Origin: an uncultured Anaerolineae bacterium
Lineage (GTDB): Bacteria > Chloroflexota > Anaerolineae > VGOG01
Assembly: GCA_964510205.1 (NCBI GenBank)
Contig: CAZEBW010000001.1
Location: forward strand, 86,226 to 150,225
DNA length: 64,000 nucleotides
Reading direction: 5' to 3'
This document shows, in pieces, positions 1-64,000 of the stretch. Made by a program: the position numbers and the translations under genes. Within the stretch, counting starts at the first letter, position 1. The number at the start of each line of letters is the position of its first letter. The notes under the pieces were generated by a model, which was not told where the DNA came from, searched no databases, and saw only the letters and a program-made list of their open reading frames with translations.

Positions 1-332
1 CCGATGATAACCAGCACCTCGTCCTCCACGATCAGCTTCGTCGCTGCGGCGGCGGCGGACTCGCCTTTGGATTCGTTGTCCTCGTGAAGCACTTCGACCT
101 CGTATTTCGTCGCGCCAACCTCCAGGCCACCTGCTGCTTCAATGTCCTCCAGCCACATCTCCAGGGAATACTTAGCCCCCTCCCCTACCTTGGGGATGTC
201 GCCGGTGAGGGGAGCCACGTTGCCGATTTTGATCACCCCTCCATAGGCGGCCTTAGGCGCCTGCTGGCACGCCGACAAGATGGTGACCAGCAAGGTCAGC
301 ACCAAAATTGGAACTACGATCTTCTTAAACAT
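1..332 (-). CDS. ABC transporter substrate-binding lipoprotein, Leu/Ile/Val (LivJ-like) type; N-terminal part only, gene runs off the window
   Basis: Manual minus-strand translation from ATG 332..330 gives MFKKIVVPILVLTLLVTILSACQQ (lipobox) then GVIKIGNVAPLTGD...ESKGESAAAAATKLIVEDEVLVIIG. GGAGGA RBS (complement of 338..343). Absent from the ORF track because it is truncated. Confidence 0.7.
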   Translation of the reverse strand, partial: MFKKIVVPILVLTLLVTILSACQQAPKAAYGGVIKIGNVAPLTGDIPKVGEGAKYSLEMWLEDIEAAGGLEVGATKYEVEVLHEDNESKGESAAAAATKLIVEDEVLVII

Positions 333-720
333 TTGTCTCCTCCTAACGGCCTGTTCTAGCCCTCTATGTTACTTACGGCTGCGGTCAGGAGACCTTGCCG
401 AACTTTCGAGGGCATGTTTTAGCCCAGGAACAATCCCCAGGCCTGTACAAAGGAAACGGAAAAGAGGGGGGACAGCCCCATGCTCCCTCGACTACAACCA
501 CCGTTGACGTCCACTATCACCTCCTTGTCTTCTATTCAGTTTGGTCGAGCAGGTGGGATACTTTGGGTTCAACGACTGAAGAACACGGAGAACCGTCGGC
601 CGTGATGAGAATCGCCTACCAAGCAGAGAAATTAGCGAGGAATTCAGCATCGTCCTTGATCGCCTAAAATCGTTGATGAAGGGGATGTGAGGAACAGTAC
701 AAGTCTGTTCTTGAGTAAAT

Positions 721-749
721 ATTATAGTGCCAAAGCATCGTCTTGTCAA
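721..749 (-). promoter_or_regulatory. consensus sigma-70 type promoter (TTGACA-17 nt-TATAAT) upstream of the binding-protein gene
   Basis: The complement of 744..749 is TTGACA and the complement of 721..726 is TATAAT, with an exactly 17-nt spacer. It would give a ~380-nt leader before ATG 332. Confidence 0.55.
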
Positions 750-788
750 AAACTCAGTGAAGCAACAGTTGGCTCACCGATGAAAAAC

Positions 789-2471
789 TCATGGCTCGCT
801 CAACATCGGGATTCGCACGCCGTGCTGCTTGGCGAACTCAACGGCTTCTGGATACCCCGCGTCGGCGTGGCGCATGATGGCCGTGCCCGGATCGTAGGTC
901 AGCACCCGCTCCAGTCGCGCTGCCGCCTGGGGCGTGCCGTCGGCCACGATGACTTGCCCGGCGTGCTGGGAGTAGCCGATGCCCACCCCGCCGCCGTGAT
1001 GGAAGCTGACCCAGGTCGCGCCACCCACGGCATTGAGGGCGAAGTTGAGGAGGGGCCAGTCGGAGATGGCGTCGGAACCATCGCGCATGCCTTCGGTCTC
1101 GCGGTTGGGCGAGGCCACGCTGCCGCCGTCCAGGTGGTCGCGGCCGATGACGATGGGGGCCTTGATCTCGCCGCTGGCCACCGCCTGGTTGAAGGCCAGG
1201 CCCGCCTTCGCCCGCTCGCCGTAGCCCAGCCAGCAGATGCGGGCCGGCAACCCCTGCCAGGCGACCTCTTCGGCGGCCAACCGAATCCAGCGATTCAGAT
1301 GCTCATCCTGCGGGAAAAGCTCCAAGATGATGCGGTCGGTGACGTAGATGTCTTGCGGATCGCCCGACAGCGCCACCCAGCGGAAAGGCCCCTTCCCCTC
1401 GCAGAAGAGGGGGCGGATGTAGGCGGGCACGAAGCCGGGATAGGCCCACTCGCCGTGGGGATCGCCGCCGACCTTGGCCTCCCTGCAGCCGGCGTTGAAG
1501 GCCTGCTGGCGCAAGTTGTTGCCGTAGTCGAAGACCACCGCGCCCTGCTTCTGGAATTCCAGCATCGCCTCCACGTGGGCGGCCATGGACTCCAGGGAGC
1601 GCCGCGCGTACCCCTCGGCGTCCTTCTGGCGCAGCTCCTCCGCCTCCTCCAGGCTGATGCCACGCGGGACGTACATCAGCGGGTCGTGGGCCGGCGTCTG
1701 GTCGGTGACCACGTCGGGCGTCACGCCGCGCACCACCAGCTCCGGCAAGACGTCGGCGGCGTTGGCGATGAGGCCGATGGACTTGGGCTGCTCCCGTTCC
1801 AGCGACTCCTCGACCAGGGTCATGGCCTCCTCCAGCGTGTCCACCACCACGTCCAGATAGCGCGTATCGAGCCGCCGCTGCGCCCGTCGGGGGTCAATCT
1901 CCACGATGAGTCCCACCCCCTCGTTCATGGTGATGGCCAGCGGCTGCGCGCCGCCCATCTCGCCCAGCCCAGCGGTGAGGACGAACTTACCCTTGAGACT
2001 GGGCCAGCCCTGGGCGTGAGCCAGCGCTCCCAGCGTCTCATAGGTGCCCTGCAGGATGCCCTGGGTGCCGATGTAAATCCAGGAGCCGGCCGTCATCTGG
2101 CCGTACATGATGAGGCCCTCTTTCTCCCAGCGGTCGAAATTCTCCTGCGTGGCCCAGGCGGGGACGATGTTGGAGTTGGCCAAGATGACCCTCGGCGCGT
2201 CGGGGGTTGTCTTGAAGATGCCCACCGGCTTGCCCGATTGCACCAGCAGCGTATCGTCTGGCTGCATGGTCTCCAGGGAGCGCAGGATGGCGTCAAAGCA
2301 GTCCCAGTTGCGAGCCGCTCTGCCCCGCCCGCCGTAAACGATAAGGTTTTCGGGATCGCCGGCCACCTCCGGGTCTAGGTTATTCTGCAACATGCGATAG
2401 GGCGCTTCCAAAAGCCAGCTTCGGCAGTTCAGTTTGGTGCCCCGAGGGGCATGGATTTCACGCGTCATCAC
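789..2471 (-). CDS. hutU: urocanate hydratase
   Basis: 560-aa ORF. N-terminus [34 protein letters not shown] and [23 protein letters not shown] are typical HutU signatures over the full length. Confidence 0.95.
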
Positions 2472-2632
2472 TCAATCTCCTCTCGCTGTTTCAAGCTCCA
2501 AGCGGACGAGGTTCCGCGTTTTCGCCCTTGGACCGTCGTCCAGTCAGAGCGAATTGGATCCACTGAGTCCGCCAACCTACCGACCTCTACCGCGATTATA
2601 CAACGGCTTCCTCGCAATGTCAACAAAATACG

Positions 2633-3478
2633 CTAAAACACGCAGCACTCCCGGCCCTGCACGATGCTCAGACCTAACTCCGTGGCCAGTTGCACAGCTT
2701 GGCGGGCGGGACTCACGATTTTGTTGACGCCAGCCCGCACGGCCAGGGGATCTAAACTAGCCCGATACTTGCCGTGGGGCCGCATGCAGCCGAGGTGAAT
2801 GGGTTTGTCGGGGAAGCGCAGCCGGGCCTCGGCCAGAATGTTGACCACAGCCTCAATGGGCGGCGGCGGGCGGTCGGCGTAGCGGGTGCCGCTGGTGGGC
2901 GTGAAAACGATAAGCACCAGGCCATCTACCCCCAGCTCCCGGAGCTTTTCCATGGCTGCGCGCTCGTGGCCCAGATCGCCCCCGCGCAAGCCGATGGTGA
3001 TGTGGGGAATCACCGTGGTGTGTCGGCGGAGCATCTGGTAAGTTTCCACGTAGTCGGCAATGGTACGATCGAGACCGTAGACCTCGCGGATGGTCTCATC
3101 GTCGCCCACGAAGTCGAAGGACACCACATCGGTGTAGGAGGCGATGGCGCGGAGGTCTGCCTCCTCAATGAGTCCCACGTGCCAATTCATCTTGCGCCCC
3201 TGGCGGATGGCCTTGATCTGTTCAAGATGCTGCGTCACCGGCACGCGCCCTGAGGCGTCGCAGCCGCCGGAGATGAGGCAACTGCTGGCTCCCCCCATCT
3301 CTGCTCGCCAGACGGGGGTCATGTGCTGAAGGTAATACCCGCCGCAGTGGGCACAGTCCAGCTCGCAGTGATGCCCGGTGAGGCTGATGAGGGCGGTATC
3401 GAATGGATACACGAACTCGATTTCTGGGGAGAAGTGCGCCTGTCTGACTCGCCAGGCCTCTTCTAGACTTTCGTACAT
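2633..3478 (-). CDS. radical SAM protein (BioB/LipA-like fold, function unknown)
   Basis: CELDCAHC = CxxxCxxC cluster motif near the N-terminus. ATG 3478 is preceded by GGAG; the track start at 3496 is a TTG without an RBS. Confidence 0.75.
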   Translation of the reverse strand: MYESLEEAWRVRQAHFSPEIEFVYPFDTALISLTGHHCELDCAHCGGYYLQHMTPVWRAEMGGASSCLISGGCDASGRVPVTQHLEQIKAIRQGRKMNWHVGLIEEADLRAIASYTDVVSFDFVGDDETIREVYGLDRTIADYVETYQMLRRHTTVIPHITIGLRGGDLGHERAAMEKLRELGVDGLVLIVFTPTSGTRYADRPPPPIEAVVNILAEARLRFPDKPIHLGCMRPHGKYRASLDPLAVRAGVNKIVSPARQAVQLATELGLSIVQGRECCVF

Positions 3479-3540
3479 GGTGTCTCCAGCTTCCAATTGT
3501 TGACCCTGCTTTCACCTGGGATTCATGGGGTTCGTACTGA

Positions 3541-5599
<2,059 letters not shown>

Positions 5600-5603
<4 letters not shown>

Positions 5604-6439
5604 CCTTGGCAAGAAAAGTCACGATAGCTCTCTGCCTGATGAGCCTGCTGCTAGCTGCGGGCTGTGGCGGAAATGCGGCGGAGCCTTCGCAGCCGGTGCA
5701 TCTCAAAGTGGTCGGCTCCACCTCCATGCAACCTCTGGTAGAGGAGTTAGCCCAGGCTTACGCCGAACGCCACAAACAGGTAACCATCGCCGTGGAGGGC
5801 CGGGGATCGCTGGTGGGAGTGGAGTTGGCTCGCCAGGGAGAGGTGGACGTCGGAATGACTTCGGGGAAGCAGCCGCAAGACCCGCTGCTCTGGTCAACGC
5901 CCATCGCCCTGGACGGTATCGCCATCGTCGTCCACCCCCAGAATCCAGTCCAGGGGCTGACGCTGCTCCAGCTCAGGGACATCTTCTTCGGCCGGGTCTG
6001 GGATTGGCGGGACGTGGGAGGCAGGGCGGGGGAGATGGTGGCCATCAGCCGCGAGGACGCTTCGGGGACGCGGGCGGTTTTCGAGGAGATGGTGATGAAG
6101 GACAAGCGGGTCACACCGACGGCAGTGGTCATGCCCAGCAGCCGGGCCGTGGTGGAGTACGTGGCCCAGCATCCCGAAGCCATCGGTTACGTTTCGATGG
6201 CCGCTATCGGCTACGTGTCTATGGGCTACCTCTCCCAAGAGGTCAAAGTCCTGGAAATCGAGGGGATGGCGCCGACCCCACAGAGCGTCCGCCAGGGGAG
6301 CTACCACTTACTTCGCCCCCTCTTCTTGGTAACGCGCGGGGAGCCGACGGGCCAAGTCAAGGGCTTCATTGACTTCGCCCTCAGCCCCACGGGGCAGTCT
6401 ATCGTGGGGAGAGAATACGGGCCAGTGCAGGGGAACTAA
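5600..6439 (+). CDS. PstS-family phosphate-binding lipoprotein (orphan, no pstCAB nearby)
   Basis: Signal peptide/lipobox LLLAAGC, then VVGSTSMQPLVEELAQAY...GYVS. Start is TTG 5600 or 5606 (ATG 5639 would truncate the signal peptide). The long N-terminal track extension is not coding. Confidence 0.75.
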
Positions 6440-6480
6440 CCTGCTCGTCATGACCGCAATTGCTGAGTTGAACCATCCCG

Positions 6481-7101
6481 CTACGAGAGGAACGGATTGC
6501 CGCGCCGCTCGCGGCCGATGGTGGTGGCCGGGCCGTGGCCGGGGTAGACCGTTGTCTCATCGGGCAGGGCCAGCAGCCTCTCGAGGGATTCCCTCAGGGC
6601 GCTGCCGTCGCTGCCGGGCAGATCGTAGCGCCCTACGCCCATGTTGAACAGGACATCGCCGTCGAACAGCACGCCCTCTTTTTCACTGTAGAGGCAGACG
6701 CTGCCCGGCGAGTGCCCTGGCGTGTGCAGAACCTGCAGCTCGATCTGGCCCACGGTCAGCACCTGGCCTTCATCCAGAATGACGTCGGCCGGCGGACTGG
6801 CCTTGCCCATCAATCCGAAGAAAAGGGCGCCGCCGCCCTTGGTCAACATAGGCGCGTCGGCGGAGTGGATGACCAGAGGCGCTCCCGTGGCCTCCACCAC
6901 CTCTTTGTTAGCCAACGTGTGGTCGAAATGGCCGTGGGTGTTGATGACGTATTTGATCTCCAGCCCCAACCGTTCCACCTCCGCCAGGATGCGCTTTGCA
7001 TCCCCGCCGGGGTCAATGATGGCCCCCTCTTTCGTATCCTCGCAGCCCACGATGTAGCAGTTGGTCTGGAGCCTTCCCACACTCAGTTTCTTTATGATCA
7101 A
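6481..7101 (-). CDS. MBL-fold metallo-hydrolase (glyoxalase II-like)
   Basis: THGHFDH metal motif and IIKKLSVGRLQTNCYIVG N-terminus. TTG 7101 has a GGGAGGG RBS; the track start 7137 is also a TTG. Confidence 0.85.
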   Translation of the reverse strand: MIIKKLSVGRLQTNCYIVGCEDTKEGAIIDPGGDAKRILAEVERLGLEIKYVINTHGHFDHTLANKEVVEATGAPLVIHSADAPMLTKGGGALFFGLMGKASPPADVILDEGQVLTVGQIELQVLHTPGHSPGSVCLYSEKEGVLFDGDVLFNMGVGRYDLPGSDGSALRESLERLLALPDETTVYPGHGPATTIGRERRGNPFLS

Positions 7102-7269
7102 TCTTCCCTCCCCATTCCGCGCATTTTCGTTTGCCAAGCGTCAGGGGTATTATAGGGTTTCGGTCTCCATTGTCAAACGGGCTACCCAGAGCCAAAAACG
7201 GAGCCGGTGGGAGGGGAGCAATCCTCCTGCCGGCTCCGCTGTTCTGTGATGATCCAAGACGAGAGAGCA

Positions 7270-8070
7270 CTACGGCAGCTCTAGCCTCTCCTTCACCTCG
7301 CTCAGCTTCTCCTCAACGTCCTCGAAGTCTCCCCTCTGACCAGGAGGCAACAAGGCAGCTATCTGGCACATTGCCAGCCGCGAGATATCCACCAACAGGT
7401 CGCCCATCTCGAACTCGCCCAGGTTCTCCACCTGGGGCGGCTCTATCGGTTCGCCGAACCTGACCCCAATCACTTTGGGTCTCCCGTCTTTTTCCGTGGT
7501 CACCATACCTGTCGGCACCAGGGGGATGTTCTTCTTGAGGGAGAACAGCGCCGCTCCGGTCCTCAGATCGCGCTCCGATAGACCGTTGCCCCTGGTATTG
7601 CCCGTGATGGAAAGCCACAAAACGCTCCCGTGACCGTTGAGGTGCGCCAGAACCTTCTTGAGTGTTTTGGTCTCCAAGGTATATTTGCCGGAGGGATCCT
7701 TGTGGGCGGGGAAGATGTTCTGAGCCACTCCCAGAGCTTTGTGCAGCGCATTGGCTCCGGTCACCAGCTCTTCCCTGGCAATGGCTTTCAAGCGGGATTC
7801 TTGCCCAGGCAGAAGGCAGCCGACTTTGATAACCGCCTTCAGCGTCTGCGTCACCGAAGGATAATTGCTCACCAAAATCACCCGCTTACCCTCATCCAAG
7901 CTGGCGGGAATGGGTTCCACCTCAATACCCGCTATCGCCAACCCCGTCATCCTCCGCAGCCACCTGCTGCGCTCCAGCAGCCGCCAGGAACGCAGCGCAG
8001 CATCAATCCTTTGGGGGACTCTCTCGAACACCCTTGACACCTCTTCAGCTAAGCTGGAAACCTCTTCCAC
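7270..8070 (-). CDS. hypothetical protein, acyltransferase (PlsC/LPLAT)-like with degenerate catalytic motifs
   Basis: VILVSNYPSVTQT sits where NHxSxxD is expected, and SITGNTRG where FPEGTR is expected. Confidence 0.45.
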   Translation of the reverse strand: MEEVSSLAEEVSRVFERVPQRIDAALRSWRLLERSRWLRRMTGLAIAGIEVEPIPASLDEGKRVILVSNYPSVTQTLKAVIKVGCLLPGQESRLKAIAREELVTGANALHKALGVAQNIFPAHKDPSGKYTLETKTLKKVLAHLNGHGSVLWLSITGNTRGNGLSERDLRTGAALFSLKKNIPLVPTGMVTTEKDGRPKVIGVRFGEPIEPPQVENLGEFEMGDLLVDISRLAMCQIAALLPPGQRGDFEDVEEKLSEVKERLELP

Positions 8071-8135
8071 GATTCTGACCTCCTAAATAAGATATAGAAA
8101 ACCAAAAAAACAAAAATATTAGCCAAAAAAAGAGA

Positions 8136-8837
8136 CTATATCCCTACAATCTTCATCACCTCCTGGGCGAATTCGGACACCCTTTTCTTGTTCTCCGCGC
8201 TCAGCCTGGCCAGGTGATCCTGGTACCTCTGCGTGTAGGAAACCAACAGCGTAGTGACGCGGCGATTGGCCTTTTCCACCATGGTCAGGCCCAGGTTCAG
8301 GCCCGCCAGGGCGTTAAGCCCCAGTTCGCCGGGGAATCCCAGGGAGCGAAGGTTTTTGAACAATCCCTTGGCCTCCGCCTCCTCCTTGATCTGGTTCAGA
8401 TTGAGGATAGCAGCGGTGATCATTTCAGTGACGTAAAGCATGGGCGACTTGCGCTCTGGGATGCGACTTAGAATCTCGTCCAGGAGGTTCTGGTAATCAG
8501 GCCCCTTGACCTCCCGCAGAGATTGCAGGATATTCCCTCTGGCTTGCTCCCATTCTTCCCTATCCCAACGCTCTCCGCTCGCCTGGGTCATCACCCTGGC
8601 CGCCTCGTCTGTGGGGCGAAAGACGATGCTGGAGCGGCCCGGCCCGCCCCCTTCGGGCAGCACGTACTCCGAGACGACCAGCCCGCGTTCCTCCAGAACA
8701 CGCAGCATGTCGTAAGCCGTCGGCTTGCTCACCCCCAGGCTATCGGCCAGCGCCGCGTAGTGCAAGGGGTGGTTAGACTCGCGGTACAGGTCGAGGAATT
8801 GATCAAGAAAGTCTTTCTGGCGGCCAGTCAGTTTCAT
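8136..8837 (-). CDS. winged-helix (MarR/DtxR-like N-terminus) transcriptional regulator
   Basis: LHYAALADSLGVSKPTAYDMLRVLEERGLV is an HTH segment. The C-terminal domain is unassigned. Confidence 0.55.
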   Translation of the reverse strand: MKLTGRQKDFLDQFLDLYRESNHPLHYAALADSLGVSKPTAYDMLRVLEERGLVVSEYVLPEGGGPGRSSIVFRPTDEAARVMTQASGERWDREEWEQARGNILQSLREVKGPDYQNLLDEILSRIPERKSPMLYVTEMITAAILNLNQIKEEAEAKGLFKNLRSLGFPGELGLNALAGLNLGLTMVEKANRRVTTLLVSYTQRYQDHLARLSAENKKRVSEFAQEVMKIVGI

Positions 8838-8980
8838 AGCAAGTTACGTCCCCCAAGAAGGCAGAAAATCCGAAAGAACCAAATAAACTATAGCATGATC
8901 TCAGATTCTTGTCAAGGCAGCATCTTGCCCAGGGTGCATTTCAGTCGGGTGTGTTTCAGGGGAGTTGGCTGGTACTGTTG

Positions 8981-9023
8981 GTCGGAATGGTATTCCGACG
9001 AATTGACGGATTGCCAATCCGTC
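8981..9023. repeat. two adjacent short hairpins (GTCGGAATggtATTCCGAC, GACGGATTgccAATCCGTC), GACGGAT family
   Basis: Perfect 8-bp stems read directly. Related to the hairpin at 34560..34594. Confidence 0.6.
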
Positions 9024-9092
9024 CTACAACCGCGTCGAAGGGCACGTCTTTGCAAGACCCCCAGCGTAGGGCCATCCATGCGGCGTCCGCTG

Positions 9093-9121
9093 TTGCCAAG
9101 CGAGGCGAAATCTGCTATAAT
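9093..9121 (+). promoter_or_regulatory. candidate promoter TTGCCA-17 nt-TATAAT upstream of the S41 protease gene
   Basis: TTGCCA at 9093..9098 and TATAAT at 9116..9121. Confidence 0.35.
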
Positions 9122-9147
9122 TTAGGACAGTGGCAATTACTCAGCCT

Positions 9148-9174
9148 GCTCGGCTTGGATCGCCAGATCCAAGC
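9148..9174. repeat. GGATCGCCAGATCC-core palindromic element (short copy)
   Basis: gctcggcttggatcgccagatccaagc. Near-identical copy at 39696..39722, and the same core occurs twice inside the nrdD spacer. Confidence 0.7.
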
Positions 9175-9284
9175 TACAGTGCTCAAGAGTGGCACGCACT
9201 TCGGCCTGCCAAACCGCTGGATTTGGCAATCCAACGGGAGCCTGAGCAGTTACGGACAGCGAGAATTAGAGAGGGGTAAAGCAG

Positions 9285-10475
9285 ATGCGGACATTTCTCA
9301 AGGCGTTGGTAACCATTGTGGTCGTGGCGATGATCGCTGGAGCATCCTTCCTGGCAGGCTTTGGAGTGAATCGGCTCATCAATCCCGCCCCGGTCAATCC
9401 CCGTGCCGGCGAATCCGAGCAGTTCGATCTCTTTTGGGAAGCCTGGCAGATCATAGAGCAGGAGTTCTTCGGCGATCTTCCCGATACGAAAGAGGTGATC
9501 TACGGCGCCATCCAAGGTGCATTGAGGTCCCTCGACGATCCGGCAACCATGTTGGTGGAGCCCATGCCCTCGGAAGACCAGACGATTGATCTGCGGGGAG
9601 CCTACGAAGGGATTGGGGCATTGGTGGCGGCAGACGAAACCGAGCAGATCGTCATTGTCTCACCTTTCGATGGCTCTCCCGCCATGGAGGCGGGCGTCAT
9701 GGCTGGGGACGTGGTCCTCAAGGTGGACGATGTGGCGGTCACGGGCATGCCGCTGGGGGAGGCCGTGCGCCTCATCCGCGGGCCCGAGGGCTCAACTGTT
9801 CGCCTCACCATCATGCGGGAAGAGGAGGCCGAGCCTGTGGTCATCGAGGTGACCAGAGGCGAGGTTGAGCTGACCACTGTGGCCGGGCTGATCTTGGGAG
9901 AGGATATCGGCTACGTGCGCATTTCCCTTTTCAGCGAGCGGACCAGCCAGGAGTTGGAGGAAACCTTACAGGAGTTGATGGCGGAAGACCCATCGGGCCT
10001 GATCCTCGACTTGCGCAATAATCCCGGCGGCGTCTTTCCCTCAGCGGCCACCGAGGTGGCCAGCCAGTTCCTGGATGGAGGCATCATCGTCTACGAGCAG
10101 TTCAGCGATGGCCGCGAGCAAGCGTACAGTGCCCAGCGAGGCGGTTTGGCCACCGACGTTCCTCTAGTAGTCTTGGTCAACCAGGGCACGGCCAGCAATT
10201 CAGAGGTCGTGGCGGGAGCTATCCAGGATCAGGATCGCGGAGTGCTCATCGGCGAGCAGACCTTCGGCAAAGGCTCAGTGCAGCGCGTCCACGCGCTGAG
10301 CGACGGGGCCAGCCTGCACGTCACCATGGCCCGGCTGCTGACCCCTGACCGCCACGCCTTCCACGGGGAGGGCCTCACTCCCGACATCGAGGTGCCTTTC
10401 ACCGAAGAAGATTTCTTGCAGGGCATGGACCCCCAGCTCGATCGAGCGATCAAGTATCTTGAGATCGGTCGCTGA
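9285..10475 (+). CDS. S41 family carboxyl-terminal processing peptidase
   Basis: N-terminal TM segment, a PDZ-like region (GDVVLKVDDVAV) and GTASNSEVVAGAIQD...GEQTFGKGSVQ catalytic region. Confidence 0.9.
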   Translation: MRTFLKALVTIVVVAMIAGASFLAGFGVNRLINPAPVNPRAGESEQFDLFWEAWQIIEQEFFGDLPDTKEVIYGAIQGALRSLDDPATMLVEPMPSEDQTIDLRGAYEGIGALVAADETEQIVIVSPFDGSPAMEAGVMAGDVVLKVDDVAVTGMPLGEAVRLIRGPEGSTVRLTIMREEEAEPVVIEVTRGEVELTTVAGLILGEDIGYVRISLFSERTSQELEETLQELMAEDPSGLILDLRNNPGGVFPSAATEVASQFLDGGIIVYEQFSDGREQAYSAQRGGLATDVPLVVLVNQGTASNSEVVAGAIQDQDRGVLIGEQTFGKGSVQRVHALSDGASLHVTMARLLTPDRHAFHGEGLTPDIEVPFTEEDFLQGMDPQLDRAIKYLEIGR

Positions 10476-10580
10476 GAGCGGTATTTATTGAAGGAGACAG
10501 AAGAAATGGCCCAATTGACATTCACTTTCCCCCGGCCAGCAAGATATCGCGCTGAACAACCAAGCAGAGGATATGAAACC

Positions 10581-11417
10581 ATGAAGAAGTGCTTTCGACT
10601 ATCCATCATTTGCATCGTCCTAGCCCTCCCACTGGCCGCCTGTGAGCAACCGACCGTCGTGCCCCCCGACGCTGTCGAGGCATTAGCTACCAGAGCCGTT
10701 GATGGAGACACCATCGAGGTAGAAATCGAGGGGGAGAGCTACAAGGTGCGCTACATAGGCATAGACACCCCGGAGCTGCACCATCCTGAGAAGCCGGTGG
10801 GATATTACGCTCAGGAAGCCTACGAGAAGAACAAGGAGCTGGTGGAGGGGAAAACGGTTTATCTGGAGAAGGACGTCTCGGAGACGGATCGCTACGGACG
10901 CCTGTTGCGCTATGTCTACACAGAAGACGTTTTCGTGAACGCCTACCTGGTGCAGCACGGCTATGCCCAGGCATCAACTTACCCGCCGGACGTCAAATAC
11001 CAGGAGCAGTTCACAGAGTTGCAGCGAGAGGCGAGGGAAGCCGGACGGGGGCTATGGGAGCCTGTCCTGACGCCTGTTTCGGCTGGCGAGGTGGTCATTG
11101 ACGCAGCCTGCTCCCAGTTTGATGCGCCAGGAAACGACCACACCAATCTGAACGAAGAGTACGTCTGCTTCACCAATCAGAGCGATCACTCGGTGGACAT
11201 GACGGGCTGGAGCGTGAACAAGAGGCCCGATATGTGGTACACTTTCCCCGAATTCATCCTGGGTCCAGCAGCCAGCGTCAGATTGCACAGCGGCAAGGAG
11301 ATGGACACGGCCACCGATCTTTACTGGGGCAGCAACGCGGCCCTGTGGCGAAACATCCACGATGCAGTCTACCTCTACGACGCCGACTGGAAGCTGATGG
11401 ACGAGTATTCGTGGTAG
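10581..11417 (+). CDS. secreted thermonuclease (SNase-like) lipoprotein with C-terminal lamin-tail-like domain
   Basis: MKKCFRLSIICIVLALPLAAC lipobox. VDGDTIEV...VRYIGIDTPE...RYGRLLRYVY SNase motifs. C-terminal EEYVCFTNQS...MTGWSV resembles an LTD. Confidence 0.8.
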   Translation: MKKCFRLSIICIVLALPLAACEQPTVVPPDAVEALATRAVDGDTIEVEIEGESYKVRYIGIDTPELHHPEKPVGYYAQEAYEKNKELVEGKTVYLEKDVSETDRYGRLLRYVYTEDVFVNAYLVQHGYAQASTYPPDVKYQEQFTELQREAREAGRGLWEPVLTPVSAGEVVIDAACSQFDAPGNDHTNLNEEYVCFTNQSDHSVDMTGWSVNKRPDMWYTFPEFILGPAASVRLHSGKEMDTATDLYWGSNAALWRNIHDAVYLYDADWKLMDEYSW

Positions 11418-11535
11418 CGCCGGCCGAGTAGGAGCGAGCGGAGGCTACGCATCCGAGCGACGTATCGAGGCCAAGCGGGTCATGCAGAGAGCCGCTCGCT
11501 TGGTTTCGATACGCCTGCGGCTACTCAACCGGCGC
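11417..11535. repeat. nested palindromic element, family 2 (GCGCCGGTTGAGTAGG ... CGTATCGAAACCAAGCG ... inverted)
   Basis: Outer arms gcgccggccgagtagg / ctactcaaccggcgc. Inner arms cgtatcgaggccaagcg / cgcttggtttcgatacg. Second copy at 17270..17397. Confidence 0.8.
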
Positions 11536-11639
11536 TCGCTGGTCCTCTGCCCAAAAGACCCTGGGTGGGTGAAATGAATTGGACAAATTCACCAAGATAG
11601 TGTATACTACTTACCACACAGCGTAACTGTTCATATCGT

Positions 11640-11714
11640 GTCATTGCGAGGCGACGCTTTTCCGCCGAAGCAATCCCCGTGCATTGGAGATTGCTTCGCT
11701 TCGCTCGCAATGAC
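11640..11714. repeat. nested palindromic element, family 1 (GTCATTGCGAGG ... CGAAGCAATCCCC ... GGAGATTGCTTCG ... CTCGCAATGAC)
   Basis: Arms read directly. Other copies at 16051..16136, 57810..57977 and 59510..59597, plus solo arms. Confidence 0.85.
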
Positions 11715-11756
11715 AGCCTGAGTAGTCGCGACACAGCTTGAAAAGGGAGGCAAGAT

Positions 11757-12044
11757 TTGGCTAACATTAGATCGGCTATCAAACGAATCAGGAGTTCGGC
11801 CAGGAAGCGAGAGCGCAACCAGGTGTTTCGGTCGCGAGCTCGCAGCCATGTCAACAAATCCAGAAGGTTCATCGCCGAAGGGAAGATCGAGGAGGCGCAG
11901 AAAGAGGTCCAACTGGCTATCGTCGCCCTAGACAAAGCCGCCTCGAAGGGCATCATCCACAAGAACAAAGCCGCGCGCTCCAAGTCGCGGCTGATGAAGA
12001 GACTTAACCAAGCAGCATCGGTGGCCAACCAGTCTGTACAATAG
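11757..12044 (+). CDS. rpsT: 30S ribosomal protein S20
   Basis: [20 protein letters not shown]...[19 protein letters not shown] start with a GGGAGG RBS. Confidence 0.92.
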
Positions 12045-12082
12045 AAAGTCAACGCGGTACAGTCAGCAACAGGAGAGAAAAT

Positions 12083-13144
12083 ATGGCAAACGAGGGACGT
12101 GGGAAGGCACTGGAGGTTACCTTGTCCAACATCAAGAAGCGATTTGGCGATGGGGCCATCATGAGGTTGGGCGAGGCCACTCACCTCGACGTGGAAGTCA
12201 TACCCACCGGTTCCATCTCCCTGGACATTGCCCTGGGAGTGGGCGGTGTACCCAGGGGAAGAGTGACCGAGATCTATGGTCCCGAGGCTTCGGGCAAGAC
12301 CACCCTGGCGCAACACATCGTGGCCGAAGCGCAGAAGAGGGGCGGCCTGGCTGCTTTCATTGACATGGAACACGCGCTGGACCCAAGCTACGCCCGCAAG
12401 TGTGGGGTGGACGTAGAGAACCTATACATCTCCCAACCCGATACCGGCGAACAAGCGCTGGAGATCGCTGAGGCCCTGATCAGATCGGGGGCGGTGGACG
12501 TCGTGGTCATTGACTCAGTGGCCGCGCTCGTACCCCGCGCCGAGATCGAGGGCGAGATGGGAGACACTCACATCGGCCTGCAGGCCCGCTTGATGAGTCA
12601 GGCCCTCAGGAAGCTCTCAGGCGCCATCAAGCAGTCCAATACCGCCGTGGTCTTCACCAACCAGCTCAGGATGAAGATCGGCGTCATGTTTGGCAACCCA
12701 GAGACCACTTCGGGAGGCCGAGCCCTCAAGTTCTATTCCTCAGTACGTCTGGACATTCGGCGCGTGCAGGCCATCAAGCAATCGGGGGAGATCCTGGGCA
12801 TCCGCGCCAAGGTTCGGGTGGTGAAGAACAAGGTAGCTCCCCCATTCAGGTTGGCTGAGTTCGATATCATGTACAACGAAGGCATCTCTCGGACGGGGGA
12901 TATTCTCGACATAGGTGTCGAGATGGACCTGATTGACAAAAAAGGCGCTTACTATTATTATGGCGAGGAGCGCGTGGGCCACGGACGGGAGAACGCCAAG
13001 GAATTCTTGGGGGATAACCCCGAGCTAGCCCTGGAAATCGAGAACAAGATTCGCGAGAGGGCGGGGCTGCCCCTGACAAGTCAGCCCGTAGCCGACGACG
13101 AAGCCGCTCCCAGCGAAGTGGATGAGGAGTCTGAAGAAGACTGA
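12083..13144 (+). CDS. recA: recombinase RecA
   Basis: [18 protein letters not shown] Walker [11 protein letters not shown] and the rest are collinear with RecA. Confidence 0.97.
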
Positions 13145-13693
13145 CCCTCGTCAGCGAGAGCGTTCTGAAGGGGCCGGCGAGGACGTCCAACGGTCCCTAT
13201 GAATTACTTGAAAACAGAGGAGCTTGCACACTGCCTACCCAGGGCTCCTCAGCCACAGCTATCCATTGCGAAATGTCGAAGGAGCCTCTACCTCTAGTCC
13301 CATTGGCACAGCACACCAAGTTTTGGCTTCGCTATCCCGCCCTGCGCAAGGGCATAGAGACTTACTCAACTATCTCGGTTAGCTCCGAATCCACCTTCCC
13401 CAGCTTTCGGAAGGATTCGAATTTGTGTTTGCGGCACGTGTCATTGGGTATCTAGTATTTGAGCTCACCCAGGTGACCTCCGAGTCGAGGCGAATGCCCT
13501 GAGAGAAAGGGCGACTCGGATGCGTGAAAGAAGGCAGCAATCGCAAGAGTAGAATGTCGTGTTCCTTGTCCTTAGTTCATTCCAGCGGCGAATGCTGCTA
13601 GACAAAACCGTTCTGTCACTGAAGGGGTTCTCTTCGCTCGTTGTTTAGAGCGAGCCGAAGCAACAGACGCTCCTGCGCACCAGCTTAGCGATA

Positions 13694-13730
13694 GCTGTGG
13701 CAACCGATTGCCACGGCTATTTTTTGTTTT
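13694..13730 (+). terminator. rho-independent terminator inside the recA-recX spacer
   Basis: gctgtggcaa-ccga-ttgccacggc stem-loop followed by tattttttgtttt. Confidence 0.6.
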
Positions 13731-13795
13731 GACAGCGTAATCGCCGACGAAGATGTAGCTTCCGACAGCGTGCGTCGCCAGAGGATAAGCCAACC

Positions 13796-14434
13796 ATGGC
13801 CGGCAAGATAACGGCCCTCAAAGTCCAAAAGAGAGACCCCAATCGGGTCAATGTCTATTTGGATGGTCGCTTTGCTTTCGGCTTGGCAGCCATCGAAGCA
13901 GCCAGGCTGCAGCGCGGCCAGATGCTCTCCGATGAGGACATCAAAAGGTTAAAGGAGAGGGATTCCTTTGAGAAGGCCCGCAACCGCGTTTTGCGCTTTC
14001 TATCCTACCGTCCGCGCAGCGAAGCCGAAGTGCGACGCTACTTGCAGGACAAAGACGTATCCCTGGCCATCGCAGACGAGGTCGTCGAGCGCCTAACACG
14101 AGCCAAACTCCTAGACGACCTGGCCTTCGCGCGCTATTGGGTGGAAAACAGGGAGAGATTCAAGCCGCGCGGTGTGCGGATGTTGCGCCACGAACTCCGC
14201 CAAAAGGGCGTGGACGCCAAGATCATCGCCCAATCGCTGGCCGACCTCAACGAGGAAGAGATCGCCTATCGAGCCGCGACTCAACGAGGCCGCAGGCTGG
14301 CCCACCTCGACCAAGCCTCCTTCCGCAAGAAACTAAGTGCCTACCTGCTGCGGCGGGGCTTCCCATACGGGGTGGTGAAACCGGTCGTAGAACGCACCTG
14401 GCAGGAGTTCGGAGCGGAGGATGAGAAAACATAA
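13796..14434 (+). CDS. recX: recombination regulator RecX
   Basis: VYLDGRFAFGL..., repeated three-helix modules (RFLSYRPRSEAEVRRYL, DDLAFARYWVENR). Confidence 0.85.
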   Translation: MAGKITALKVQKRDPNRVNVYLDGRFAFGLAAIEAARLQRGQMLSDEDIKRLKERDSFEKARNRVLRFLSYRPRSEAEVRRYLQDKDVSLAIADEVVERLTRAKLLDDLAFARYWVENRERFKPRGVRMLRHELRQKGVDAKIIAQSLADLNEEEIAYRAATQRGRRLAHLDQASFRKKLSAYLLRRGFPYGVVKPVVERTWQEFGAEDEKT

Positions 14435-14459
14435 ACGAAGATGAAAGTGAGGATATGAG

Positions 14460-16007
14460 ATGAATGGACCACCTTTGTCTGGATTCCCTTTGGTTGTTGT
14501 AGGCTCCGTGATTGCTCTCTCGCTTGGCGTGATCCTCGGCTATCTGCTCAACCGCTATCTGAGCCAAGCGCGCCTTGAATCGGCGGAAGCGAAAGCCAAG
14601 CGCCTAATGGCCGAGGCTCAGACCAAATCTAAGGAGTTATTGCTGGCAGCGAAGGACGAGGCTCTGAAGTTCCGCGACCAGGCCGAGGCTGAGTTCAAGA
14701 GAAAGCGGCAAGAACTTCAAAAGGAGGAGGAAAGGCTACAAAAGCACAGAGAATCTATTGACCTCAAGATGACGCGCATTGACGACAGGGAACGCCAGCT
14801 CAATAAGCGTCAAAGCAGTCTGGACCGCCTGCGGAACGAACTGGACAAGATGCATGAGCAGCGTACGCAGGAACTGGAGAGGATATCGAACTTAACCCAG
14901 GATGAAGCAAGAGAGGTGCTGCTGCAAAACGTTGCCGAGACAGCTCGCCAGGATATGGCCCGCGTGATCAGGGAAGTAGAGGCCCAGGCCAAAGAGGAAG
15001 CGGATCGCCGGGCCCGCGAGATCATCACGGTGGCCATTCAGCGGTTCGCTTCCGATGAGGTAGCGGAAACGACCGTCTCCACGGTGCCTCTGCCGAGCGA
15101 CGACATGAAAGGGCGCATCATTGGCCGTGGCGGACGCAATATCCGAGCCTTCGAAAAGGCCACAGGGGTAGACGTGGTGGTGGACGACACGCCCGAGGCC
15201 GTGCTCCTCTCCTGTTACGACCCCGTACGGCGCGAGGTTGGCCGCGTGGCCATGAACAAGCTGGTCTTGGATGGACGTATCCACCCCGGCCGCATCGAGC
15301 ACATCGTGAGCAAGTCCCAAGAGGAGGTAGCGGCCGTCATTCGCGAGACAGGAGAGCAAGCAGCCTACGATACCGGCGTGCCCGGTCTGCACCCCAAGCT
15401 GATCGAGTTGCTGGGCCGGCTCAAGTATCGCACCAGCTATGGTCAAAATGTGCTGGCCCATTCACTGGAGACGGCTGGCCTGGCGAGTATGATGGCCGCC
15501 GAACTGGGGGCTAACGTTGACTTGTCCAAAAAGGCGGGGCTTCTGCACGACATCGGCAAGGCCGTTGACCACGAAGTAAATGGCCCCCACGCCCTCATCG
15601 GCGCCGATATCGCCAAGCGATTGGGCTTATCGGCGGAGGTCGTCAACTGCATCGCCGCCCATCACCGGGAGGAAGAGCCGCAATGTCTGGAGGCCATCCT
15701 GGTCGAGGCCGCCGACGCCATCTCTGGCGCCCGCCCCGGCGCTCGCCGCGAAAGCCTGGAGCACTATCTCAAGCGCGTCAAAGCCCTGGAAGGGGTCGCC
15801 GATTCCTTCGAGGGTGTGGATCAGTCCTATGCCATTCAAGCTGGCCGCGAGATAAGGATCATGGTCAAGCCCGAAGAAATTGATGACCTGGCTGCCATCC
15901 ACCTCTCCAAGAACATCGCCAAAAAGGTGGAGGAAACACTGGAGTATCCAGGGCAGATCAAGGTCACCGTCATCCGTGAGACAAGAGCTGTAGAGCACGC
16001 CAAGTAA
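14460..16007 (+). CDS. rny: ribonuclease Y
   Basis: N-terminal TM, coiled coil, KH ([15 protein letters not shown]) and HD domain (LLHDIGKA). Confidence 0.95.
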
Positions 16008-16027
16008 GCACGCAGCATTCCAGCTCG

Positions 16028-16155
16028 ACAATGTTAACTTCCGCGTCAGTGTCATTGCGAGGCGCGCTGTCTGCGCCGAAGCAATCCCCAAGTCGCTGAT
16101 AGGAGATTGCTTCGCCCCTGCGGGGCTCGCAATGACATTAACTTAACATTGTCCA
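16028..16155. repeat. family 1 nested palindromic element with an extra outer arm pair (GACAATGTTAA / TTAACATTGTC)
   Basis: Core at 16051..16136 matches the other family 1 copies. Outer arms read directly. Confidence 0.85.
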
Positions 16156-16173
16156 ACTAGCCACAAGGACAAA

Positions 16174-16213
16174 GCCCTGCGGACTAGAAGTCAGTTCGCA
16201 GGGCTTCTTTTTG
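16174..16213 (+). terminator. rho-independent terminator after rny
   Basis: gccctgcg ... cgcagggc stem followed by ttctttttg. Confidence 0.55.
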
Positions 16214-16237
16214 TTCTGCTGGCAGTTCAGCTTATCC

Positions 16238-17203
16238 CTAGCCGATGTGTTGACGGCGTCTGGCAGCCAGCGTGGCTACGGCTAGAATGAGAACCAGGGA
16301 TAGCAAGCCGATTTCGGCAACGCGCCACAGCGCCGACTCCGACCTGCCGGATCGAGCAGCAGGCGGGGCAGCCGTCGGCAGAGGGAGGGGGGTAGAGGGC
16401 ACAACCTCAGCAACGGCTGTGGGCGTAGAAGCAGGCTCCACTGGACCAACCGCCTCAGCCGGCTGCGGCGTGGGCATTGCCGTGGCTTCAGCCCAATCCT
16501 CTCTGGCAGCTTGAGGACCCTCGGCTTGCGCTCCCCACTCGGGCGTGGACAGCATGAGAGCAGACGGGGCCTCCGCCTCTATCTCCTCTGCCACGGTGGG
16601 GAGGGGCGACGGCTGCGGTACCCGCTTCGGCTCTCCTTTGCCCGCGGACGGAGCAGGCGAAGGCGTCGCCGCGTAAACGCGCTCGCTCTCCGCCAGCGGC
16701 GCCTCGCTGGGCGCTTCTACCACCGCCTCCTTCTCAACCTCCTTCTCGACGACCACTTCCTTCTCCAGCACCACGGTCTCAGCCACCAGCTTCTCCACTG
16801 GCGCCTCTCGCACCACCACCTCGGGCGCCCTGGCTGGGGCCAGATCAGGGAACGGGCCGCTGACAAAGACATCGCCAGCCAGCACCACAGCGAAGAGGAT
16901 GGCAGCCACCGCGGTGGCCGCTCTCAGGAAGTCATAGGCTCGCCTCGTCTGGAAGAAGCTGGGGCTTGGGGCAGGCTCGACAGGGCGGATGGTGAAGGCG
17001 CGCGGCGCGACCACGGGGGACAGCTCTCCCAGGAGGGCCACTGTCTGGCGCAGGGTGCGCAGATTCTGAGTGCAGTCGGCGCACTGGGCCAGGTGCTTTT
17101 CCACCAGGGCTCGCTCCGTGGGCGAGAGCTCCCCATCTATATAAGCAGAGAGCATCTCCTCCACACGTTGATGCTCGGATTTGAATAGGCGATCGAATAT
17201 CAC
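16238..17203 (-). CDS. anti-sigma factor (zf-HC2) with TM helix and Pro/Ala/Glu-rich extracytoplasmic tail
   Basis: YIDGELSPTERALVEKHLAQCADC is the zf-HC2 motif. TM at AVAAILFAVVLAG. Downstream of the ECF sigma gene. Confidence 0.8.
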   Translation of the reverse strand: MIFDRLFKSEHQRVEEMLSAYIDGELSPTERALVEKHLAQCADCTQNLRTLRQTVALLGELSPVVAPRAFTIRPVEPAPSPSFFQTRRAYDFLRAATAVAAILFAVVLAGDVFVSGPFPDLAPARAPEVVVREAPVEKLVAETVVLEKEVVVEKEVEKEAVVEAPSEAPLAESERVYAATPSPAPSAGKGEPKRVPQPSPLPTVAEEIEAEAPSALMLSTPEWGAQAEGPQAAREDWAEATAMPTPQPAEAVGPVEPASTPTAVAEVVPSTPLPLPTAAPPAARSGRSESALWRVAEIGLLSLVLILAVATLAARRRQHIG

Positions 17204-17217
17204 TTGGCTCCACTCCA

Positions 17218-17442
17218 GTGACTAGTACACATGGGCGTAAATCCTTCCCCGGTTAGGCGTTGGGCGAGAGCGCCGGTTGAGTAGGAGCAGAGCGACGTAT
17301 CGAAACCAAGCGGCTTGTGAAAAGCACTGTTTTGGGCAGAAAACGCTTGGTTTCGATACACTTCTCCGCTGGCGCTACGAAGTTACTCAACCGGCGCTTG
17401 TCCTGTAACTACCGAAGGATTTCCGCCGCGATGTACTAGTCG
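17218..17442. repeat. family 2 nested palindromic element with a third outer arm pair (GACTAGTACA...AAATCCTTC)
   Basis: Core 17270..17397 matches 11417..11535. Outer arms gactagtacacatgggcgtaaatccttc and gaaggatttccgccgcgatgtactagtc are inverted complements. Confidence 0.8.
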
Positions 17443-17480
17443 CACAGATAACCAGCCGATCTCACTCGTACCTCAGCGAT

Positions 17481-17532
17481 GGAGCCCCCAACTTGTTGGG
17501 GGGCAAAGAACCCGAACAAGTTCGGGACTCCG
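17481..17532. repeat. pair of hairpins, family 5 (CCGAACAAGTTCGGGACTCC)
   Basis: ggagcccccaacttgttgggg and cccgaacaagttcgggactcc. Second locus at 37356..37376. Confidence 0.65.
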
Positions 17533-17576
17533 CTGCCAGAAGGCCCTTACCCAACTAACAAAATCAATGTGATGGA

Positions 17577-18170
17577 CTACTCGCTATTAAGACGGTATTG
17601 AGAGGGCAAAAGTTCCCCCTGCTCTAAAAGGAAATCTCGCAGCCTGGCCCGGGCGCGGCTCAGGCGTGATCTGACCGTGCCCAAAGCGACGCCCGTGACC
17701 TCGGCGATCTCTTTGTAGCTGAATCCCTGAACGTCGGCCAGGACCAACGTAATGCGCTGCTCTGACGGCAGGTTCGCGATGCCCATTTGGATGACCTTGC
17801 TCAGCTCCTGGCGCACGGTGTACGCCTCAGGCGACTCCTCAAAATCGGTGAGGGATTGCACAGGGGCTGGATCGAGCACCAGGAGAGCATCTAGAGACGC
17901 CGTCGGCCGCCGCTGCTTGCGGCGAAGCTGATCGTAGCAAGCGTTGGTGACGATGCGCATCAGCCAGGCCTTGAAAGATCCCCCCCTGAACTTGCCTATG
18001 GCCTTGAAGGCGGAGATGAAGGCCTCTTGAGTTGCATCCGACGCAGCGTGGCGGTCGCCCAGGATGCGATAGGCAAGGTTGTAAACCATGCTTTGATAAT
18101 CCAGCACCAATTGGTTAAAAGAGTTGACATCGCCCTGGCGTGCGGCGTCAATGAGGGCCTTCTCGTCCAT
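17577..18170 (-). CDS. ECF-type RNA polymerase sigma-70 family factor
   Basis: Region 2 (DATQEAFISAFKAIGKFRGGSFKAWL) and region 4 (SYKEIAEVTGVALGTVRSRLSRAR). Confidence 0.92.
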   Translation of the reverse strand: MDEKALIDAARQGDVNSFNQLVLDYQSMVYNLAYRILGDRHAASDATQEAFISAFKAIGKFRGGSFKAWLMRIVTNACYDQLRRKQRRPTASLDALLVLDPAPVQSLTDFEESPEAYTVRQELSKVIQMGIANLPSEQRITLVLADVQGFSYKEIAEVTGVALGTVRSRLSRARARLRDFLLEQGELLPSQYRLNSE

Positions 18171-18187
18171 TTGGCTGTCCAGGCGAT

Positions 18188-18216
18188 TTGACTAAATTCG
18201 CGTCTTGGCTTATACT
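18188..18216 (+). promoter_or_regulatory. promoter TTGACT-17 nt-TATACT for tRNA-Leu
   Basis: TTGACT at 18188..18193 and TATACT at 18211..18216. The tRNA 5' end is 16 nt downstream. Confidence 0.6.
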
Positions 18217-18231
18217 TTACATCAGGTCTGG

Positions 18232-18317
18232 GCCGAAGTGGCGGAACAGGCAGACGCGACGGTCTCAAAAACCGTTGAGGCTTTCACCTCATGTGGGTTC
18301 GAATCCCACCTTCGGCA
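18232..18317 (+). tRNA. tRNA-Leu (anticodon CAA), type II with long variable arm
   Basis: Acceptor GCCGAAG/CTTCGGC plus discriminator A. Anticodon stem ACGGT/ACCGT with loop CTCAAAA. T-arm GTGGGTTCGAATCCCAC. Close to E. coli tRNA-Leu at the 5' end. CCA is not encoded. Confidence 0.9.
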
Positions 18318-18440
18318 CCTGCTGTATTATACCAGTTTTTTCCCAGAAAGGCTAGAAGCAGTTGATACCGAACGCAAAAGGGGCTAATCTCTGATGGGAG
18401 AATAGCCTCTTTGCAATCTGAATGCGGGAGGTTACGGCCG

Positions 18441-19370
18441 ATGACCACAAAGACCAACAGAACCAAGCTTCCTAGACGAGATGAGGCGCTGGCCACCTTC
18501 TCCATCGTGGCCCACGACCCCAAGAGCGGCGACCTGGGAGTGGCGGTGCAGTCCAAGTTCCTGGCCGTAGGCGCGGTGGTACCCTGGGCCAAAGCCGGGG
18601 TGGGAGCCGTGGCCACTCAGTCCTACGCCAACACCACCTACGGCCCCGAAGGTCTGAGACTGATGGCCGAGGGACTGTCGGCGCAAGAGGCGCTGGAGAA
18701 GATGGTCGAAGCCGACGAGGAGCGCGCCCTGCGTCAGGCGGGCATGGTGGACGCCCGAGGAAACGCGGCTGCCTACACCGGCCAGGATTGCTTCGATTGG
18801 GCCGGCCACATCGTCGGGAAGAGCAGGGACAAGTCCGCCCCCTTCGCCTGCCAGGGCAACATCCTGGTGAGCGAGGAGACGGTGCAGGCCATGGCCCGTA
18901 CTTTTGAGGAAAGCGAGGGCGAGCTAGCCGACCGGCTGCTGGCTGCCCTGGAGGCCGGGCAGGAGGCTGGCGGGGACAAGCGAGGGCGACAGTCCGCGGC
19001 CCTGTTGGTGGTGCGGGAGAAGGGCGGCTACGGCGGATTCAACGATCGCTACCTGGATCTGCGAGTTGACGACCACCCCAGGCCCATCCAGGAGTTGAAA
19101 CGGCTGCTGGAGCTCCACAAACTGTACTTCTTCAAGAGCAAACCCCAGCATCTGCTGCCCCTGGAGGGAGACGGGGCCCGCGAGGTGCAGCAGATCCTCT
19201 CCGAACTCGGCTACTACAGCGGCGAGGTCCACGGCGTGTACGACGAAGCCACCAAAAAGGCCCTGTTCGACTTCTCTGGCGTCGAGAACCTGGAGGAACG
19301 CTGGCAAGAAAGCGCTCGCATAGACCAAGTCGTGCTGCAATTCATGCGGCAGAAGAGGGGCGCTGCATGA
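18441..19370 (+). CDS. DUF1028 (Ntn-hydrolase fold) protein with C-terminal peptidoglycan-binding-like repeat
   Basis: TFSIVAHDPKSGDLGVAVQSKFLAVGAVVPWA is the DUF1028 N-terminus. C-terminal LSELGYYSGEVHGVYDEATKKAL. ATG 18441 chosen. Confidence 0.75.
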   Translation: MTTKTNRTKLPRRDEALATFSIVAHDPKSGDLGVAVQSKFLAVGAVVPWAKAGVGAVATQSYANTTYGPEGLRLMAEGLSAQEALEKMVEADEERALRQAGMVDARGNAAAYTGQDCFDWAGHIVGKSRDKSAPFACQGNILVSEETVQAMARTFEESEGELADRLLAALEAGQEAGGDKRGRQSAALLVVREKGGYGGFNDRYLDLRVDDHPRPIQELKRLLELHKLYFFKSKPQHLLPLEGDGAREVQQILSELGYYSGEVHGVYDEATKKALFDFSGVENLEERWQESARIDQVVLQFMRQKRGAA

Positions 19371-19700
19371 GGCGATAAGCCACGGATGGGGCTTTCATGC
19401 CACTAGCCTCAATCCCCTTCTCATCGAACATCCTTTTCCAGCAGACCAACGCCGCCGACATTTCTACGTACATTCTGCTGGCGAACCCCCACTCACCAAC
19501 TCGGCGTCAGATTCAATCACCGCCTCGCTTGACTCCGCATCTACGCCCCCGATTTCAATCGCTTTCTCGTTACATCATACCATTTCACATTTTCCTTTAA
19601 TCTATCTTACGTCAATCTGTTTTCACGCCCCTCGTTTGACAGCGTTTCTTCGCCGATTTTTACGTAAAGTAGACTTCCCGCCCCCGTTTACCAGCAAACC

Positions 19701-20456
19701 TCAAAGCGAATAGCTGGCCAAGTCCTCGGCCAACTCCACAGGGCCATCGAACTCGGCCTCGGCCGCTCGCCGCAAACCCTCGAGCTCGCTATGCGGCGCG
19801 GTGAAGTGGATGAGCACCAGCTTGCCCGCCCCGCACCGCCTGGCCATCGCTCCCGCCTGAGCGGGGGTCGAATGTCCCGCGTAGTCCCCCGTGCACTCGT
19901 GGATAAGGAGGTCCGCTCCCTGCGCCAGCCTGACCAAGGCGTCACAAGGCTCGGTGTCGCTGGAGTAGACGATGGTCTTGCCACTCTCCCTGGACGTCGC
20001 CTTCACCGCAATGGTGGGAACATGGTGCTTCACTGGCGCGGTGGTGATCTCAAACTCGGCTGTCTCAACGACCTTATGCCCCACCCTCATCTCCACCTCG
20101 TGGAAGTCCACGGGCATCTCACGGGGCCAGTCGCGCCATCCCACCGCATCCATGATCGAATCCAGGGCAGCCACGCTCCTCCGTGGGCCGAAGATGCGAA
20201 ACGGCTCCCGGCGGCCATAGAGCCACAGACCCTGCAGCAGAACGGGCGCGCCGTAGATGTGATCGGGGTGGTGGTGAGTGACGATGAGAGCGTCGAGGGT
20301 ATCAAGATCGAGGCCAACTTTTCGCAGCTTGTGCAGCGGGCTGCCACCGCAGTCAATCAAAACCGAGCTCTCCCGCCCCTCGAGAACCATGTAGGTGTTA
20401 TCGCGGGAAGCATCCGCCAGCGCCGCCCCCGAACCCAAAATGATCAGTCTGGGCAT
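19701..20456 (-). CDS. MBL-fold metallo-hydrolase
   Basis: LIVTHHHPDHIYG motif. Last gene of the lipid operon. Confidence 0.85.
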   Translation of the reverse strand: MPRLIILGSGAALADASRDNTYMVLEGRESSVLIDCGGSPLHKLRKVGLDLDTLDALIVTHHHPDHIYGAPVLLQGLWLYGRREPFRIFGPRRSVAALDSIMDAVGWRDWPREMPVDFHEVEMRVGHKVVETAEFEITTAPVKHHVPTIAVKATSRESGKTIVYSSDTEPCDALVRLAQGADLLIHECTGDYAGHSTPAQAGAMARRCGAGKLVLIHFTAPHSELEGLRRAAEAEFDGPVELAEDLASYSL

Positions 20457-20471
20457 GGCCTTGCTCCTCTG

Positions 20472-21140
20472 CTATCCATCCTCCCCATCCGTAGCCCTCC
20501 AAACGTGGTACATCCGCTGAAAGGCGGTGAAGTTGGTCAAGATGGCCAAAATCCACAAAGCGATAGACATCTGATCCAGGATCAAGGCGATGGTCAGCAC
20601 AGTAACGCGCTCTAGACGGGTGAGGAGTCCCACCTTACAATCGAAGCCCAGGCCCTCGGCCCGGGCCCGGGCATAGCTGACCATCAGGGAGCCAACTATG
20701 GTGGCATAGATGAGCAGGATCTCCCGGCCAGCGCCGAGCCGCGTGTAGAAAACAAGAAGCCCTAGGTAGAGAATCGCCTCCGAGAAGCGATCCATGGTTG
20801 AATCGAGGAAAGCTCCAAAGCGGCTCCTCTTACCGGTCAAGCGGGCCAAGGTCCCGTCCAAGGCATCAAAAAGTGCGACCAGGGGAACCAACAGGCCGCC
20901 AATCCTCATGTGGCCCTGCGCCAGCACCCAAGCAACTCCCAGGTTAAGCACAACGCCCATCACCGTCACCACGTTGGGGGAGACGCCCGTCCTGCCGATG
21001 AGACCGGCGATCGGCTCCAGCACGCCTCCAAACCGCTTCCTGAGCAAATCGGTGAGGGTCCACGTCTGGTCCCCCCTCGTGTCATTCCACCCTCGTATTC
21101 GGCCCCTAATGAATCCTAGCCACTTCTCTTTCCTTTTCAA
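20472..21140 (-). CDS. CDP-alcohol phosphatidyltransferase (phosphatidylinositol-phosphate synthase-like)
   Basis: DALDGTLAR...GAFLDSTMDRFSE = D-G-x2-A-R...G-x3-D-x3-D motif. TTG 21140 (GGAGAGG RBS, TTGA overlap with the upstream stop) is preferred over ATG 21203, which would overlap by 67 nt. Confidence 0.85.
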   Translation of the reverse strand: MKRKEKWLGFIRGRIRGWNDTRGDQTWTLTDLLRKRFGGVLEPIAGLIGRTGVSPNVVTVMGVVLNLGVAWVLAQGHMRIGGLLVPLVALFDALDGTLARLTGKRSRFGAFLDSTMDRFSEAILYLGLLVFYTRLGAGREILLIYATIVGSLMVSYARARAEGLGFDCKVGLLTRLERVTVLTIALILDQMSIALWILAILTNFTAFQRMYHVWRATDGEDG

Positions 21141-22282
21141 AGTCTTTTCCTCTCCGACAGCTCTCGGTAGCAATTCAAAACCTGCTGGGCTACTTTCTGC
21201 CAAGAATAATCGGCTGCCTTGGCTTGTCCCTGGCAGCCCATTCTCTCCCGCAGGGACGGATCTCTGAGCAGGCGGATCAAGGCCTGGGCCAAGCGCCGCT
21301 CATCTTCCGGCGGCACAAGCAGCCCCTCCTCCCCGCCAGTCAAGACGCCGCGATAACCGTCAATACTGGAGGCCACAATGGGCTTCCCCGCCGCCATTGC
21401 CTCCAGCAAAATGATGCCGAAGCTCTCGAAGCCGGTGGAGGGGGCGCAGAAAACGTGGCAGGTTCGATAATAGCGCGGCAAGTCGTCCTCCGGTACGTAG
21501 CCGATAAACCGCACATCGTGCAGGCGATTCTCGCGGGCATAGAGCACAAATGGCTCCTTATCCTCCTTATCGTAAGCCCCCACCACCATGAGTCGGGTTT
21601 GGGGAACAGCTTGCTTGACCAGGGCGAAAGCTCGGAGGAGATACTTGAACCCCTTGCGCTTATCCAGACGCCCGACGAAAAGAATATTCAGTTTACCATC
21701 GTCAAACCGCTCTATCGGACGCAGGGCCGGGTCGCTGAACCGCTCCACGTCAATGCCGTTGGGGATAATGCGGTAATGGCCTGGGAAATAGCCCACCAGA
21801 TAATCTCGAACCGCCTTAGAGACGGCGATGCGGCCATCTAGGCGGCCAAAGAAGGGCTCGAAGATGGGTTTAGCGTACTCATAGCCGGGATGGTTGTCTT
21901 CACGGTAGGCGTGGAAGGTGCCCACAACCACGGACTGGGGAGACACGGGGGCGTGTCGCAGGACGGCCAGGGGCAAGGCCGGTGTCATGGGCTCGTGGAG
22001 GTGAATGACGTCGAACTGCTCCTGTTTCAGGATCTTTTTCACCCGCCGATAGACGCGCGGCGAGAGGGTAATGCGGGCCACGGAGCCGGCAGCGGGAATG
22101 GGCACAATGGAGCCAGAGACCTTGATAACCTGTTGGGGCACATCCCCCATATCCTCGGAGCAGGCAGCGATGATGCGGACATCGTGGCCCAGACGACGAA
22201 ATTCCCTGTCCAGAGCGGCAATGTGCTTGACCACTCCTCCGGGGTAGGGATAGTCATAAGGCGAGACCAGGGCGATCTTCAT
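21137..22282 (-). CDS. GT4 family glycosyltransferase (PimA-like mannosyltransferase)
   Basis: MKIALVSPYDYPYPGGV N-terminus and C-terminal EGFGIILLEAMAAGKPIV E-x7-E region. Confidence 0.85.
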   Translation of the reverse strand: MKIALVSPYDYPYPGGVVKHIAALDREFRRLGHDVRIIAACSEDMGDVPQQVIKVSGSIVPIPAAGSVARITLSPRVYRRVKKILKQEQFDVIHLHEPMTPALPLAVLRHAPVSPQSVVVGTFHAYREDNHPGYEYAKPIFEPFFGRLDGRIAVSKAVRDYLVGYFPGHYRIIPNGIDVERFSDPALRPIERFDDGKLNILFVGRLDKRKGFKYLLRAFALVKQAVPQTRLMVVGAYDKEDKEPFVLYARENRLHDVRFIGYVPEDDLPRYYRTCHVFCAPSTGFESFGIILLEAMAAGKPIVASSIDGYRGVLTGGEEGLLVPPEDERRLAQALIRLLRDPSLRERMGCQGQAKAADYSWQKVAQQVLNCYRELSERKRL

Positions 22283-22359
22283 CAGCTTTGTTTTCCAACG
22301 AAAGAAGTGCGGACGCAAGTCTGCCTATAGAGCGGACTCGCGTCCGCACTCCCGGTTAA

Positions 22360-23262
22360 TCAGCTATTCTCCGTTTGCCAAATGGGCACCGACATGACCC
22401 ATTGTTCGGGATGCTCCCCAATGTAGCGCTCCATGATGGCTACCACCCTCTCCACGCCGGCCCTGACGTCACGGTTCCGATCGCCCGTGTTCTCCAGTTC
22501 CAACGGCGGCTCGAGGTGGGCAGCAAAGGTATTGTCAGGCAGCCGCCGGCTGAAGCCCGCGATGATCGGCGCGCTGGTGCGCAGCGAGAGTTGAGCATAG
22601 CCATCGGGCAGGCGGGCGGGCGCGCCGAAAAAGTCCTCCACGATGCCGCTCTGGGTGATGTCCCTGTCGGCGGCCAGGCCCACGGCCTCGTTGCGCCGCA
22701 GGGATCGGAAGAGTTCCAAGAGCGGACCATCAATGGGAATCAATCGCAGGCCCTTGCTGGCCCGCAAGCCGCGGACATACTGAAACAACACCTCCGGCTG
22801 AAGATGCTCAGCAGGGGCCACGACGGGGATCTCGCGCAAGACCAACACTTGAGCCACGATGTCGGTATTGCCAAAGTGCACTGTGACAAGGATCAAGCCC
22901 TTGCCCTGGGACAACGCCCTCTCGACGTGCTCCCAACCCTCCACTTTCACCAAACGAGCGATTTCGGCCAAGCTGAGCGCCGGCAACCGAAAGAGATCGT
23001 AGTAGTTCTTGGCCATGTTGCGAAACACCCCCCGCACGATGGCCTCGACATCGCTCGCCCGTTTCGGATTGCCCTGCAGGATTCGGGTGACGTTGTGGTG
23101 GATGTTGGCTCGTGTGCCCCTCGCCCAACGGTAAAGAAAGTCGCCGAGTTTGGTCGCCAGAGGATAGCCCAGTCTCGGCGGTATGAGGGGCACGACCAGG
23201 CCCAACAGACGGTACAGATAGTAACTGAGCATGGTCTGATCCAGCACGTTTCCTCCGCTCAT
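22360..23262 (-). CDS. LpxL/HtrB-family lipid acyltransferase (PatA-like)
   Basis: Lauroyl-acyltransferase-like layout, VTVHFGNTD catalytic HxxxxD region. Confidence 0.8.
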   Translation of the reverse strand: MSGGNVLDQTMLSYYLYRLLGLVVPLIPPRLGYPLATKLGDFLYRWARGTRANIHHNVTRILQGNPKRASDVEAIVRGVFRNMAKNYYDLFRLPALSLAEIARLVKVEGWEHVERALSQGKGLILVTVHFGNTDIVAQVLVLREIPVVAPAEHLQPEVLFQYVRGLRASKGLRLIPIDGPLLELFRSLRRNEAVGLAADRDITQSGIVEDFFGAPARLPDGYAQLSLRTSAPIIAGFSRRLPDNTFAAHLEPPLELENTGDRNRDVRAGVERVVAIMERYIGEHPEQWVMSVPIWQTENS

Positions 23263-23579
23263 CCGATTCCCATCTGTTGTTGGCCGCTCTGGCCAAGCAT
23301 CTCGGCGAATTCGCGCAAGTACCGACCGAGCCTACCCCAATTCAGAGAGCAGTACGCCTGGCGCCCCTCCCGCCTGACCTCGATCAGGCCTGCTTTCTCC
23401 AGCCGTCGCAAATGCCAGGAGATCAGGGGTTGACTCACTTCCAGGGCCTCAGCCAACTCCGAAACGTTCAGCTCAGTATGGGCGGCCAAGCGGGCGACGA
23501 TGCGCAAGCGAGCAACATCCCCCAAGGCTTTGAAGCACTTCGTAAGCTCTCTCGATTCGCTCGGTAGATCCTCGGGCAT
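23259..23579 (-). CDS. ArsR/SmtB family transcriptional regulator
   Basis: LGDVARLRIVARLA...NVSELAEALEVSQPLISWHLRRLEKAGLI. ATGA overlap with the downstream acyltransferase gene. Confidence 0.85.
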   Translation of the reverse strand: MPEDLPSESRELTKCFKALGDVARLRIVARLAAHTELNVSELAEALEVSQPLISWHLRRLEKAGLIEVRREGRQAYCSLNWGRLGRYLREFAEMLGQSGQQQMGIG

Positions 23580-23815
23580 ATCCGACTGACCATTCACTTC
23601 ACCAAAAGCGACCAAAGCCTGAACTCCAACGGTTGCGAGCGGTGATACCTTTGACGCCCAACGCGGTTGGGCCGCACCCCCGTACGTCAGAGCTTCAGAT
23701 TGATAAAGAAGCATTTATATATTACACCAAAAGTCACCCCCTGTCAAAAAAGCATTTGCCAACAATTCCCTTTTGTGCTAAAGTATTTGCTACCGTACAC
23801 TTTTTCCAAACGACT

Positions 23816-23832
23816 CAGAAACCAGGTTTTTG
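23816..23832. repeat. solo arm of family 4 element (CAGAAACCAGGTTTTTG)
   Basis: Identical to the left arms at 25441 and 36006. Confidence 0.5.
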
Positions 23833-23885
23833 CCTGTGGAAATCGGAAATCATCTGGCCCCCAAGTAGCTCGAAAGGACGGAGCA

Positions 23886-24575
23886 ATGAGAATTGTTGCC
23901 CCCCATCCCTGGGATGTCTCCACTTCGCAGGCTGTGGAGATACAGGAAGCACTGCGGAGCAGGATATGCACGGAGAGGAGTTTCGACCAAGTCAACGCCG
24001 TGGCCGGGGTGGACGTTTCCGTCAAAGGCAAGGCGGCTCGGGCCGCCATCGTGGTGCTCAGCTTCCCAGACCTGACCCCCCTCGATTACAGCCTGGCGCA
24101 GCGACCGGTCGAGTTCCCGTATGTCCCCGGCTTTCTAACTTTTCGCGAAGCGCCGTCTGTGTTGGCCGCCCTGGAGAAGTTGAAAACGGAGCCGGACCTG
24201 TTCATTTTCGACGGCCAGGGCTTGGCCCACCCTCGCCGCATGGGCCTAGCGACCCACCTGGGGGTGATCATAGACAAGCCCTCCATCGGCTGCGCCAAAT
24301 CGCGCCTCTGCGGCAGCCACCGCGAGCCCGGCCCCGAAAAGGGCTCCTACACTCAGCTCTATGATGATGATGGCGAGACCATTGGCGCGGTGCTGCGCAC
24401 CAGAACCAACGTCAAGCCTGTCTACGTCTCCATCGGCCACCGGGTAGACCTGCCCACGGCCATCGAGTACGTCCTGGGCTGCTGCACCAAATATCGCCTA
24501 CCGGAGACAACAAGGTATGCTCACCGGGTGGCCGGCGGAGAGAGGTTGCAGATAAGTGAGAAAGCAAATGGATGA
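23886..24575 (+). CDS. nfi: endonuclease V
   Basis: VAGVDVS..., FPYVPGFLTFREAP, FDGQGLAHPRRMGLATHLG are Nfi signatures. ATG 23886. Confidence 0.92.
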   Translation: MRIVAPHPWDVSTSQAVEIQEALRSRICTERSFDQVNAVAGVDVSVKGKAARAAIVVLSFPDLTPLDYSLAQRPVEFPYVPGFLTFREAPSVLAALEKLKTEPDLFIFDGQGLAHPRRMGLATHLGVIIDKPSIGCAKSRLCGSHREPGPEKGSYTQLYDDDGETIGAVLRTRTNVKPVYVSIGHRVDLPTAIEYVLGCCTKYRLPETTRYAHRVAGGERLQISEKANG

Positions 24576-25338
24576 CACTCAACAGCGAATCAACAGAGCG
24601 GCGGCCCTGATCGCCAACTCCAGCTACATCGTCGCCCTGACCGGCGCGGGAATCAGCACCCCTTCGGGCATCCCCGATTTTCGCAGCTCCGGCTCCGGCC
24701 TGTGGGAGAAGGTCAACCCGCTGGTCGTGGCCTCGGCCGCCTCCTTTCGACTGCAACCACAGGCCTTCTACGCGTGGGCTCGCCCCCTGGCCAAAAAACT
24801 ATTGGAGGCGGAGCCTAATCCCGCGCACCAAGCGCTGGCCGAGCTGGAGGAGATGGGCTTGCTCAAGGCGGTCATCACCCAAAACATTGACGACCTGCAC
24901 CAAAAAGCCGGGTCGAAGCGCGTCCTTGAGCTTCACGGGAATATGCGACGGGCCACCTGCCTCAAGTGCCGCAAGGTCGTTCCCATCCTGCAGATAATCG
25001 AGCAGTTCCTCGACAAGGACGAGGTGCCAACCTGCTCGTGCGGCGGTCTGCTGAAGCCCAACGTCGTCCTCATCGGCGAGCAATTGCCCCGCTGGGTGCT
25101 CTTGGAGGCCTGGGGCGAGGCCGAGAGGTGCGACCTGATGCTGGTGCTGGGCTCCTCACTGGAGATAGTGCCGGCGGCGGAGATACCGTCTGTGGCCAGG
25201 CGAGGTGGGGCCAAGGCTATCGTGGTCAACTATCAACCCACGCCTTTCGACAGCCAGGCGGACGTGATCATCCGCGAGGACGTGGCCGAGGCGCTGCCTC
25301 GGATCATTGAGCAGACTGGCAGATCAGTGGATCGGTGA
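24568..25338 (+). CDS. cobB: NAD-dependent protein deacylase (Sir2/CobB family)
   Basis: [32 protein letters not shown], zinc ribbon CLKC...CSCGG. Confidence 0.9.
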
Positions 25339-25363
25339 ATTGCCAGATCGGTGCAAACGCAAA

Positions 25364-25403
25364 CACGGGGCGACCAGAATATTCTGGTCGCCCCGTGTTT
25401 TTG
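25364..25403 (+). terminator. rho-independent terminator after the sirtuin gene
   Basis: cacggggcgaccagaat/attctggtcgccccgtg perfect 17-bp stem followed by ttttt. Confidence 0.75.
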
Positions 25404-25440
25404 GTCAGTAAACTGCGAGTAGGCGTTCAGGGGGGAGCTC

Positions 25441-25540
25441 AGAAACCAGGTTTTTTGGCACTTGCCATACGGAGTGCACTTGGTTTCAGACGGTTTCTGT
25501 AGGTGCGGGCAGTTTCTCTGGCGAGAAAAACCTGGTTTCT
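25441..25540. repeat. family 4 palindromic element (AGAAACCAGGTTTTT ... AAAAACCTGGTTTCT)
   Basis: Terminal inverted repeats read directly. Second full copy at 36006..36105. Confidence 0.8.
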
Positions 25541-25548
25541 CGCAGGAC

Positions 25549-26175
25549 TCATCCTCCCCTCCCCGTATCCTTTTGGAACAAGAAACTCCCCTCAATGCAT
25601 AGGGCCAGGTGATTGGCCAGCATCTCGGCCGTCACCAGGTCGTGCTCCGAGAAAGTTGCCCCGTTCACCTTGTCACAGGCCATCAGCACCCCATGCAGTT
25701 CATCTTCGCCCGAGATGGGGACGGCGAGAAAGGGGCCCTTAGTACATTCCTTCTCCCATATCGCCGCTCTCAGTCCCTGAATACCCTGATGAGTTGAGAT
25801 TAGCGGCTGTTTGTGGTCAACCACCCAGCCCACCAGGCTCTGGCTCAAAGCGATTCTGTCTCCGCGAGCGGGCGTCCCTTTGGCATTGGCCTTGACCACC
25901 ACCAGTTCCTCGCGCTCCTCGTCCAACAGCATCACGTAGCAGCGGCTGGCGCCCAGGCAGTGGATCAGAGCCGCGAAACACGAGGAGAGCAGTTCCTCGC
26001 CCCTCGCAGAAAAATTCGACGAAAATCCCGCTTCTGGCGTAATGGCGTAGTCAGCTTTGACGCCTTCTCGGCGGCTAACTGGTGGGTAAGCCGCGATAGT
26101 TCCATTCTTGGCGAGATACGTCGCCAGCCACGGAATGTATTTATGTTGATGGTCTTTGTCTACCAGGTGTAACAC
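25549..26175 (-). CDS. GAF domain protein
   Basis: CYVMLLDEEREELVVVKA...SLVGWVVDHKQPLI...FLAVPI pattern typical of GAF. Confidence 0.7.
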   Translation of the reverse strand: MLHLVDKDHQHKYIPWLATYLAKNGTIAAYPPVSRREGVKADYAITPEAGFSSNFSARGEELLSSCFAALIHCLGASRCYVMLLDEEREELVVVKANAKGTPARGDRIALSQSLVGWVVDHKQPLISTHQGIQGLRAAIWEKECTKGPFLAVPISGEDELHGVLMACDKVNGATFSEHDLVTAEMLANHLALCIEGSFLFQKDTGRGG

Positions 26176-26204
26176 CTAAAGCCCCCCTTCATCCCATCAG
26201 CGAG

Positions 26205-27500
26205 TCAGAAAGAAGCCAACAAAGGCGAGACAACCGCCGTCTTCTGGTCCTCTAGCTCCTTCCGGAGGATGCCGATCAAGGCCTCGGTGACCTGGGGATC
26301 CCACTGGTCGCCCTTGTGCCGTTCCAGTTCCCGCAGGACAGTCTTGAGGGGCAAAGCCCGGCGATATGGGCGGTCGCTGGTCATGGCATCGAAGGCATCG
26401 GCCACGGCGATAATCCTGGCTCCAATGGGTATCGAGGCGTTGTCTGCCCCATCCGGGTATCCCCGACCATCGTAGCGCTCGTGATGGTGGAGGATCAGCT
26501 CTTGCCCGGAGCGGAAAAAAGGAAAGCGGCCCACGATGCTGGCCCCTATCTCTGGATGCTTCCTTATCGCCTCCCACTCGGCCTCGCTCAGCGGGGCGGG
26601 TTTGGTCAGGATAGAGGTGTCAACGCCGATTTTGCCCAAATCGTGAACGCGAGCGGCCGACGCGATGGTATCCACCATGTCCTCGGGCAGCCCCAGATTG
26701 ACAGCCAGTTCACGGGCGTATCTGGCCACCCTTTGGGAATGTTGGAAGGTATAGGGGTCACGCATGTCAATGGCGTCCGCCAGGGCCTCGACGGCCTCCT
26801 TGGTTTGCGAGCGCAGCAACGAGTTGTTCTTGAAGGAGATGTAGATGAGGGCCACAGGGATGCCCATCAGGTAAAGAGCCCACGGGCTTATCTCGGCCAA
26901 CAGGGCAGCAAGCGGCCCCATCACGTAAAGGGCCGCTTGCTGAGGGAGGTCGTAACTGTTACAGGTCACCAACATCCGCAGGAGGCTGCGATGGGTTTGC
27001 AGGGCCACCGCCCCGGCCACCAGAAAGGCGTTGACCATGTGCATGACCAGGGCCACCCCCACCAGGGTCAACAGGCCGGTGGGCGAATTGATAACCGAGG
27101 TGAGGGGCTCTGAGACCAGGTTGCGATAGACGAAAGCGCCCAGGCCAGCGTGAAGCATGGTCTGACCCACCTCGAACAGACTGTGGCCCCACTTCGTCCG
27201 CTGGAAGACCTGACAGGAGATGAGCATGCCCAGGCCAGCTATAGCCATGGCAGCAGCAGGCGGGAACAGCAAGAGAGTGGCCAAGATAGCCGTGGCCTCC
27301 ACCGATACCTTGGTCTTGGGAGACATATGCACCGGGAAGCTGGAGGCTGCAGCGATGCCAGCCAGGAGCAGGCCAGCCAGGAGAGGTTTGTCGCTGATTG
27401 CGTTCAACCCACCAAGGTTAATCGCCGAGACGAAGAGGGCCAGGGCTGCCAGAGCAGTGCCTAAGATATAGGCGCGTACAGGCAGCGAGAAGTCGCGCAT
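26205..27500 (-). CDS. HD-GYP domain phosphodiesterase with N-terminal multi-pass membrane domain
   Basis: HSQRVARYA...VHDLGKIGV...HHERYDGRGYPDG. Confidence 0.88.
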   Translation of the reverse strand: MRDFSLPVRAYILGTALAALALFVSAINLGGLNAISDKPLLAGLLLAGIAAASSFPVHMSPKTKVSVEATAILATLLLFPPAAAMAIAGLGMLISCQVFQRTKWGHSLFEVGQTMLHAGLGAFVYRNLVSEPLTSVINSPTGLLTLVGVALVMHMVNAFLVAGAVALQTHRSLLRMLVTCNSYDLPQQAALYVMGPLAALLAEISPWALYLMGIPVALIYISFKNNSLLRSQTKEAVEALADAIDMRDPYTFQHSQRVARYARELAVNLGLPEDMVDTIASAARVHDLGKIGVDTSILTKPAPLSEAEWEAIRKHPEIGASIVGRFPFFRSGQELILHHHERYDGRGYPDGADNASIPIGARIIAVADAFDAMTSDRPYRRALPLKTVLRELERHKGDQWDPQVTEALIGILRKELEDQKTAVVSPLLASF

Positions 27501-27558
27501 AGGAGCGTTCCTCCTTTGATTGAGTGAAGCTCATCTAGCAGCGGGGCGTACGCCCGTC

Positions 27559-28005
27559 TTAATCCAGTTCGAACTCGCACTCTATCCAGGTTTTGCTCTC
27601 ACCTTCGGTGCTCAATTCGAAGACATCGGGTTCCTCCCAGACTTCCAGAGTCACGGGAACCCTCTCCGGACCTTTGGTGTTGACCAGCGCTTTCACCTTG
27701 ACCGGGATCGGGCCGTCCCCAACCGGCTGCCCGTTCGGGATGATGGTCACTTGAAAACCACCGTCATCGGTGACTTCGGTCTCAACATCCCGCGGGACAT
27801 ACACCTTCACGTGTATGGGGCCCTTGACCAAATCCTGGTCTTGCCCATCTTCAAATGTGACCACGGTGTTCACGTGAACCTCATGCCCGCCTATATCAAG
27901 GATGGGATCGTCCGGGCACCAATGCCAGGTCGCATAGGCTACGGTGCTGCCCAGGACCAAGACCAACAGCAGAGCTAAGGTAGTTGCGCCTGATAGCTTT
28001 CTCAC
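27559..28005 (-). CDS. secreted hypothetical protein
   Basis: Signal peptide MRKLSGATTLALLLVLVLGSTVAYA. GTG start with an AAGGAGG RBS. No recognisable domain. Confidence 0.55.
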   Translation of the reverse strand: MRKLSGATTLALLLVLVLGSTVAYATWHWCPDDPILDIGGHEVHVNTVVTFEDGQDQDLVKGPIHVKVYVPRDVETEVTDDGGFQVTIIPNGQPVGDGPIPVKVKALVNTKGPERVPVTLEVWEEPDVFELSTEGESKTWIECEFELD

Positions 28006-28054
28006 GATTGACCTCCTTTGCTTTCGCTAAAGCAATCTTCTGACGACTAATAAT

Positions 28055-28063
28055 ATTATACCA
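28055..28063 (-). promoter_or_regulatory. extended -10 TGGTATAAT upstream of the secreted-protein gene
   Basis: The complement of 28055..28063 reads TGGTATAAT. It is preceded (on the minus strand) by a hairpin pairing 28070..28080 with 28097..28107. Confidence 0.4.
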
Positions 28064-28225
28064 CAAAACAGCCCTTTTGTGGGTTACAAGACCTATACAA
28101 AAGGGCTATAATGGGAACGTATCAAATTGTGAGGAAACTTCCAGATAAACCATATAATAACCTAAAACAACCGCGCAAGGGTTGCGAAAGAATAAAAGGC
28201 GGGCTGCGAGAGCGTTTGTGGCTCG

Positions 28226-28741
28226 CTATTCTCTCTGCTTGGTGCGTCTCTCGAAGAAATAACCTATGCCCCGCACGTTGTGGATGTATTCCGGGGCCCC
28301 AGGCTCCTTCACCAGCTTTTGCCGCAGACGGGTGATGTGCGGCCGGATGAGATAGCGAGCATCTCTCTCGTCCAGCTCGTAGCCCTGGGCCTCAAGCACC
28401 AACTCCTGGCAGCTAATCACCTGGCCAGCGTTGCGCATCAGGCAGAACAAGATGTCGAACTCGGTGGGAGTCAGATCAACAGGCCGGTCGCCCAAAGTGA
28501 CCACGTGCTCGACCGGATTCAGGGCCAGCTCCCTGAAGGTTAGTGTCTGGGCAGCAGAATAGGGGGTCTGAGAAACGCCAACCTCAGCCACATCCGGCCC
28601 CAGAGCAGACGAGGCCAACAACCGACGACTGGTTTCCAGATATTCTCGCGTGTTCTCGGCTATTGTCTCAAGCAGCGCCTCGATGCGCCCCAGAGATTCC
28701 AATATCTCGCCGGCCCAGTCCAACGTCTCTTCTTCGCCCAT
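28226..28741 (-). CDS. OmpR/PhoB-type winged-helix DNA-binding protein without receiver domain
   Basis: C-terminal LTPTEFDILFCLMRNAGQVISCQEL...HITRLRQKL...IHNVRGIGYFF. The N-terminal ~70 aa are helical, with no receiver motifs. Confidence 0.75.
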   Translation of the reverse strand: MGEEETLDWAGEILESLGRIEALLETIAENTREYLETSRRLLASSALGPDVAEVGVSQTPYSAAQTLTFRELALNPVEHVVTLGDRPVDLTPTEFDILFCLMRNAGQVISCQELVLEAQGYELDERDARYLIRPHITRLRQKLVKEPGAPEYIHNVRGIGYFFERRTKQRE

Positions 28742-28956
28742 CCTGCCTTCCGCCCCTCTCTGGGGGTGAACCCGATGCCCTGCGCCCGAAGAACGGCCAT
28801 AGTATACTACAACTTGCCGATATACACAAGCAGATCAGTACAAACACCGAGAAACAGTGCACAATGCCGGCAAATACAGTTGTCCCAAGAGCATGGCGTG
28901 AAAAAGCACAAGAGCCACCAGGCTGGTATGCCGGTGGCTCATTACTTTGGATGACT

Positions 28957-29095
28957 CCCCCGAAGAAAGCAGCGTGAAGACCCTAAAGGTTTTGAATAAG
29001 AAGGTTCGAATGGATTTTCTCGCACTCAGCGTCTGTTCCAGGCAAAGAAATCGAGCTTTCTATCGAAAACCTTTAGGGTCTTGGCAAAGAGCCAC
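28957..29095. repeat. family 3 MITE-like element (TIR AGACCCTAAAGGTTTT / AAAACCTTTAGGGTCT), copy A
   Basis: Core 28978..29081 aligns by eye to 33083..33186 in the same orientation, with about 11 mismatches in 104 nt. Flanks are also similar. Confidence 0.85.
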
Positions 29096-29096
29096 G

Positions 29097-29705
29097 TCAT
29101 TCGGCGCCAAAACGCAGGCTTTCGAGCATGGCTTCGAAGATGGGCCAGTTTTGATCCCACTCACTGAGCGGGGCATCGGCGACGATGGCGGCGGAAACCC
29201 TCGCTGCGCCCTCGCCGTCTGCCATCCCGACCAGGTAGACCTTGTGCCTGACGCCAGAGGCAGCATGGACGTACTCCGCGGTGAGCTTGCGGCCTCCCCT
29301 CTCGCCGAGAAGCAGCGGCGCGGCCTCACCGACCTGCCAGTCCTGTTTGGCCTCACCGCCCAACGCCTGGACAAGAGACAGCGCTTCATCTAGAATCTGA
29401 TCGGCATCCCGGCCTTCATCCCATCCGGAGAGAACAATCAGCTCAGGCGCGCTCTCCTCCACCGTCTCCCTGAAGATCATGGCGTCGAGGCCCTCCAACA
29501 CCGTCCTCTCCACGATCCACCCCTCGGGGTACTGGATGGATAGCTTGGCCTCCTCGTCGGCGTAGGTTTTGAAATCCCCTGAAGCCAGCGGGGTGGGCAT
29601 CGGGGTCGCAGCGGGCGGCGCGGGCGTGCAGGAGAGCAGCGAGACCACGAGCAGCGTCAGCAAGCCCACCATCGAGACGAGCCGATAGGTCCGGGACCGC
29701 ATCAT
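29097..29705 (-). CDS. hypothetical lipoprotein
   Basis: MMRSRTYRLVSMVGLLTLLVVSLLSC lipobox. ATG 29705 overlaps the nrdG stop (ATGA). GGAGGTGGAGG RBS. Confidence 0.6.
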   Translation of the reverse strand: MMRSRTYRLVSMVGLLTLLVVSLLSCTPAPPAATPMPTPLASGDFKTYADEEAKLSIQYPEGWIVERTVLEGLDAMIFRETVEESAPELIVLSGWDEGRDADQILDEALSLVQALGGEAKQDWQVGEAAPLLLGERGGRKLTAEYVHAASGVRHKVYLVGMADGEGAARVSAAIVADAPLSEWDQNWPIFEAMLESLRFGAE

Positions 29706-30397
29706 AATCCTCTCACCTCCACCTCCCCTACCCATCTCTCCGCTGCCTGGGCCATCTCCAGCAGCGTCTGGGCTGGATAGGGAGCGATCTCTCTAAAGCG
29801 GGCGGCAAGGGCTCCCTGGGGACGAAATTGCTGCAGGACGTACTTCTCAGCACCGCTGATCAGCCTGGCCATCTCCTCGACGTCCTCAGGAGCCACGATG
29901 CCCAGCGCCACCGTGGTGCGGAACTCGTGGTCTATGCCCGACGACAGGATCAGCCGCACGCTCTCTTCGATCCGCTGCACGTCCACCGGCACGCCTGCCG
30001 CCAGATGATACTTCGACAGCGGGGCCTTGATGTCCATAGCCACGTAATCCAGCAGCTCCTGCTCCAACAGCTCTCTGAGCGCCTGGGGGCGATAGCCGTT
30101 GGTGTCCAGTTTGATGGCCAAGCCCAGTCCTTTCAGCTCGCCCACGAAACTGCCGATGCCTGGCCGCAAGGTTGGCTCGCCGCCGGTGATCACCACCCCA
30201 TCAATCAGACCCCGTCGCCGTGTCAGGAACCGGAAGATCTCGACGGGGTCAAGGTCTGGCAAGGTCTGCGGATGTAGCACTAGCTTCGAATTCTGACAGT
30301 AGGGACAGCGAAGGTTGCAGCCGCCGGTGAAGACGACGGTGGCGATCCTCCCCGGATAGTCAATGAGCGAGGTTTTCACCCACCCCTTGATCTGCAT
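29702..30397 (-). CDS. nrdG: anaerobic ribonucleoside-triphosphate reductase activating protein (radical SAM)
   Basis: WVKTSLIDYPGRIATVVFTGGCNLRCPYCQN and GVVITGGEPT. Confidence 0.92.
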   Translation of the reverse strand: MQIKGWVKTSLIDYPGRIATVVFTGGCNLRCPYCQNSKLVLHPQTLPDLDPVEIFRFLTRRRGLIDGVVITGGEPTLRPGIGSFVGELKGLGLAIKLDTNGYRPQALRELLEQELLDYVAMDIKAPLSKYHLAAGVPVDVQRIEESVRLILSSGIDHEFRTTVALGIVAPEDVEEMARLISGAEKYVLQQFRPQGALAARFREIAPYPAQTLLEMAQAAERWVGEVEVRGL

Positions 30398-30549
30398 CTG
30401 TCAACTGTCCTGACCTCCACCACGTATTCCTCGCGCTCGGCATACTCCTGCTTCTTGCCCACGTTCCAGTTCCGCACGGGACGCAGATAGCCGACAATGC
30501 GAGAGTAAACCTCACAAGGCACCTTTCTCTTCGACTGCGAGTTTGTCAT
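30376..30549 (-). CDS. nrdD: stand-alone glycyl-radical segment of class III RNR (C-terminal piece of NrdD, 57 aa)
   Basis: MTNSQSKRKVPCEVYSRIVGYLRPVRNWNVGKKQEYAEREEY contains the RxxGY glycyl-radical loop. AAGGAG lies 7 nt before ATG 30549. The longer track ORF start is inside the palindromic spacer. Confidence 0.65.
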   Translation of the reverse strand: MTNSQSKRKVPCEVYSRIVGYLRPVRNWNVGKKQEYAEREEYVVEVRTVDRCRSRGG

Positions 30550-30575
30550 TTCACGTCTCCTTCTCATCGCATGGT

Positions 30576-30807
30576 GACAAAAGCGACACGCTCGCTCGCG
30601 ATGGATTGTCAAATCGCATTGCGGTAAAAGTAACACTTCCACGCTCGCGATGGATTGCGTGCAAGCTTCGCTTGCCTACCATCGCCCGGCGGCTGGATCT
30701 GGCGATCCAGCCGGAGCAAAGTGTGACTTTTACCCTAGTGCGTCAAATCCGTCGCTTTCCGTGGCTGGATCTGGCGATCTAATCGGAGCGAGGTGCGACT
30801 TCTGCCC
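30576..30807. repeat. nested palindromic element between the two nrdD ORFs (four related arms, GGATCGCCAGATCC core)
   Basis: Direct arms 30576..30608 and 30623..30657. Inverted arms 30689..30735 and 30763..30807. Central hairpin gcaagcttcgcttgc. Confidence 0.8.
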
Positions 30808-30830
30808 TGATGCTTCTGGTCTCTTGCCTC

Positions 30831-32903
30831 TCAAGGTTGGATGGTCACGCCAAAACGGGCTAAGTCCTCTTCTGTGTGTTCAAAGGGGCAGTAGGTGTGT
30901 TCGCCGGGCAGATAGCCGTGGATGGGACAGATGCTGAACGTGGGGGTGAGCGTATAATACGGCAGGCGGAAGTTCTCAGCGATGCGCCGCACCAACAGGC
31001 GCGCCTGCCGCCAGTCGTCTATCCTCTCGCCCAGGAAGGCGTGGAACACCGTCCCGCCGGTGTAAAGCACCTGCAGGTCGTCCTGGTGCTCCAAAGCCTC
31101 GAAGACGTCGTCGGTATGGCCCACCGGCAAGTGGGTGGAGTTGGTGTAATAGGGCGCTTCGTCCGTGCCCGAAGTGACGATGGCCGCGAACTTGGCCTTG
31201 TCCGCCTTGGCCAGCCGATAGCTGGCCCCCTCGGCGGGGGTGGCTTCCAGGTTGTAGAGGCTGCCCGCCTCCGCCTGGAAAGTCTTCAGCTTCTCTCGCA
31301 TAAATTGAAGCGTTTTCAGAGCGAACGCCTTGCCGTCGGGGTGGGCGATGCTCACTCCCAGGAAGTTGAGGCAGGCCTCGTTCATGCCGTTCAGCCCGAT
31401 GGTGGAGAAGTGGTTGGCCCAGTAAGCACCCCCCATCTTCTTGATAGCCGCCAGATAGTGCCTGGCGTAGGGGTACAGGCCCCTCTCGGTGAACCTCTCC
31501 AGGGTCTTGCGCTTGATCTCCAGGCTGGTCTTGGCCACCTCCATCAGCCGTTCCAGGCGGCGGAAGAAATCCGCCTCGTCTGCGGCCAGATAGCCGAGGC
31601 GGGCCAGGTTGATGGTCACCACGCCGATGCTGCCGGTGAGGGGATTGGCGCCGAAATAGCCGCCGCCCCGCTTGCGCAGCTCGCGGTTGTCGAGCCTAAG
31701 CCGGCAGCACATGCTCCTGGCGTCCTCCGGGTCCAGATCGCTGTTGACGAAATTGGCGAAATAGGGGATGCCATACTTAGCCGTCATCTGCCAGATGGCG
31801 TCGGGGAGGGAGTTGTCCCAGTCGAAATCTTTGGAGATGTTGTAGGTGGGAATGGGAAAGGTGAACACCCGCCCTTTGGCGTCCCCCTCCAACATCACCT
31901 CGGCGAAGGCGCGATTGATGAGGTCCATCTCGTGGGCGAAGTCGCCGTAGGTCTCCTCCTGAAACTGGCCGCCGATGATGACGGGCGTGTCGCGCAAGGT
32001 GTTGGGCGGGACCAGGTCCATGGTCAGATTCGTGAAAGGGCACTGGAAGCCAACTCTAGTGGGCACGTTGATGTTGAAGACGAACTCCTGAACAGCCTGC
32101 TTGACGCCGCGATAGTCCAGCCCGTCGTAGCGGACGAAGGGAGCTAACAGGGTATCGAAGTTGGAGAAAGCTTGAGCGCCGGCTGATTCCCCCTGGAGGG
32201 TGTAGAAGAAATTCACGATCTGCCCCAAGGCCGAGCGGAGGTGCTTGGGAGGCTTGCTCTCCGTCTTGGTGGGCACGCCGCCGAATCCCCTGATCAGCAG
32301 GTCCTGCAGGTCCCAGCCGCAGCAGTAGGCAGCGAGGATGGAGATGTCGTGAATGTGGAAGTCCCCTTCCACGTGGGCCTCCCGCGCCTCCGGGGGATAG
32401 ATCTTGTGCAGCCAGTATTGGGCCGAGATAGAGGAAGCGACGTGGAAGTTCAGCCCTTGGAGGGAGTAGTTCATGTTAGCGTTCTCGTTCACCCTCCAAT
32501 CGGACCAATCCAGGTAGTCGTCCATGAGCTTCAGGCCGTCCAGGAGCAGCTTCTCTGTGTCTCGGACCTGGGCGCGCTGCTCGCGGTAGAGGATGTAGGA
32601 CTTGGCCATGCGGACGTAGCCGTTCTCGATGAGCACGGCCTCCACCAAGTCCTGGATCTCTTCCACCGAGGGAACCTGGCCCTGGTCGAAGAACTCCCTC
32701 TCCAGGGGGGCAACGACGGCGTCGGTAATCCGCTCCACGTCCTTTCTGCCGTCCTCCTGCCCCACCGCCTGTGCCGCCTTGAAGATGGCGCTGACAATCC
32801 TCTCGCGGTCGAAAGGCACAATTCGGCCATCTCGTTTTTGCACCTGGGCTACGGGTACGCTCAACTCTTCCTCCTGCGTCTTAGATTCTCCGTCACTTCT
32901 CAT
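30831..32903 (-). CDS. nrdD: anaerobic ribonucleoside-triphosphate reductase, large N-terminal part (ATP-cone plus catalytic barrel, lacks the glycyl-radical loop)
   Basis: VQKRDGRIVPFDRERIVSAI ATP-cone and long NrdD-like core. Ends ICPIHGYLPGEHTYCPFEH...TIQP-stop without an RxxGY motif. Confidence 0.9.
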   Translation of the reverse strand: MRSDGESKTQEEELSVPVAQVQKRDGRIVPFDRERIVSAIFKAAQAVGQEDGRKDVERITDAVVAPLEREFFDQGQVPSVEEIQDLVEAVLIENGYVRMAKSYILYREQRAQVRDTEKLLLDGLKLMDDYLDWSDWRVNENANMNYSLQGLNFHVASSISAQYWLHKIYPPEAREAHVEGDFHIHDISILAAYCCGWDLQDLLIRGFGGVPTKTESKPPKHLRSALGQIVNFFYTLQGESAGAQAFSNFDTLLAPFVRYDGLDYRGVKQAVQEFVFNINVPTRVGFQCPFTNLTMDLVPPNTLRDTPVIIGGQFQEETYGDFAHEMDLINRAFAEVMLEGDAKGRVFTFPIPTYNISKDFDWDNSLPDAIWQMTAKYGIPYFANFVNSDLDPEDARSMCCRLRLDNRELRKRGGGYFGANPLTGSIGVVTINLARLGYLAADEADFFRRLERLMEVAKTSLEIKRKTLERFTERGLYPYARHYLAAIKKMGGAYWANHFSTIGLNGMNEACLNFLGVSIAHPDGKAFALKTLQFMREKLKTFQAEAGSLYNLEATPAEGASYRLAKADKAKFAAIVTSGTDEAPYYTNSTHLPVGHTDDVFEALEHQDDLQVLYTGGTVFHAFLGERIDDWRQARLLVRRIAENFRLPYYTLTPTFSICPIHGYLPGEHTYCPFEHTEEDLARFGVTIQP

Positions 32904-32924
32904 AGATGCCTCGGCCTGAGCTCC

Positions 32925-33062
32925 GCCGTGGCATGAAGTGCCACGGCTACGAAGCTACCACCCCGTAAACGGGGTTCCTAAGCCCGATTCATCGGGCGCT
33001 GCTCTGTAGCACGGCCACGCCTGTCCTGAGCAAGGTCGAAGGGTCATGGCCGTGTGCTCCTA
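32925..33062. repeat. cluster of short GC-rich hairpins in the nrdD leader
   Basis: gccgtggcatgaagtgccacggc, accccgtaaacggggt, gcccgattcatcgggc, gcacggccac...catggccgtgtgc. Confidence 0.45.
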
Positions 33063-33065
33063 CCC

Positions 33066-33200
33066 TGAAAAAAGCGGCGTGGAGACCCTAAAGGTTTTGA
33101 AAATGAAGGTTCGAATTGATTTTCTTGCATTCAGCGCCTGTTCCAAGCAGAGAAAACAAGCTTTCTATCAAAAACCTTTAGGGTCTTGCCAGCAGCCCAC
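33066..33200. repeat. family 3 MITE-like element, copy B
   Basis: See copy A. Same orientation. Confidence 0.85.
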
Positions 33201-33305
33201 CTTCTTTCAGTAGAGTCATGAATTGCAACACCAGTCTTCATCTAACCGACTTTTCATCTTCCGATCATAGCTAAAGCGACATCCCATCATCCATGACTGG
33301 AATGC

Positions 33306-33785
33306 TTATACCATGAATTCTCTTGCCCTACTTATTATCTGAGCGCATATCGTGCGAGCTTCCCCGGCCGAATCGTTCTCACGTAAGGTCTGCCCTTGTA
33401 GTAGTCTATGGACAGCTTGATCTAAGCTCATCCCTAACTGCTTTAGGGTGGGATCTTGTTCAGCCTCTAGTGTCACACGTACTCTCTCTAACGGCACTAG
33501 TACTCTATTTGTTATCTCTATGTTTGCACTCACATCCCATTTCTCTCCCTTAGCCTCTGCTATGAAGTAGGTGCGCAGTCTTATCACCTCCTCAAGCAGT
33601 GCTTCTGTCCTATCGACTATTCCTTGTAGATCACTTCTTCTCCACCGTCTCTTCTGATCATTCAGTGCCCACCTTCTCTCAAGCCAGCTACCGAAAAAAC
33701 CCAACGCGCCACCTATCAAAACACCCAACAAGCCAGCTATGGTAGCAAGGTTTTCCAGTACAACTTCAATCCAACCAGCTTGCAT
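33306..33785 (-). CDS. hypothetical membrane-anchored protein in an AT-richer island
   Basis: 159-aa ORF with one N-terminal TM (IAGLLGVLIGGALGFFGSWL) and a helical remainder. Local composition is visibly AT-richer than the flanks. Confidence 0.45.
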   Translation of the reverse strand: MQAGWIEVVLENLATIAGLLGVLIGGALGFFGSWLERRWALNDQKRRWRRSDLQGIVDRTEALLEEVIRLRTYFIAEAKGEKWDVSANIEITNRVLVPLERVRVTLEAEQDPTLKQLGMSLDQAVHRLLQGQTLRENDSAGEARTICAQIISRAREFMV

Positions 33786-33892
33786 GTTCGCTTACCTCCT
33801 AAGATGCTCTTGGGCAAACGAAGGGCGGTTTTGTGCAGCCACCTCGAAAGCATAACCACACAGAAACCTTTTATAAACCAACCTCAACTGCC

Positions 33893-34357
33893 CTACACCC
33901 CCGCCTCCCGCCTCTTCCTCTCCAGCAACCTTTCGATCTCCTGCGCCAGGCTCTCCACGTCGGCGAAGCGGCGGTAAACAGAGGCAAAGCGGACGTAGGC
34001 CACGTCGTCTAACCCCCGCAGCGACTCCATCACCATCTCGCCAATCATCCGGCTCTCTACCTCCCCATCCCCTTGACCGTACAGCTTCCCCTCGATATCA
34101 CTAACCAATTCCTCGATGGCCTCGGTGGAGATGGGCCGCTTGGTGCACGCCTTGCGCACGCCCGCCAGGAGCTTGCCGCGGTCGAACTCCTCCCGCCGCC
34201 CATCAGCCTTGACTACCATCAGCCGCAAGGGCGCCACCCGCTCATAGGTCGTGAACCGCTGCCCGCAATCCTTACACTCTCGCCGCCGACGGACGCCCTC
34301 ACCAGAACTGCGGGTGTCTACGACCTTGGACTTGCTGCCACAAAACGGACACTGCAT
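33893..34357 (-). CDS. nrdR: transcriptional repressor NrdR
   Basis: MQCPFCGSKSKVVDTRSS...RRRECKDCGQRFTTYE zinc ribbon plus ATP-cone. GGGAGGG RBS before ATG 34357. Confidence 0.93.
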   Translation of the reverse strand: MQCPFCGSKSKVVDTRSSGEGVRRRRECKDCGQRFTTYERVAPLRLMVVKADGRREEFDRGKLLAGVRKACTKRPISTEAIEELVSDIEGKLYGQGDGEVESRMIGEMVMESLRGLDDVAYVRFASVYRRFADVESLAQEIERLLERKRREAGV

Positions 34358-34405
34358 CTTCAGCCCTCCCTGATGATCATGATGATTCGAGTCCAATGCA
34401 TCGCA

Positions 34406-34453
34406 CCACAACAGGTAGTAGTATGTCTAACATAAAACTACAATATGTTGTGG
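34406..34453 (-). promoter_or_regulatory. tandem NrdR boxes upstream of nrdR
   Basis: CCACAACAGGTAGTAG (34406..34421) and the complement of 34438..34453, CCACAACATATTGTAG. Centres are 32 bp apart. The second box matches about 12/16 positions of the acaCwAtATaTwGtgt consensus. Confidence 0.55.
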
Positions 34454-34559
34454 CGCGAGCTACTGATAATGATACCACAAAAGGGCTGGATTGGCAAGGG
34501 AAAAAGCCATAATTTGGCACGAATCTCGAAATTTTAAGCTTTTAGCGAGACCATAAGCA

Positions 34560-34594
34560 GTAATCGTGACGGATGGTGAATCCGTCACGATTAC
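34560..34594. repeat. 15-bp perfect-stem hairpin, GACGGAT family, downstream of ftsZ
   Basis: gtaatcgtgacggat-ggtga-atccgtcacgattac. Confidence 0.6.
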
Positions 34595-34892
34595 TGAAGT
34601 AATGGAAAAAGATGCACAGCAGGATGGCCAGGCAATGAGCACGGCCAACCCCACACTGCCGCCGCGTCAACGAGTGACGTGTGGCAGCGGCGCCTTACTC
34701 CATTGGCGCACTGAATCCCAGCCTAACTTTCCGAGAGATGTCCAGGGGATCGCCAAGCAGGCGGAACTAGGCCGCCGCTTATTGGGCCAGGCTTACAACA
34801 CCAAGCGACAAACGCGCACTCGTCCTGAGGCCAGTGCACTTAACTGGCATCAAAGGGATTCCCCAGAGCAATCTTAGCTCCACTGACCTTGC

Positions 34893-35948
34893 TCAGCGGC
34901 GCAGGAAGGCTGGAATGTCTACGTCGTCCTTATCGAAAGCGCGCACCGGGAACTCGATGGGCCGCTTAGCAGCGGCGGCAACGGGCCTTCGCCGCTCCGT
35001 CCCGTCGAATCCAGTAGCGATGACCGTGATCTGGATGTGGTCCTCCATATCCGGATCAATGACCGCCCCAAAGATGATGTTGACCTCTGGATGCGCCGTC
35101 TCCTGGATGATCTCCGCCGCCTGGTTGACCTCAAACAGGCTTAGATCGGGGCCGCCGTTGACGTTGAACAGGATGCCCCGCGCCCCGTCAATGGTGATAT
35201 CCAGCAGAGAGCTGGAGATAGCCGCCTGCGCCGCCTCGACGGCGCGGTTGTCGCCGCTGGCCCGACCGATGGCCATCAGTGCGGCCCCGCCCTCATCCAT
35301 GATGGAACGCACGTCAGCGAAGTCCAGGTTGATCAGCCCAGGCACAGTGATCAACTCGGAGATGCCCTGGATGCCCTGGCGCAAGACATCGTCGGCCACC
35401 CCAAACGCCTCCTGGATAGACGCCCTCTTGTCCACGATCTCCAGCAAGCGGTCATTGGGGATCACGATGAGCGTGTCCACCTCGCTCTTGAGCTTCTGGA
35501 TGCCCTCCTCAGCCACTTGCTGACGGCGCTTGCCCTCGAAGCTGAAGGGCCTGGTGACCACGCCAATGGTCAGGGCGCCCACCTCTTTGGCGATTTGGCC
35601 AATGATAGGCGAGGCTCCCGTCCCGGTCCCGCCGCCGATGCCGGCGGTCAGGAAGACCATGTCCGAACCCTTGAGGGCCTCGTACAGCTCGTCGCTGGAC
35701 TCCTCGGCGGCCTTCAGGCCATTTTCGGGATCGCCGCCCGAGCCCAAGCCTTTGGTCAGCTTGTCGCCGATGCGGACCCGTTTGGGGGCCTTGGACAGCA
35801 TCAGGGCCTGGGCATCGGTGTTCACGGCAATGAACTCCACCCCCTGCAGCCCCTCCTCTATCATGCGGTTGACGGCGTTGGAACCACCGCCACCGACACC
35901 CACCACTTTGATCTGAGCGAAATTTTCCACTTCTTGTCTGCCTTGCAT
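34893..35948 (-). CDS. ftsZ: cell division GTPase FtsZ
   Basis: [27 protein letters not shown] tubulin signature. Confidence 0.97.
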
Positions 35949-36005
35949 CTTTTTCCTCCTTGCAATATTGTCTGCTTCTGACGAATCTCGATCGTACCTA
36001 AAAAA

Positions 36006-36105
36006 CAGAAACCAGGTTTTTGGCTGACATGAGACACCTTCTCACACCCCAGGAGACCCCAAGAGAACAAACCGTTTGCTCAGGTAGGGAAAAAACCTGG
36101 TTTCT
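36006..36105. repeat. family 4 palindromic element in the ftsA-ftsZ spacer
   Basis: cagaaaccaggttttt ... aaaaacctggtttct. Confidence 0.8.
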
Positions 36106-36119
36106 TCACCCACCGGACC

Positions 36120-37337
36120 TCAGCCTGGCAAGAAAGACCTGAGCCAATGGACAATGCGCTGCCAAAGGCTAATCGGTATCTCAGTGGGAACTTCACGGGG
36201 CTCTTCGCGCAATCCCCACAGCAGCAAGCCAACGCCGGTGGCGTAGGCCGGACTCGTGAGCGCGTCCACCAAGCCCTGCAAGTCACGAGGGGGGCCAATC
36301 CGCGTCGGCAACTGCAATATATCACGGCCTAGCTCCCTCATCCCGCCCAACTCCGCCGAGCCTCCGCAGAGGACCGCGCCGGCCGGCAGCAGCCCATCGT
36401 AACCGGAGCGCTTCACCTCTTGCAGCATGAGATTGAAGATCTCCGTCGCCCTGGCCTCAAGGATCTCGGCCAGAAACTGTCGAGGAACAGGCTGCCAGGA
36501 GTCCTCACCAAAGACGGCCACGTCAATGGTCTCGCCAGGGGTGACGCCGTCGGAACGGGCGTAGCCATATTTCTCTTTGATCTCCTTGGCCGTAGTAAAC
36601 GGAGCGCGAAGCCCGACGGCCACATCATTGGTCAGATGATTGCCTCCCACGCCCATCACCGCAGTGTGCCAGATGCTCCCCTCGATGAAGATGGCCATGT
36701 CCGTGGTACCTCCACCGATGTCGGCCAGGACGACGCCCATCTCCCGCTCATTGCTGGTCAGAACCGCCTCCCCCGAAGCCAAAGGAGCCAGCACGAGGTC
36801 GTCTATCTCGATGCCCACCCGGTTGACACACTTCACCAGGTTGTGGATGGAGGTTGCCGCCCCGGTGATGATGTGGGCCTCCACCTCCAGGCGGAAACCA
36901 TGCATCCCCAGCGGATCGCGTACACCGTCCTGCCCGTCTACGACATAGCCACGGGGGACGATGTGGATCACCTCGCGATTGTAGGGAATGGCAATGGCCA
37001 GGGCCGCATCCAGAGCGCGGTTCACGTCGCTCTGAGTGATGCTGTGCCCCCTAGAGACAGCCACTACGCCCCGGCTGTTGAAAGAAGAGATGTGAGCGCC
37101 GGCCACGCCAACATGAGCACGTTCTATCGCATGGCCGGAGATGCGCTGCGCCTTCTCCACGGAGGCGGCGATGGCTTCGGTCGTCTCGTTCACGTTGACC
37201 ACCACGCCTTTGCGCAATCCCTTCGAGGGAACCACCCCCACGCCCACGATGCGCAAAGTGCCCCCTCCATCCATCTTTCCAACCAAGGTGCAGACCTTCG
37301 TGGTACCGACGTCAATGCTTACAATCGTCCTCTCCAA
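36120..37337 (-). CDS. ftsA: cell division protein FtsA
   Basis: IVSIDVGTTKVC..., DIGGGTTD actin-fold motifs. Confidence 0.95.
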   Translation of the reverse strand: MERTIVSIDVGTTKVCTLVGKMDGGGTLRIVGVGVVPSKGLRKGVVVNVNETTEAIAASVEKAQRISGHAIERAHVGVAGAHISSFNSRGVVAVSRGHSITQSDVNRALDAALAIAIPYNREVIHIVPRGYVVDGQDGVRDPLGMHGFRLEVEAHIITGAATSIHNLVKCVNRVGIEIDDLVLAPLASGEAVLTSNEREMGVVLADIGGGTTDMAIFIEGSIWHTAVMGVGGNHLTNDVAVGLRAPFTTAKEIKEKYGYARSDGVTPGETIDVAVFGEDSWQPVPRQFLAEILEARATEIFNLMLQEVKRSGYDGLLPAGAVLCGGSAELGGMRELGRDILQLPTRIGPPRDLQGLVDALTSPAYATGVGLLLWGLREEPREVPTEIPISLWQRIVHWLRSFLPG

Positions 37338-37355
37338 GGTAAACCTCGCTTTACT

Positions 37356-37376
37356 CCGAACAAGTTCGGGACTCCG
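37356..37376. repeat. family 5 hairpin (CCGAACAAGTTCGGGACTCCG) in the sbp-ftsA spacer
   Basis: Identical 21-mer at 17512..17532. Confidence 0.6.
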
Positions 37377-37379
37377 AAT

Positions 37380-37703
37380 TTAGAGAAAATGGCGGCGAAT
37401 GATGGCCAAGTTATTAAAGAGGCGCACGCCAAAGGCTACGATAGCCGCATAGTAGATCTCAACGCCCAAACGGTCGCCCACAAAAGTCAGAAGTCCTGCC
37501 AAGAGCGTATTGACACAGAAGCCGCTGATGAAAATCTTGTTATCGTACTGGTCCTCCAGGTGGGCCCGCGCCGCCCCCAACATTGAATCCGAAGCGGCCA
37601 GGATCGCCATAGCAGTGTAGCGCGAGTACTGCACGGGTATGGTGATGGAAAAAAGGTAGCTGATGATGATGCCAACCAATAAGCCAACGATGGGTAACCA
37701 CAT
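37380..37703 (-). CDS. sbp: small basic protein (DUF1290, Sbp-like)
   Basis: MWLPIVGLLVGIIISY...DNKIFISGFCVNTLLAG. Position between ftsQ and ftsA, as in Bacillus. Confidence 0.75.
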   Translation of the reverse strand: MWLPIVGLLVGIIISYLFSITIPVQYSRYTAMAILAASDSMLGAARAHLEDQYDNKIFISGFCVNTLLAGLLTFVGDRLGVEIYYAAIVAFGVRLFNNLAIIRRHFL

Positions 37704-37713
37704 AGCAGTCCGC

Positions 37714-38517
37714 CTACTTGTAGCTCGGGCTCTCTTTGAAACGCAGGTCCACGTACTGCGGCTGAATGCCGCGAAACGCAAAATCCTGGAGCAAGGCATC
37801 CAGAATCGCCATTTTCTCGGCGGTGTCGCCAGCGCCGAGGTAGACGGGATAGTTCTCCTGGTGAAAGATCAAACCCTGGTGCTCGGAATACTCCAGGACC
37901 GTTATTTCGGGAAAGAGTCGTCGCAGCTCCAACGCCGACCTGACGGCTCGATAATCAACGTGATCGCCGACCTCGAGAGGGCCCGGCGTTTGGTCTTGGA
38001 TCACGAGCATCGTCTCCAAATCGCCCTGCAGCGGGAGAATATGGCCGCGATCGTCAACCCCGTAGCGCGCTTCGCCCCGCTGCCAGATGATTTGCACCTG
38101 ATGCTCCACCACCTCAATCGTCACCCGGTTGGGCAGCCGGCAGGCGACCGTGGCCTCTTTGATGCCCGGCAAGTTGGAGATAGCAGCCTCTACTCGTTCG
38201 GAGTGGATCCAAAACATGCTCAGCTCGTGCAAGTCACTGGCCTCGTAGATTTCATCCTGGCCAATGAACTGGTTTCCCCGCACTTCGGCCTCGTAGACAT
38301 AGAAGCGGTCGGTGGTGAAGAACTGGCTGGCTAAGAACACCAAGGCCGCCAGCAAGAGCAAGCTCAGCACCGATCCCCGCTCGATCTGCCAGAGACCAAC
38401 CAGGGGCCGCGGCGCCATCCTCACGCTTGGCTTAGCAATCTGATAGGCGTGGTTGCGCTTGCCTCCGGAACGCCTCTTCTTCTTTCTGGATTTTCGCTTC
38501 GATGATCTGCGGGCCAT
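37714..38517 (-). CDS. ftsQ: cell division protein FtsQ/DivIB
   Basis: Basic N-terminus, one TM, POTRA-like VRGNQFIGQDEI region, dcw position. Confidence 0.85.
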   Translation of the reverse strand: MARRSSKRKSRKKKRRSGGKRNHAYQIAKPSVRMAPRPLVGLWQIERGSVLSLLLLAALVFLASQFFTTDRFYVYEAEVRGNQFIGQDEIYEASDLHELSMFWIHSERVEAAISNLPGIKEATVACRLPNRVTIEVVEHQVQIIWQRGEARYGVDDRGHILPLQGDLETMLVIQDQTPGPLEVGDHVDYRAVRSALELRRLFPEITVLEYSEHQGLIFHQENYPVYLGAGDTAEKMAILDALLQDFAFRGIQPQYVDLRFKESPSYK

Positions 38518-38534
38518 GGCGATCCTCTGGGGAA

Positions 38535-39677
38535 TTACTCGATCTCCTGCGGGCTGTAGGATGTCTCTGATCGGCTCTTGTCGGCGTACCTCTCCAGGGC
38601 CAGCTCGATCAAGCGGTCAATAAGCTCTGAATAAGAAATGCCGCTGGCCTCCCACAGCTTGGGATACATGCTGATGGGCGTGAAGCCGGGGATGGTGTTC
38701 AACTCGCCCAGGTAGAGCTCGCCCGTATCCTTATCCAAAAAGAAATCAACCCGCGCCATTCCCGAACAGTCCACGGCCAGGAAAGCCACCACGGCCAGCT
38801 CTTGTATCCGTCGAGTCAACTCCGCTGGAAGGTCGGCGGGGATGATCAACTCCGATCGGTCATCTATGTATTTGGCGACGTAGTCGTAAAACTCGCGGCA
38901 GGGAATGATCTCCCCCGGCAGTGAGGCGATGGGCTCGTCGTTCCCCAAGACGCTGACCTCGATCTCTCGCGCGTTCACTGCTCGCTCGGCCAGCAACCGG
39001 CGGTCGTAGCGAGCCGCCAGATGCAGGGCCGGCGCCAGCTCGCTGCGCTGGTGGACCTTGGAGATGCCCACGCTGGAGCCCAGGTTGGCCGGCTTGACGA
39101 AACAGGGATAGCCCAGCTCCTCCTCAATGAGTTCCATCACCGCCTCAGGGTCTCGCTCCCAATCCCTGCGCTTGAAGGCCACGTGATCCACCACCGGCAG
39201 CCCGTAGCTCTTGAATACGGCCTTCATAGCGATCTTGTCCATCCCCAGAGCCGAGCCCAGCACCCCCGCTCCGACGTACGGCAGGTCGGCCAGTTCCAGC
39301 AGGCCCTGCACCGTGCCGTCCTCGCCACAGGGACCGTGCAAGACGGGGAAGACGACGTCAACTTGAGGAAAACCGGTCTCGTGAGTGCCTGGCACCAGCT
39401 CGCGCCTATGCCGCTTCGCTAAAGCCAGCTCCCGCGTCTCAGGTTCTGCTGGCCCTGACTCAGCAATCTGACCAGCCGCGCTAGGCCCTCCTGACTGCAG
39501 CAACTCCATCGGCTCACCGCCGGTCAGCCAGCGACCGTCTTTGGTGATGCCGACGGGAATCACCTCGTACCTCTCTTCATCCATGGCCTTCATGATGCCC
39601 TGGGCGGAGACCAACGAGACCTCGTGCTCGCCAGACTGCCCGCCGAAGAGGACCGCCACCCTGAGTTTTTCAGCCAT
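38535..39677 (-). CDS. ddl: D-alanine--D-alanine ligase
   Basis: LRVAVLFGGQSGEHEVSL, HGPCGEDGTVQGLLE, FVKPANLGSSVGISK, ELNTIPGFT. Confidence 0.95.
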   Translation of the reverse strand: MAEKLRVAVLFGGQSGEHEVSLVSAQGIMKAMDEERYEVIPVGITKDGRWLTGGEPMELLQSGGPSAAGQIAESGPAEPETRELALAKRHRRELVPGTHETGFPQVDVVFPVLHGPCGEDGTVQGLLELADLPYVGAGVLGSALGMDKIAMKAVFKSYGLPVVDHVAFKRRDWERDPEAVMELIEEELGYPCFVKPANLGSSVGISKVHQRSELAPALHLAARYDRRLLAERAVNAREIEVSVLGNDEPIASLPGEIIPCREFYDYVAKYIDDRSELIIPADLPAELTRRIQELAVVAFLAVDCSGMARVDFFLDKDTGELYLGELNTIPGFTPISMYPKLWEASGISYSELIDRLIELALERYADKSRSETSYSPQEIE

Positions 39678-39695
39678 TCCACTCTCCTATCTTTT

Positions 39696-39722
39696 GCTCG
39701 GCCTGGATCGCCAGATCCGGGC
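39696..39722. repeat. GGATCGCCAGATCC-core palindromic element in the murB-ddl spacer
   Basis: gctcggcctggatcgccagatccgggc. Confidence 0.7.
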
Positions 39723-39753
39723 TTTTCGACGGCCCGGGGACGGGCCTCGGAGC

Positions 39754-40701
39754 TTATGCCAGCCACTCTCCTACTAACTCGATCTCCAGTTCCAAATCAA
39801 TGTCGAATTGCTCCCGAACCTGCTCTTGAGCCAGGTCAATCAGGGCCTTGACGTCAACCGCCTTGGCCTGCCCCAGATTGACGATGAAATTGGCGTGTTT
39901 GGGCGAGATCTGCGCGTCGCCGATGCGCGTCCCCTTGAGGCCGGCCTGTTCGATAAGGAATCCCGCTGGATACTGCCTCGTCCTTTTGAAGACGCTGCCG
40001 ACGCTGGGCTCGGTGGGTTGCTTTGCCTCTCGACGCCGCGTGTACTCGGCCATCTTCTCCAAGAGGGCCTGGGGCGGTTCTCGATGCAATCGGAACTCCG
40101 CCGACGTGATGACCTCTTCGCCAAAGCCCTCGTCCTTCGCCGCCTGCCCTTTGAACCTGCTCGTCCTGTAGCCAAAGCCCAACTCCGTGGCGGACAACTC
40201 GCGCACCTTGCCGTCGGGCGCCAGCACGGTGGCCTTCTGCGTCACGTCGCCGATGTAGCCGTCATAGGCGCCGGCGTTGCCCACGATGGCCCCTCCCACA
40301 GAGCCGGGGATGCCCACCGCCCACTCCAACCCCGCCAGGCCCCGCCGCGCGCTCTCACGGGCCAGGTCCCACAGCATTGCCCCACTCTCGGCGTACAAGA
40401 CGGCCTCCGGCCCATGAGCATTTTCGAACCTTGTCTCCTGTCCCAAATTCTCTATCACCAAGCCGCGGATGCCCTTGTCCGCCACCAAGATGTTGGTGCC
40501 CCGACCGATGATCAGGTAGGGTATGCCCCGCTCTCGCGCCCGCGTGACCAACTCGACCAATTCCTGCGCGCTCGCGGCCACTGCGTAGAAATCCGCCGGG
40601 CCGCCGATGCGAAAGGAGGTGTGGAGCGACATGGGCTCATTCCGGCGCACGCCGCCACCCAACGCCCTCGCGATCTCCCTACTAGGTAGTTCTCCCTTCA
40701 C
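39754..40701 (-). CDS. murB: UDP-N-acetylenolpyruvoylglucosamine reductase
   Basis: [43 protein letters not shown]. Confidence 0.95.
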
Positions 40702-40751
40702 AGGCCATCACCCCCATCCGGCTGGCAGCCAGTACCCTTCACTGACCTTCC

Positions 40752-42185
40752 CTACCACCATACCAATTCCCCTTCGACCCGCTCCTCCCTGAAAGCGAAA
40801 AACAGTCCCACCACCAAGCCGAGGGCGCCAGCCAAGCCCAGATTCCACAGCTTGTTGGGTTGGACGGGCTTCTTCGGTTCCATGGCCAAGGCGATCACCT
40901 TCGGCTCTGCAGTGAACTCGTCCCTCTGCATCTTGTCCGCCAGAGCCATGTATGCCTCTTCCGCTTCCACCCTAGCCACGATGCGTCTCTCCAGCTCGGG
41001 CCGTTTCTCCGCCAAGAGCTTCTCCCGCTCAGAGATAGCGGCGGATAACGCCTCGACCTTGGTCGCAAGCTCCCCCTCCTCAGCTTGGAGCGCCGCAATC
41101 GCGGCATCCAGCGTCTCCACCGCCTTCACAGAGAGTTGATCCATGCTGGTGGCAATGAGAGCCTGCCTTCCCTCCAAGATGGCGATGATCGTGTCTAGGA
41201 TCGCTATCTGCTGGCTCTGATCAATGTCCTCGGTGGGCAGCGAAAGGGCCTCGACGTTCACCCCCATGGCGGATTCGCTTGACCCGCTCTCCAAGAAGCC
41301 GCTGACCAGAGAGGACATCAGTTCGGGGGAACCGATACTGCCTCCCTGCTCGACGGCGTCTCTCAGGCTGTTGGCCTCTTCAAGCGCCGCCTCTAGGTCC
41401 TCCAGGGTCGTTGCGTATCGTTCTATGATTTGCTGGTCAACTTGCTGCTCCATGAGCAGGGCTTGAACCTGGAATATGCCTTCCTCGGATCTCTTCGAGA
41501 CTTTCTGCAGAAGATTAACCACGAAAAGGGAAATCGCCTTAGCAGAGGCGCCCGTATCGCCCCCCCTTATGGTCTTTCTGAAGGTCTTCGCCTCTTCAAT
41601 GCTCTGCGTGAGGTTGTCTTGCCTGAGCTGATAGGTGTTCAACTGCTCCTTGTCGGCTTTTAGATCCTCCTCAGCAGTGCCAAATCCAAAGATGCCGAAT
41701 CCATATTCGTCTTCGAAGGCCTTCAGCGCCTTATTGGCCGCTTCCAGATTCTGTTCAGCCGCTTCCAGACGCTGCCCCTCACTTAACTGGGCCTTTGCTA
41801 TCTGTTCCGCCGAGAAATTGGCCCACGTGTTGGCGATGGCCGCCGCTTTCTTCGCCGTATCCGAACGCGCCGTGATACGGATCATGTTCGGCCCCTCAGC
41901 GACCTCCACTGCATGGATCAGATTCTCAGGTATCTGTCCGCCGGAAAAAACGGGGTTCCTGTTGCTGAGAGAGGCGACCACTTGTGTTTCGACCTCATTG
42001 TTCTTGACTAGAGAGGCAACGGGCATCGAGGTTCTCAACTCAGGCACAGATAGGATAGCGGTGGCCTCATAAGTAGCAGGGATGAAAAGATTGACGACAG
42101 CCGCCACAGCCACTGCCAACGTGGTGAGCACCAAAATCAATCCCAAATGCCTGGCGATGGCATCAAGATAATCATTTATGTCCAT
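40752..42185 (-). CDS. Wzz/polysaccharide co-polymerase-like protein (two TM helices flanking a long coiled coil, no kinase domain)
   Basis: N-terminal LILVLTTLAVAVAAVVNLFIPATYEATAIL Wzz-like segment. C-terminal TM LGLAGALGLVVGLFFAF. Confidence 0.65.
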   Translation of the reverse strand: MDINDYLDAIARHLGLILVLTTLAVAVAAVVNLFIPATYEATAILSVPELRTSMPVASLVKNNEVETQVVASLSNRNPVFSGGQIPENLIHAVEVAEGPNMIRITARSDTAKKAAAIANTWANFSAEQIAKAQLSEGQRLEAAEQNLEAANKALKAFEDEYGFGIFGFGTAEEDLKADKEQLNTYQLRQDNLTQSIEEAKTFRKTIRGGDTGASAKAISLFVVNLLQKVSKRSEEGIFQVQALLMEQQVDQQIIERYATTLEDLEAALEEANSLRDAVEQGGSIGSPELMSSLVSGFLESGSSESAMGVNVEALSLPTEDIDQSQQIAILDTIIAILEGRQALIATSMDQLSVKAVETLDAAIAALQAEEGELATKVEALSAAISEREKLLAEKRPELERRIVARVEAEEAYMALADKMQRDEFTAEPKVIALAMEPKKPVQPNKLWNLGLAGALGLVVGLFFAFREERVEGELVWW

Positions 42186-42209
42186 CTTGTCTCCTCCTGA
42201 CCGCGTCCG

Positions 42210-43625
42210 TCAGCGAGTGTCGCTCCGTTTGCACTCTGATGTAAAGCTCTTAGCTAAGACTTCCTCCCCCACTTTGTACCCATCCCCCGCTCCCAAGGTG
42301 AGGAGCACATCGCCGGGCTTTAGATGATCGAGCAAATGGCCAGCGGCCTCGTCTAGGCCAGGGATGTAGCGAGCGTCGGGATGCCTCATGCGAGCCACGA
42401 TGTCGGCCGCGCTCAGCCCCAGATCATCGTCCTCGCGGGCAGCGTAGATGTCGGTCACGACCACGTGGTCGGCGTCGGCGAAGCTGGCGGCAAATTCGTC
42501 CAGCAAGGCCCTGGTGCGGCTGTAGGTGTGCGGCTGGAAGACGGCCCAAATGGCGCGCCCTGGATAGCGCCCCCGCGCCGCCCGCAAGGTCGTCCGTATC
42601 TGGGTGGGATGGTGGGCATAATCGTCAATGACCACCACGCCGTCGCGAGCCTTTCCGCCCGCTTCGCCCTTGACCTCGAAGCGCCGCTGCACCCCACGAT
42701 AACTTCTCAGCGACTCTCCTACGTCTGCCATATCCAGGCCCAGCCGATGGGCGACGGCCAGCACCGCCAGGGAATTCTGCACATTGTGCAGGCCGGGGAT
42801 GCGCAAAGTGAACTCTCCCACAGACTTCCCCTCGTGCAGGGCCACGAAATCGCTGCCGCCCAGTTCATTAGGCCGGACATCGACCGCCCGCCAATCCACC
42901 CACTCGCCCAACCCGTAGGTAACAAGCTCAGCTTCCAGCTTCCAGCTTCCAGCTTCCAGCACCTCCCTCACCCTCTCCTCGTCCCCGCAGCCGATGATGC
43001 AGCCATCGGCAGGCACCCGGCCCAGGAACTCGCGGAAAGCCCCCAACAAGTCATCCATCTGCGGATAGCAATCGGGATGGTCCATCTCGATGTTGGTCAC
43101 CACAGCGATCCTGGGCCGGAGCCCCAGAAAAGCACGGTCATACTCGTCGGCCTCGACGACGAAATGCTCACCCCGGCCGGCTCTGGCGTTCGTGCCCAGG
43201 TTTTGCAGGATGCCGCCGACGATGAAAGTCGGGTCCAGGCCAGCCTCGGTCAGGACGAGGGCGATCATGGCCGTGATGGTGGTCTTTCCATGAGAGCCGG
43301 CCACGGCGATGCCGAAGCGCCCCGCCATCATGCGCCCCAACATCCAGTCCCGCTTGACGACGGGGATGCCCCTGGCGCGGGCGGCTGCGGCCTCGGGATT
43401 GTCGTCCGGTATGGCCGAGGAGACGAGCACCACATCGGCCTGGCCCACGTTCTCCGCTCGGTGGCCCTGATGGACGGCGGCGCCCTGGGCGGCCAGGGCG
43501 TCGGTGATGGGCGAGAGCCTCACATCGGAGCCCGAAACCCGGTGTCCCTCTTCCAGCAGCACCTTGGCGATAGCCGAGAGGCCGATGCCGCCGATACCGA
43601 CTAGGTGAAAATGAGCGTTCTCCAT
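42210..43625 (-). CDS. murC: UDP-N-acetylmuramate--L-alanine ligase
   Basis: HFHLVGIGGIGLSAIA, GSHGKTTITAM, Mur ligase layout. Confidence 0.95.
   Translation of the reverse strand: MENAHFHLVGIGGIGLSAIAKVLLEEGHRVSGSDVRLSPITDALAAQGAAVHQGHRAENVGQADVVLVSSAIPDDNPEAAAARARGIPVVKRDWMLGRMMAGRFGIAVAGSHGKTTITAMIALVLTEAGLDPTFIVGGILQNLGTNARAGRGEHFVVEADEYDRAFLGLRPRIAVVTNIEMDHPDCYPQMDDLLGAFREFLGRVPADGCIIGCGDEERVREVLEAGSWKLEAELVTYGLGEWVDWRAVDVRPNELGGSDFVALHEGKSVGEFTLRIPGLHNVQNSLAVLAVAHRLGLDMADVGESLRSYRGVQRRFEVKGEAGGKARDGVVVIDDYAHHPTQIRTTLRAARGRYPGRAIWAVFQPHTYSRTRALLDEFAASFADADHVVVTDIYAAREDDDLGLSAADIVARMRHPDARYIPGLDEAAGHLLDHLKPGDVLLTLGAGDGYKVGEEVLAKSFTSECKRSDTR
42929..42960. repeat. heptamer tandem repeat (GCTTCCA)x4 inside murC, translated in frame
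   Basis: cagcttccagcttccagcttccagcttccagc. Encodes EAGSWKLEAE on the coding strand. Confidence 0.85.
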
Positions 43626-43635
43626 AATCCACCAG

Positions 43636-44214
43636 CTACCTGATAACCCGCATGACGATCAGAAAGAAGATGAAGGAGATGAGAATCGGTTCCAGCAGGT
43701 TGGAAGGTATCCAATTGAAAAAGAGCAAATCAAGTAAGGACTCCGCCAACGGGCTTAGGGGGCCTTCGTAAAGGCCCAGCAGCCGGGTGGGATAGTCATA
43801 CTTGTCTAGATAGTACCAAATGGTGCCTGCAATCAGGTATCCATTTAGCAAACCTATCATCAGGTTGAAGAGAACGCCTGCCGTCCCTTTAGGGGGAGAA
43901 CCCCCGAAGGTCAGGGTCTCCCCGTGGTAGGAGATGAAGACCATGAAGACCATGATGAGGATGTACATCGTACACCTGACCAAGGCATTTCTGGGGTCGT
44001 CGGCATCGAAAGCGGCGAAAGCACCCGGCGAGACCTCAACGGCCCGGGCCAGCGCCCTATCCGTGACCCCGCGCTTCTCTAACCATTGGGAGATCATGTA
44101 GACGGCCAATAGGACAGCAGTCGTGACCCCCAGTTCCTTCAGAAAGCCTCGGATCAGGCCAACAGTCCCAAACAGGAGGAACACGGCGATCCAGAATACT
44201 TCTATCGGCTCCAA
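43636..44214 (-). CDS. integral membrane protein, CvpA-like N-terminus
   Basis: FWIAVFLLFGTVGLIRGFLKELGVTTAVLLAVYM. Multi-pass. Confidence 0.45.
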   Translation of the reverse strand: MEPIEVFWIAVFLLFGTVGLIRGFLKELGVTTAVLLAVYMISQWLEKRGVTDRALARAVEVSPGAFAAFDADDPRNALVRCTMYILIMVFMVFISYHGETLTFGGSPPKGTAGVLFNLMIGLLNGYLIAGTIWYYLDKYDYPTRLLGLYEGPLSPLAESLLDLLFFNWIPSNLLEPILISFIFFLIVMRVIR

Positions 44215-44227
44215 CGGTACAAACCTC

Positions 44228-44848
44228 CTACTTCTTCAGGGATGCGCTCCGCAAACCAAAGGCAATCAGTACGGCCATGAAACCCACGGCGACCAGGGCC
44301 AAGTTCTGGCTTAGAAACGTGGTCACGTCCCCCGTGGGCAGCCTGACGACCGTCTCCCTTTTGGGAAAGAGCTGGGGGATCACGAAGTAGGAGATCAAGA
44401 AACCCTCCATGAGCCCCGTCGCCAGTCCCAGGATCCTCGACAGGAGAGGCAGCTTGGAATAGATGGCCAGAGGTCCGAACGTATCGGTGTTGGATGAGAT
44501 GATCCTATTGCCCACGATATAGGCCAAGAAGACCAACGAGATAAAGACCAGCAGCCTGAAGAACAGCTTGTCGCTATCGGATTGGATCAGAGGAGGAAGA
44601 TTGGCCACCCCAGGCCAGATCGTGGTAGGGTCTTCGGCGGCTAGCCCCCCCTTAACAGCGAAAAGAAACAGCTTATGAAACTTGTTCGTCCAATTGACGA
44701 GGAAATCTTCTCCCCACCTGAGGAACGCATAAGCGATGATGATGCCCAACGCGGTGATGATCTCTCGCGCCACCCCGCGCAGGAAACCCATCAGGCCAAA
44801 TAGAATGCCGCCTGCGATCAAAACTTGCAGATAGGTCAAAGCCATCAC
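44228..44848 (-). CDS. integral membrane protein, CvpA-like N-terminus (paralogue of the neighbour)
   Basis: LIAGGILFGLMGFLRGVAREIITALGIIIAYAFL. Confidence 0.5.
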   Translation of the reverse strand: MMALTYLQVLIAGGILFGLMGFLRGVAREIITALGIIIAYAFLRWGEDFLVNWTNKFHKLFLFAVKGGLAAEDPTTIWPGVANLPPLIQSDSDKLFFRLLVFISLVFLAYIVGNRIISSNTDTFGPLAIYSKLPLLSRILGLATGLMEGFLISYFVIPQLFPKRETVVRLPTGDVTTFLSQNLALVAVGFMAVLIAFGLRSASLKK

Positions 44849-44855
44849 GGAACCT

Positions 44856-46064
44856 TCAATCCCTTTTCAACAACCGCGTTCTGCCTAATCTGTGGAGCTC
44901 CTCCGCAATGCGCCGGGCCGCATCTGGCCTGGCCAGAGCCCGCGCCCGCTCGCTCATCTCGGCCAGGGCCGCCTCGTCGTTTAGGAGCTCTAGCAGCGTC
45001 GGCAACAGCCTCTCCCCCAGATCAGCGTCGGCGACCTTAACCGCCGCCCCGCGACTGACCAGGTAGTCGGCGTTGAGCTCTTGATGCTGCCCGGCGTAGG
45101 GATAGGGCACCAAGATGCTGGGCAAGCCCAGGGCCGGGAACTCGCCCAGAGTCGCCGCTCCAGCCCGCGCCACCGCCAGGTCCGCCGCAGCCAAAGCGCT
45201 GGGCATCTCCTCATGCAGATAGGCGTATGCGCGGTAGCGGCTTCGCAACCGATCGGGCAACTTGGTCCTCCTTTCCATCACCCACTCGGCGTCCAAGGGA
45301 CCACAGATGTGGATGACCTGGCAAGACTCCAACAGGCGCTCCAGGCGCTGGCTCAGCGCCAGGTTGATGCTGCGAGCGCCCCGGCTGCCGCCAAAGACGG
45401 TGACGGTCTTCGCGCCCGCCTCCAGACCGAAGGCTTCCCTGGCCTCGATTTGGTCGGCGGCGAAGAACTCGGCCCGCACTGGGTAGCCCGCCGTCAGGAC
45501 CTTGCTCTGCGGGAAATACGCTTCCACCTCCGCAAAGGACACCGCAACCCGCTTCGCCAGGCGGCTCAGGGCGCGGACGGCCAAGCCCGGCTCCAGGTCG
45601 GGCAGCAACACCAAGATCGGCACGCGGCGAAGCCAGGCGGCTGTGGCCACGGGCGCGCACACGTACCCTCCCGTGACCAGGACGACGTCGGGAGAGAAGT
45701 CGCGCACGATGCCCAGCGATTGCACGAAGCCCGCCAGCATCTTGCAGAGATTGCCGGCCACCGTCCAGGGCGCCAGGCCGCGCAGCCCCCCCGCTGAGAT
45801 AGCCGCGAAGGGCAGTCCTTCTCGCTTGACGATCCCTTCCTCCACCCCTCCCCGGCTGCCTACGTATAGGAAATTCGTACAATCGTAGATTCGTAGATTC
45901 GTAGATTCGTAGATTCGTAGATCCGTAGATTCGTAGATTCGTAGATTCGATTCCGAATTCACGAATCCCGAGTTTACGAATCCCGAATGTACCAATTTTT
46001 CAACCACGGCGAGAATTGGATATACGTGGCCGCCCGTCCCGCCGCCCGAAATCATAATGCGCAA
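44856..46064 (-). CDS. murG: undecaprenyldiphospho-muramoylpentapeptide beta-N-acetylglucosaminyltransferase with a repeat-encoded insert after the first helix
   Basis: (L)RIMISGGGTGGHVYPILAV aligns with the MRIAISGGGTGGHIYP start of Bacillus MurG, so TTG 46064 is preferred. GTG 46088, ATG 46055 and ATG 46121 are alternatives. Confidence 0.9.
   Translation of the reverse strand: MRIMISGGGTGGHVYPILAVVEKLVHSGFVNSGFVNSESNLRIYESTDLRIYESTNLRIYDCTNFLYVGSRGGVEEGIVKREGLPFAAISAGGLRGLAPWTVAGNLCKMLAGFVQSLGIVRDFSPDVVLVTGGYVCAPVATAAWLRRVPILVLLPDLEPGLAVRALSRLAKRVAVSFAEVEAYFPQSKVLTAGYPVRAEFFAADQIEAREAFGLEAGAKTVTVFGGSRGARSINLALSQRLERLLESCQVIHICGPLDAEWVMERRTKLPDRLRSRYRAYAYLHEEMPSALAAADLAVARAGAATLGEFPALGLPSILVPYPYAGQHQELNADYLVSRGAAVKVADADLGERLLPTLLELLNDEAALAEMSERARALARPDAARRIAEELHRLGRTRLLKRD
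45884..45990. repeat. octamer tandem repeat (CGTAGATT)x8 plus 15-mer x2, inside murG and translated in frame
   Basis: cgtagattcgtagattc... then ttcacgaatcccgagtttacgaatcccgaa. Encodes SGFVNSGFVNSESNLRIYESTDLRIYESTNLRIYDCT. Confidence 0.9.
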
Positions 46065-47175
46065 TCTCGTCTTGCCCTTCCTCTCCACTGCTCCTGGAGA
46101 TGCCCAGAAGCAGGCCCACACCGGTCAAGGAAACAACCAAAGAGGAGCCGCCGTAGCTGATGAAGGGCAAGGGGATGCCTGTAAAGGGCAGGATGTTGGT
46201 GGTTACGGCGACGTTGATCAAGGCCTGGAAGATCAGCCAGCACGTTAACCCCACCGCCAGCACCGTGCCAAAATCATCGGGGGCATCCAGAGCGATTTGA
46301 AAGCCCCGATAGGCCAAGGCTGCGAACAGCCCTACCACCAGCAGACAGCCGATCAAACCCAGCTCCTCGCCCAGGACAGCGAAGATGCTATCGGTATGCG
46401 CCAGGGGGAGAAGGCCCAGTTTGTGGAATCCATCCCCCAGCCCGACACCGGCAGCCTCTCCGGCCCTCAGCGCTTCCAGGTTTTGTTGAATATGATAGCC
46501 AACGCCGCCCCCAGCCAAAGAATTCCAGTACGCTTCGACCCTTTCCAGAGCATGTTCCGATCTGGAGATCAAGAAGGCAAAGGTGACGCCGCCGAATATG
46601 AAGCCGATGCCCAACTGAGCGATATCAGCGCCAGCGATAAAGAACATGGCGATGGCCGTGACCACAATCAGGATGGCGGTGCCGAAGTCGGGCTGCAGCA
46701 CGATCAGGCCCGCCACCACGCCAATGAGAATGGCAAAGGGAACAAGGCCATAGGTCACCATGCGGAGTCGCTCCCCTTTGGAGGAAAGCCAATCGGCGAC
46801 ATAGATAATGATGATCAGCTTGCATAACTCGCTGGGCTGCACCGATCCCGAAAAGAGACCGCGCACAGAGCCAAACCTCTCTTGCCCCACAATCAGGAGA
46901 AGTATCAACAGGAACAAAGTGCCAGCCATCAGGGGAATGGAGAAGCGTCGCCAGGTGTGATAATCAACGCTCATCATCAGCACCATCCCCGCCGTGCCCA
47001 GCAGGGTCCAGATGATCTGCTTACCGAAAAAGTAGGTCGGCTGGTCAAATTCCACATCACCAAAATCGAAGCTGGCGCTGTAGATCATCAGCAGACCGAT
47101 GAGAATCAAGCTGGCCAAGATGATGATCAATGGGTAGTCAATCCGCTTGGTTGTCTCACCGCTGTATACTGCCAT
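46000..47175 (-). CDS. ftsW: peptidoglycan glycosyltransferase FtsW (SEDS family)
   Basis: 10-TM SEDS layout, QPSELCKL, LPFISYGGSSLV. ATG 47175 with a GGAGGGGAG RBS. Confidence 0.92.
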   Translation of the reverse strand: MAVYSGETTKRIDYPLIIILASLILIGLLMIYSASFDFGDVEFDQPTYFFGKQIIWTLLGTAGMVLMMSVDYHTWRRFSIPLMAGTLFLLILLLIVGQERFGSVRGLFSGSVQPSELCKLIIIIYVADWLSSKGERLRMVTYGLVPFAILIGVVAGLIVLQPDFGTAILIVVTAIAMFFIAGADIAQLGIGFIFGGVTFAFLISRSEHALERVEAYWNSLAGGGVGYHIQQNLEALRAGEAAGVGLGDGFHKLGLLPLAHTDSIFAVLGEELGLIGCLLVVGLFAALAYRGFQIALDAPDDFGTVLAVGLTCWLIFQALINVAVTTNILPFTGIPLPFISYGGSSLVVSLTGVGLLLGISRSSGEEGQDEIAHYDFGRRDGRPRISNSRRG

Positions 47176-47275
47176 CTCTCCCCTCCATAAGTCATCTCTA
47201 GGTTGGACAAGGTCTCTGACCGCAGCCCCATGTCGGAACTGAGAAGGACTCCGCAAATCCTGCCCATCCGTGTTC

Positions 47276-48757
47276 TCAAAGCGCTTTCACCAGCTCGCGG
47301 AAGCGGTCGCCTCGCTCGGCGAAGTCGCTGAAGGCGTCGAAGCTGGTACCGCCGGGCGCGAGCAGCACCACATCCCCCGGCCGCGCCTCTCTCGCTGCTG
47401 CGCCAACCGCCTCCTCCAGCGTGGCGCACCTAACCACCTGGCATCTCGCACCTGGCATCCCGCCCCTGGCCTCCTGCACCGCCCTCTCGATAATGGGCGC
47501 CGCCTCCCCAAACAGAACCAAGCACCGCACCTTCTGCAGCGTGAGTCGCGCCATCTCATCCCAGAGCAGGTGCTTGTCGCGCCCCCCGGCCAGGAGGACG
47601 ATGGGTTGATCGAACGAACGCAGGGCGGCGACGGCGCGCTCCGGGGAGGTGGCGATGGAATCGTTATAGTATCGCACCCCATCCAGCTCCCGCACCAGCT
47701 CCAAGCGGTGTTCCACGCCCTCGAATGTGGCGGCCACCTCGGCCATCGCCTGCCGCGAAGCCCCTGCCGCCCCAGCTATGGCACAGGCCGCCAGGATGTT
47801 TTCCAAGTTGTGCCGCCCCAAAAGCCGGATTGCATCGGCAGAGCAGATCCGCTGTTCCGTATCTTTCAACCTGAGCACAATCTGGCCATCTCGCAGAAAT
47901 GCTCCCTCCTCCACCTCCTCATTCAAACTGAAACTCAGAATTCGAGATTGTAGGTTGTAGGTTGTAGATTGTAGATTTGTGATTTGAGATTTGGTTATCG
48001 GGTTGTCATATCCTAGAACAGCTACGTCCCCTGGCTTTTGAAAACGCAGGATGTTGAGCTTGGCCTGGGTGTAGGCTTCCATGGAGGGGTGGCGATCCAG
48101 GTGGTTGGGCGTGATGTTGAGAATGGCGGCAATGGGCGGGCTCCACGCCATGATCTCCAGTTGGAAGCTCGACAGCTCCATCACTACTTTGTCGGTGGGC
48201 TCAATGTCCTCCAGGCGGCTGATGAGCGGGCGGCCGATATTCCCCCCTACCCAGGTACGGAAGCCACTGGCCCTGTCAGGACGGGCCTTCAGCATCTGGC
48301 CCACCAGGCTGACGGTGGTCGTTTTACCGCTGGAGCCGGTGACGCCGATGATGGGCGCCGGACACAGCTCGGTGAACAGCTTGGTCTCGCTGCTGATGGG
48401 AATGCCCCGCCTCTGGGCCTCCGCGACAATCGGAGCCTCCAGCGGCACGCCCGGGCTGATGAACAAGGTGTCGGCATCGTCCAAAATCTCCGACGGATGC
48501 CCACCGAGAGCGTAGCGGATGGGCAAGTCCTTCAGTTTTTCAATACTCTCCTGCAGCTCCTCCTCGCTCTTGAGATCGCTGACCGTGACTTCGATCCCTC
48601 GCTCGGCCAGGAACCTGGCCAGCGCTGTCCCTTCCCGCGCCAGACCGATGATGGAACAACGGACTAAAGCATCTAATGGACTTGGCCTCACTGCTTCTTG
48701 CTCCTCGCCCCCCGCCCCTTGCTCCTCGACTACCTTGCCGGCGGCGGGTTGCCCCAC
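47276..48757 (-). CDS. murD: UDP-N-acetylmuramoylalanine--D-glutamate ligase
   Basis: IIGLAREGTALARFL, GVTGSSGKTTT, GGNIG, LAGGRDK. Confidence 0.92.
   Translation of the reverse strand: MGQPAAGKVVEEQGAGGEEQEAVRPSPLDALVRCSIIGLAREGTALARFLAERGIEVTVSDLKSEEELQESIEKLKDLPIRYALGGHPSEILDDADTLFISPGVPLEAPIVAEAQRRGIPISSETKLFTELCPAPIIGVTGSSGKTTTVSLVGQMLKARPDRASGFRTWVGGNIGRPLISRLEDIEPTDKVVMELSSFQLEIMAWSPPIAAILNITPNHLDRHPSMEAYTQAKLNILRFQKPGDVAVLGYDNPITKSQITNLQSTTYNLQSRILSFSLNEEVEEGAFLRDGQIVLRLKDTEQRICSADAIRLLGRHNLENILAACAIAGAAGASRQAMAEVAATFEGVEHRLELVRELDGVRYYNDSIATSPERAVAALRSFDQPIVLLAGGRDKHLLWDEMARLTLQKVRCLVLFGEAAPIIERAVQEARGGMPGARCQVVRCATLEEAVGAAAREARPGDVVLLAPGGTSFDAFSDFAERGDRFRELVKAL
47946..47994. repeat. 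heptamer tandem repeat (GTTGTAG / GATTTGN units) inside murD, translated in frame
   Basis: gattgtaggttgtaggttgtagattgtagatttgtgatttgagatttgg. Encodes KSQITNLQSTTYNLQS. Confidence 0.85.
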
Positions 48758-49800
48758 AGCGACAGGGCCACGCCCAGCATGGCGGCCAGGATGGCCATCA
48801 ACCAGAACCGCTGCGCCACCTGCGTCTCGGACCAGCCTAAGAGCTCAAAATGGTGGTGCAGAGGCGTCATCTTGAAGATGCGCCGGCCCTGGCCATACCT
48901 GATCCTGGTGAATTTGAAATAGGCCACCTGCAGGATGACTGACAGCGTTTCGGCCACGAAAACGGCGCTAATGATGGGCAAGATCAGCCACTGGCCGGTC
49001 ATCAGAGCCACCACTGCCAGGGTCGCCCCCAGCGCTTCCGACCCCACGTCGCCCATGAACAAATCGGCGGGGTAGGCGTTGTACCACAGGAAGGCCAAGA
49101 TTGCTCCGACCATGGTGAAGCAAAAGGCCAGCAACCAGCCCTGATCCTGCAGATAGGCGATGATGCCGTAGCAGAGGAAGCACAAGGCAGCGATGGAGCC
49201 AGCCAGGCCATCCAGCCCATCGGTCAGGTTGACGGCGTTGGAGTAACCGACGATGAAGAACACGGCGATAGGCAACCACCAAAGCCCGATGTCCACTTTC
49301 TGAGCCATCCCTGGGATAGCTACGCTGTGCAGATCGGGAGGGCCAAAGTGAAGGACGAGGGCGGTGACTGTGGCCAGCACGAGCTGAAGGACAAACTTCC
49401 AACGGGCCAGGATGCCCTCGCCGTTGCGGTAGCCCCGCACTCCGGCCCAATCGTCGAGACCGCCCATCAGCCCAAAACCAAGCAACACGCCCAGCGGCAC
49501 CAGAATGGAACGGCCCAAGAAAAACACGCGCTCCACGCCCAGCCTTTCTAGCATCTCCCGACCGAAAGACGTGCCAGCCAACAATTCAGCGAGGCCCGCG
49601 GCCAGGATAATGATGGAGACAGGTACAACAATCATCAGCCCCCCCATGGTCGGCGTGCCGGTTTTCGTGCGGTGGGTGCTGGGGCCATCGAGGCGGATCT
49701 GCTTGCCGATGCCTCGGCTCCTCAGGTAGTCAATCAGCGGGCTGCCCCAAACAACGGCAAACAAGAAAGAAAACGCGCCAAGAGCCAATGCATAGGCCAT
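48730..49800 (-). CDS. mraY: phospho-N-acetylmuramoyl-pentapeptide transferase
   Basis: KTGTPTMGG, NAVNLTDGLDGLA, HHHFE. Confidence 0.96.
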   Translation of the reverse strand: MAYALALGAFSFLFAVVWGSPLIDYLRSRGIGKQIRLDGPSTHRTKTGTPTMGGLMIVVPVSIIILAAGLAELLAGTSFGREMLERLGVERVFFLGRSILVPLGVLLGFGLMGGLDDWAGVRGYRNGEGILARWKFVLQLVLATVTALVLHFGPPDLHSVAIPGMAQKVDIGLWWLPIAVFFIVGYSNAVNLTDGLDGLAGSIAALCFLCYGIIAYLQDQGWLLAFCFTMVGAILAFLWYNAYPADLFMGDVGSEALGATLAVVALMTGQWLILPIISAVFVAETLSVILQVAYFKFTRIRYGQGRRIFKMTPLHHHFELLGWSETQVAQRFWLMAILAAMLGVALSLWGNPPPAR

Positions 49801-49855
49801 GCGTCAAATCCCAAATCCCCAACACCCGATATCGAAACACTTTGCTGCTCGATAT

Positions 49856-51379
49856 TCAGGTATTGGCTACTGATAGAGCAGCAACAATCTCTTCCATCTC
49901 CATGCCGCGAGAGCCTTTGACCAGGATGACGTCCCCAGGAGCGACAATCTCGCGCAGGCAGGCGATGGCACTGTCGTTGTTCTCCTCTATGAAAACCCTG
50001 TCTCTTCCCATGCCGAAGGCCAGCGCCTCCTCGGCGATGAGGCGGCCTCGCTCTCCCACGGTGATGAGCACAGTCGCCACGTCCAGGGCCCGCCGACCGA
50101 CTTTTCGGTGTCCTTCTTCTTCGTAGGTCCCCAGTTCCAACATGTCACCGAGCACGGCGATCTTCCGCCCATCCAGCTCCTCAACCAGGTTGAGCGCGGC
50201 GATGGTGGAAGTGGGGCTGGCGTTGTAGGTGTCGTCCAGGATGGTCGAGCCTCGCAGACCCGGCGCCACCACCAGACGCAGTTGCGCCGCCCCCTGCAAT
50301 CCATCTATGATCTCCGCCCACGATTGCCCCTCGACCAAGCCCACGGCGGCAGCGGCCAAAGCGGTGTGCACACTGTGCCGCCCCAACATCGGCACCTTGG
50401 CGTGAATCGTCTCAGACCCATGATGGAAGCGGAAGCGGATGCCCTCCAGACCCTGACCCTCGATATCGTTGGCCCACAGGTCACAGGTTGGATCCAAGCC
50501 ATAATAGAAGACCTGGGCCCTGGTCTGGGCCGCCATCTGGCGCACGCGGGGGTCGTCACCGTTGAGGATGGCTACGCCTCCCGACGAATAGGGGGGCAGC
50601 GCTTCCACCAGCTCCGTCTTGGCCTGGGCGATGCGCTCGATGGTGCCCAGCCGCTCCAGATGGGTGGGACCCACGTTGGTGACCACACCGACGTGGGGAC
50701 GGGCAATGGCCGCCAGCTCCGCGATTTCCCCCAGGTCGTACATGCCCATCTCCAGGACGACCCGCTGGTGGCTCGGCTCCAGCTTCAAGAGCGTCAAGGG
50801 CAGGCCCGTCTCGCTGTTGTAGTTGCCTTCGCTCCTCAGGGTGTGAAATCGCTGATTGAGAACGCCGTAGATCATCTCCTTGGTGGTGGTCTTGCCGATG
50901 CTGCCCGTGACGCCCACCACGCGGGGAGTATGCTTGCCGCGCCAGTGAGCGGCCACTTTCTGCAGAGCTTTGAGGCTGTCTTCGACGATGAAGCAGGCTG
51001 GAAGTTGGAGATTGGAAGCTGGAGGTTGGAAGGGCGCCTGTCTAACGTCCACTTTCCAACATCCAACGTCCAATGCTCTTTCCACGATGGCCGCTATGGC
51101 GCCGCGCTGGAAGGCGTCGGCGACGTAGTCGTGTCCATCCTTGTGCTCACCCTTCAGAGCCACGAAGAGGCTGCCGGGAGTGGCCCGTCGCGAGTCTATG
51201 ACCGCATCGCTCAGCTTCTGTTCCCTGTACTTGTCGTCCAGGACAAGTGCCAAGTTGGGCGGCCTGTGGCCGGTGAGACCCTCCACCACATTGGCCAGGG
51301 TCAACGCCGCTGCGCTCGCCACAGCCTTTTGACTACGCTCAGAACGCCCGTGAACTCCACCGGGCTCAGGACGTTGCAT
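49856..51379 (-). CDS. murF: UDP-N-acetylmuramoyl-tripeptide--D-alanyl-D-alanine ligase
   Basis: GVTGSIGKTTTKE, NYNSETGLPLTLL, EMGMYDLGEI. Confidence 0.92.
   Translation of the reverse strand: MQRPEPGGVHGRSERSQKAVASAAALTLANVVEGLTGHRPPNLALVLDDKYREQKLSDAVIDSRRATPGSLFVALKGEHKDGHDYVADAFQRGAIAAIVERALDVGCWKVDVRQAPFQPPASNLQLPACFIVEDSLKALQKVAAHWRGKHTPRVVGVTGSIGKTTTKEMIYGVLNQRFHTLRSEGNYNSETGLPLTLLKLEPSHQRVVLEMGMYDLGEIAELAAIARPHVGVVTNVGPTHLERLGTIERIAQAKTELVEALPPYSSGGVAILNGDDPRVRQMAAQTRAQVFYYGLDPTCDLWANDIEGQGLEGIRFRFHHGSETIHAKVPMLGRHSVHTALAAAAVGLVEGQSWAEIIDGLQGAAQLRLVVAPGLRGSTILDDTYNASPTSTIAALNLVEELDGRKIAVLGDMLELGTYEEEGHRKVGRRALDVATVLITVGERGRLIAEEALAFGMGRDRVFIEENNDSAIACLREIVAPGDVILVKGSRGMEMEEIVAALSVANT
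50997..51076. repeat. palindromic heptamer repeat (GGAAGTT/GGAGATT/GGAAGCT... facing TTTCCAA/CATCCAA...) inside murF, translated in frame
   Basis: ggctggaagttggagattggaagctggaggttggaaggg...cactttccaacatccaacgtccaatgc. Encodes DVGCWKVDVRQAPFQPPASNLQLPA. Confidence 0.85.
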
Positions 51380-51383
51380 CGGA

Positions 51384-53147
51384 TCACCTGCTTGCCAATC
51401 TTACATCGTCGGGCGGGACATCCAGCAGCACGAGCAGTCGCTCGGCGATGATCTTGAAAACGGGGGCCGCTACCTCCGCCCCCCACGGGTCCAAGCGAGG
51501 TTTGTCTATTTTGACCAGGGCGATGAATTTGGGATCTTCGGCCGGAGCGTAGCCCACAAATGAGGCGATGGTCAACTCCGGGTCGTATCTACCTTCATCA
51601 GGAATGGGTATCTGAGAGGTTCCCGTCTTGCCAGCAATCCGGTAGCCCGGCACAACAGCGAACTCCATGCCCTTTTTCACCGCTTCCACCAGCATGTTGG
51701 TCAGTTGCTCAGCCGTCTGGGCAGAAACGACCCGCCGCACGACGGCAGGCTGGGTCACGCTCACGCCCTCATCATCAACGATCCGCTCTACCACGTAGGG
51801 CCTCATCATAATCCCGCCGTTGGCCACCGCCGCCACCGCCGCCACCATCTGCAGCGGGGTCACCGCCACCCCTTGCCCGAAGGAGTTGGTGCCCAAATCG
51901 GACTCGTGCCAGTTCTCGCTGCCCGGCTCCTTGAGGGTCCCCGCCACCTCGCCGCTCAGATCAACGCCCGTAGGATACCCACACCCAAAACGCTCCAAGT
52001 AAGTATAGAACGTCTCCTCGCCCAGGGAGGTACTGACGTAGGCAACGCCCACGTTTAACGAGTGGGCCAGGATGTCGGTCATGGTCACCAGGCCGTGGGC
52101 GCGACGGTCGGGGTTATAGATAGTGGCCCCTCCCACTTTTATGGAGCCGCTATCGTAGAAGGTGCTATCGGGCTCGATGACTCCCGCGTCGAGGCCGGCG
52201 GCCATAGTAAGAATCTTGAACACAGACCCAGGCTCGTATTGCCGGCTGACCGCGGGGTTGACGTACAGCTCATACAGCTCCCTAGGCACTTCGTAGAAGC
52301 GGTTGGGATCATAGGACGGATAGTTGGCCATAGCCAGGATAGCGCCCGTCTTTGGATCCATGACGATGATGGTGCCGCCATCAGCCTGGTATCGGGCTAC
52401 AGCGTTCGCCAACTCCTGCTCCACCAGATACTGGATGTTCCTGTCGAGGGTCAGCACCAGATGAGGGCCGTCCTGCGGCAGGGGCAGTTGGGGAAAGGCA
52501 AAGGCCACCGTTCCGCCCTGATAATGTGCGTTCCCTTCAGGTACGAGGTCAGTCCCTTGGAGAAGAGAGCCGTAGTATTCCTCCAGGCCATAGGCGCCCT
52601 CACCGGCCAGGTTAACAAAGCCCAGCAGGTGCGCAGCGAACTCCCCGCCTGGATACCTTCGTCGGAGCTTGGGCTTCCAGTAGATGCCCGTCAATTTTAG
52701 CGAAGCGATTTTGTCGCCCACTTCTTTGGAGACGCGCTTTTTCAAAAGAGCGTACGGCTTATCGGAAGCCAGGACGGAGACCAGCTCGTCAAGCGGCAAC
52801 TCCAGGCTCGGCGCTAGCTGGTTGGCGACATCTTGGACCTCCTCCTCCTTGATTTCCCTCGGCGCCGCAGTGATCTCGTACTCATAGACGTTTAGCGCCA
52901 GGACGTGGCCGCGACGATCAACGATTAGCCCGCGATGAGGAGCCGCTTCCGGCCCATAGCCCGGAGGGAAGTAAGACGGGCTATCATTGAAAATGCCTTG
53001 AATGATCTGCAAGTAGAACAGGCGAACCGCAATGACCAGCACCAGGCCGGTGAGGATGGCGATCAAGAAGGCAAGTCGCCGAAAAACCTGCTCCTTCGAC
53101 CCACCGCTTTCCTCGTCCTGAGAATCTAACCTTCCTCTGACTATCAT
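51384..53147 (-). CDS. ftsI: penicillin-binding transpeptidase FtsI (class B PBP)
   Basis: SVFK, SLN and KTGT motifs. ATG 53147 overlaps the ftsL stop. Confidence 0.92.
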   Translation of the reverse strand: MIVRGRLDSQDEESGGSKEQVFRRLAFLIAILTGLVLVIAVRLFYLQIIQGIFNDSPSYFPPGYGPEAAPHRGLIVDRRGHVLALNVYEYEITAAPREIKEEEVQDVANQLAPSLELPLDELVSVLASDKPYALLKKRVSKEVGDKIASLKLTGIYWKPKLRRRYPGGEFAAHLLGFVNLAGEGAYGLEEYYGSLLQGTDLVPEGNAHYQGGTVAFAFPQLPLPQDGPHLVLTLDRNIQYLVEQELANAVARYQADGGTIIVMDPKTGAILAMANYPSYDPNRFYEVPRELYELYVNPAVSRQYEPGSVFKILTMAAGLDAGVIEPDSTFYDSGSIKVGGATIYNPDRRAHGLVTMTDILAHSLNVGVAYVSTSLGEETFYTYLERFGCGYPTGVDLSGEVAGTLKEPGSENWHESDLGTNSFGQGVAVTPLQMVAAVAAVANGGIMMRPYVVERIVDDEGVSVTQPAVVRRVVSAQTAEQLTNMLVEAVKKGMEFAVVPGYRIAGKTGTSQIPIPDEGRYDPELTIASFVGYAPAEDPKFIALVKIDKPRLDPWGAEVAAPVFKIIAERLLVLLDVPPDDVRLASR

Positions 53148-53662
53148 CAGGGTTCCGTCCTCGCCCAGGCCACGAATTGGGAAAGCACTTTTTCCCACCA
53201 CCGCGCCACACGCCGGTGAATTCCACTGGCCTCCTCCTGCTCCCCGGACTCTTGCGGAGCAAGCCTCTCGGCGCGGCCAGAGGAATCGCCTTCATCCAGA
53301 GCGGGCGCTACGGCCAATCCCACGCCCGACACGCCGACCGGGTAATCAGGCACTTCCAAATAGCGGCGCTTCTCAGCGGGAGCGTAGCCTAATCCCAGCG
53401 CCGCGCTCTCTAGACGAGAAAAGCTGAGCAACTCCACGACCCCAGCCAACATTTGAGCATTCTCTCGCTGCAGTTGCTCTATCTGCGCCTCTTTTTCCCA
53501 GATCCTGCGCCGGGTGGTGGACACTTTGCTGGCTTGAGACAGGCAGAGCCAACTGAGCACGCCCAGCAGGGTTAGAACCAGGAGAGCGGCGGCCGTGGTC
53601 CTGGCTTCCATCCGCCAAGTCCCCTTTTCCAGATGCAACGAGTTCCTCCGTCTGCTAGCCAT
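53147..53662 (-). CDS. ftsL: cell division protein FtsL-like
   Basis: Single TM followed by coiled coil (EKEAQIEQLQRENAQM). Position between rsmH and ftsI. Confidence 0.7.
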   Translation of the reverse strand: MASRRRNSLHLEKGTWRMEARTTAAALLVLTLLGVLSWLCLSQASKVSTTRRRIWEKEAQIEQLQRENAQMLAGVVELLSFSRLESAALGLGYAPAEKRRYLEVPDYPVGVSGVGLAVAPALDEGDSSGRAERLAPQESGEQEEASGIHRRVARWWEKVLSQFVAWARTEP

Positions 53663-53690
53663 GGGCGGTCTCCCTATGCTTGGCCGTGAA

Positions 53691-54605
53691 TCACGGCAGG
53701 CGATACGCGATCCGCAACTTGGCGCTGCGGCTGCGAGGATTAGCCGCCACCTCCTCGGCCGAGGGCCTGATGGGCTTCTTGGTCACTATTCCCAAAGCGG
53801 CTTGATGATCGCAGACGCACACGGGTATCTCCGGCGGACACACGCAATCTCGCGACTCCCTGCGGAAGAACTGCTTAACCAGGCGGTCCTCCAGGGAATG
53901 AAACGAGATAACGGCCAAACGCCCTCCGGGCGCCAAGAGCCTCAACGCCTGCGGCAGGGCTTCAGCCAGGCACTCCAGCTCTCGATTGACGGCGATGCGC
54001 AGAGCCTGAAAAGTCTGAGTGGCCGGATGGATCCTCCCTCGGCGGCCTACGGCGGCGGACACCACAGCAGCCAGCTCCTTCGTGGTACGAATAGGTCGCT
54101 CAGCCGCGATGGCGCGAGCGATGCGCCGTGACCGATGCTCCTCGCCATACTGAAACAGGACGTCGGCCAACTCCTCGGCGGTCAAGGCGTTGACCAAATC
54201 AGCCGCCGTCGTCGCCTGGGAAGGATCGAAGCGCATATCCAGCGGGCCGTCCGACTGAAAGGAAAAGCCCCGACCCTCGGCTTCCAACTGCAGCGATGAA
54301 AGCCCCAAATCGAAGAGGATGCCACCCACAGGCGAGAAGCCGTGTTCCGAGGCAATGGCCTCCAAATCAGCAAAATTGCCCTGGACCACCGTAAGCCTTC
54401 CCGCGAACTCGGCCAGCCTTCCCTCGGCCAAAGCTACGGCCAGGGGATCCGCATCTATGCCCAAGAGCGCGCCATCGGGGGCGGAAGCCGCGAGGACACC
54501 GCGTGCGTGTCCCCCACCCCCCACTGTGCCGTCTATGTAGCGTCCGCCAGGCTCTATCTGAAGCCCAGCTAAAACCTCTTGGTAAAGGACAGGAACGTGA
54601 CTCAA
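53691..54605 (-). CDS. rsmH: 16S rRNA (cytosine1402-N4)-methyltransferase
   Basis: [41 protein letters not shown]. Confidence 0.95.
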
Positions 54606-54712
54606 GCTACTTCCTCTCGTAAAGCCCGACCGCCTGGAACACCCCGTGACAAGTCAGTTGCGTAATTTGCAGAACTGCGGTATAATTGATGGTGGTAGTT
54701 CGTCCCGCGAGC

Positions 54713-55141
54713 CTAGATTCCTAAGTCGGTCAACTGCTCGGCGATTAAGCTGCTCTCCTCTTCCATCTTGAGAGTGATCTCTTGCCAGCGCTTCTGGCTC
54801 CAGATTTCCAGACGGGAATTGACGCCGGTAACAACCACGTTGCTCTCGATGTCGGCATGTGCGCGCAAGGGGGCCGGCAGGAGGATGCGTCCTTGTTTGT
54901 CCAGTTCACACTCGACGCCTGAGTAGATCATGCGGCTGAACAAGCGCGCCCCAGCTTGAGCGAGAGGGAGCTTGGCCACCTTTGCAGATAGTTCCTCCCA
55001 GGTCTTGGGCGGGAGGACGAAGAGGCAGCCATCCAGTCCCCTGGTGACAAACAGGCCCGCCTCCAAGTCAGGGCGAAACTTGGCGGGGATGATCAACCTC
55101 CCCTTATCATCTACCGTGTGCTCGTACTCGCCCGAAAACAT
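54713..55141 (-). CDS. mraZ: transcriptional regulator MraZ
   Basis: MFSGEYEHTVDDKGRLIIPAKFR and a second DKQGRILLP repeat. Confidence 0.93.
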   Translation of the reverse strand: MFSGEYEHTVDDKGRLIIPAKFRPDLEAGLFVTRGLDGCLFVLPPKTWEELSAKVAKLPLAQAGARLFSRMIYSGVECELDKQGRILLPAPLRAHADIESNVVVTGVNSRLEIWSQKRWQEITLKMEEESSLIAEQLTDLGI

Positions 55142-55184
55142 GCCCGTACTCCCCACATTCTCCAAGTTGGACCCTGGCGTCCAA

Positions 55185-55227
55185 CCACATCCCTCCACAA
55201 TTCTCCACTTTCTACCACTACATTATA
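55185..55227 (-). promoter_or_regulatory. dcw promoter -10 (TATAAT) followed by four GTGG repeats at exact 10-bp phasing (MraZ operator)
   Basis: CCAC at 55185, 55195, 55205 and 55215 on the plus strand. The complement of 55222..55227 is TATAAT. 44 nt upstream of the mraZ ATG. Confidence 0.6.
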
Positions 55228-55374
55228 CACTATTTTTCGAGTTTTGGCTAGTGCGTGCGGTGGATTTTAAGGTTCGTCCGAGGAAAATCGCTGTCTCTCA
55301 CCCTCACTGGTACTATATATTGGGTATTTGAGTGGATAGGACACACTATATGTAGTGGCTCAACGAATTTATCA

Positions 55375-55396
55375 AAACCTTAAAATTTTAAGGTTT
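55375..55396. promoter_or_regulatory. 22-bp perfect palindrome AAACCTTAAAATTTTAAGGTTT in the AT-rich region upstream of the dcw promoter
   Basis: Read directly. Function unknown. Confidence 0.3.
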
Positions 55397-55550
55397 CTAG
55401 GCGTTTTTACAGCCAGATTCTTTAAGAAATGGTAAGAATTTATCTGTAACAACCTGAAATATATGGTATGGGGCTGAAACCTTGAGCTTCGTGGTGATCT
55501 TGGTGTGCTCGACCTTGAGACTTGGCAGCTAGTCACCCCCGTGCAGCGCA

Positions 55551-55586
55551 CCAAAAAACCTCCTTACGCCTGAGCATAAGGAGGTT
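55551..55586 (-). terminator. rho-independent terminator downstream of selB
   Basis: The minus strand reads aacctcctta-tgctcaggcg-taaggaggtt followed by ttttttgg. Confidence 0.6.
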
Positions 55587-55792
55587 CTTCTGTTTCCCTC
55601 TTCGCTGCAGTTTGCGTAGCAGCCTCTTTTTTGCTACAAAGTGGCGTCTCGCCACGCCGAATGCGGCGCAAAACACGGGGCGGGGACGCCCCTCAGTAGC
55701 AAATAAGAGAAACTGTTCTAAGCGAGGCGACGCGAAGCGACCGAGGCGGCCGAAGCGGCGGCCTAAAGAGAAAGTGTACGGTAGCTAGCCGA

Positions 55793-57706
55793 TCATCTTA
55801 AGACGCGCTCATCCCCGACCCGCCTTGTGACCCTGCGTTCGTCCAGGTGCTCCATCAGCGCCAGGGCATATTTCCGACTGGCGGCGAACATGTCGCGCAC
55901 CTGAGCCACCGTAACAGCGCCCTTCTCTTCAATCTGCCTGATGACCCGTTTGACCATTTCGTCGTAGGTTTCTTTCAGAAACAGGACATCCTCGCTGACT
56001 TGAACCAGTCTCCCTTGCTGAACCAGGGCGTTCAGTACCTCCGCTCCTACCATGGCCTCGCTGTCGGCTACCGAGGGCGTGGTGTAGGGATCCTTCTGGA
56101 AGGCGGCTAATAGCTCTTGCACCTGCCGCTCCTGGTCAGCGCTGAATTTCACTTCATGTTCCGGGAGACGCAGGGTGGCCTCCTCGTCCATCAGCCTGCC
56201 CTCGCTCGCGGCCCTGCTCACCACTTCGTTCAGGAGTTTGGTGGACAACCCCAACTGGCTCTTGAGCTCTTCGCGGGGCATGCCCTGGCGCAAAGGATGC
56301 TGTTGGTGATAGCCTCGCAGGGTGACGACGACTTCGTTGGTGAGTCTTTCCCAGCCCGACGCCGAGATGAGATACGGGTTCCGGGCAATCAGATGTTGGG
56401 GAGGGGGCATTTGCTCGATTCTGCTGTCGAGGATCAGAGCTTGCTGGCTATCCAGCAACTCCTGCAAAGCCGGAGCGGTTTCTTCCACGGCCAGGCCGCT
56501 ACGCTCTATCAGCGTGCGAAGCTGGCAGGGCTGGCTGGTTTCCAACGATTGGAGAAGGATCTCTGCTGGGCTGCCCCGAGCTAGGGTTTCCAACCTGGCG
56601 ATGACCTCGGGGCGGAAACGTCGGTGCCGCCGGCGGGGATGCGCATCAACGACCTGCCCACCGCCCAGAGTGACAGCAGGCGAGGGCTGGCGGACGATAA
56701 AACGATCGCCTCTGACCAGGGCCGCCGGTTCAGCCAGCCGCAACTGCACCCAACCCTCCCCGCCCGGCGGGATGGCATCGCTGTCTAGAAGCCGCGTTCT
56801 GGCCATGATCTCCGCCGAGCCGCTGAAGAATTTCAGCGGCACATTGTGCCGCAGGGGACGAGGCGCGCTGGCCAGGTAGCGCAAGCGCACATCAATCAGC
56901 CGGGTGGGCTTTAGCCAGCCCGGAACGGTCACCACATCGCCTCGCTGCACCTCATCTTTGCTCACTCCGGTCAAATTGATAGCCACCCGGCTGCCGGGAA
57001 CGGCCTGTTCGATCTTCTCTTTGTGCGTCTGCAGGCCGCGTACTCTGGTCTCCAGCCGCTGGGGCAGGATCATCACCTCCTGACCAACCCGCAAGCGACC
57101 ATCAATCAGCGTGCCGGTCACCACGGTGCCGAAGCCAGCGACGGTAAACACACGATCAACCGGAAGACGAGGACGGCCCGAGCTGCTGCGGGGCGGCACA
57201 TTCTCCAGCAGCCCATCCAACTCCTCCAGCAAGGTCGTCAATCCCTGGCCCGTCCTGGCCGAGACAGGAATCATGGCCGCCTCAGCCAGGACAGTGCCCT
57301 CCAACAGGTCAGCCACGTCGAGTTGAACCAACTCCAGCCATTCTTCATCCTCAATCAGGTCCACCTTGGTCAGGGCTACGACGCCGTTCGTCACACCCAG
57401 CAGATCCAGAATGGCCAGGTGCTCGCGCGTTTGGGGCATCACGCCCTCGTCGGCGGCCACCACGAAGAGCGCGGCGTCAATGCCCCCCACGCCAGCCAGC
57501 ATGTTCTCGATGAAATCCCTGTGGCCGGGCACATCAACGATGCCCACCGACTCCCCGCTGGGCAAGGTGAGCCAGGCGAAGCCCAGGTCAATGGTCATCT
57601 CCCGTTCCTTCTCTTCTTTGAGACGATCCGGATCAATGCCCGTCAGGGCTTCCACCAACCTCGATTTGCCGTGATCCACGTGTCCTGCCGTGCCAATGAC
57701 TCGCAA
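55793..57706 (-). CDS. selB: selenocysteine-specific translation elongation factor
   Basis: GTAGHVDHGKS, DVPGH, and a long C-terminal winged-helix extension typical of SelB. Confidence 0.9.
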   Translation of the reverse strand: MRVIGTAGHVDHGKSRLVEALTGIDPDRLKEEKEREMTIDLGFAWLTLPSGESVGIVDVPGHRDFIENMLAGVGGIDAALFVVAADEGVMPQTREHLAILDLLGVTNGVVALTKVDLIEDEEWLELVQLDVADLLEGTVLAEAAMIPVSARTGQGLTTLLEELDGLLENVPPRSSSGRPRLPVDRVFTVAGFGTVVTGTLIDGRLRVGQEVMILPQRLETRVRGLQTHKEKIEQAVPGSRVAINLTGVSKDEVQRGDVVTVPGWLKPTRLIDVRLRYLASAPRPLRHNVPLKFFSGSAEIMARTRLLDSDAIPPGGEGWVQLRLAEPAALVRGDRFIVRQPSPAVTLGGGQVVDAHPRRRHRRFRPEVIARLETLARGSPAEILLQSLETSQPCQLRTLIERSGLAVEETAPALQELLDSQQALILDSRIEQMPPPQHLIARNPYLISASGWERLTNEVVVTLRGYHQQHPLRQGMPREELKSQLGLSTKLLNEVVSRAASEGRLMDEEATLRLPEHEVKFSADQERQVQELLAAFQKDPYTTPSVADSEAMVGAEVLNALVQQGRLVQVSEDVLFLKETYDEMVKRVIRQIEEKGAVTVAQVRDMFAASRKYALALMEHLDERRVTRRVGDERVLR

Positions 57707-57747
57707 ACTTCACTCACTCCTTCGGAAAGAACGTGACTACTCAGATT

Positions 57748-57977
57748 GTCATTGCGAGCTGCTCCATAGCGCGTTCGCGCTACTCATCGGATAAGAAACA
57801 AACGTAGGTGTCATTGCGAGGAACGGCTCTGGCAGTGGGCGTTATCCTATCACCGCCGTGGCCGGCCTGAGCGGTAGCGCTGACCAACAGGCGAGTGACG
57901 AAGCAATCTCCCACGCACATTGAAGGTAATTGCTGGTGGGGGATTGCTTCGTCGCAAAAAACGCTCCTCGCAATGAC
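57748..57977. repeat. family 1 element, enlarged composite copy plus solo arm
   Basis: Solo gtcattgcgagc at 57748. Full copy 57810..57977 with arms gtcattgcgagg / cgaagcaatctccc / ggggattgcttcg / ctcgcaatgac and an expanded interior. Confidence 0.8.
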
Positions 57978-58008
57978 ACGGGCTGAGCAGTTACCGCGTA
58001 GCCAGCGC

Positions 58009-59187
58009 TCAGCGGAGATCCTCGACCTTTTCCCCCGCTTGTACGATGCGCTCCTGCATCTCGCCGATCTGGCTGCGCGCGTAGTCCTGCCAGGTCTGCC
58101 ACAAGGCCGTGATCTGAGCTCGGTTGGCTTTGGCAGCTTCCTCCAGGGGCACAAGGCGTTCCGCGTGCTCCTCGTTCCACCTCTCCTGAGCGCGCCATTG
58201 CTGCTCCCACAGCAGCAGGTTCTTCTTCCAGCGCTTATCGTTCTCGGCCTGCCATTCTTCCAGTTGCTGCCTTTGGCGTTTCTCCGCCAGCCGCTGCAGT
58301 TCCGCCACTTCGGACTGCTCTTGCTTCAGACGTTCCTCGAACTTCTCCAGGTCCGCTAAAGCTTGCTCGCTCCTCTTATACAACTCCGCCGATTGCCGCA
58401 TCTGAATATCGTACTTCTCAATCTTCTCGCGCTGCTCGTCCATCTGCTCGGCCCACTCATCCATCTGTCTCTCGCGCTGTTGCTCGCCGAGCCGGACGGA
58501 CTCGAAGAACTCCTGCTGCTCCTGCTTCAGCTCAGCCGCCTGCAAGTTCAGCTCCCCTATTCGCTGCTCGCTTTTCCTGATCAGTTCCTCCAATAGCTGT
58601 AGCTTTGCAGATTGAGCCTCAGTCCGCTTGAACAGCTCGGGCGTCTCTTGCTGAAGCTCGGCTATGCGTTTGGCGTTTTGCCGGGGCCGCTCTTCGAGAT
58701 AGGGCAAATTCCTCGTCCGGTTTTCGAGGTCTCTACCGAAGTCGGATACCTGCTGCTGCAAGCTCAAGAGGGCTTCCCCCAAGCGCTGATCCTCCGCCCG
58801 TCGCTGCTGCAGTTCCTCCTCGTAGCGGGGTAGTTTCTGCAGTTCCTTCCTGATCTCCCCCAGAGCGCGGGTCTGGCTTTCCTGTTCCACCTGCCTCACC
58901 CTCGCTGCATCCATCTCCTCTTTTCGGCGCTGCTCATCGTGCCTCTCTACGAGCAGCACCAGCTCTTTCCTGAGTTGGTCGAGGGCCTTCTCGAGTTGAG
59001 GGAACTTGGTCAATTGGGCATGCGTGCGCGCCAACCTCGCCTCCTGCTCCTGTATCCTCCTGGCCTGCTCGGCGAGCTCCGCAGACTGGCTCTCCACCCG
59101 CTGTTGGAGCTTGGCCAGGTCGGTCTTATCGCGCCGGCGTTCCTCGTCCAGCCAGGTGACCATCTGACTCAGTTGGTTCAAGTTCAT
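58009..59187 (-). CDS. long coiled-coil protein (E/Q/R-rich, Trp-rich C-terminus), function unknown
   Basis: 392-aa ORF with heptad-like charged sequence throughout. No TM and no enzymatic motif. Confidence 0.55.
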   Translation of the reverse strand: MNLNQLSQMVTWLDEERRRDKTDLAKLQQRVESQSAELAEQARRIQEQEARLARTHAQLTKFPQLEKALDQLRKELVLLVERHDEQRRKEEMDAARVRQVEQESQTRALGEIRKELQKLPRYEEELQQRRAEDQRLGEALLSLQQQVSDFGRDLENRTRNLPYLEERPRQNAKRIAELQQETPELFKRTEAQSAKLQLLEELIRKSEQRIGELNLQAAELKQEQQEFFESVRLGEQQRERQMDEWAEQMDEQREKIEKYDIQMRQSAELYKRSEQALADLEKFEERLKQEQSEVAELQRLAEKRQRQQLEEWQAENDKRWKKNLLLWEQQWRAQERWNEEHAERLVPLEEAAKANRAQITALWQTWQDYARSQIGEMQERIVQAGEKVEDLR

Positions 59188-59509
59188 GTTCCACCTCCCG
59201 TTGGTGATTGGCTCGGGCTAAGCTACGAAGCAACAGTAATTATACAGTTTAAGTCGTCATTTGGCAAAATCACATCCACAGCGATTGAAAGCCGCCTTCA
59301 CATCCTGTCATTGCGAGCCGACCCTTGGACAGGCTCAGAGCAGGCGGCGAGCAAGCCCTTACCTTGCACACGCTTGACACCACTCGTTTTTTCTGTTACA
59401 ATCGAAAAGGTGATGCGACATGTGGGCGCCCAACGCGAACACTTTGCCAGCCAAAGGCTCCCGGGTAGTCTCCTTATGGAGTGTTGCTACGCCAACACGG
59501 GCTGTTTGT

Positions 59510-59597
59510 GTCATTGCGAGGCGCGCTGTTTGCGCCGAAGCAATCCCCAACTCGCTCGTAGGAGATTGCTTCGCTCCTTACGGTCGCTCGCAATGAC
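59510..59597. repeat. family 1 nested palindromic element (plus solo arm at 59307..59318)
   Basis: gtcattgcgaggcgcgctgtttgcgccgaagcaatcccc...ggagattgcttcgc...ctcgcaatgac. Nearly identical to the 16051..16136 copy. Confidence 0.85.
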
Positions 59598-59659
59598 ACG
59601 GCAGCAACACCCAAGCGGGGCACCACCGGCTCCCGCACATTGATGGTTATTGGGGTAAG

Positions 59660-62600
59660 ATGGGACGAATGGGGGGGGGTATCATGGACCACTCAAATCC
59701 GAAGCCTGGGGATCACCTCTGTTGCATCTACGAGACGGAGGAGGAGCACCGGGCGGTGCTGACGCCTTTCCTACGTCAAGGACTGGAGAGCGGCGAGAAG
59801 GTGGTCTACATCGTGGATGCCCGCACCGCCGAGGCCATCCGGGACTACTTGCGCCAGGATGGGCTGGACGTGGAACCGCGCCTAGCCAGCAGGCAGCTGA
59901 GCATCCTCACCCGAGACGATGCCTACATGCGAGAGGGTGTCTTTGACCCAGAGGGTATGATTGCGCTGCTGCGGGCCGAGACCAAGCAGGCCCTGGCCGA
60001 GGGCTACCCGGCTCTGCGGGTGACCGGCGAGATGACCTGGGCGCTGCGGGGGTTGCCCGGTTCCGAGCGGCTGATCGAATACGAGGCCAAGCTGAACGAG
60101 TTCCTTCCTGGCAACCAGTGCTTGGCCATCTGTCAATACGACCGGCGACGCTTTGATTCGGAGGTCTTGCTAGACGTGCTGCGCACCCATCCTATTGCCG
60201 TTATCGGCGCCGACATCTACGACAACTTCTACTACATCCCCCCGGACGATCTGCTGGGCGGCGACCTTGCGGCGGTGGAGCTGGGCTACTGGCTGGAGAA
60301 CCTGGCCAAGCGCAAGGGTACGGAAGAGGCGCTGCGAAAGAGCGAAGAGAAATACAGGAACATCCTCGAAAGCATTGAAGATGGGTATTACGAGGTTGAT
60401 ATCGCCGGGAATTTCACTTTCTTTAATGATGCCTTATGTCAGATGTTAGGGTATTCCAGAGACGAAATGATGGGAATGAACAACAGGCAGTACATGGATA
60501 AAGAAAATGCCAAAAAAGTGTATCAAACATTCAATCGAGTATACACCACGGGGGAGCCTGACAAAGGATTTGATTGGGAGATCATTAGAAAGGATGGTGC
60601 AAAGAAATTTGTTGAAGCTTCCGCTTCTCTGATAAAAAATTCAGAAGGTGAGCCGATTGGGTTTCGCGGCATCGCCCGCGACGTCACCGAGCGGAAGCGC
60701 ATGGAGGAGGCACTTAAGGCAAGTGAAGAGCACTACCGCAGCCTGTTTGACCGCGTGCCCGTGGGGCTCTACCGCACCACGCCGGAGGGACAGGTCCTCG
60801 ACGCCAACTCGGCCCTGGTGCAGATGCTGGGCTACCCAGATCGGGAGTCCCTGTTGGCAGTCGCTGTGACTGACGGTTATGAAGATCCTGAGGAGCGCAC
60901 GCGGTGGCAGGCCCTGATAGAGCGCGAAGGGGTCGTGCGCGACTTTGAGGTGCAGTGGCGACGGCACGATGGAACGATTATCTGGGTGAGGGACAACGCC
61001 CGAGTGGTCCAAGATGGCGAAGGCCAGGTACTGTACTACGAAGGGGCTGTGGAAGACATCACCGAGCGCAAGCAGCGAACCATGGAAATCTCGACCATGC
61101 TAGAGGTAACTAAGGCCGTCTCATCCACGCTCCACCTCGAAGAGGTGCTGACTCTCATCAGTGAGCAGCTGGTCAAGGCTATGGGAGTGGATGGCTGCGC
61201 TCTCTCCCGGTGGGACCAGGAGGCCGATGCAGTTGTCACCTGGATCGAATTTCGTCGTCAGGATCCCGAATGGGCCGACGAGCCAGGCACCACCTATGCC
61301 CTGGACGATTTTCCGGCCACCCGGGCTGTGCTGGAGACTCGCCAACCCCTCGCCATCCACGTCTCTGACCTCGACGCCGATGCGGCCGAGCTTGCGTACA
61401 TGCGGAAAGTGGAAAGCGCAAGCCTGCTCATGTTGCCACTGGCCGTCGGCGATCGGGTCGTCGGTCTGGTCGAATTGGATCAAAGCGAATACGAGCGGGT
61501 CTTCACAGCGGCCGAAATCCGCCTGTGCCAGGCCCTGGCAAACCAGGCGGCCATCGCCATCCGAAACGCGCGGCTGTTTGAGGCCGAACGCAACCAACGT
61601 GAACTGGCCGAGGCGCTGCAGGAAGCGGCCGCTGCCGTCAGCAGTACGCTGGATCTCGACGGGGTGCTGGACCACATCCTGGAGCAGGTGGAACGGGCCG
61701 TCGCCGGGGACGCCTTCAGTGTTATGTTGATCGAAGAGGACATCGCTCATCTGGCCCGCTGGCGAGGGTACGAGCTACCGGGAGAGAAGACACAACCCCT
61801 GCCTTTCGATATCCCCATGACCAAGTACCCCAACCTGATCAAGATGGCGCGGACGGGGAGGCCTATCATTGTGCCCGACACAGCGCTCGACCCCGACTGG
61901 GTCCCGGCGGCAAGGGACCAGGAGTGGCGGCGGTCCTACGTCGGCGTTCCCATCCGGTTGGGGGGCGCGACGGTGGGCTTCCTGGGCGCGAGCGGCACCC
62001 GGCCGGGGCACTTCGGACCCGAAGACGCCCGACGAATGGAGGCCCTTGCCAGTCACGCTGCCACCGCCATTGGGAACGCGCGGCTGCTGGACGCAATCAA
62101 CGAGCATAGAACAGACCTGCAAAGGTTGTCGGTCCAGCTCCTCAGTGCACAGGAGGAAGAACGCAGAAGGCTCTCCTTGGAGCTGCACGATGAGCTTGGA
62201 CAGGCACTGACGGCGATAAGCTTCGATCTGGCAGCCATCGAGAAAGAGCTACCGCCAGAGCTTATCCCCAGGATCAGGGAGATATTGGCCGAGACAGGTT
62301 CGCTGGTCAACGAAGTAGACGACCAGGTCCGTGAGTTGGCCCTTGATCTGCGGCCCTACATGCTGGACGATCTCGGTCTGGTGCCAGCATTACGGTGGTA
62401 CGTGAACCGATACGCCAAGAGACTAAACATCGAGGTCGAGTTTGAAGCGATTGATCTGGAGGACAGGCTGACTGCAGATATGGAAACGGCTCTCTACCGC
62501 GTGGTGCAGGAGGCCTTGACCAACGTGGCCAGGCACGCGCAAGCCAACAGGGTAAGTGTGTGTCTGGAGCGCAAGGTGTCCACAGTGACCGCCTCCATTG

Positions 62601-62770
62601 AAGACGATGGCCGGGGCTTCGATGAAAAGCAGCTTGCAGGCCGTGAAGCCCCGCAGCGTGGCATAGGGCTGTTAGGGATACGAGAAAGGGCGACCTTTCT
62701 GGGAGGCAGCCTCAGTATCCAATCGCATCCAGGGGAGGGAACGCGGCTGGCGATAGAAATGCCTGTGTGA
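59660..62770 (+). CDS. multidomain sensor histidine kinase: MEDS - PAS x2 - GAF x2 - HisKA_3 - HATPase_c
   Basis: GDHLCCIYETEEEHRAVLTPFLRQGLESGEKVVYIV (MEDS). PAS segments with ...RDVTERK. LHDELGQALTAI (HisKA_3 His box). GRGFD...GIGLLGIRERA (ATPase). ATG 59684 is an alternative start. Confidence 0.9.
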   Translation: MGRMGGGIMDHSNPKPGDHLCCIYETEEEHRAVLTPFLRQGLESGEKVVYIVDARTAEAIRDYLRQDGLDVEPRLASRQLSILTRDDAYMREGVFDPEGMIALLRAETKQALAEGYPALRVTGEMTWALRGLPGSERLIEYEAKLNEFLPGNQCLAICQYDRRRFDSEVLLDVLRTHPIAVIGADIYDNFYYIPPDDLLGGDLAAVELGYWLENLAKRKGTEEALRKSEEKYRNILESIEDGYYEVDIAGNFTFFNDALCQMLGYSRDEMMGMNNRQYMDKENAKKVYQTFNRVYTTGEPDKGFDWEIIRKDGAKKFVEASASLIKNSEGEPIGFRGIARDVTERKRMEEALKASEEHYRSLFDRVPVGLYRTTPEGQVLDANSALVQMLGYPDRESLLAVAVTDGYEDPEERTRWQALIEREGVVRDFEVQWRRHDGTIIWVRDNARVVQDGEGQVLYYEGAVEDITERKQRTMEISTMLEVTKAVSSTLHLEEVLTLISEQLVKAMGVDGCALSRWDQEADAVVTWIEFRRQDPEWADEPGTTYALDDFPATRAVLETRQPLAIHVSDLDADAAELAYMRKVESASLLMLPLAVGDRVVGLVELDQSEYERVFTAAEIRLCQALANQAAIAIRNARLFEAERNQRELAEALQEAAAAVSSTLDLDGVLDHILEQVERAVAGDAFSVMLIEEDIAHLARWRGYELPGEKTQPLPFDIPMTKYPNLIKMARTGRPIIVPDTALDPDWVPAARDQEWRRSYVGVPIRLGGATVGFLGASGTRPGHFGPEDARRMEALASHAATAIGNARLLDAINEHRTDLQRLSVQLLSAQEEERRRLSLELHDELGQALTAISFDLAAIEKELPPELIPRIREILAETGSLVNEVDDQVRELALDLRPYMLDDLGLVPALRWYVNRYAKRLNIEVEFEAIDLEDRLTADMETALYRVVQEALTNVARHAQANRVSVCLERKVSTVTASIEDDGRGFDEKQLAGREAPQRGIGLLGIRERATFLGGSLSIQSHPGEGTRLAIEMPV

Positions 62771-62815
62771 TTTGCGATTTGCGATTTGCGATTTGCGATT
62801 GACAAATCGAAAATC
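62768..62815. repeat. heptamer hairpin (GATTTGC)x4 ... AAATCGAAAATCGC, left flank of the four-helix-bundle gene
   Basis: Starts on the kinase stop codon: tgatttgcgatttgcgatttgcgatttgcgattgacaaatcgaaaatcgc. Confidence 0.85.
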
Positions 62816-62830
62816 GCGGAGGGGAGCGAA

Positions 62831-63184
62831 ATGGATGAGGAGGATTTGAAAAGGCGTACGAAGCAGTTTGCGTTGCGGGTGATTCACCTGGTAGAAGCCT
62901 TGCCACGGACGCGAACGGCTCAGGTCGTTGGCGATCAACTCTTGCGTTCGGCGACATCGGTGGCAGCGAATTATCGGGCCGCGTGTCGGGCACGTTCACA
63001 GGCCGATTTCGTGCACAAGTTGGGTATCGTGGAGGAAGAGGCCGACGAATCCCTCTTCTGGCTGGAAATGGTGGCGGAAACTGACCTGATGCCAGCGCCA
63101 CGTGTGCAGGATCTGATCCAAGAGGCTGATGAACTCACGGCCATCTTCGTTGCCTCCCGCAAAACAGCCAAGAAAAAGAAGTGA
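62831..63184 (+). CDS. four-helix-bundle protein (23S rRNA intervening-sequence protein / Avd-like family)
   Basis: FALRVIHLVEALPRTRTAQVVGDQLLRSATSVAANYRAACRARSQADFVHKLGIVEEEADESLFWLEM is the family signature. ATG 62831 with a GGAGGGGAG RBS. Confidence 0.85.
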   Translation: MDEEDLKRRTKQFALRVIHLVEALPRTRTAQVVGDQLLRSATSVAANYRAACRARSQADFVHKLGIVEEEADESLFWLEMVAETDLMPAPRVQDLIQEADELTAIFVASRKTAKKKK

Positions 63185-63238
63185 TTTTCGATTCGCGAAT
63201 GAGAATCGAAAATCGAAAATCGGCAATCGAAAATCGAG
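63183..63238. repeat. heptamer hairpin GATTTTCGATTCGC ... (GAATCGAAAATCG)n, right flank of the four-helix-bundle gene
   Basis: gattttcgattcgcgaatgagaatcgaaaatcgaaaatcggcaatcgaaaatcga. Complementary unit type to the left flank. Confidence 0.85.
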
Positions 63239-63249
63239 AGGGGTGGGTT

Positions 63250-63903
63250 ATGAACAAGATAAGAGTCCTGTTGGCCGAGGATCATACCATCGTTCGCAAG
63301 GGGCTGCGCGCCCTTCTGGAGGGCGAGGCAAACATAGAGGTGATAGGGGAAGCCGAGGATGGGAGAGAGGCCATTCAGAAGGTTGGACAGTTGCACCCCG
63401 ACCTGGTACTGATGGATATCACCATGCCGGCCCTCAACGGCCTGGAGGCTACCCGCCAAATCAAAAAGCTGTTTCCTGGGGTCAAGGTTTTGATTCTGAC
63501 CATGCACGCTAACGAGGAGTACATCTTTCAAATCCTGCGGGCCGGGGCTTCAGGATACGTGGTCAAGAAAGCAGCGCCCACAGAACTGGTCTCGGCCATC
63601 CAGGCCGTTCACCGTGGCGATTCCTTCCTCAGCCCCTCCATCTCCAAGGGCGTCATCGAAGAGTATATCCGGCAGGCCGAGGCGATGACCCTGGACAGTT
63701 ATGATAAACTTACCAACCGCGAACGAGAGGTGCTGCAACTGGTCGCCGAGGGTCACTCGACCCGAGGGATCGCCGAGTTGCTGCACATAACCGAAGGAAC
63801 AGTTCGCAGCCACAGAGCCCATCTGATGAACAAGCTCGATATTCACAGCACGGCAGAACTGACCCAATACGCCAGCCGTAAGGGAGCGATCAGTATAGAG
63901 TAA
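63250..63903 (+). CDS. NarL/FixJ-family response regulator (receiver + LuxR-type HTH)
   Basis: IRVLLAEDHTIVRKGL...DLVLMDITMP receiver. LTNREREVLQLVAEGHSTRGIAELLHITEGTVRSH HTH. Confidence 0.93.
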   Translation: MNKIRVLLAEDHTIVRKGLRALLEGEANIEVIGEAEDGREAIQKVGQLHPDLVLMDITMPALNGLEATRQIKKLFPGVKVLILTMHANEEYIFQILRAGASGYVVKKAAPTELVSAIQAVHRGDSFLSPSISKGVIEEYIRQAEAMTLDSYDKLTNREREVLQLVAEGHSTRGIAELLHITEGTVRSHRAHLMNKLDIHSTAELTQYASRKGAISIE

Positions 63904-63940
63904 TGCCTTAAGATAAGACCTCGCGCTTGCAATGATCAAA

Positions 63941-63971
63941 AGACCCTGCGTTTTCGCAGGGTCTTTTTTTG
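63941..63971 (+). terminator. rho-independent terminator after the response regulator gene
   Basis: agaccctgcg-tttt-cgcagggtct followed by ttttttg. Confidence 0.75.
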
Positions 63972-64000
63972 TTGAAAAATCAACGTTTTTTGTGCCAAAA

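Follow-up and report, generated by a model that had tools for sequence, protein, structure and literature searches.

Dispersed palindromic repeats in the spacers

The window analysed here is a 64-kb stretch of DNA from an uncultured Anaerolineae bacterium that originates from a microbial mat sample. Non-coding DNA makes up 12.7% of it (8.1 kb of spacers), and in these spacers we find six dispersed families of palindromic repeats, A to F, with 19 loci and ~1.56 kb in total, all 19 loci lying within non-coding DNA. Family A, with the layout GTCATTGCGAG..CGAAGCAATC..GATTGCTTCG..CTCGCAATGAC, has four full copies and two solo arms; B and D have two copies each, C has two and a half, and E and F are represented by five and three hairpins, respectively. 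The usual starting point of an element is 0–45 nt 3' of the upstream gene's stop codon. Allowing at most one mismatch, the 11-mer GTCATTGCGAG occurs 11 times in the window against about one expected occurrence, each time in non-coding DNA. Predicted stabilities (dG) range from -39 to -74 kcal/mol; against shuffled sequences, the folding z-scores of A and B are -5 to -8 and those of C and D -2 to -3. An earlier note on this DNA had counted at least seven families at about 25 loci; the repeats are real and lie where it placed them, but the count comes down to six dispersed families at about 20 loci.

Contigs of the source metagenome terminate at C, D and E elements and at the nrdD spacer, where depth is 30–58x against 7–10x; overall, depth increases 3- to 600-fold at the elements. 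Since short-read contigs break at the elements, mis-joins are conceivable, but it is scarcely credible that the repeats are assembly artefacts or chance matches: the window sequence was recovered word-for-word in two metagenome runs, the same elements occupy the same sites in independent assemblies of related species, and both the counts and the folding energies are far beyond chance. Families A to F are real, multi-copy repeats of the REP/MITE kind, confined to non-coding DNA. The hairpins of E and F are single and REP-like, those of B, C and D longer and MITE-like.

Family A

The first full copy of family A (11638..11716; dG -40.3, z -5.5) is an inverted dimer with a TGTC tag. With a promoter-like site (11580-11608) on one side and the rpsT start (11757) on the other, it is probably part of the rpsT 5' UTR, and its arms reach a metagenome depth of 215–6400x against a baseline of ~10x. 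Copy 2 (16045..16142; dG -53.9, z -6.2) is found 3' of the rny stop codon (16007), enclosed by an outer palindrome (16022-16040 / 16140-16158) and followed on its 3' side by a canonical terminator-like hairpin (16172-16206). Copy 3 (57810..57977) starts 32 nt past the stop of a coiled-coil gene, and a long insert separates its outer and inner left arms; a solo left arm (GTCATTGCGAG, 57748..57758) is located in the coiled-coil/selB spacer. The coiled-coil gene and a kinase gene have divergent promoter-like sites, and a second solo left arm (59307..59317) is situated between these. Copy 4 (59508..59597; 93% to copy 2, z -6.3) lies 3' of a TTGACA-17-TACAAT sequence (59374-59402) and 63 nt 5' of the kinase start, which would probably put it inside the kinase 5' UTR. 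Such a position, in two probable 5' UTRs, is unusual for REPs.

All four full copies in the window share the inverted-dimer layout and the TGTC tag, which is also present on the solo arm at 59307. The stem opens with 5 bp, ATTGC/GCAAT, and continues through a conserved GAG/CGAA internal loop into a variable second stem with a 7-nt loop. The motif is present in at least 120 genomes from many phyla, and 87 full dimers were found among the loci collected outside the window. These 87 copies have a median length of 86 nt and Y-Y/R-R ends, with C or T preceding GTC (58 have C and 26 have T at position -1), making the tag CGTC or TGTC in 84/87. The tails, GCAAT-CCC(C) in the window and GCAAT-CCA(G) in alphaproteobacterial copies, pair with each other within dimers. 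None of the 87 full copies is surrounded by a target duplication, and no neighbour protein recurs within 1.2 kb of the motif at 120 loci. Genes flanked by paired A copies are ordinary, again with no recurrent protein.

In these sequence features, family A resembles the CGTC/TGTC-tagged REP superfamily described by Di Nocera, De Gregorio & Rocco (2013, BMC Genomics 14:522; PMC3733652). Neisseria dRS3 and Rickettsia RPE-4/RPE-6 belong to that superfamily, which is distributed over many phyla and lacks a dedicated transposase; its members mostly form inverted dimers and are found 3' of genes, where the neighbouring ORFs are unidirectional or convergent. The unit has an 8-9 bp stem starting A-T, T-A, a 4-5 nt loop, a 3-nt unpaired tail CCA and the terminal tetranucleotide CGTC, with the variants TGTC and CCTC; loops are variable in Bradyrhizobium CGTC-1, and dimers nested in other palindromes have already been described (PMC3733652). 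Family A shares the tag, the AT-first start of the stem (ATTGC..GCAAT), the inverted dimers that are sometimes nested in palindromes, the intergenic position near the 3' end of the upstream gene, and the distribution over many phyla without a linked transposase. Its tail is likewise short and C-rich, but reads CCC(C) and not CCA in the window. It differs in having a 5-bp stem and a conserved GAG/CGAA internal loop followed by a variable GC stem or none. The paper reports Chloroflexota for GTAG repeats, not for CGTC repeats.

The earlier note had found no transposase in the 64 kb, which holds (no such domain occurs in any of the 57 called genes of the window), and had singled out this absence and described the nested design as differing from that of classical single-hairpin REPs. 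Neither feature sets these elements apart, since CGTC REPs without a dedicated transposase, inverted REP dimers and REPs inside palindromes are all on record (PMC3733652).

Family A can also be compared with the REPIN/RAYT system and with the BIMEs of E. coli. As in both, its inverted doublets form one hairpin of ~70–110 nt, and it is non-autonomous, multi-copy and intergenic and lacks target duplications. In REPIN/RAYT systems, each REP carries a GTAG head, and somewhere in the genome a RAYT (Y1 transposase) gene is flanked by the same REPs. Family A lacks the GTAG head, and the 64-kb window contains no RAYT gene.

Families B, C and D

Copy 1 of family B (11417..11535), a three-level hairpin with dG -73.7 and z -5.4, starts right at the SNase stop codon and has a metagenome depth of 25–53x against ~10x. 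Copy 2 (17270..17397; dG -66.2, z -7.9) occupies the ECF sigma/anti-sigma spacer. The two copies of family C are found between the convergent SIR2 and GAF genes (25441..25540), where the source contigs break at the element, and between ftsA and ftsZ (36006..36105). Both are exactly 100 nt long, the first with perfect 15-nt terminal inverted repeats, and a solo terminal repeat (23817..23831) is located in the divergent ArsR/endoV region. Family D copy 1 (28955..29086), 132 nt long and 87% to copy 2, lies 11 nt past the stop of a PsbP-like gene, and the stretch 28949-29061 is absent from a low-depth contig of run X9. Copy 2 (33060..33191) lies 5' of nrdD and coincides with a contig break and a depth of 53–100x. 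The terminal inverted repeats of B, C and D have arms of 15–34 nt. No target duplication is evident in the flanks of B or C, and the empty ftsA/ftsZ sites of relatives resolve none.

Bacterial MITE-like palindromes that are co-transcribed with genes include the Neisseria Correia elements, enterobacterial ERIC and pneumococcal RUP/BOX. Families B, C and D are similar to these in length (100–130 nt), terminal inverted repeats and long hairpins, in their insertion into spacers, including those inside operons, and in a presence that varies among relatives. In contrast to those systems, a target duplication is found here only at an insert containing family E, and the interiors of the two C copies are unrelated. 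We know of no parent insertion sequence for B, C or D, and no autonomous insertion sequence with the termini of B, C, D or the E-containing insert was present in the window or in the fetched loci of relatives.

The two C copies raise the question of whether some families are protein-binding DNA sites, such as operators or nucleoid or gyrase sites, instead of mobile DNA. Their termini are conserved while their interiors are completely different, each terminus is near-palindromic (AAACCnGGTTT), and the two sites stand 85 nt apart in elements of identical length; moreover, E. coli BIMEs bind gyrase and IHF. We regard this as very improbable, however. Identical termini occur at unrelated junctions that differ among relatives, some orthologous sites are empty, and the interior of the ftsA/ftsZ element is conserved among species, as descent predicts; no candidate binding protein was identified.

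Families E and F

A family E hairpin (GCTTGGATC-GCCA-GATCCAAGC; 9147..9175, z -4.6) and a weaker copy (9217-9234) lie in the divergent IclR/S41 spacer. Two further E-type hairpins (30693-30710 and 30765-30782) are part of a palindrome composite at 30576..30807, the site of a contig break with a depth of 32–60x. This composite fills the spacer of nrdD, which is naturally split into two pieces in the window, as the earlier note had recognised; nrdD is split in the same way in a relative, L152, where the spacer is only ~60 nt long. Family F comprises two hairpins (CCCCAACTTGTTGGGG and CCCGAACAAGTTCGGG; 17486..17532) 45 nt past the ECF sigma stop, the second of them terminator-like on the minus strand, and a third (37356..37376) in the sbp/ftsA spacer.

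The murB/ddl insert (39690..39762; 73 nt) consists of a GGCCCG hairpin and an E hairpin (39695-39723). It has an 11-bp direct duplication at its two ends (39679-39689 and 39763-39773; gene-strand sequence TAGGAGAGTGG), with which the end of murB is rebuilt and the ribosome-binding site of ddl preserved. Among the elements examined, this is the only target duplication. Read directly from the sequence, the E stems at 9147 and 39695 show compensatory differences, and the murB/ddl stem has an A-C mismatch on the mRNA strand and G-T on the non-transcribed strand. Mixed hairpins at one site, seen here and in the nrdD spacer, are another feature shared with BIMEs.

A PF05635 cassette between kinase and regulator

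The segment between the histidine kinase and its response regulator, listed in the earlier note as a repeat element (62768..63249), proved to be of another nature. Inserted there, on the plus strand, is a PF05635 gene (62831..63184), overlooked in the earlier note, for a 117-aa four-helix bundle of the 23S rRNA IVS protein/Avd-like type (E = 8e-17). It is preceded by a heptamer array, (GATTTGC)x4, with a hairpin and a Shine-Dalgarno site (62771..62830) and followed by a complementary array of GAAAATC-type heptamers (63183..63249), right after which the response regulator starts (63250). Neither array occurs elsewhere in the window, and the dispersed families therefore number six and not seven; as a candidate seventh family, the heptamer flank of the PF05635 gene was ruled out.

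In the predicted fold, the 5' array pairs with the 3' array across the ORF. Across 70 related cassettes, the upstream flank has a median of 9.5 7-mers in common with the reverse complement of the same cassette's downstream flank; when the flanks come from different cassettes, the figure is 2. PF05635 cassettes bounded by complementary heptamer arrays are widespread. The gene is kept with its neighbours under strong purifying selection. PF05635 proteins are encoded by the intervening sequences of 23S rRNA in Leptospira and Coxiella, which lie within the 23S rRNA gene and are cut out of its transcript by RNase III. Like those, the insert is a PF05635 ORF within complementary terminal repeats predicted to pair; unlike them, it lies in a protein-coding operon and has terminal repeats made up of arrayed 7-nt units. 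The window contains no rRNA genes.

Distribution over junctions and among relatives

The elements had been proposed to prefer junctions between functionally coupled genes. Such a preference is not supported: 12 of 47 co-directional junctions are occupied, compared with 4 of the 9 junctions whose genes converge or diverge (odds ratio 0.43, p = 0.26), in a test of 56 junctions that has low power and infers operons from gene direction only. Several of the junctions listed in the earlier note are not coupled pairs; SNase/rpsT, rny/anti-sigma, SIR2/GAF and coiled-coil/kinase include two convergent pairs, one divergent pair and one with a promoter-like site between the genes.

Occupancy was also compared among related genomes, the best of which has an FtsA identity of 91% to the window. 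At ftsA/ftsZ, the C element is present in six relatives, partly present in L008, absent from L005 and L009, and replaced by a different palindrome in L003. The F hairpin at sbp/ftsA is found in the window, L001 and L004 and is missing from L007 and L010, while the hairpins of L003 and L005 at this site are different ones. At murB/ddl, 12 relatives were compared; in 8 of them (including L001-L005, L010 and L012), the two genes overlap by 8 nt, and in three more they overlap or abut; only L008 has a similar insert. L008 is not the closest relative, and its sharing of the site could reflect either one old event plus recombination or site-specific reinsertion. The closest relative, L001, has family A at murD/ftsW, C at cvpA1/murC and a C half at ddl/ftsQ, all of them sites that are empty in the window. 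The window carries no element at most of the ~20 tight dcw junctions, and the relatives have theirs at others. The retention of C at ftsA/ftsZ in seven species and of F at sbp/ftsA in three could reflect function instead of slow loss.

This retention bears on the possibility that selection maintains the elements as cis-acting RNA modules (stabilisers, RNase III/E sites or attenuators) that fix the relative expression of partner genes. In E. coli, REPs protect the upstream mRNA in malE-malF. The hairpins here are very stable and several lie within probable transcription units, namely the probable 5' UTRs of rpsT and the kinase and the region 5' of the rny terminator; a terminator-like F hairpin separates ECF sigma and anti-sigma, and two E stems differ in a compensatory manner. 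REPs are also generally thought to act as RNA (PMC3733652). We nevertheless consider this explanation unlikely. Co-directional junctions are not enriched, occupancy varies among sister genomes whose operons are healthy with the orthologous sites empty, and a single junction may carry unrelated families, as in L003. In addition, covariation in the conserved ftsA/ftsZ element is limited to 1 of 19 predicted pairs, and the mismatch in the murB/ddl stem falls on the mRNA strand. The earlier suggestion that the elements were placed to set partner expression is not supported, given the same lack of enrichment and near-absence of covariation in C and the many empty dcw junctions.

Origin and possible consequences

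In our judgement, it is quite probable that several families of ordinary non-autonomous palindromic repeats have colonised the spacers and persist where insertion is tolerated. Families A to F are new members of an already known kind of repeat. The variable occupancy among sister genomes, the target duplication at murB/ddl and the multi-copy state favour the selfish-element option that the earlier note had also raised. No transposition event or mobilising enzyme was seen in the window or in the loci of relatives; the copying enzyme would be supplied in trans, either encoded elsewhere in the genome or borrowed. For family A, the lack of target duplication would fit a hairpin-guided single-strand (HUH/Y1-like) route, or another. 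Copies might land widely, with the survivors being those that spare coding sequences and translation signals, and the apparent placement of the elements at junctions would then result from this survivorship filter. By analogy with the E. coli REPs, some very stable, co-transcribed elements may incidentally influence how mRNA decays or is processed. Any such effect on mRNA, if real, would be a consequence of the distribution of these elements and not its cause.

Gene content and source of the window

Open reading frames were called by codon-position GC content and, with Pfam scans of 60 ORFs, resolved into 57 genes. These include hutU, tgt, a rpsT-recA-recX-rny group, an ECF sigma/anti-sigma pair, nrdR-nrdD-nrdG and a complete division and cell-wall (dcw) cluster from mraZ to ftsZ; the right end carries selB, a coiled-coil gene and a MEDS-PAS-GAF histidine kinase with a LuxR-type regulator. 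Pfam found no transposase domain among the products of the 57 genes, in agreement with the statement in an earlier note that the 64 kb hold no transposase. No species-representative genome has an FtsA more than 91% identical to that of the window, the nearest being uncultured Anaerolineae MAGs, and the window sequence is present word for word in two microbial-mat metagenome runs. No RNA run holding the window organism was found; the few metatranscriptomes that share 5–8% of words with the window all come from other wetlands.

Palindromic repeats of the spacers

Comparison of the spacer DNA (8.1 kb) with the window itself, together with repeat finders and motif scans, confirmed that the palindromic repeats reported in the earlier note are real, while reducing its at least seven families and about 25 loci to six dispersed families, A to F, at 19 loci. 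Family A, with the order GTCATTGCGAG..CGAAGCAATC..GATTGCTTCG..CTCGCAATGAC, has four full copies and two solo arms. Family B is a three-level hairpin of about 125 nt (two copies), family C a 100-nt element with perfect 15-nt terminal repeats (two copies and a solo end), family D a 132-nt element (two copies), family E a 9-bp stem with a GCCA loop (five copies) and family F the sequence CCGAACAAGTTCGG (three copies). Together they make up about 19% of the non-coding sequence of the window (1,559 nt); none of the 19 loci overlaps coding DNA, and the majority of copies begin 0–45 nt past the stop of the upstream gene. An 11-mer of family A occurs 11 times in the window, where about one occurrence would be expected by chance, and the folding energies of families A and B have z = −5 to −8. 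At gathering or E-value thresholds no element matched an Rfam family; apart from a tRNA, the sole match was to a miRNA and is meaningless. Full-text searches of the literature with the repeat sequence and its spurious translations returned unrelated primers or no match, and a search of a plasmid collection gave three matches, all unannotated.

Some spacers carry other structures. The spurious miRNA match falls on a perfect, single-copy 40-nt palindrome (25361–25400) with AAA/TTT on its sides, 23 nt past the SIR2 stop and between convergent genes, which looks like a bidirectional terminator. A perfect, single-copy inverted repeat at 34558–34596 with 17-bp arms (CAGTAATCGTGACGGAT / ATCCGTCACGATTACTG), in the 481-nt ftsZ-nrdR spacer, might serve either as an operator or as a terminator. 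The recA|recX spacer (13145–13795), unusually long at 651 nt and free of all repeat families, contains two terminator-like hairpins (13620–13636 and 13690–13721) and a 60-aa ORF (13273–13455) with no Pfam match.

Distribution over gene junctions

The preference of the elements for junctions between functionally coupled genes, as proposed in the earlier note, was not borne out. Among 56 junctions, 12 of the 47 co-directional ones were occupied versus four of the nine convergent or divergent ones (Fisher odds ratio 0.43, p = 0.26), a trend opposite in direction to the one claimed, in a test of low power in which operons were inferred from gene direction alone. Some of the supposed partners are not arranged as such: rny|anti-sigma and SIR2|GAF are both convergent, and coiled-coil|kinase is divergent, with a promoter-like site facing each way. 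Another promoter-like site lies between the family B and family A copies upstream of rpsT. At the 3' end of rny a canonical terminator-like hairpin comes after the A copy, which is therefore not itself the terminator. A position between coupled genes would be an outcome of survivorship in a gene-dense, operon-rich genome.

Turnover among related genomes

Using the window proteins, we mapped the dcw loci of 14 related genomes. At ftsA|ftsZ the C element is found in six relatives and in truncated form in L008; L005 and L009 lack it and have a spacer of 56–60 nt, and in L003 an unrelated palindrome replaces it. At sbp|ftsA the F hairpin is found in three genomes and missing in two, while L003 and L005 have another hairpin instead. 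In the closest relative, L001, an A copy lies at murD|ftsW, a C copy at cvpA1|murC and half a C at ddl|ftsQ, all three of which are empty in the window. Since the junctions filled differ among relatives, occupancy turns over between sister genomes, which fits mobile or at least dispensable DNA rather than purposeful placement.

The murB|ddl junction is an example of an element entering an overlapping gene pair. In most relatives the two genes overlap by 8 nt; in the window a 73-nt insert (39690–39762) lies between 11-bp direct duplications, giving murB a new end (VGEWLA, then stop) and keeping the ddl ribosome-binding site. Both the end of the upstream gene and the ribosome-binding site of the downstream one are restored by the 11-bp duplication. 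L008 has an insert at the identical point, with the E hairpin shared and the second hairpin different.

In the source runs, contigs stop exactly at the nrdD spacer and at elements of families C, D and E, where the summed depth is 30–58x versus 7–10x. On a finer scale family B reaches 25–53x versus about 10x, and the family A arms 215–6,400x versus about 10x, a figure that includes other mat organisms. A 3x-deep contig from run X9, an aquatic metagenome, joins 28948 to 29062 and so lacks 28949–29061, and with it most of the D element; a variant with a deletion, or the route of the assembly across the repeat, could account for it. We rejected it as a clean empty D site, as it is only 3x deep and keeps one D arm.

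The best-supported explanation, and in our judgement a probable one, is that these are non-autonomous repeats for which an enzyme acting in trans would make the copies, and which would persist only at sites where they do no harm. It is unlikely that they are instead functional RNA elements placed between partner genes: the C element at ftsA|ftsZ, alone in being conserved across species, shows almost no covariation, with one covarying pair in a consensus folding that left out the left terminal repeat of the relatives and hence the outer stem.

Family A and the CGTC/TGTC-tagged REPs

The pattern GTCATTGCGAG-N5-35-CGAAGCAATC was found in at least 120 genome stretches, against about 8 expected by chance (596 Gb). 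The matches listed come from Alpha-, Gamma- and Deltaproteobacteria, Chloroflexota, Bacteroidota, Cyanobacteria, Patescibacteria, Planctomycetota, Zixibacteria, Sporomusa and Helicobacter rodentium, and among them nearly all are complete hairpins. In 87 full copies (median 86 nt) the ends read Y-Y-GTCATTGCGAG...CTCGCAATGAC-R-R, the base preceding GTC is C in 58 and T in 26, and target duplication is absent. When all ORFs lying no more than 1.2 kb from any of 171 family A matches were clustered, no linked protein family emerged, and the genes between paired A copies in L201 and L222 are ordinary.

These features appear to match, albeit imperfectly, the CGTC/TGTC-tagged REPs of Di Nocera et al. 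2013 (PMC3733652). As described there, the REPs have AT-first stems and short C-rich tails, form mostly inverted dimers that are sometimes found inside other palindromes, occur in five phyla, and lie after genes, between unidirectional and convergent ORFs; they are said there to have "no dedicated transposase". As far as written descriptions can be compared, the family A unit differs in having a 5-bp stem and a conserved GAG/CGAA internal loop, where the published stem is 8–9 bp. The A copy after rny is nested in an outer palindrome, ACAATGTTAAC..GTTAACATTGT (16022–16158), much like the published REP dimers inserted mid-way in longer palindromes. The two- and three-level nesting that the earlier note set apart from the classical single-hairpin REP design is the usual appearance of such dimers in that description, and no new design.

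Insertion in murG and the split nrdD

Within coding DNA, the window MurG (minus strand) has an in-frame insert of about 32 aa after the GGGTGGHVYP motif, encoded by an 8-nt tandem array, about nine units of CGAATCTA (45857–45957, within a locus at 45857–45990). At this position the MurG of relatives has a different insert or lacks one, which marks it as an intragenic hotspot for repeats.

The nrdD gene is indeed in two pieces, as previously proposed, both on the minus strand. The large ORF (30831–32903), encoding a 690-aa body, ends short of the glycyl-radical motif and is followed by a 57-aa ORF (30376–30549), which has its own ribosome-binding site (AAGGAGA, 6 nt before the ATG) and encodes ...CEVYSRIVGYLRPVRNWNVGKKQEY, the glycyl-radical peptide. 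In a comparison that took in L083–L087, L134, L139 and L152, other Chloroflexota and Leptospirales had the split, whereas the two closest relatives had one fused gene. We rejected the palindrome as the cause of the split, as relatives are split too, with short spacers. The joined NrdD ends had no sequence match in the PDB. A review covers split reductases of class I and of class II; in our literature search no account of a split class III enzyme came up.

A PF05635 cassette between kinase and regulator

The insert between the kinase and regulator genes (62771–63249), listed in the earlier note as a repeat element, turned out to be a gene. At 62831–63184 it encodes a highly conserved 117-aa four-helix-bundle protein of PF05635 (Avd-like / 23S-IVS). 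Heptamer arrays border the gene, (GATTnnn)n on the upstream side and (nnnAATC)n on the downstream side; a motif scan found these arrays nowhere else in the window. Distant kinase/regulator homologues have 5–30 nt between the two genes, and a response-regulator search found no close orthologous locus. Close relatives keep the kinase|PF05635|regulator order, with 94–96% identity for the PF05635 protein, 79% for the regulator and 45–73% for the kinase. At third codon positions the identity is 0.78–0.86 for the PF05635 gene versus 0.71–0.72 for the regulator, which shows an old gene, under strong purifying selection and long co-inherited, and not a recent selfish insert or parasite.

Homologues with 68–79% identity lie between another kinase and regulator, at cas6|cas1, between two regulators, after uvrB and, in two copies, at livH|livG|livF, all of them flanked by 7-nt repeat arrays. 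The cassette is in the sense orientation, beside or between unrelated genes, and the same architecture recurs in unrelated contexts in about 90 related cassettes (L361–L388, L389–L468). A wide sample showed no excess of co-directional neighbours (27/50, with crude ORF calls). The flanks at 80 additional metagenome loci had a median best lag-7 self-identity of 0.60–0.64 versus 0.36 in controls. Each cassette has array sequences of its own, complementary within that cassette: the upstream flank and the reverse-complemented downstream flank share a median of 9.5 7-mers when both belong to one cassette and 2 when they belong to different cassettes, a covariation favouring pairing across the ORF. 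The predicted fold of the window cassette likewise pairs the upstream with the downstream array across the ORF.

In rRNA, intervening sequences are cut out by RNase III. We tentatively suggest that the PF05635 genes and their arrays are a widespread and apparently undescribed kind of cassette whose arrays, if paired in the transcript, might lead to excision by RNase III, splitting the mRNA of the host operon; we regard this as possible rather than probable. Our literature search found no description of PF05635 with heptamer arrays, the domain appearing there only as Avd-like or as a candidate CRISPR-associated gene. Heptamer arrays with no PF05635 gene nearby were seen in the sbp|ftsA spacer of L012 (9880–9990, GACCAnn-type) and in the nrdD spacer of L083 (GATTCGC/GATCCGC-type); they may be cassette remnants or an independent repeat class.

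Implications

With these repeats an uncultured Anaerolineae joins the many bacteria known to have REP/MITE-like repeats in their spacers; little else changes. Through the family A motif, the known range of CGTC/TGTC-type repeats would widen to Chloroflexota and many more phyla, which sharpens the question of how, with no dedicated transposase, a 26-nt A arm can stay almost the same from phylum to phylum. The leads of wider interest are the two-piece NrdD and the PF05635 cassette; excision of the latter, if true, would extend the notion of intervening sequences from rRNA to operons that encode proteins.

Follow-up and report, generated by a model that had tools for sequence, protein, structure and literature searches.

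A putative two-chain class III ribonucleotide reductase with its predicted glycyl-radical loop on a separate 57-residue polypeptide

In the class III (anaerobic) ribonucleotide reductases (RNR) of phage T4, E. coli and Thermotoga maritima, a single NrdD chain carries the ATP-cone, a catalytic core that includes the CC finger-loop motifs, and a zinc motif followed by the radical loop with its RxxGY motif, and an adjacent gene encodes the radical-SAM activase NrdG. The glycyl-radical loop normally corresponds to the C-terminal ~40 residues of NrdD. To our knowledge, the radical glycine of the known glycyl radical enzymes is always found on the catalytic polypeptide itself, the one free-standing radical domain that we know of being GrcA, a backup. 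Split RNR chains have been described in other classes: NrdA is split in the Aeromonas phage Aeh1. The class II enzyme of Pseudomonas aeruginosa is split as NrdJa/NrdJb (PMC4520616). In both systems the catalytic chain is encoded by two adjacent genes whose products must assemble, as at the locus described here, but the enzymes belong to other RNR classes, are broken at other positions and, unlike this locus, do not assign a separate peptide to the radical-bearing residue. GrcA (YfiD) is reported to restore oxygen-damaged pyruvate formate-lyase (PMC8683613). It is a small free-standing homologue of the radical domain found at the C-terminus of a glycyl radical enzyme, presumably a target of the cognate activase, and acts in trans; however, the enzyme for which it serves as a backup retains a glycyl domain, whereas the large chain described below has none.

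The window analysed here is a stretch of 64,000 nucleotides from an uncultured Anaerolineae bacterium. It contains an nrdD locus which resembles the canonical class III systems in all the features listed above and differs from them in that the predicted glycyl loop belongs to a distinct 57-aa polypeptide for which a start site of its own is present (Table 1). The initial annotation had described the large ORF as a 690-aa protein with an ATP-cone and the NrdD core but no RxxGY motif, and this was borne out. The protein matched Pfam PF03477 (ATP-cone) and PF13597 (NRDD, positions 1-525 of 562, E = 5e-177), scored 1048 bits against NCBIfam NF006126 (cut-off 548, profile positions 3-650 of 684) and terminated at ...CPFEHTEEDLARFGVTIQP (...ARFGVTIQP), the RxxGY motif being absent from the whole ORF. 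The finger-loop cysteine (CC) motifs for thiyl-radical chemistry were present (AAYCCGWD and SMCCRLRL), and the alignment columns of these motifs were invariant across 60 relatives. Identity reached 80-90% with fused NrdDs of 715-734 aa and 70-75% with about 100 split NrdDs.

Table 1. Coordinates of the features of the nrdD locus (positions in the window).
Feature	Position	Strand	Size, content or basis
nrdD large subunit	30831..32903	(-)	690 aa; ATP-cone, catalytic barrel and zinc motif
nrdD small subunit gene	ATG 30549 to 30376	(-)	57 aa; PF13597 positions 531-562
Shine-Dalgarno AAGGAG	30557..30562	(-)	7 nt upstream of ATG 30549
nrdG activase (radical SAM)	29702..30397	(-)	TIGR02495 NrdG2, 211 bits (cut-off 131); PF04055
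Outer MITE-like element	30569..30813	(-)	245 bp including the inner element; alignment to the inner element and to the L088 copy
Inner MITE-like element, same family	30616..30741	(-)	126 nt; lies within the loop of the outer element
Target-site duplication GATTTGAC of the inner element, left copy	30742..30749	(-)	8 bp
Target-site duplication GATTTGAC of the inner element, right copy	30608..30615	(-)	8 bp
Junction patch of split-type ancestry	30494..30911	(-)	sliding DNA identity, alignment and informative sites; coordinates converted from alignment positions

The small ORF, which is separated from the large one by 281 nt and lies in a different frame, begins with MTNSQSKRKVPCEVYSRIVGYLRPVRNWNVGKKQEYAEREEY... 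and contains the glycyl-radical loop RIVGY at Gly20 followed by an RPVxNWNxGK segment. It matched the NrdD family PF13597, no other Pfam family being reported, and covered positions 650-683 of the 684 positions of NF006126. Since both pieces adjoin at position 650 of this profile, no residues were lost between the chains when compared with uninterrupted NrdD, a point which the initial annotation had left to be checked. The 57-aa ORF is included in the gene calls of the source assembly, as P0283, and its ATG and its N-terminus MTNSQxKRK are common to the relatives L074, L085 and L088-L090. It overlaps the start of nrdG (30397) by 22 nt, and the Shine-Dalgarno sequence, start codon, frame and overlap attributed to it beforehand were all present.

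This arrangement is not peculiar to one genome. Among the 120 best matches of the large subunit, 100 ended at ...CPY[ED]H..E[ED]L..[FY]G[VI].. and had no glycyl loop. When GTDB loci were collected via the large subunit, 48 glycyl-motif matches were fused and 20 loci were split with a downstream small ORF, three more being added by hand; the resulting 23 split loci, in named genome assemblies, span MAGs of Chloroflexota, Spirochaetota and Patescibacteria. Their spacers range from 18 to 346 nt and all frame offsets (0, 1 and 2) are represented, while the small ORF starts with ATG in every case and, in Chloroflexota and Spirochaetota, is preceded by an AGGAG-type Shine-Dalgarno. When the 57-aa ORF was used as the query of an exhaustive HMMER search, 3028 matches were obtained, and the best 150 cluster representatives (50% identity) were all stand-alone proteins of 49-163 aa, 146 of them starting with Met. 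An Lxx[FYWH]G tail after the zinc motif was found in 93 of the 115 split large chains of the CPxxH type versus 1 of 20 fused ones. All split loci found here originate from MAGs or metagenome contigs, none from a cultured organism, and no paper on a split class III RNR was found in our literature search. As judged from predicted genes, the two-gene class III layout is common in public sequence data and apparently undescribed. Annotation pipelines name the large chain a complete reductase and call the small ORF 'anaerobic ribonucleoside-triphosphate reductase' or 'hypothetical protein', so that a large group of sequences may be misclassified in phylogenetic surveys filtered by length or by glycine motif.

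The zinc motif of the large chain, CPIH-x9-CPFEH, whose metal binding is inferred from sequence, lies upstream of the break. Its C-x2-H...C-x3-H pattern differs from the CxxC...CxxC of T4 and E. coli and from the CxxxHx6CxxC of Thermotoga. The CPxH...CPxxH form was present in 115 of the 122 split large subunits of the set, with a last His that is invariant in the clade (alignment A2), and the full CPxC was retained in the split large subunits of Patescibacteria. In Thermotoga NrdD the four zinc ligands (CxxxHx6CxxC) are all upstream of the glycyl loop (PMC4493059), and in the small subunits of Spirochaetes the Cys of PCEVY is replaced by T or V. The order of the Thermotoga ligands, the CPxH...CPxxH motif and the Spirochaete substitutions make it unlikely that this Cys provides a fourth zinc ligand in trans, as had been proposed. 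By analogy, the zinc site is probably located wholly within the large subunit, metal-binding data being unavailable.

We consider it likely that the locus encodes a naturally two-chain class III RNR; a second RNR encoded outside the window is not excluded. The 690-aa chain contributes the ATP-cone, the zinc subdomain and a catalytic barrel bearing the thiyl-radical cysteine loop; the 57-aa chain, initiated from its own Shine-Dalgarno and ATG, would supply the RIVGY loop. NrdG, translationally coupled downstream, is inferred to abstract the hydrogen from Gly20 of the small chain, which would dock in the barrel and bring the glycyl radical close to the finger-loop cysteine in the manner of single-chain NrdD. 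The zinc subdomain ends and the glycyl loop begins precisely at the break, the loop being the part that must swing out for activation. Chain assembly, the presence of a glycyl radical on the small chain and NTP reduction are inferred from sequence alone; no split NrdD has yet been shown to yield a protein, an activity or a radical, and the structure prediction of a natural fusion (P0072) gave pLDDT values below 50 for residues 641-725, which leaves the docking geometry unsupported. If the two-chain proposal is true, split NrdD would offer a direct test of glycyl radical formation off the enzyme followed by docking and, because the substrate of activation would be a soluble 57-mer, a ready system to study how an activase reaches a buried glycine; it might also account for the oxygen tolerance of some anaerobes.

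A more ambitious reading, which we put forward only tentatively, is that split NrdD represents a distinct and widespread glycyl radical enzyme architecture in which the radical resides on a dissociable peptide of 45-60 residues. After activation by NrdG, this peptide would be passed to a radical-free catalytic chain, on which it could be exchanged, and would serve in effect as a replaceable protein-derived cofactor. It is possible, though doubtful, that the small protein is mainly a GrcA-like unit of this kind, activated in its free form, the split being adaptive rather than neutral and an oxygen-cleaved enzyme being repaired by the swapping of 57 residues instead of about 750. The restoration of pyruvate formate-lyase by GrcA would be a precedent, and the split has persisted in many lineages, was apparently re-acquired in the lineage of the window and arose at least twice at the same site, the tail of the large chain being different in Patescibacteria. 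However, exchange data are lacking; repeated fusions occurred inside the split clade, so that the advantage of the split, if any, is not strong; and the absence of a glycyl domain from the large chain would make the small chain obligatory and not a spare. If true, a replaceable radical peptide would make repair after oxygen damage cheap and would explain why the split has been retained, re-acquired by recombination and acquired independently at the same site in Patescibacteria.

The closest relatives of the large subunit (80-90% identity) are fused and a 245-bp repeat lies exactly at the break, which could point to a pseudogene, that is, a once-fused nrdD broken by a palindromic insertion and followed by a decaying remnant. 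In agreement with the initial annotation, the spacer was found to contain four related arms, two direct and two inverted, around a central hairpin (GCAAGCttcGCTTGC, 30661-30676). Their core was said to be common to elements near 9148 and 39696, and GGATCGCCAGATCC indeed occurred four times in the window (at most one mismatch, 0.07 expected by chance), at 9157, at 39705 and twice in the nrdD spacer; no other full copy of the element was found in the 64-kb window, only this hairpin being recurrent. The first arm starts 17 nt, and not 24 nt as had been counted, after the stop codon of the large ORF, which is therefore upstream of the element and not within it.

Alignment resolved the palindrome into two nested MITE-like elements. 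The outer element, of 111 nt once the inner element and one copy of the target duplication are subtracted, has imperfect terminal inverted repeats (GCATCAGGGCAGAAGTCGCAC / GCATGGTGACAAAAGCGACAC, matching at 13 of 24 positions) and an internal AGATCGCCAGATCC hairpin. The inner element, in which 19 of 24 positions of the terminal inverted repeats match, holds the GGATCGCCAGATCC hairpin and the central GCAAGCgaaGCTTGC hairpin (30661-30676), and is flanked by a perfect 8-bp duplication, read as GTCAAATC at both sites on the plus strand. L088, L089 and L090 have a single GATTTGAC and no inner element, and are otherwise collinear with the window. In L088 the single copy of the outer element is flanked by a perfect 8-bp duplication (GATTAGAA) and was inserted into an already existing spacer of ~26 nt. 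The right arm of the outer element was also recognised in L084, and close relatives carry either the outer copy only or the outer copy together with a different element. Close relatives thus show a stepwise insertion of mobile elements into an ancestral ~26-nt spacer, and the 245-bp palindrome is secondary, not part of the design of the enzyme. The older copy landed just upstream of the Shine-Dalgarno, and a copy of the same family was later inserted in its loop.

Two relatives without palindrome, L074 and L001, read GAAAGGAGAC...AAATGACA[AG]AC..., with spacers of 53 and 85 nt, and have the stop site, Shine-Dalgarno and ATG of the window. The core of the 57-aa ORF is under purifying selection, with a dN/dS of 0.066 since the insertion (comparison with L084, which shares the insert) and of 0.07-0.17 against other relatives, only those without saturated dS being considered. 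With the large ORF and nrdG intact as well, and given the clean duplication around the L088 element, decay of a broken gene appears very improbable. The palindrome-free split relatives, the stepwise insertion and the dN/dS of 0.066 rather support a two-gene arrangement that is genuine, with mobile elements colonising its junction afterwards, as had been suggested together with a search for the split with and without palindrome; both were found, L074 and L001 being without it and L088 having the outer element only.

The RNA fold predicted for the spacer reached -120 kcal/mol (z = -5.8 versus shuffles) and did not pair the last ~25 nt. The two elements together would form a long mRNA hairpin without a U-tract, and no terminator-like site was found in the spacer. 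The AAGGAG sequence, kept in relatives with and without the insert, sits just 3' of the base of this hairpin and is unpaired in the predicted fold; as the ribosome-binding site is outside the hairpin, the small gene and nrdG would remain expressible. The hairpin could lower their expression in the strain, an effect on the mRNA which is inferred. MITEs can insert within operons, as exemplified by the Correia elements of Neisseria. Like these, the elements of the window, of about 110-126 nt, are noncoding, bounded by terminal inverted repeats and target-site duplications, located between co-transcribed genes and able to form long RNA hairpins; they differ by their 8-bp duplication, by the nesting of one copy and by belonging to a family for which neither a named counterpart nor a transposase partner has been identified. 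As the insertions show, mobile elements can land in the short spacer and be tolerated there.

Such a highly structured spacer might also suggest that a single polypeptide is made after all, by recoding (frameshift, stop read-through or bypass of the hairpin), by RNA splicing or by protein trans-splicing. Precedents exist in T4, with ribosomal bypassing in gene 60 and a group I intron in nrdD, and in seven loci with a frame offset of 0 a lone stop might be read through. We give this very little credit: spacer length and frame offset vary among loci as described above, most spacers of relatives being short, the spacer of the window is a recent insertion which is absent from close relatives, no Rfam match was obtained in it, even at E <= 1, no intein sequence or residues flank the break, at which the profiles abut, and the conserved Shine-Dalgarno and ATG favour separate initiation. 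An assembly artefact or chimera, in which fused- and split-type reads would have been joined or the palindrome mis-assembled, could be suspected from the mosaic ancestry of the gene and from two other assemblies that break inside the repeat, but is hardly tenable, since a Logan contig (run SRR7048218), 100% identical to positions 30714-33092 of the window, spans the 5' mosaic boundary, the nrdD stop codon and, beyond it, the initial 117 nt of the palindrome. In addition, contigs from three other samples at JGI (3300034987, 3300057013 and 3300056889), at 6-12% divergence, agree with the window in the split junction, in parts of the element and in the 3' mosaic boundary (MTNSQP[KE]RKV... then RPVRNWNVGK). 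The nrdD region is not the artefact of one assembly.

The mosaic itself was delimited as a junction patch running from codon L665 of the large ORF (..HGY, then LPGEHTYCPFEHTEEDLARFGVTIQP and the stop) across the spacer and into the small ORF, up to about codon 19. This patch is 85-91% identical to split relatives (our own count on the alignment), versus 60-75% for the rest of the gene, and the ratio of informative sites was 456:86 for the body but 4:30 for the patch (Fisher p about 2e-19). In a neighbour-joining tree the gene of the window fell within the fused clade: the node joining it with most fused genes (all except P0012, P0015, P0016 and P0018) had 99% bootstrap support, and the fused genes were monophyletic without it in 0 of 200 replicates. 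These features are most simply explained by a fused-type backbone having received a split-type junction by recombination, a reading limited by the use of neighbour-joining and by a short patch that is partly aligned to the non-homologous linker of fused genes. The evidence indicates that the split layout converts to and from the fused form, the mosaic gene being an instance of their natural exchange. At least two fused groups were found inside the split clade, and P0072 and P0108, which have kept both the DLARFGV tail and the KKIPCEVY start, look like read-through fusions.

The class III ribonucleotide reductase genes are arranged consecutively on the minus strand, as a large nrdD ORF, a small ORF and the activase gene nrdG. 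All the sequence hallmarks of a class III enzyme were present, except that the glycyl motif is not carried by the catalytic polypeptide. The finger-loop CC motifs (AAYCCGWD and SMCCRLRL) are kept in the large ORF and the glycyl-radical loop VPCEVYSRIVGYLRPVRNWNVGKK is found on the small ORF, with a Shine-Dalgarno sequence, AAGGAG, 7 nt upstream of its ATG at 30549. The spacer separating the large-ORF stop from this ATG is 281 nt long, the two ORFs lie in different frames and nrdG overlaps the small ORF by 22 nt. The ORFs, ribosome-binding site, frames and overlap described in the initial annotation were all re-found; the only correction concerns the first repeat arm, which was placed 24 nt after the stop and lies 17 nt after it. 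The break was resolved more sharply by NCBIfam than by Pfam. With the NF006126 profile, the large ORF covers positions 3–650 of 684 (1048 bits) and the small ORF positions 650–683, and since the two pieces meet at position 650, no NrdD residues have been lost between them, a point which the annotation had left to be checked. At the level of sequence, the locus thus comprises two intact, conserved and separately initiated genes together with the activase.

Genes and spacer elements of the split nrdD locus (window coordinates).
Feature	Position	Strand	Description
Large nrdD ORF	32903..30831	minus	690 aa; Pfam ATP-cone and NRDD profile positions 1–525 of 562
Small ORF	30549..30376	minus	57 aa; Pfam NRDD positions 531–562
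nrdG	30397..29702	minus	231 aa; radical-SAM (Pfam); NrdG TIGR02495, 211 bits
Outer element	30569–30813		same element as that of the related locus L088
Inner element	30616–30741		126 nt; same family as the outer element, within its loop

Rfam at gathering thresholds matched only a tRNA over the whole window and, at E ≤ 1 over 28800–33300, gave no match in the spacer. A scan of 29500–33400 revealed no sigma-70-like promoter, and a terminator scan of the same region found none in the spacer, the single terminator-like site being on the opposite strand within nrdD. The nrdD 5′ leader (32904–33040) contains four GC-rich hairpins in succession and gave a weak Rfam match to HgcC, below threshold (21 bits, E = 0.08; gathering score 50). 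In the relative L002, nrdR lies directly upstream, in place of this leader arrangement.

To look at relatives, the large ORF was used as query against 5.8 billion proteins and the C-termini of the best 120 matches were inspected. Among these, 20 were fused, with the glycyl loop on the NrdD polypeptide itself (P0001–P0018, 80–90% identity, as well as P0072 and P0108). The 100 others, sharing 70–75% identity, were split and stop at the same site as the window protein, with tails of the type ...CPY[ED]H[ST]xE[ED]Lxx[FY]G[VI] plus a few residues; the named ones carry Chloroflexota or Anaerolineae labels. On the related contigs L001 and L002, the large chain is followed by a glycyl-loop ORF of 45–60 aa and then by nrdG. 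A GTDB scan with one genome per species returned 80 loci, in which a script recorded 48 fused glycyl-motif hits and 20 split loci, and three further split loci were located by hand. The split loci sort into three groups according to the large-chain tail and the small-chain start: Chloroflexota/Anaerolineae (CPYEH... and ...PCEVYSR), Spirochaetota/Leptospirales MAGs (CPFEH... and IQTEVYSR or VPVEVYSR, without Cys) and Patescibacteria-type MAGs (CPxCDEEIG[FY]... and ..QCEVYSRVVGY, or RVVGW in two). The small ORFs of these loci all start with ATG, and those of the Chloroflexota and Spirochaetota are preceded by an AGGAG-type Shine-Dalgarno. Spacers vary between 18 and 346 nt, and frame offsets of 0, 1 and 2 are all represented, a diversity which fits independent initiation and is at odds with frameshifting, bypassing or splicing. 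When 1.84 billion cluster representatives were searched exhaustively with the 57-aa ORF (HMMER, E ≤ 0.001), 3028 hits were obtained; the best 150 of them were all small proteins (49–163 aa), 146 being Met-initiated. Source annotations of such small ORFs read ‘anaerobic ribonucleoside-triphosphate reductase’ or ‘hypothetical protein’. The dN/dS of the 34-codon core of the small ORF, calculated only with relatives lacking dS saturation, was 0.066–0.17.

Judged from these comparisons, the split is a conserved architecture and not damage. A pseudogene was rejected, as the stop precedes the element by 17 nt, loci lacking the element share the stop, Shine-Dalgarno and ATG, and the small-ORF core has a low dN/dS. 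Recoding and an intron were rejected given the range of spacer lengths, the use of all frame offsets and the lack of an Rfam match in the window spacer. The nrdD region is not an assembly artefact, and a chimera was rejected, since a Logan contig ending within the repeat is identical to the window over 30714–33092 and the related JGI contigs originate from three other samples. An intein was rejected for the window split, as the break has no flanking intein sequence and the NrdD profile pieces abut. Taken together, the observation of a split NrdD was confirmed, and the main reading of the initial annotation, a genuine two-gene arrangement whose junction was colonised later, is supported by the conserved split of the relatives and by stepwise insertions in the spacer.

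Several variants were noticed among the relatives. In L023 and L081, two Patescibacteria MAG loci, the small subunits (...CEVYSRVVGWIVPVQQWN) found after large-chain stops at 4480 and 4574 have a Trp after the radical glycine, where Tyr is near-universal. Oversized large subunits with ~450 extra residues occur in the clade (P0017, 1190 aa; P0091, 1151 aa; P0110, 1147 aa), and the match at 2501–5446 of locus L076 is another lengthened one, with a spacer of 346 nt before its small ORF. P0017 contains PF14528, a LAGLIDADG-type intein endonuclease family, so that intein-bearing large subunits seem to exist among the fused as well as the split members of the clade. Source labels assign two stand-alone small subunits, P0384 and P0307, to MAGs of a Candidatus Hadarchaeum (archaeal) and of Planctomycetes, which could mean either that the split extends past the three verified phyla or that these bins are contaminated.

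Of the loci recovered, four (L084, L088, L089 and L090) are close relatives of that in the window, and over the 176–332 residues available the L088 and L090 large chains share 93–94% identity with the window large chain. L088 contains only one palindromic element, 110 nt long, which follows the stop and precedes the Shine-Dalgarno; a perfect 8-bp duplication, GATTAGAA, borders it on both sides. Without the element, the L088 spacer is reduced to ~26 nt, TGAAGCAAAGGATTAGAAGGAGACGTGAAATG, and the start of this sequence agrees with the spacer of L001, a more distant locus. In the window, the inner element lies between two perfect copies of an 8-bp duplication, GATTTGAC (30742–30749 and 30608–30615), and this octamer is single-copy in L088, L089 and L090. 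The MAFFT alignment misplaced the nested element, and the structure was solved by deleting the inner copy and then realigning. L089 and L090 carry the outer element together with an unrelated element of ~117 nt with the terminal repeat GGGTGTGTTTCA and the flanking duplication AAAAGATTAG. According to these alignments, the four arms and central hairpin of the initial annotation are a nested pair of MITE-like elements, and the spacer is a repeated landing site for insertions. The stop, Shine-Dalgarno and ATG were intact in all the insertion-bearing loci compared. The spacer RNA is predicted to form a single long hairpin (-120 kcal/mol, z = -5.8), leaving unpaired the last ~25 nt, which include the Shine-Dalgarno and the ATG. 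The palindrome is ordinary mobile DNA, with unusually clear nesting.

No further full copies were found when the window was searched for the terminal repeat of the element. A metagenome DNA scan with the Shine-Dalgarno-to-ATG junction yielded no more palindrome copies, only L085 and L087 being relevant; in both, the spacer is 83 nt long and holds a small hairpin of another kind (27 nt, CTGGCGnAGGTTACAAACCTTCGCCAG). The short gap between the large and small genes seems generally tolerant of insertions. The spacer of L005 (about 2845–2965) contains four tandem GCGGATC units. In L088, a partial Y1 transposase (PF01797) of 65 aa lies at 3117–3314, ~2 kb downstream of nrdG, and may be relevant to mobilising hairpin repeats in this lineage.

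A neighbour-joining tree was built only from sequence upstream of the break, with 200 bootstrap replicates. The window sequence nested within the fused clade: the node uniting it with most fused genes, without P0012, P0015, P0016 and P0018, had 99% bootstrap support, and the fused genes were monophyletic without the window in 0 of 200 replicates. At the DNA level, identity between the window and the fused loci L003 and L004 is 80–94% in the gene body, and mostly 71–88% in the small-ORF core and nrdG. A patch extending from large-ORF codon L665 to about small-ORF codon 19 is 85–91% identical (hand count) to the split loci L001 and L074, the background identity of which is 60–75%, and this similarity includes the start of the non-coding spacer. 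Informative sites (window, L003 and L001) were distributed 456:86 in the body versus 4:30 for the patch (Fisher p about 2e-19). The non-homologous fused linker contributes some of the patch signal; flanking synonymous sites agree in direction. The simplest reading of these patterns is that a fused-type backbone received a split-type junction by recombination, the alternative being several independent fusions yielding the same linker. P0072 and P0108 have kept both the DLARFGV tail and the KKIPCEVY start, with a linker of ~20 residues between, and look as if they arose from a split ancestor by read-through fusion. These fusions and the split-type patch of the window indicate that fused and split forms interconvert, which argues that both work.

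Every functional claim on the split enzyme remains an inference from sequence. In Thermotoga NrdD, the C-terminal domain contains the zinc site, with the motif CxxxHx6CxxC, and after it the glycyl loop; this loop sits buried inside the barrel and has to leave it to be activated (PMC4493059). The break would fall between the zinc subdomain, on the large chain, and the glycyl loop, on the small chain. By inference from known NrdD, Gly20 of the small chain would carry the radical generated by NrdG, and this chain would occupy the barrel beside the finger-loop cysteine. In PDB sequence searches, a 138-aa junction fragment gave no match and a 189-aa C-terminal fragment only weak Thermotoga alignments, which sufficed to locate the break after the zinc motif and before the glycyl loop. 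The AlphaFold2 model of the natural fusion P0072 (60 aligned relatives) had a mean pLDDT of 73, falling below 50 at residues 641–725. Most aligned sequences lack the C-terminus, and the model is uninformative for docking.

Fused relatives have a CPxH...CPxC zinc motif. CPxH...CPxxH was found in 115 of the 122 split large chains of the set, its final His being invariant in the alignment of relatives (A2), so that all four zinc ligands are plausibly on the large chain. Since, in addition, Spirochaete small chains have T or V in place of the PCEVY cysteine, the earlier proposal that this cysteine supplies a zinc ligand in trans is unlikely; it is probably wrong, yet not excluded for the Chloroflexota type. 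The motif Lxx[FYWH]G follows the zinc site in 93 of 115 split chains and, within the same clade, in only 1 of 20 fused ones, and may be a docking element. That the small chain could be exchangeable, providing a cheap repair after oxygen cleavage as with GrcA, is a tentative and rather doubtful suggestion.

GrcA/YfiD is likewise a free radical-domain protein. However, its partner enzyme keeps its own radical domain, which is the defining point, and the split NrdD large chain does not. A split phage class I NrdA is known, as is a split class II enzyme, NrdJa/NrdJb (PMC4520616 for the latter). In contrast to split NrdD, the radical residue is not separated in either of them. No description of a split class III enzyme was found in the full texts searched, including RNR phylogeny papers and a 2026 glycyl radical enzyme review; subscription journals are mostly outside this corpus, so that absence is not proof, and specialists or RNRdb curators may already be aware of it. 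The split is a widespread, apparently undescribed and experimentally tractable variant of a well-studied enzyme.

Other repeats were observed in the window. A copy of the second MITE family of L089 and L090 (GGGTGTGTTTCA...ACGGATTGCCAATCCGTCCTACAACC) lies at ~8948–9045, adjoining a separate palindromic element (9127–9255), which has the GCTCGGCTTGGATCGCCAGATCC hairpin and the GGATTTGGCAATCC loop in common with the spacer elements and differs at its ends. A hairpin element of ~130 nt, GAAGACCCTAAAGGTTTTGAA...AAAACCTTTAGGGTCTT, is present in two copies (28955–29086 and 33060–33191; 87% identical, same orientation) which flank the cluster formed by nrdD, the small ORF, nrdG and a lipoprotein-like gene. 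Each copy is followed by a T-rich run on the operon strand, so that they may be terminators, or another repeat family. The dispersed repeat GTGTCATTGCGAGG...CGAAGCAATCCCC occurs in both orientations in at least six copies or fragments (11623–11730, 16035–16119, 57732–57994 and 59293–59578), and a tandem array of about 12 units of 8 nt, ATTCGTAG, is found at 45857–45957.

Follow-up and report, generated by a model that had tools for sequence, protein, structure and literature searches.

What is the short stretch of DNA that separates a histidine kinase (HK) from its response regulator (RR) in a two-component operon of the 64-kb sequence analysed here (hereafter, the window)? The segment 62769-63236, between the HK stop codon and the RR ribosome-binding site, holds a small four-helix-bundle (FHB) gene between short tandem repeats. 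Our best explanation is that the segment is probably a widespread promoterless cassette of about 450 nt, of the rRNA intervening sequence (IVS) type and carried in the operon transcript, and we infer how it may spread, what its protein may do and how its RNA may be processed. The features of the locus are collected in Table 1.

Table 1 Features of the HK-FHB-RR operon (positions in the window)
Feature	Position	Strand	Description
Promoter-like site	59374..59402	+	TTGACA-17-TACAAT, 11/12, TG; upstream of the kinase
Histidine kinase (HK)	59660..62770	+	1036 aa; MEDS-PAS-GAF-GAF-HisKA_3-HATPase_c
Left outer array (GATTTGC)x4.6	62769..62800	+	100% match, TRF score 64; starts within the HK stop codon
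Left inner arm CAAATCGAAAATCGC	62803..62817	+	3' arm of local hairpin 1
Shine-Dalgarno-like GGAGGGGAG	62818..62826	+	4-12 nt before the FHB ATG; GGAGG; sequence inspection
Four-helix-bundle (FHB) gene	62831..63184	+	117 aa; PF05635/TIGR02436, 23S rRNA IVS protein family
Right inner arm GATTTTCGATTC	63183..63194	+	5' arm of local hairpin 2; starts within the FHB stop codon
Right outer array GAATCGAAAATCGAAAATCGGCAATCGAAAATCG	63203..63236	+	TRF AATCGAA x4.9; 3' arm in both hairpin 2 and the long-range inverted repeat
Shine-Dalgarno-like GAGAGGGGT	63236..63244	+	precedes the RR ATG; sequence inspection
NarL/LuxR-type response regulator (RR)	63250..63903	+	217 aa; Response_reg + GerE
Intrinsic terminator-like hairpin with T-run	63938..63967	+	3' of the RR

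The HK reading frame stops with the TGA at 62768-62770, and this codon opens a GATTTGC array that folds back on CAAATCGAAAATCGC, just as the preliminary description had stated; the array serves as 5' arm both in local hairpin 1 and in a long-range inverted repeat. It was equally right that the 117-aa FHB gene is followed by a second hairpin (63183-63214), in which GATTTTCGATTC pairs with GAATCGAAAATC (63203-63214) over 12 nt with 100% complementarity, and that this hairpin comes before the RR start codon, but the distance had been put at 12 nt and the gap between the end of the right array (63236) and the ATG (63250) is 13 nt. The two flanks folded at -28.2 and -23.0 kcal/mol (z = -3.6 and -3.7), and none of 200 shuffles was as good. 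The outer arrays make up a 32-nt inverted repeat, 84% complementary, which spans the FHB gene, and in the fold of the whole 511 nt they closed a long-range stem around the two local hairpins. Both intergenic regions of the cassette, which is 468 nt long, are direct repeats of one another (families D1-D3).

The only plus-strand promoter-like sites upstream of the cassette were the one before the kinase, which is likely the operon promoter, and a weaker second match within the kinase gene. The sole plus-strand terminator-like site comes after the RR, and the HK-FHB-RR transcription unit likely ends there; none was found inside the cassette. With these as the only such sites, the cassette must be read within the HK-FHB-RR transcript. 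A terminator role of the cassette hairpins was rejected because they have no T-run on the plus strand, and a known RNA family was rejected as the identity of the cassette because positions 62600-63400 had no Rfam match. There is no recombinase in the cassette and no integrase gene near it, and it stands singly within a two-component operon, so it does not qualify as an integron cassette.

The assignment of the protein to the IVS/Avd-like family was confirmed by profile and structure. Its score was 61.3 bits against a PF05635 cut-off of 33.8 and 89.2 bits against a TIGR02436 cut-off of 24, its AF2 model has four helices with a pLDDT of 97, and the best Foldseek matches were 2RLD (TM 0.86), an entry of five chains which it also matched in sequence at E = 3e-24, 2GSC (TM 0.83), and then Avd (4DWL and 8UB7). 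PF05635 spans 11,304 clusters at 50% identity, and outside the Avd of diversity-generating retroelements (DGRs) this large family is without an assigned function. Among the cassette relatives dN/dS was 0.07-0.14, which indicates that the protein is under strong purifying selection. A phosphotransfer (HPt-like) role was rejected because the protein has no conserved histidine. A defence function was also rejected, since the protein had no PADLOC match and R-M/BREX genes were only a minority of its neighbours.

To function, Avd binds structured RNA in partnership with a reverse transcriptase (RT). If the FHB protein were itself the Avd accessory protein of a DGR, the repeats would be parts of its template or target. 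It does share the four-helix-bundle fold with Avd of Bordetella phage BPP-1 (TM 0.75-0.78), a divergent paralogue (L066) matches the PHROG "Avd protein of DGR" at 8e-8, and the DGR literature treats Avd and PF05635-type families as homologous (PMC10053308). But the neighbours here are HK and RR, neither an RT nor a template/variable repeat pair is found in the operon, identity to Avd is only 16%, the window protein has no Avd PHROG match at E ≤ 0.01, and none of the cassette loci inspected has an adjacent RT. For the window locus this reading is effectively refuted.

The preliminary description had proposed looking for bounding hairpins and an operon-junction setting in other members of the family. 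A scan of GTDB species genomes returned at least 597 loci, of which 80 from many phyla (53-67% protein identity) were kept, and inverted matches between 110-nt flanks were scored in the 74 loci with readable flanks and in 176 control genes from the same loci. The median score was 17.5 at FHB loci versus 7 in the controls (Mann-Whitney p = 2e-27), and with the control 95th percentile as threshold, complementary period-7 arrays on both sides were present at 86% of FHB loci versus 5% of control genes, a strongly positive outcome. Direct-repeat flank scores at FHB loci were no different from controls. A period of 7 was seen upstream in 40 of 47 arrays and downstream in 49 of 57, and the unit core was GATT in 39/59 upstream units and AATC in 43/62 downstream units. 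Median arm length was 28 nt and median element length 446 nt (IQR 429-475). The upstream gene was co-oriented in 70 of 76 loci, mostly at a distance of 12-100 nt. Two local hairpins were rare, being seen at only 2 of 71 loci outside the clade of the window. What holds across the family is instead that the upstream array is complementary to the downstream one over a long range. The rule is obeyed even by a divergent FHB paralogue with the unit AGTTGAA/TTTAACT, and GGGGATT and GGAATGC units, related to known heptamer repeats, flank FHB genes in the comparison loci. These loci are mostly metagenome assemblies, and the isolate or complete records (L026, L187 and L188) agree with them. We found no published description of this architecture in the literature on PF05635/TIGR02436 proteins and heptamer repeats.

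The control comparison bears directly on whether the arrays belong to the gene at all. They could be ordinary, independent simple-sequence hairpins (STRR-, Xanthomonas GGGAATC- or REP-like) that gather in the intergenic DNA of repeat-rich genomes, with only an incidental association to FHB. Among the long simple repeats of bacteria, heptamers are reported to be the most frequent (PMC4679880, PMC4692102), array density away from the cassette is about fourfold higher in FHB-bearing than in RR loci (9.1 versus 2.3 per 100 kb), and the window itself has FHB-free heptamer or octamer arrays at 42929-42960, 45873-45990, 47940-47993 and 50999-51073. This reading is nevertheless very unlikely, given the 86% versus 5% difference within the same loci, the tight and constant geometry of the arms and the element, the restriction of GATTTNC/GAAAATC arrays to the cassette within the 64-kb window, and the constancy of the unit family where arrays and gene have moved together from one unrelated context to another. 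The cassette termini had also been linked to arrays in murD and murG; these have the GATT/AATC core in common with the cassette but differ in their units, and the link is no more than suggestive.

Among relatives at 79-96% identity the same GATTTNC...GNAAATC arrays recur in contexts that are non-homologous, and the similarity from locus to locus begins and ends at the arrays. In L180, for example, the FHB protein is 90% identical, yet the RR receiver is only 31% and the HK C-terminus 25% identical, and L184 and L018 are discordant in the same way. Judged by these comparisons, the arrays accompany the FHB gene into unrelated operons. The view of the cassette as a discrete unit with repeat termini and no recombinase thus holds up, supported by the non-homologous contexts, by the ends of similarity at the arrays and by the empty distant pairs described below. 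Two cassette copies, about 88% identical, occupy consecutive junctions of one liv operon, and the arrays are plastic: copy number varies between near-identical strains, and L012 is one GGAAATC unit short of L010.

Every 79-96% relative examined adjoins two-component genes, in at least three non-homologous systems: the HisKA_3/NarL type (window, L002, L010, L186 and L189), HAMP-HisKA/receiver (L180) and SBP-PAS-HisKA/receiver (L184). Such a distribution would suit a working two-component accessory, for example an HK-RR modulator, with hairpins acting as regulatory RNA that sets the kinase:regulator ratio and a position that is functional rather than parasitic; the strong purifying selection and the retention of the cassette at the homologous junction over a host-gene dS of about 0.5-0.6 fit it too. 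Slightly more distant relatives (53-73% identity), however, have the same architecture in liv, nuo, ABC-transporter, CRISPR, R-M/BREX and tRNA-Sec contexts, and the neighbours of FHB genes span 116 and 83 Pfam families of unrelated function, with Response_reg in only 3 and HATPase_c in only 2 of 70 upstream neighbours. One further context is cas6-FHB-cas1, and complete plasmids have drmD-FHB-MmeI and DUF1156-FHB-HEPN, each with duplicated hairpins. The cassette of L018 sits after a regulator and is followed by a terminator, and the absence of a conserved histidine also counts against a signalling role. We consider the accessory reading unlikely. The strong preference of the clade for kinase/regulator junctions is not explained by the IVS-type cassette model.

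At the junction of the window, the homologous HK-RR loci L002, L006, L010 and L189 all bear the cassette with related flanks. Between the window and L002/L010, dS was 0.25-0.41 for FHB and 0.47-0.60 for HK and RR. These values point to a cassette that is old and vertically inherited at this junction; recent transfer was rejected, because the lower dS of FHB is indecisive on 116 codons and vertical inheritance is adequate. A comparison with HK-RR pairs that lack the insert had also been proposed, and it was informative at long range only. In 80 more distant pairs from an RR-based scan the two genes are directly adjacent, with cassette and arrays in 0/80. A close empty site was found neither in the RR metagenome scan, where all loci returned were at or below 75% identity and all were without cassette, nor on plasmids, where the cassette is present in 3 of 3 Planktothrix plasmids that have the drmD-MmeI locus. 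In the window, L187 and L188 a complete copy of the hairpin stands on each side. Integration into pre-existing solo hairpins is unsupported by solo copies: the clade loci of about 70 kb had no solo GATTTNC hairpins or other GATT-type arrays elsewhere, and the duplicated hairpin of the Chlorohelix plasmid had no further copy on plasmids.

In the IVS-type cassette that we favour, a PF05635 gene has a ribosome-binding site of its own but no promoter, and it is set between arrays that are complementary to each other and built of 7-nt units sharing a GATT/AATC core. The arrays would pair in the transcript, in the window as two local hairpins plus a closing stem and in most relatives as a single long stem enclosing the gene. 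By analogy with the rRNA IVS, these stems may be elements of double-strand RNA processing or stability, which would release or protect the FHB message and leave the flanking cistrons usable. The GATT-repeat arms, in the form of RNA or of single-stranded DNA, may be the binding target of the Avd-like FHB protein, which would thereby help the element to be retained or copied. Recombination or template switching at the arrays could give rise to further copies, which would be consistent with hairpin duplication (H-FHB-H), with tandem copies and with the occupation of neighbouring junctions in a single operon. Only at intercistronic junctions, where they are transcribed and do no harm, would insertions persist. 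Mismatches in the arms showed no excess of the sense-strand G:U type over the antisense type (51 versus 43, p = 0.47), so the complementarity could lie at the DNA level or be a side effect of the way in which the element is produced.

A broader and more speculative extension, which we regard as unlikely, is a self-propagating system made up of PF05635 proteins together with GATT-core heptamer arrays. Recognition of the arms by the Avd-like protein would stimulate their copying, through template switching or through an RT in trans, and this would yield the cassettes of about 450 nt including the rRNA IVSs, the numerous "solo" heptamer hairpins of these genomes, and the in-frame inserts in murG, murD and other mur genes of the window. 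If true, rRNA IVSs and the abundant heptamer repeats of cyanobacteria, Xanthomonas, Chloroflexota and others would have a common origin. How the rRNA IVS arose and spread has been asked since the early 1990s (PMC4990558). If an array-bracketed unit of about 450 nt is what PF05635 genes generally form, the rRNA IVS would be one landing site among many, and the element would be a general one that lives in intercistronic junctions. The question becomes testable in that the cis element is defined, the protein is conserved and natural insertion contexts are many, and carriers include the tractable Nostoc (candidate alr0549 of PCC 7120), Xanthomonas (XCC0516 of X. campestris), Bacteroides (BT_0352 of B. 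thetaiotaomicron) and Planktothrix (plasmid p1). There are practical consequences as well: in annotation, the arrays lead to read-through of ORFs and to spurious extensions at the N- or C-terminus, and they also break assemblies and may alter the stoichiometry of operon products.

Several known systems resemble the cassette in part. As in REP/REPIN elements with RAYT, a gene lies between inverted copies of a short repeat that is also dispersed as intergenic hairpins in operons, but the FHB protein has a four-helix-bundle fold, unlike an HUH/Y1 transposase, the solo arrays of the window are made of other units, and matching dispersed solo hairpins were not found in the window, the clade loci or the plasmids. 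Foldback-type transposons and MITEs of eukaryotes have terminal inverted repeats made of short tandem units in variable number. The cassette is likewise small, lacks its own transposase and has variable-number tandem units in its termini; unlike them, it carries a conserved and selected ORF. No target-site duplication was identified in the comparison with distant empty pairs. The cyanobacterial STRR, Xanthomonas GGGAATC and Beggiatoaceae TAACTGA arrays are, like those of the cassette, intergenic and of period 7, with variable copy number and often in convergent pairs, about 70 of which are reported in X. campestris (PMC4692102). The papers on heptamer arrays do not mention a gene between paired arrays, and neither "S23" nor "hypothetical protein" occurs in PMC4692102.

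The closest counterpart is the 23S rRNA IVS of Leptospira and Coxiella burnetii with its S23p ORF, whose protein family, PF05635, is common to both. The Coxiella IVS has 428-444 nt, a 28-bp stem that is cut by RNase III, and 2-3 heptamers upstream of the ORF (PMC4990558). The cassette differs in lying between protein genes in an mRNA operon, whereas the IVS lies in helix 9, 25 or 45, in having arms built of tandem GATT-core heptamers and, in the window, in having a local hairpin on each side. RNase III excision is a feature of the IVS and would apply to the cassette by analogy. Selection on FHB is clear, whereas the ORF of Coxiella was considered unexpressed and decaying. The two are otherwise alike: both lack a recombinase and are sporadically distributed, in size they are close (446 nt as the family median, 468 nt for the window copy), the ORF is enclosed by terminal inverted repeats of about 28 nt, and tandem heptamers beside it vary in number between strains (PMC4990558).

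A scan for promoter- and terminator-like sites indicated that 59.3-64.0 kb on the + strand reads as a single transcription unit, and from 59402 to 63938 on that strand we found no further site of either kind besides the weaker match inside the kinase gene, so co-transcription with the host operon is the only expression route available to the four-helix-bundle (FHB) gene. This gene and its bracketing heptamer arrays (the cassette, 62769-63236) lie at the junction of a histidine kinase (HK) and a response regulator (RR), which are 479 nt apart. The preliminary description had placed a gene with a heptamer hairpin on each side precisely at this junction, and re-reading of the array, hairpin and gene coordinates showed that its account was right to within one base; both flanks also folded far more stably than shuffled controls, with z = -3.6 and -3.7 and none of 200 shuffles reaching the same level. 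Each of the two intergenic regions is a direct copy of the other (repeat families D1-D3), and both have the order TGA, GATTTNC units, spacer, GAAAATC units and GAGGGG. Around the FHB gene, the outer arrays make up an inverted repeat of 32 nt (I1, 84% complementary), and in the predicted fold of the whole segment they provide the closing stem enclosing the two local hairpins.

Features of the kinase-regulator unit, its cassette and the mur-gene arrays in the window
Feature	Position	Strand	Remarks
Promoter-like site	59374-59402	+	upstream of kinase
Kinase, 1036 aa, MEDS-PAS-GAF-GAF-HisKA_3-HATPase_c	59660-62770	+	first gene of unit
Weaker promoter-like match	60558-60585	+	within kinase gene
Kinase stop TGA	62768-62770	+	overlaps first GATTTGC unit
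(GATTTGC)x4.6 array	62769-62800	+	100% regular
CAAATCGAAAATCGC	62803-62817	+	folding partner of (GATTTGC)x4.6
FHB ORF, 117 aa	62831-63184	+	preceded by GGAGG
GATTTTCGATTC	63183-63194	+	overlaps FHB stop codon; perfect pairing with GAATCGAAAATC
GAATCGAAAATC	63203-63214	+	perfect pairing with GATTTTCGATTC
AATCGAA-type array	up to 63236	+	then GAGAGGGG, then regulator ATG
NarL-type regulator, 217 aa	63250-63903	+	last gene of unit
Terminator-like hairpin with T-run	63938-63967	+	after regulator
murG gene	44856-46121	-	
Octamer hairpin in murG	45873-45990		(GATTCGTA)x9.6 + TACGAATC-type units
Period-7 array	47940-47993		MurD-like ORF 47276-48757, ~aa 255-273 of Mur_ligase_M
Period-7 array	50999-51073		ORF 49856-51379, ~aa 102-127, between domains; complementary TCCAACN arm
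Period-7 array	42929-42960		MurC-like ORF 42210-43625, ~aa 222-232

With the regulator as query, a metagenome scan gave 80 loci that pair a kinase with a regulator (RR identity 29-75%), and none of the 80 had the FHB gene or heptamer arrays. Their kinase-regulator spacing is 15-100 nt (for example locus L101, '...catTGAggagagatctaATG'), which supports a putative insertion between stop codon and ribosome-binding site, the empty loci being distant (RR identity <=75%) rather than a close allele. No filled/empty polymorphism of the cassette was captured among the loci compared.

Close relatives of the FHB gene (79-96% identity; Anaerolineae/Chloroflexota as judged from a few named matches) had GATTTNC...GNAAATC hairpins on both sides in every locus inspected, starting at or 1 nt past the preceding stop codon and ending just before the next ribosome-binding site. 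The arrays go with the gene, and their number of units varies even among near-identical strains, locus L012 having one GGAAATC unit fewer than L010. In the loci homologous to the window operon (L002, L006, L010, L011, L186 and L189), HK C-termini are 64-73% and RR receivers 79-83% identical to those of the window, and since the cassette is common to these loci it is old at this junction. The dS of FHB (0.25-0.41) was somewhat below that of HK/RR (0.47-0.60), a gap for which vertical descent would be enough and which does not call for anything further. Three other loci are non-homologous: L180 (FHB 90% identical) has a HAMP-HisKA kinase (25% identical) with a stand-alone receiver (31% identical), L184 (FHB 79%) has an SBP-PAS-HisKA kinase with a receiver, and in L018 (FHB 89%) the cassette is preceded by a NarL-type regulator and followed by a terminator. 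Similarity among such loci starts and stops at the arrays, so gene and arrays have moved together between operons; the cassette is a discrete unit. L010 and L011 have an identical FHB protein (P0006), the same flanks and the same RR, with kinases of different N-terminal architecture (1159-aa HisKA_7TM-PAS-GAF vs MEDS-GAF of >1327 aa), which suggests sensor-domain swapping, or paralogous operons with a common cassette-regulator module.

A wider scan, in which each GTDB species was represented by a single genome, gave at least 597 loci, and the 80 kept at 53-67% identity came from Chloroflexota, Planctomycetota, Verrucomicrobiota, Acidobacteriota, Bacteroidota, Cyanobacteria, Nitrospirota and others. 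By-eye reading showed that nearly all of them have a period-7 array rich in G+T before the gene and the complementary array after it, with lineage-specific units (GATTTTC/GAAAATC, GGAATGC/GCATTCC, TAATTGAG/CTCAATTA, etc.). The best ungapped inverted match between 110-nt flanks had a median score of 17.5 at the 74 FHB loci with usable flanks vs 7 at 176 control genes of the same loci, and 86% of FHB loci exceeded the control 95th percentile (p = 2e-27), while direct-repeat scores did not differ from those of control genes. Most arrays have a period of 7 and some a period of 8; 39 of 59 upstream units contain GATT, 43 of 62 downstream units contain AATC, and the unit consensus is G-A-T-T-(T/G)-N-N. 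Arms have a median of 28 nt, the upstream one ending 22 nt before the ATG and the downstream one resuming 17 nt past codon 117 (medians), and the element has a median of 446 nt (IQR 429-475). A single long-range inverted repeat is the commonest form (47/71 loci), and the double-hairpin form of the window is rare outside its clade (2/71); it recurs on two complete plasmids (L187 and L188), with the entire hairpin duplicated either side of the gene, and at the cas6-cas1 junction of a CRISPR-Cas locus (L195 2860-3540, GCA_964419895.1; units GGATCGC/GATCCAAAATCC). In L187 (Ca. Chlorohelix allophototropha plasmid, 1827-2499), the ~110-nt hairpin and loop are duplicated almost exactly. Locus L066 (3186-3690) has a second, divergent PF05635-type gene of 114 aa, which matches PHROG 'Avd protein of DGR' (diversity-generating retroelement) at 8e-8 and is bracketed by (AGTTGAA)n and (TTTAACT)n without a GATT core, so the array-bracketing rule reaches beyond the GATT-core subfamily. 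Past the next gene, at 4864-4940, this locus also has a solo (GATTTTT)x10 array. At many loci, gene callers run FHB C-termini and regulator N-termini on through stop-free arrays (for example L024, L025, L043, L183, L184, L186). The resulting 'FHB' proteins have 125-160 aa, and regulators gain N-terminal tails encoded by the repeats (...IGNRKSKIENR... is one), a systematic annotation artefact of the family.

The picture is of a promoterless cassette residing in intercistronic junctions. In 70 of 76 loci the upstream gene had the same orientation as the FHB gene, mostly at a distance of 12-100 nt, and neighbour functions were unrelated (116 and 83 Pfam families), including nuoD, ABC ATPase-permease pairs, DNA methylases and BrxL; preference for the kinase-regulator junction was seen only in the window's own clade. 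Locus L192 carries two cassettes, ~88% identical (1705-2073 and 3001-3372), in consecutive junctions of one liv operon (permease-FHB-ATPase-FHB-ATPase, branched-chain amino-acid ABC transporter), each with complementary arrays. In two Pyrinomonadaceae genomes (L054 2850-3001, L070 2840-3001) the upstream array begins a few bases past the tRNA-Sec 3' end. The plasmid cassettes lie within defence loci, drmD-FHB-MmeI-type R-M in L188 (Planktothrix agardhii plasmid p1, 1712-2540) and DUF1156-FHB-Swt1-family HEPN in L187. In an unclassified MAG (L097), the cassette region lies between two matches to the Acido-Lenti-1 sRNA (Rfam RF01687), at 1838-1883 and 3853-3898.

Profile search showed that the FHB protein exceeds the curated cut-offs of both PF05635 and TIGR02436, a very large family of 11,304 clusters at 50% identity (E <= 1e-3), and its sequence matched one solved structure, 2RLD. 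The model has four helices (pLDDT 97), and its nearest folds are 2RLD (TM 0.86) and 2GSC (TM 0.83), followed by DGR Avd (TM 0.75-0.78, 16% identity). FHB dN/dS was 0.07-0.14 vs close relatives (regulator ~0.2, kinase C-terminus ~0.35), so the ORF is a maintained gene rather than a relic, and its protein is under selection.

By analogy with the intervening sequences (IVSs) of 23S rRNA, the arrays would pair in the transcript and may serve as double-strand processing or stability elements; a point of caution here is that we found no sense-strand wobble excess among arm mismatches. The GATT core and 7-nt spacing are kept across phyla, which suggests recognition by a conserved factor, for which the Avd-like protein, the sole conserved component of the element, is a candidate. 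Duplicated hairpins, tandem cassette copies (L042 and L023) and adjacent-junction copies all suggest that new copies arise at the arrays, by recombination or template switching. As a further caution, no landing-pad hairpins were found when matching solo arrays were sought in clade loci and the Chlorohelix hairpin on plasmids.

Arrays also occur within mur genes of the window. The murG octamer hairpin adds ~40 aa in frame to the MurG N-terminal domain (...HVYPILAVVEKL[VHSGFVNSGFVNSESNLRIYESTDLRIYESTNLRIYDCTN]FLYVGSRGG...), and the Pfam Glyco_transf_28 match resumes only from profile position 31; three further period-7 arrays lie within uninterrupted Mur-ligase ORFs.

ORF-bearing 23S rRNA IVSs, the PF05635/Avd relationship and abundant heptamer arrays are separately known already, X. 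campestris having ~70 convergent heptamer-array pairs (PMC4692102). A literature search, mostly of work outside subscription journals, found no paper linking the three, nor one presenting PF05635 genes as cargo that inverted repeats of heptamer arrays carry at operon junctions. In Coxiella the IVS measures 428-444 nt, RNase III cuts its terminal stem of 28 bp, and two or three tandem heptamers, strain-variable in number, lie upstream of its PF05635 ORF (PMC4990558). This geometry is the same as that of FHB cassettes (median 446-nt element, 28-nt arms), and we file the cassette as an IVS-type element outside rRNA.
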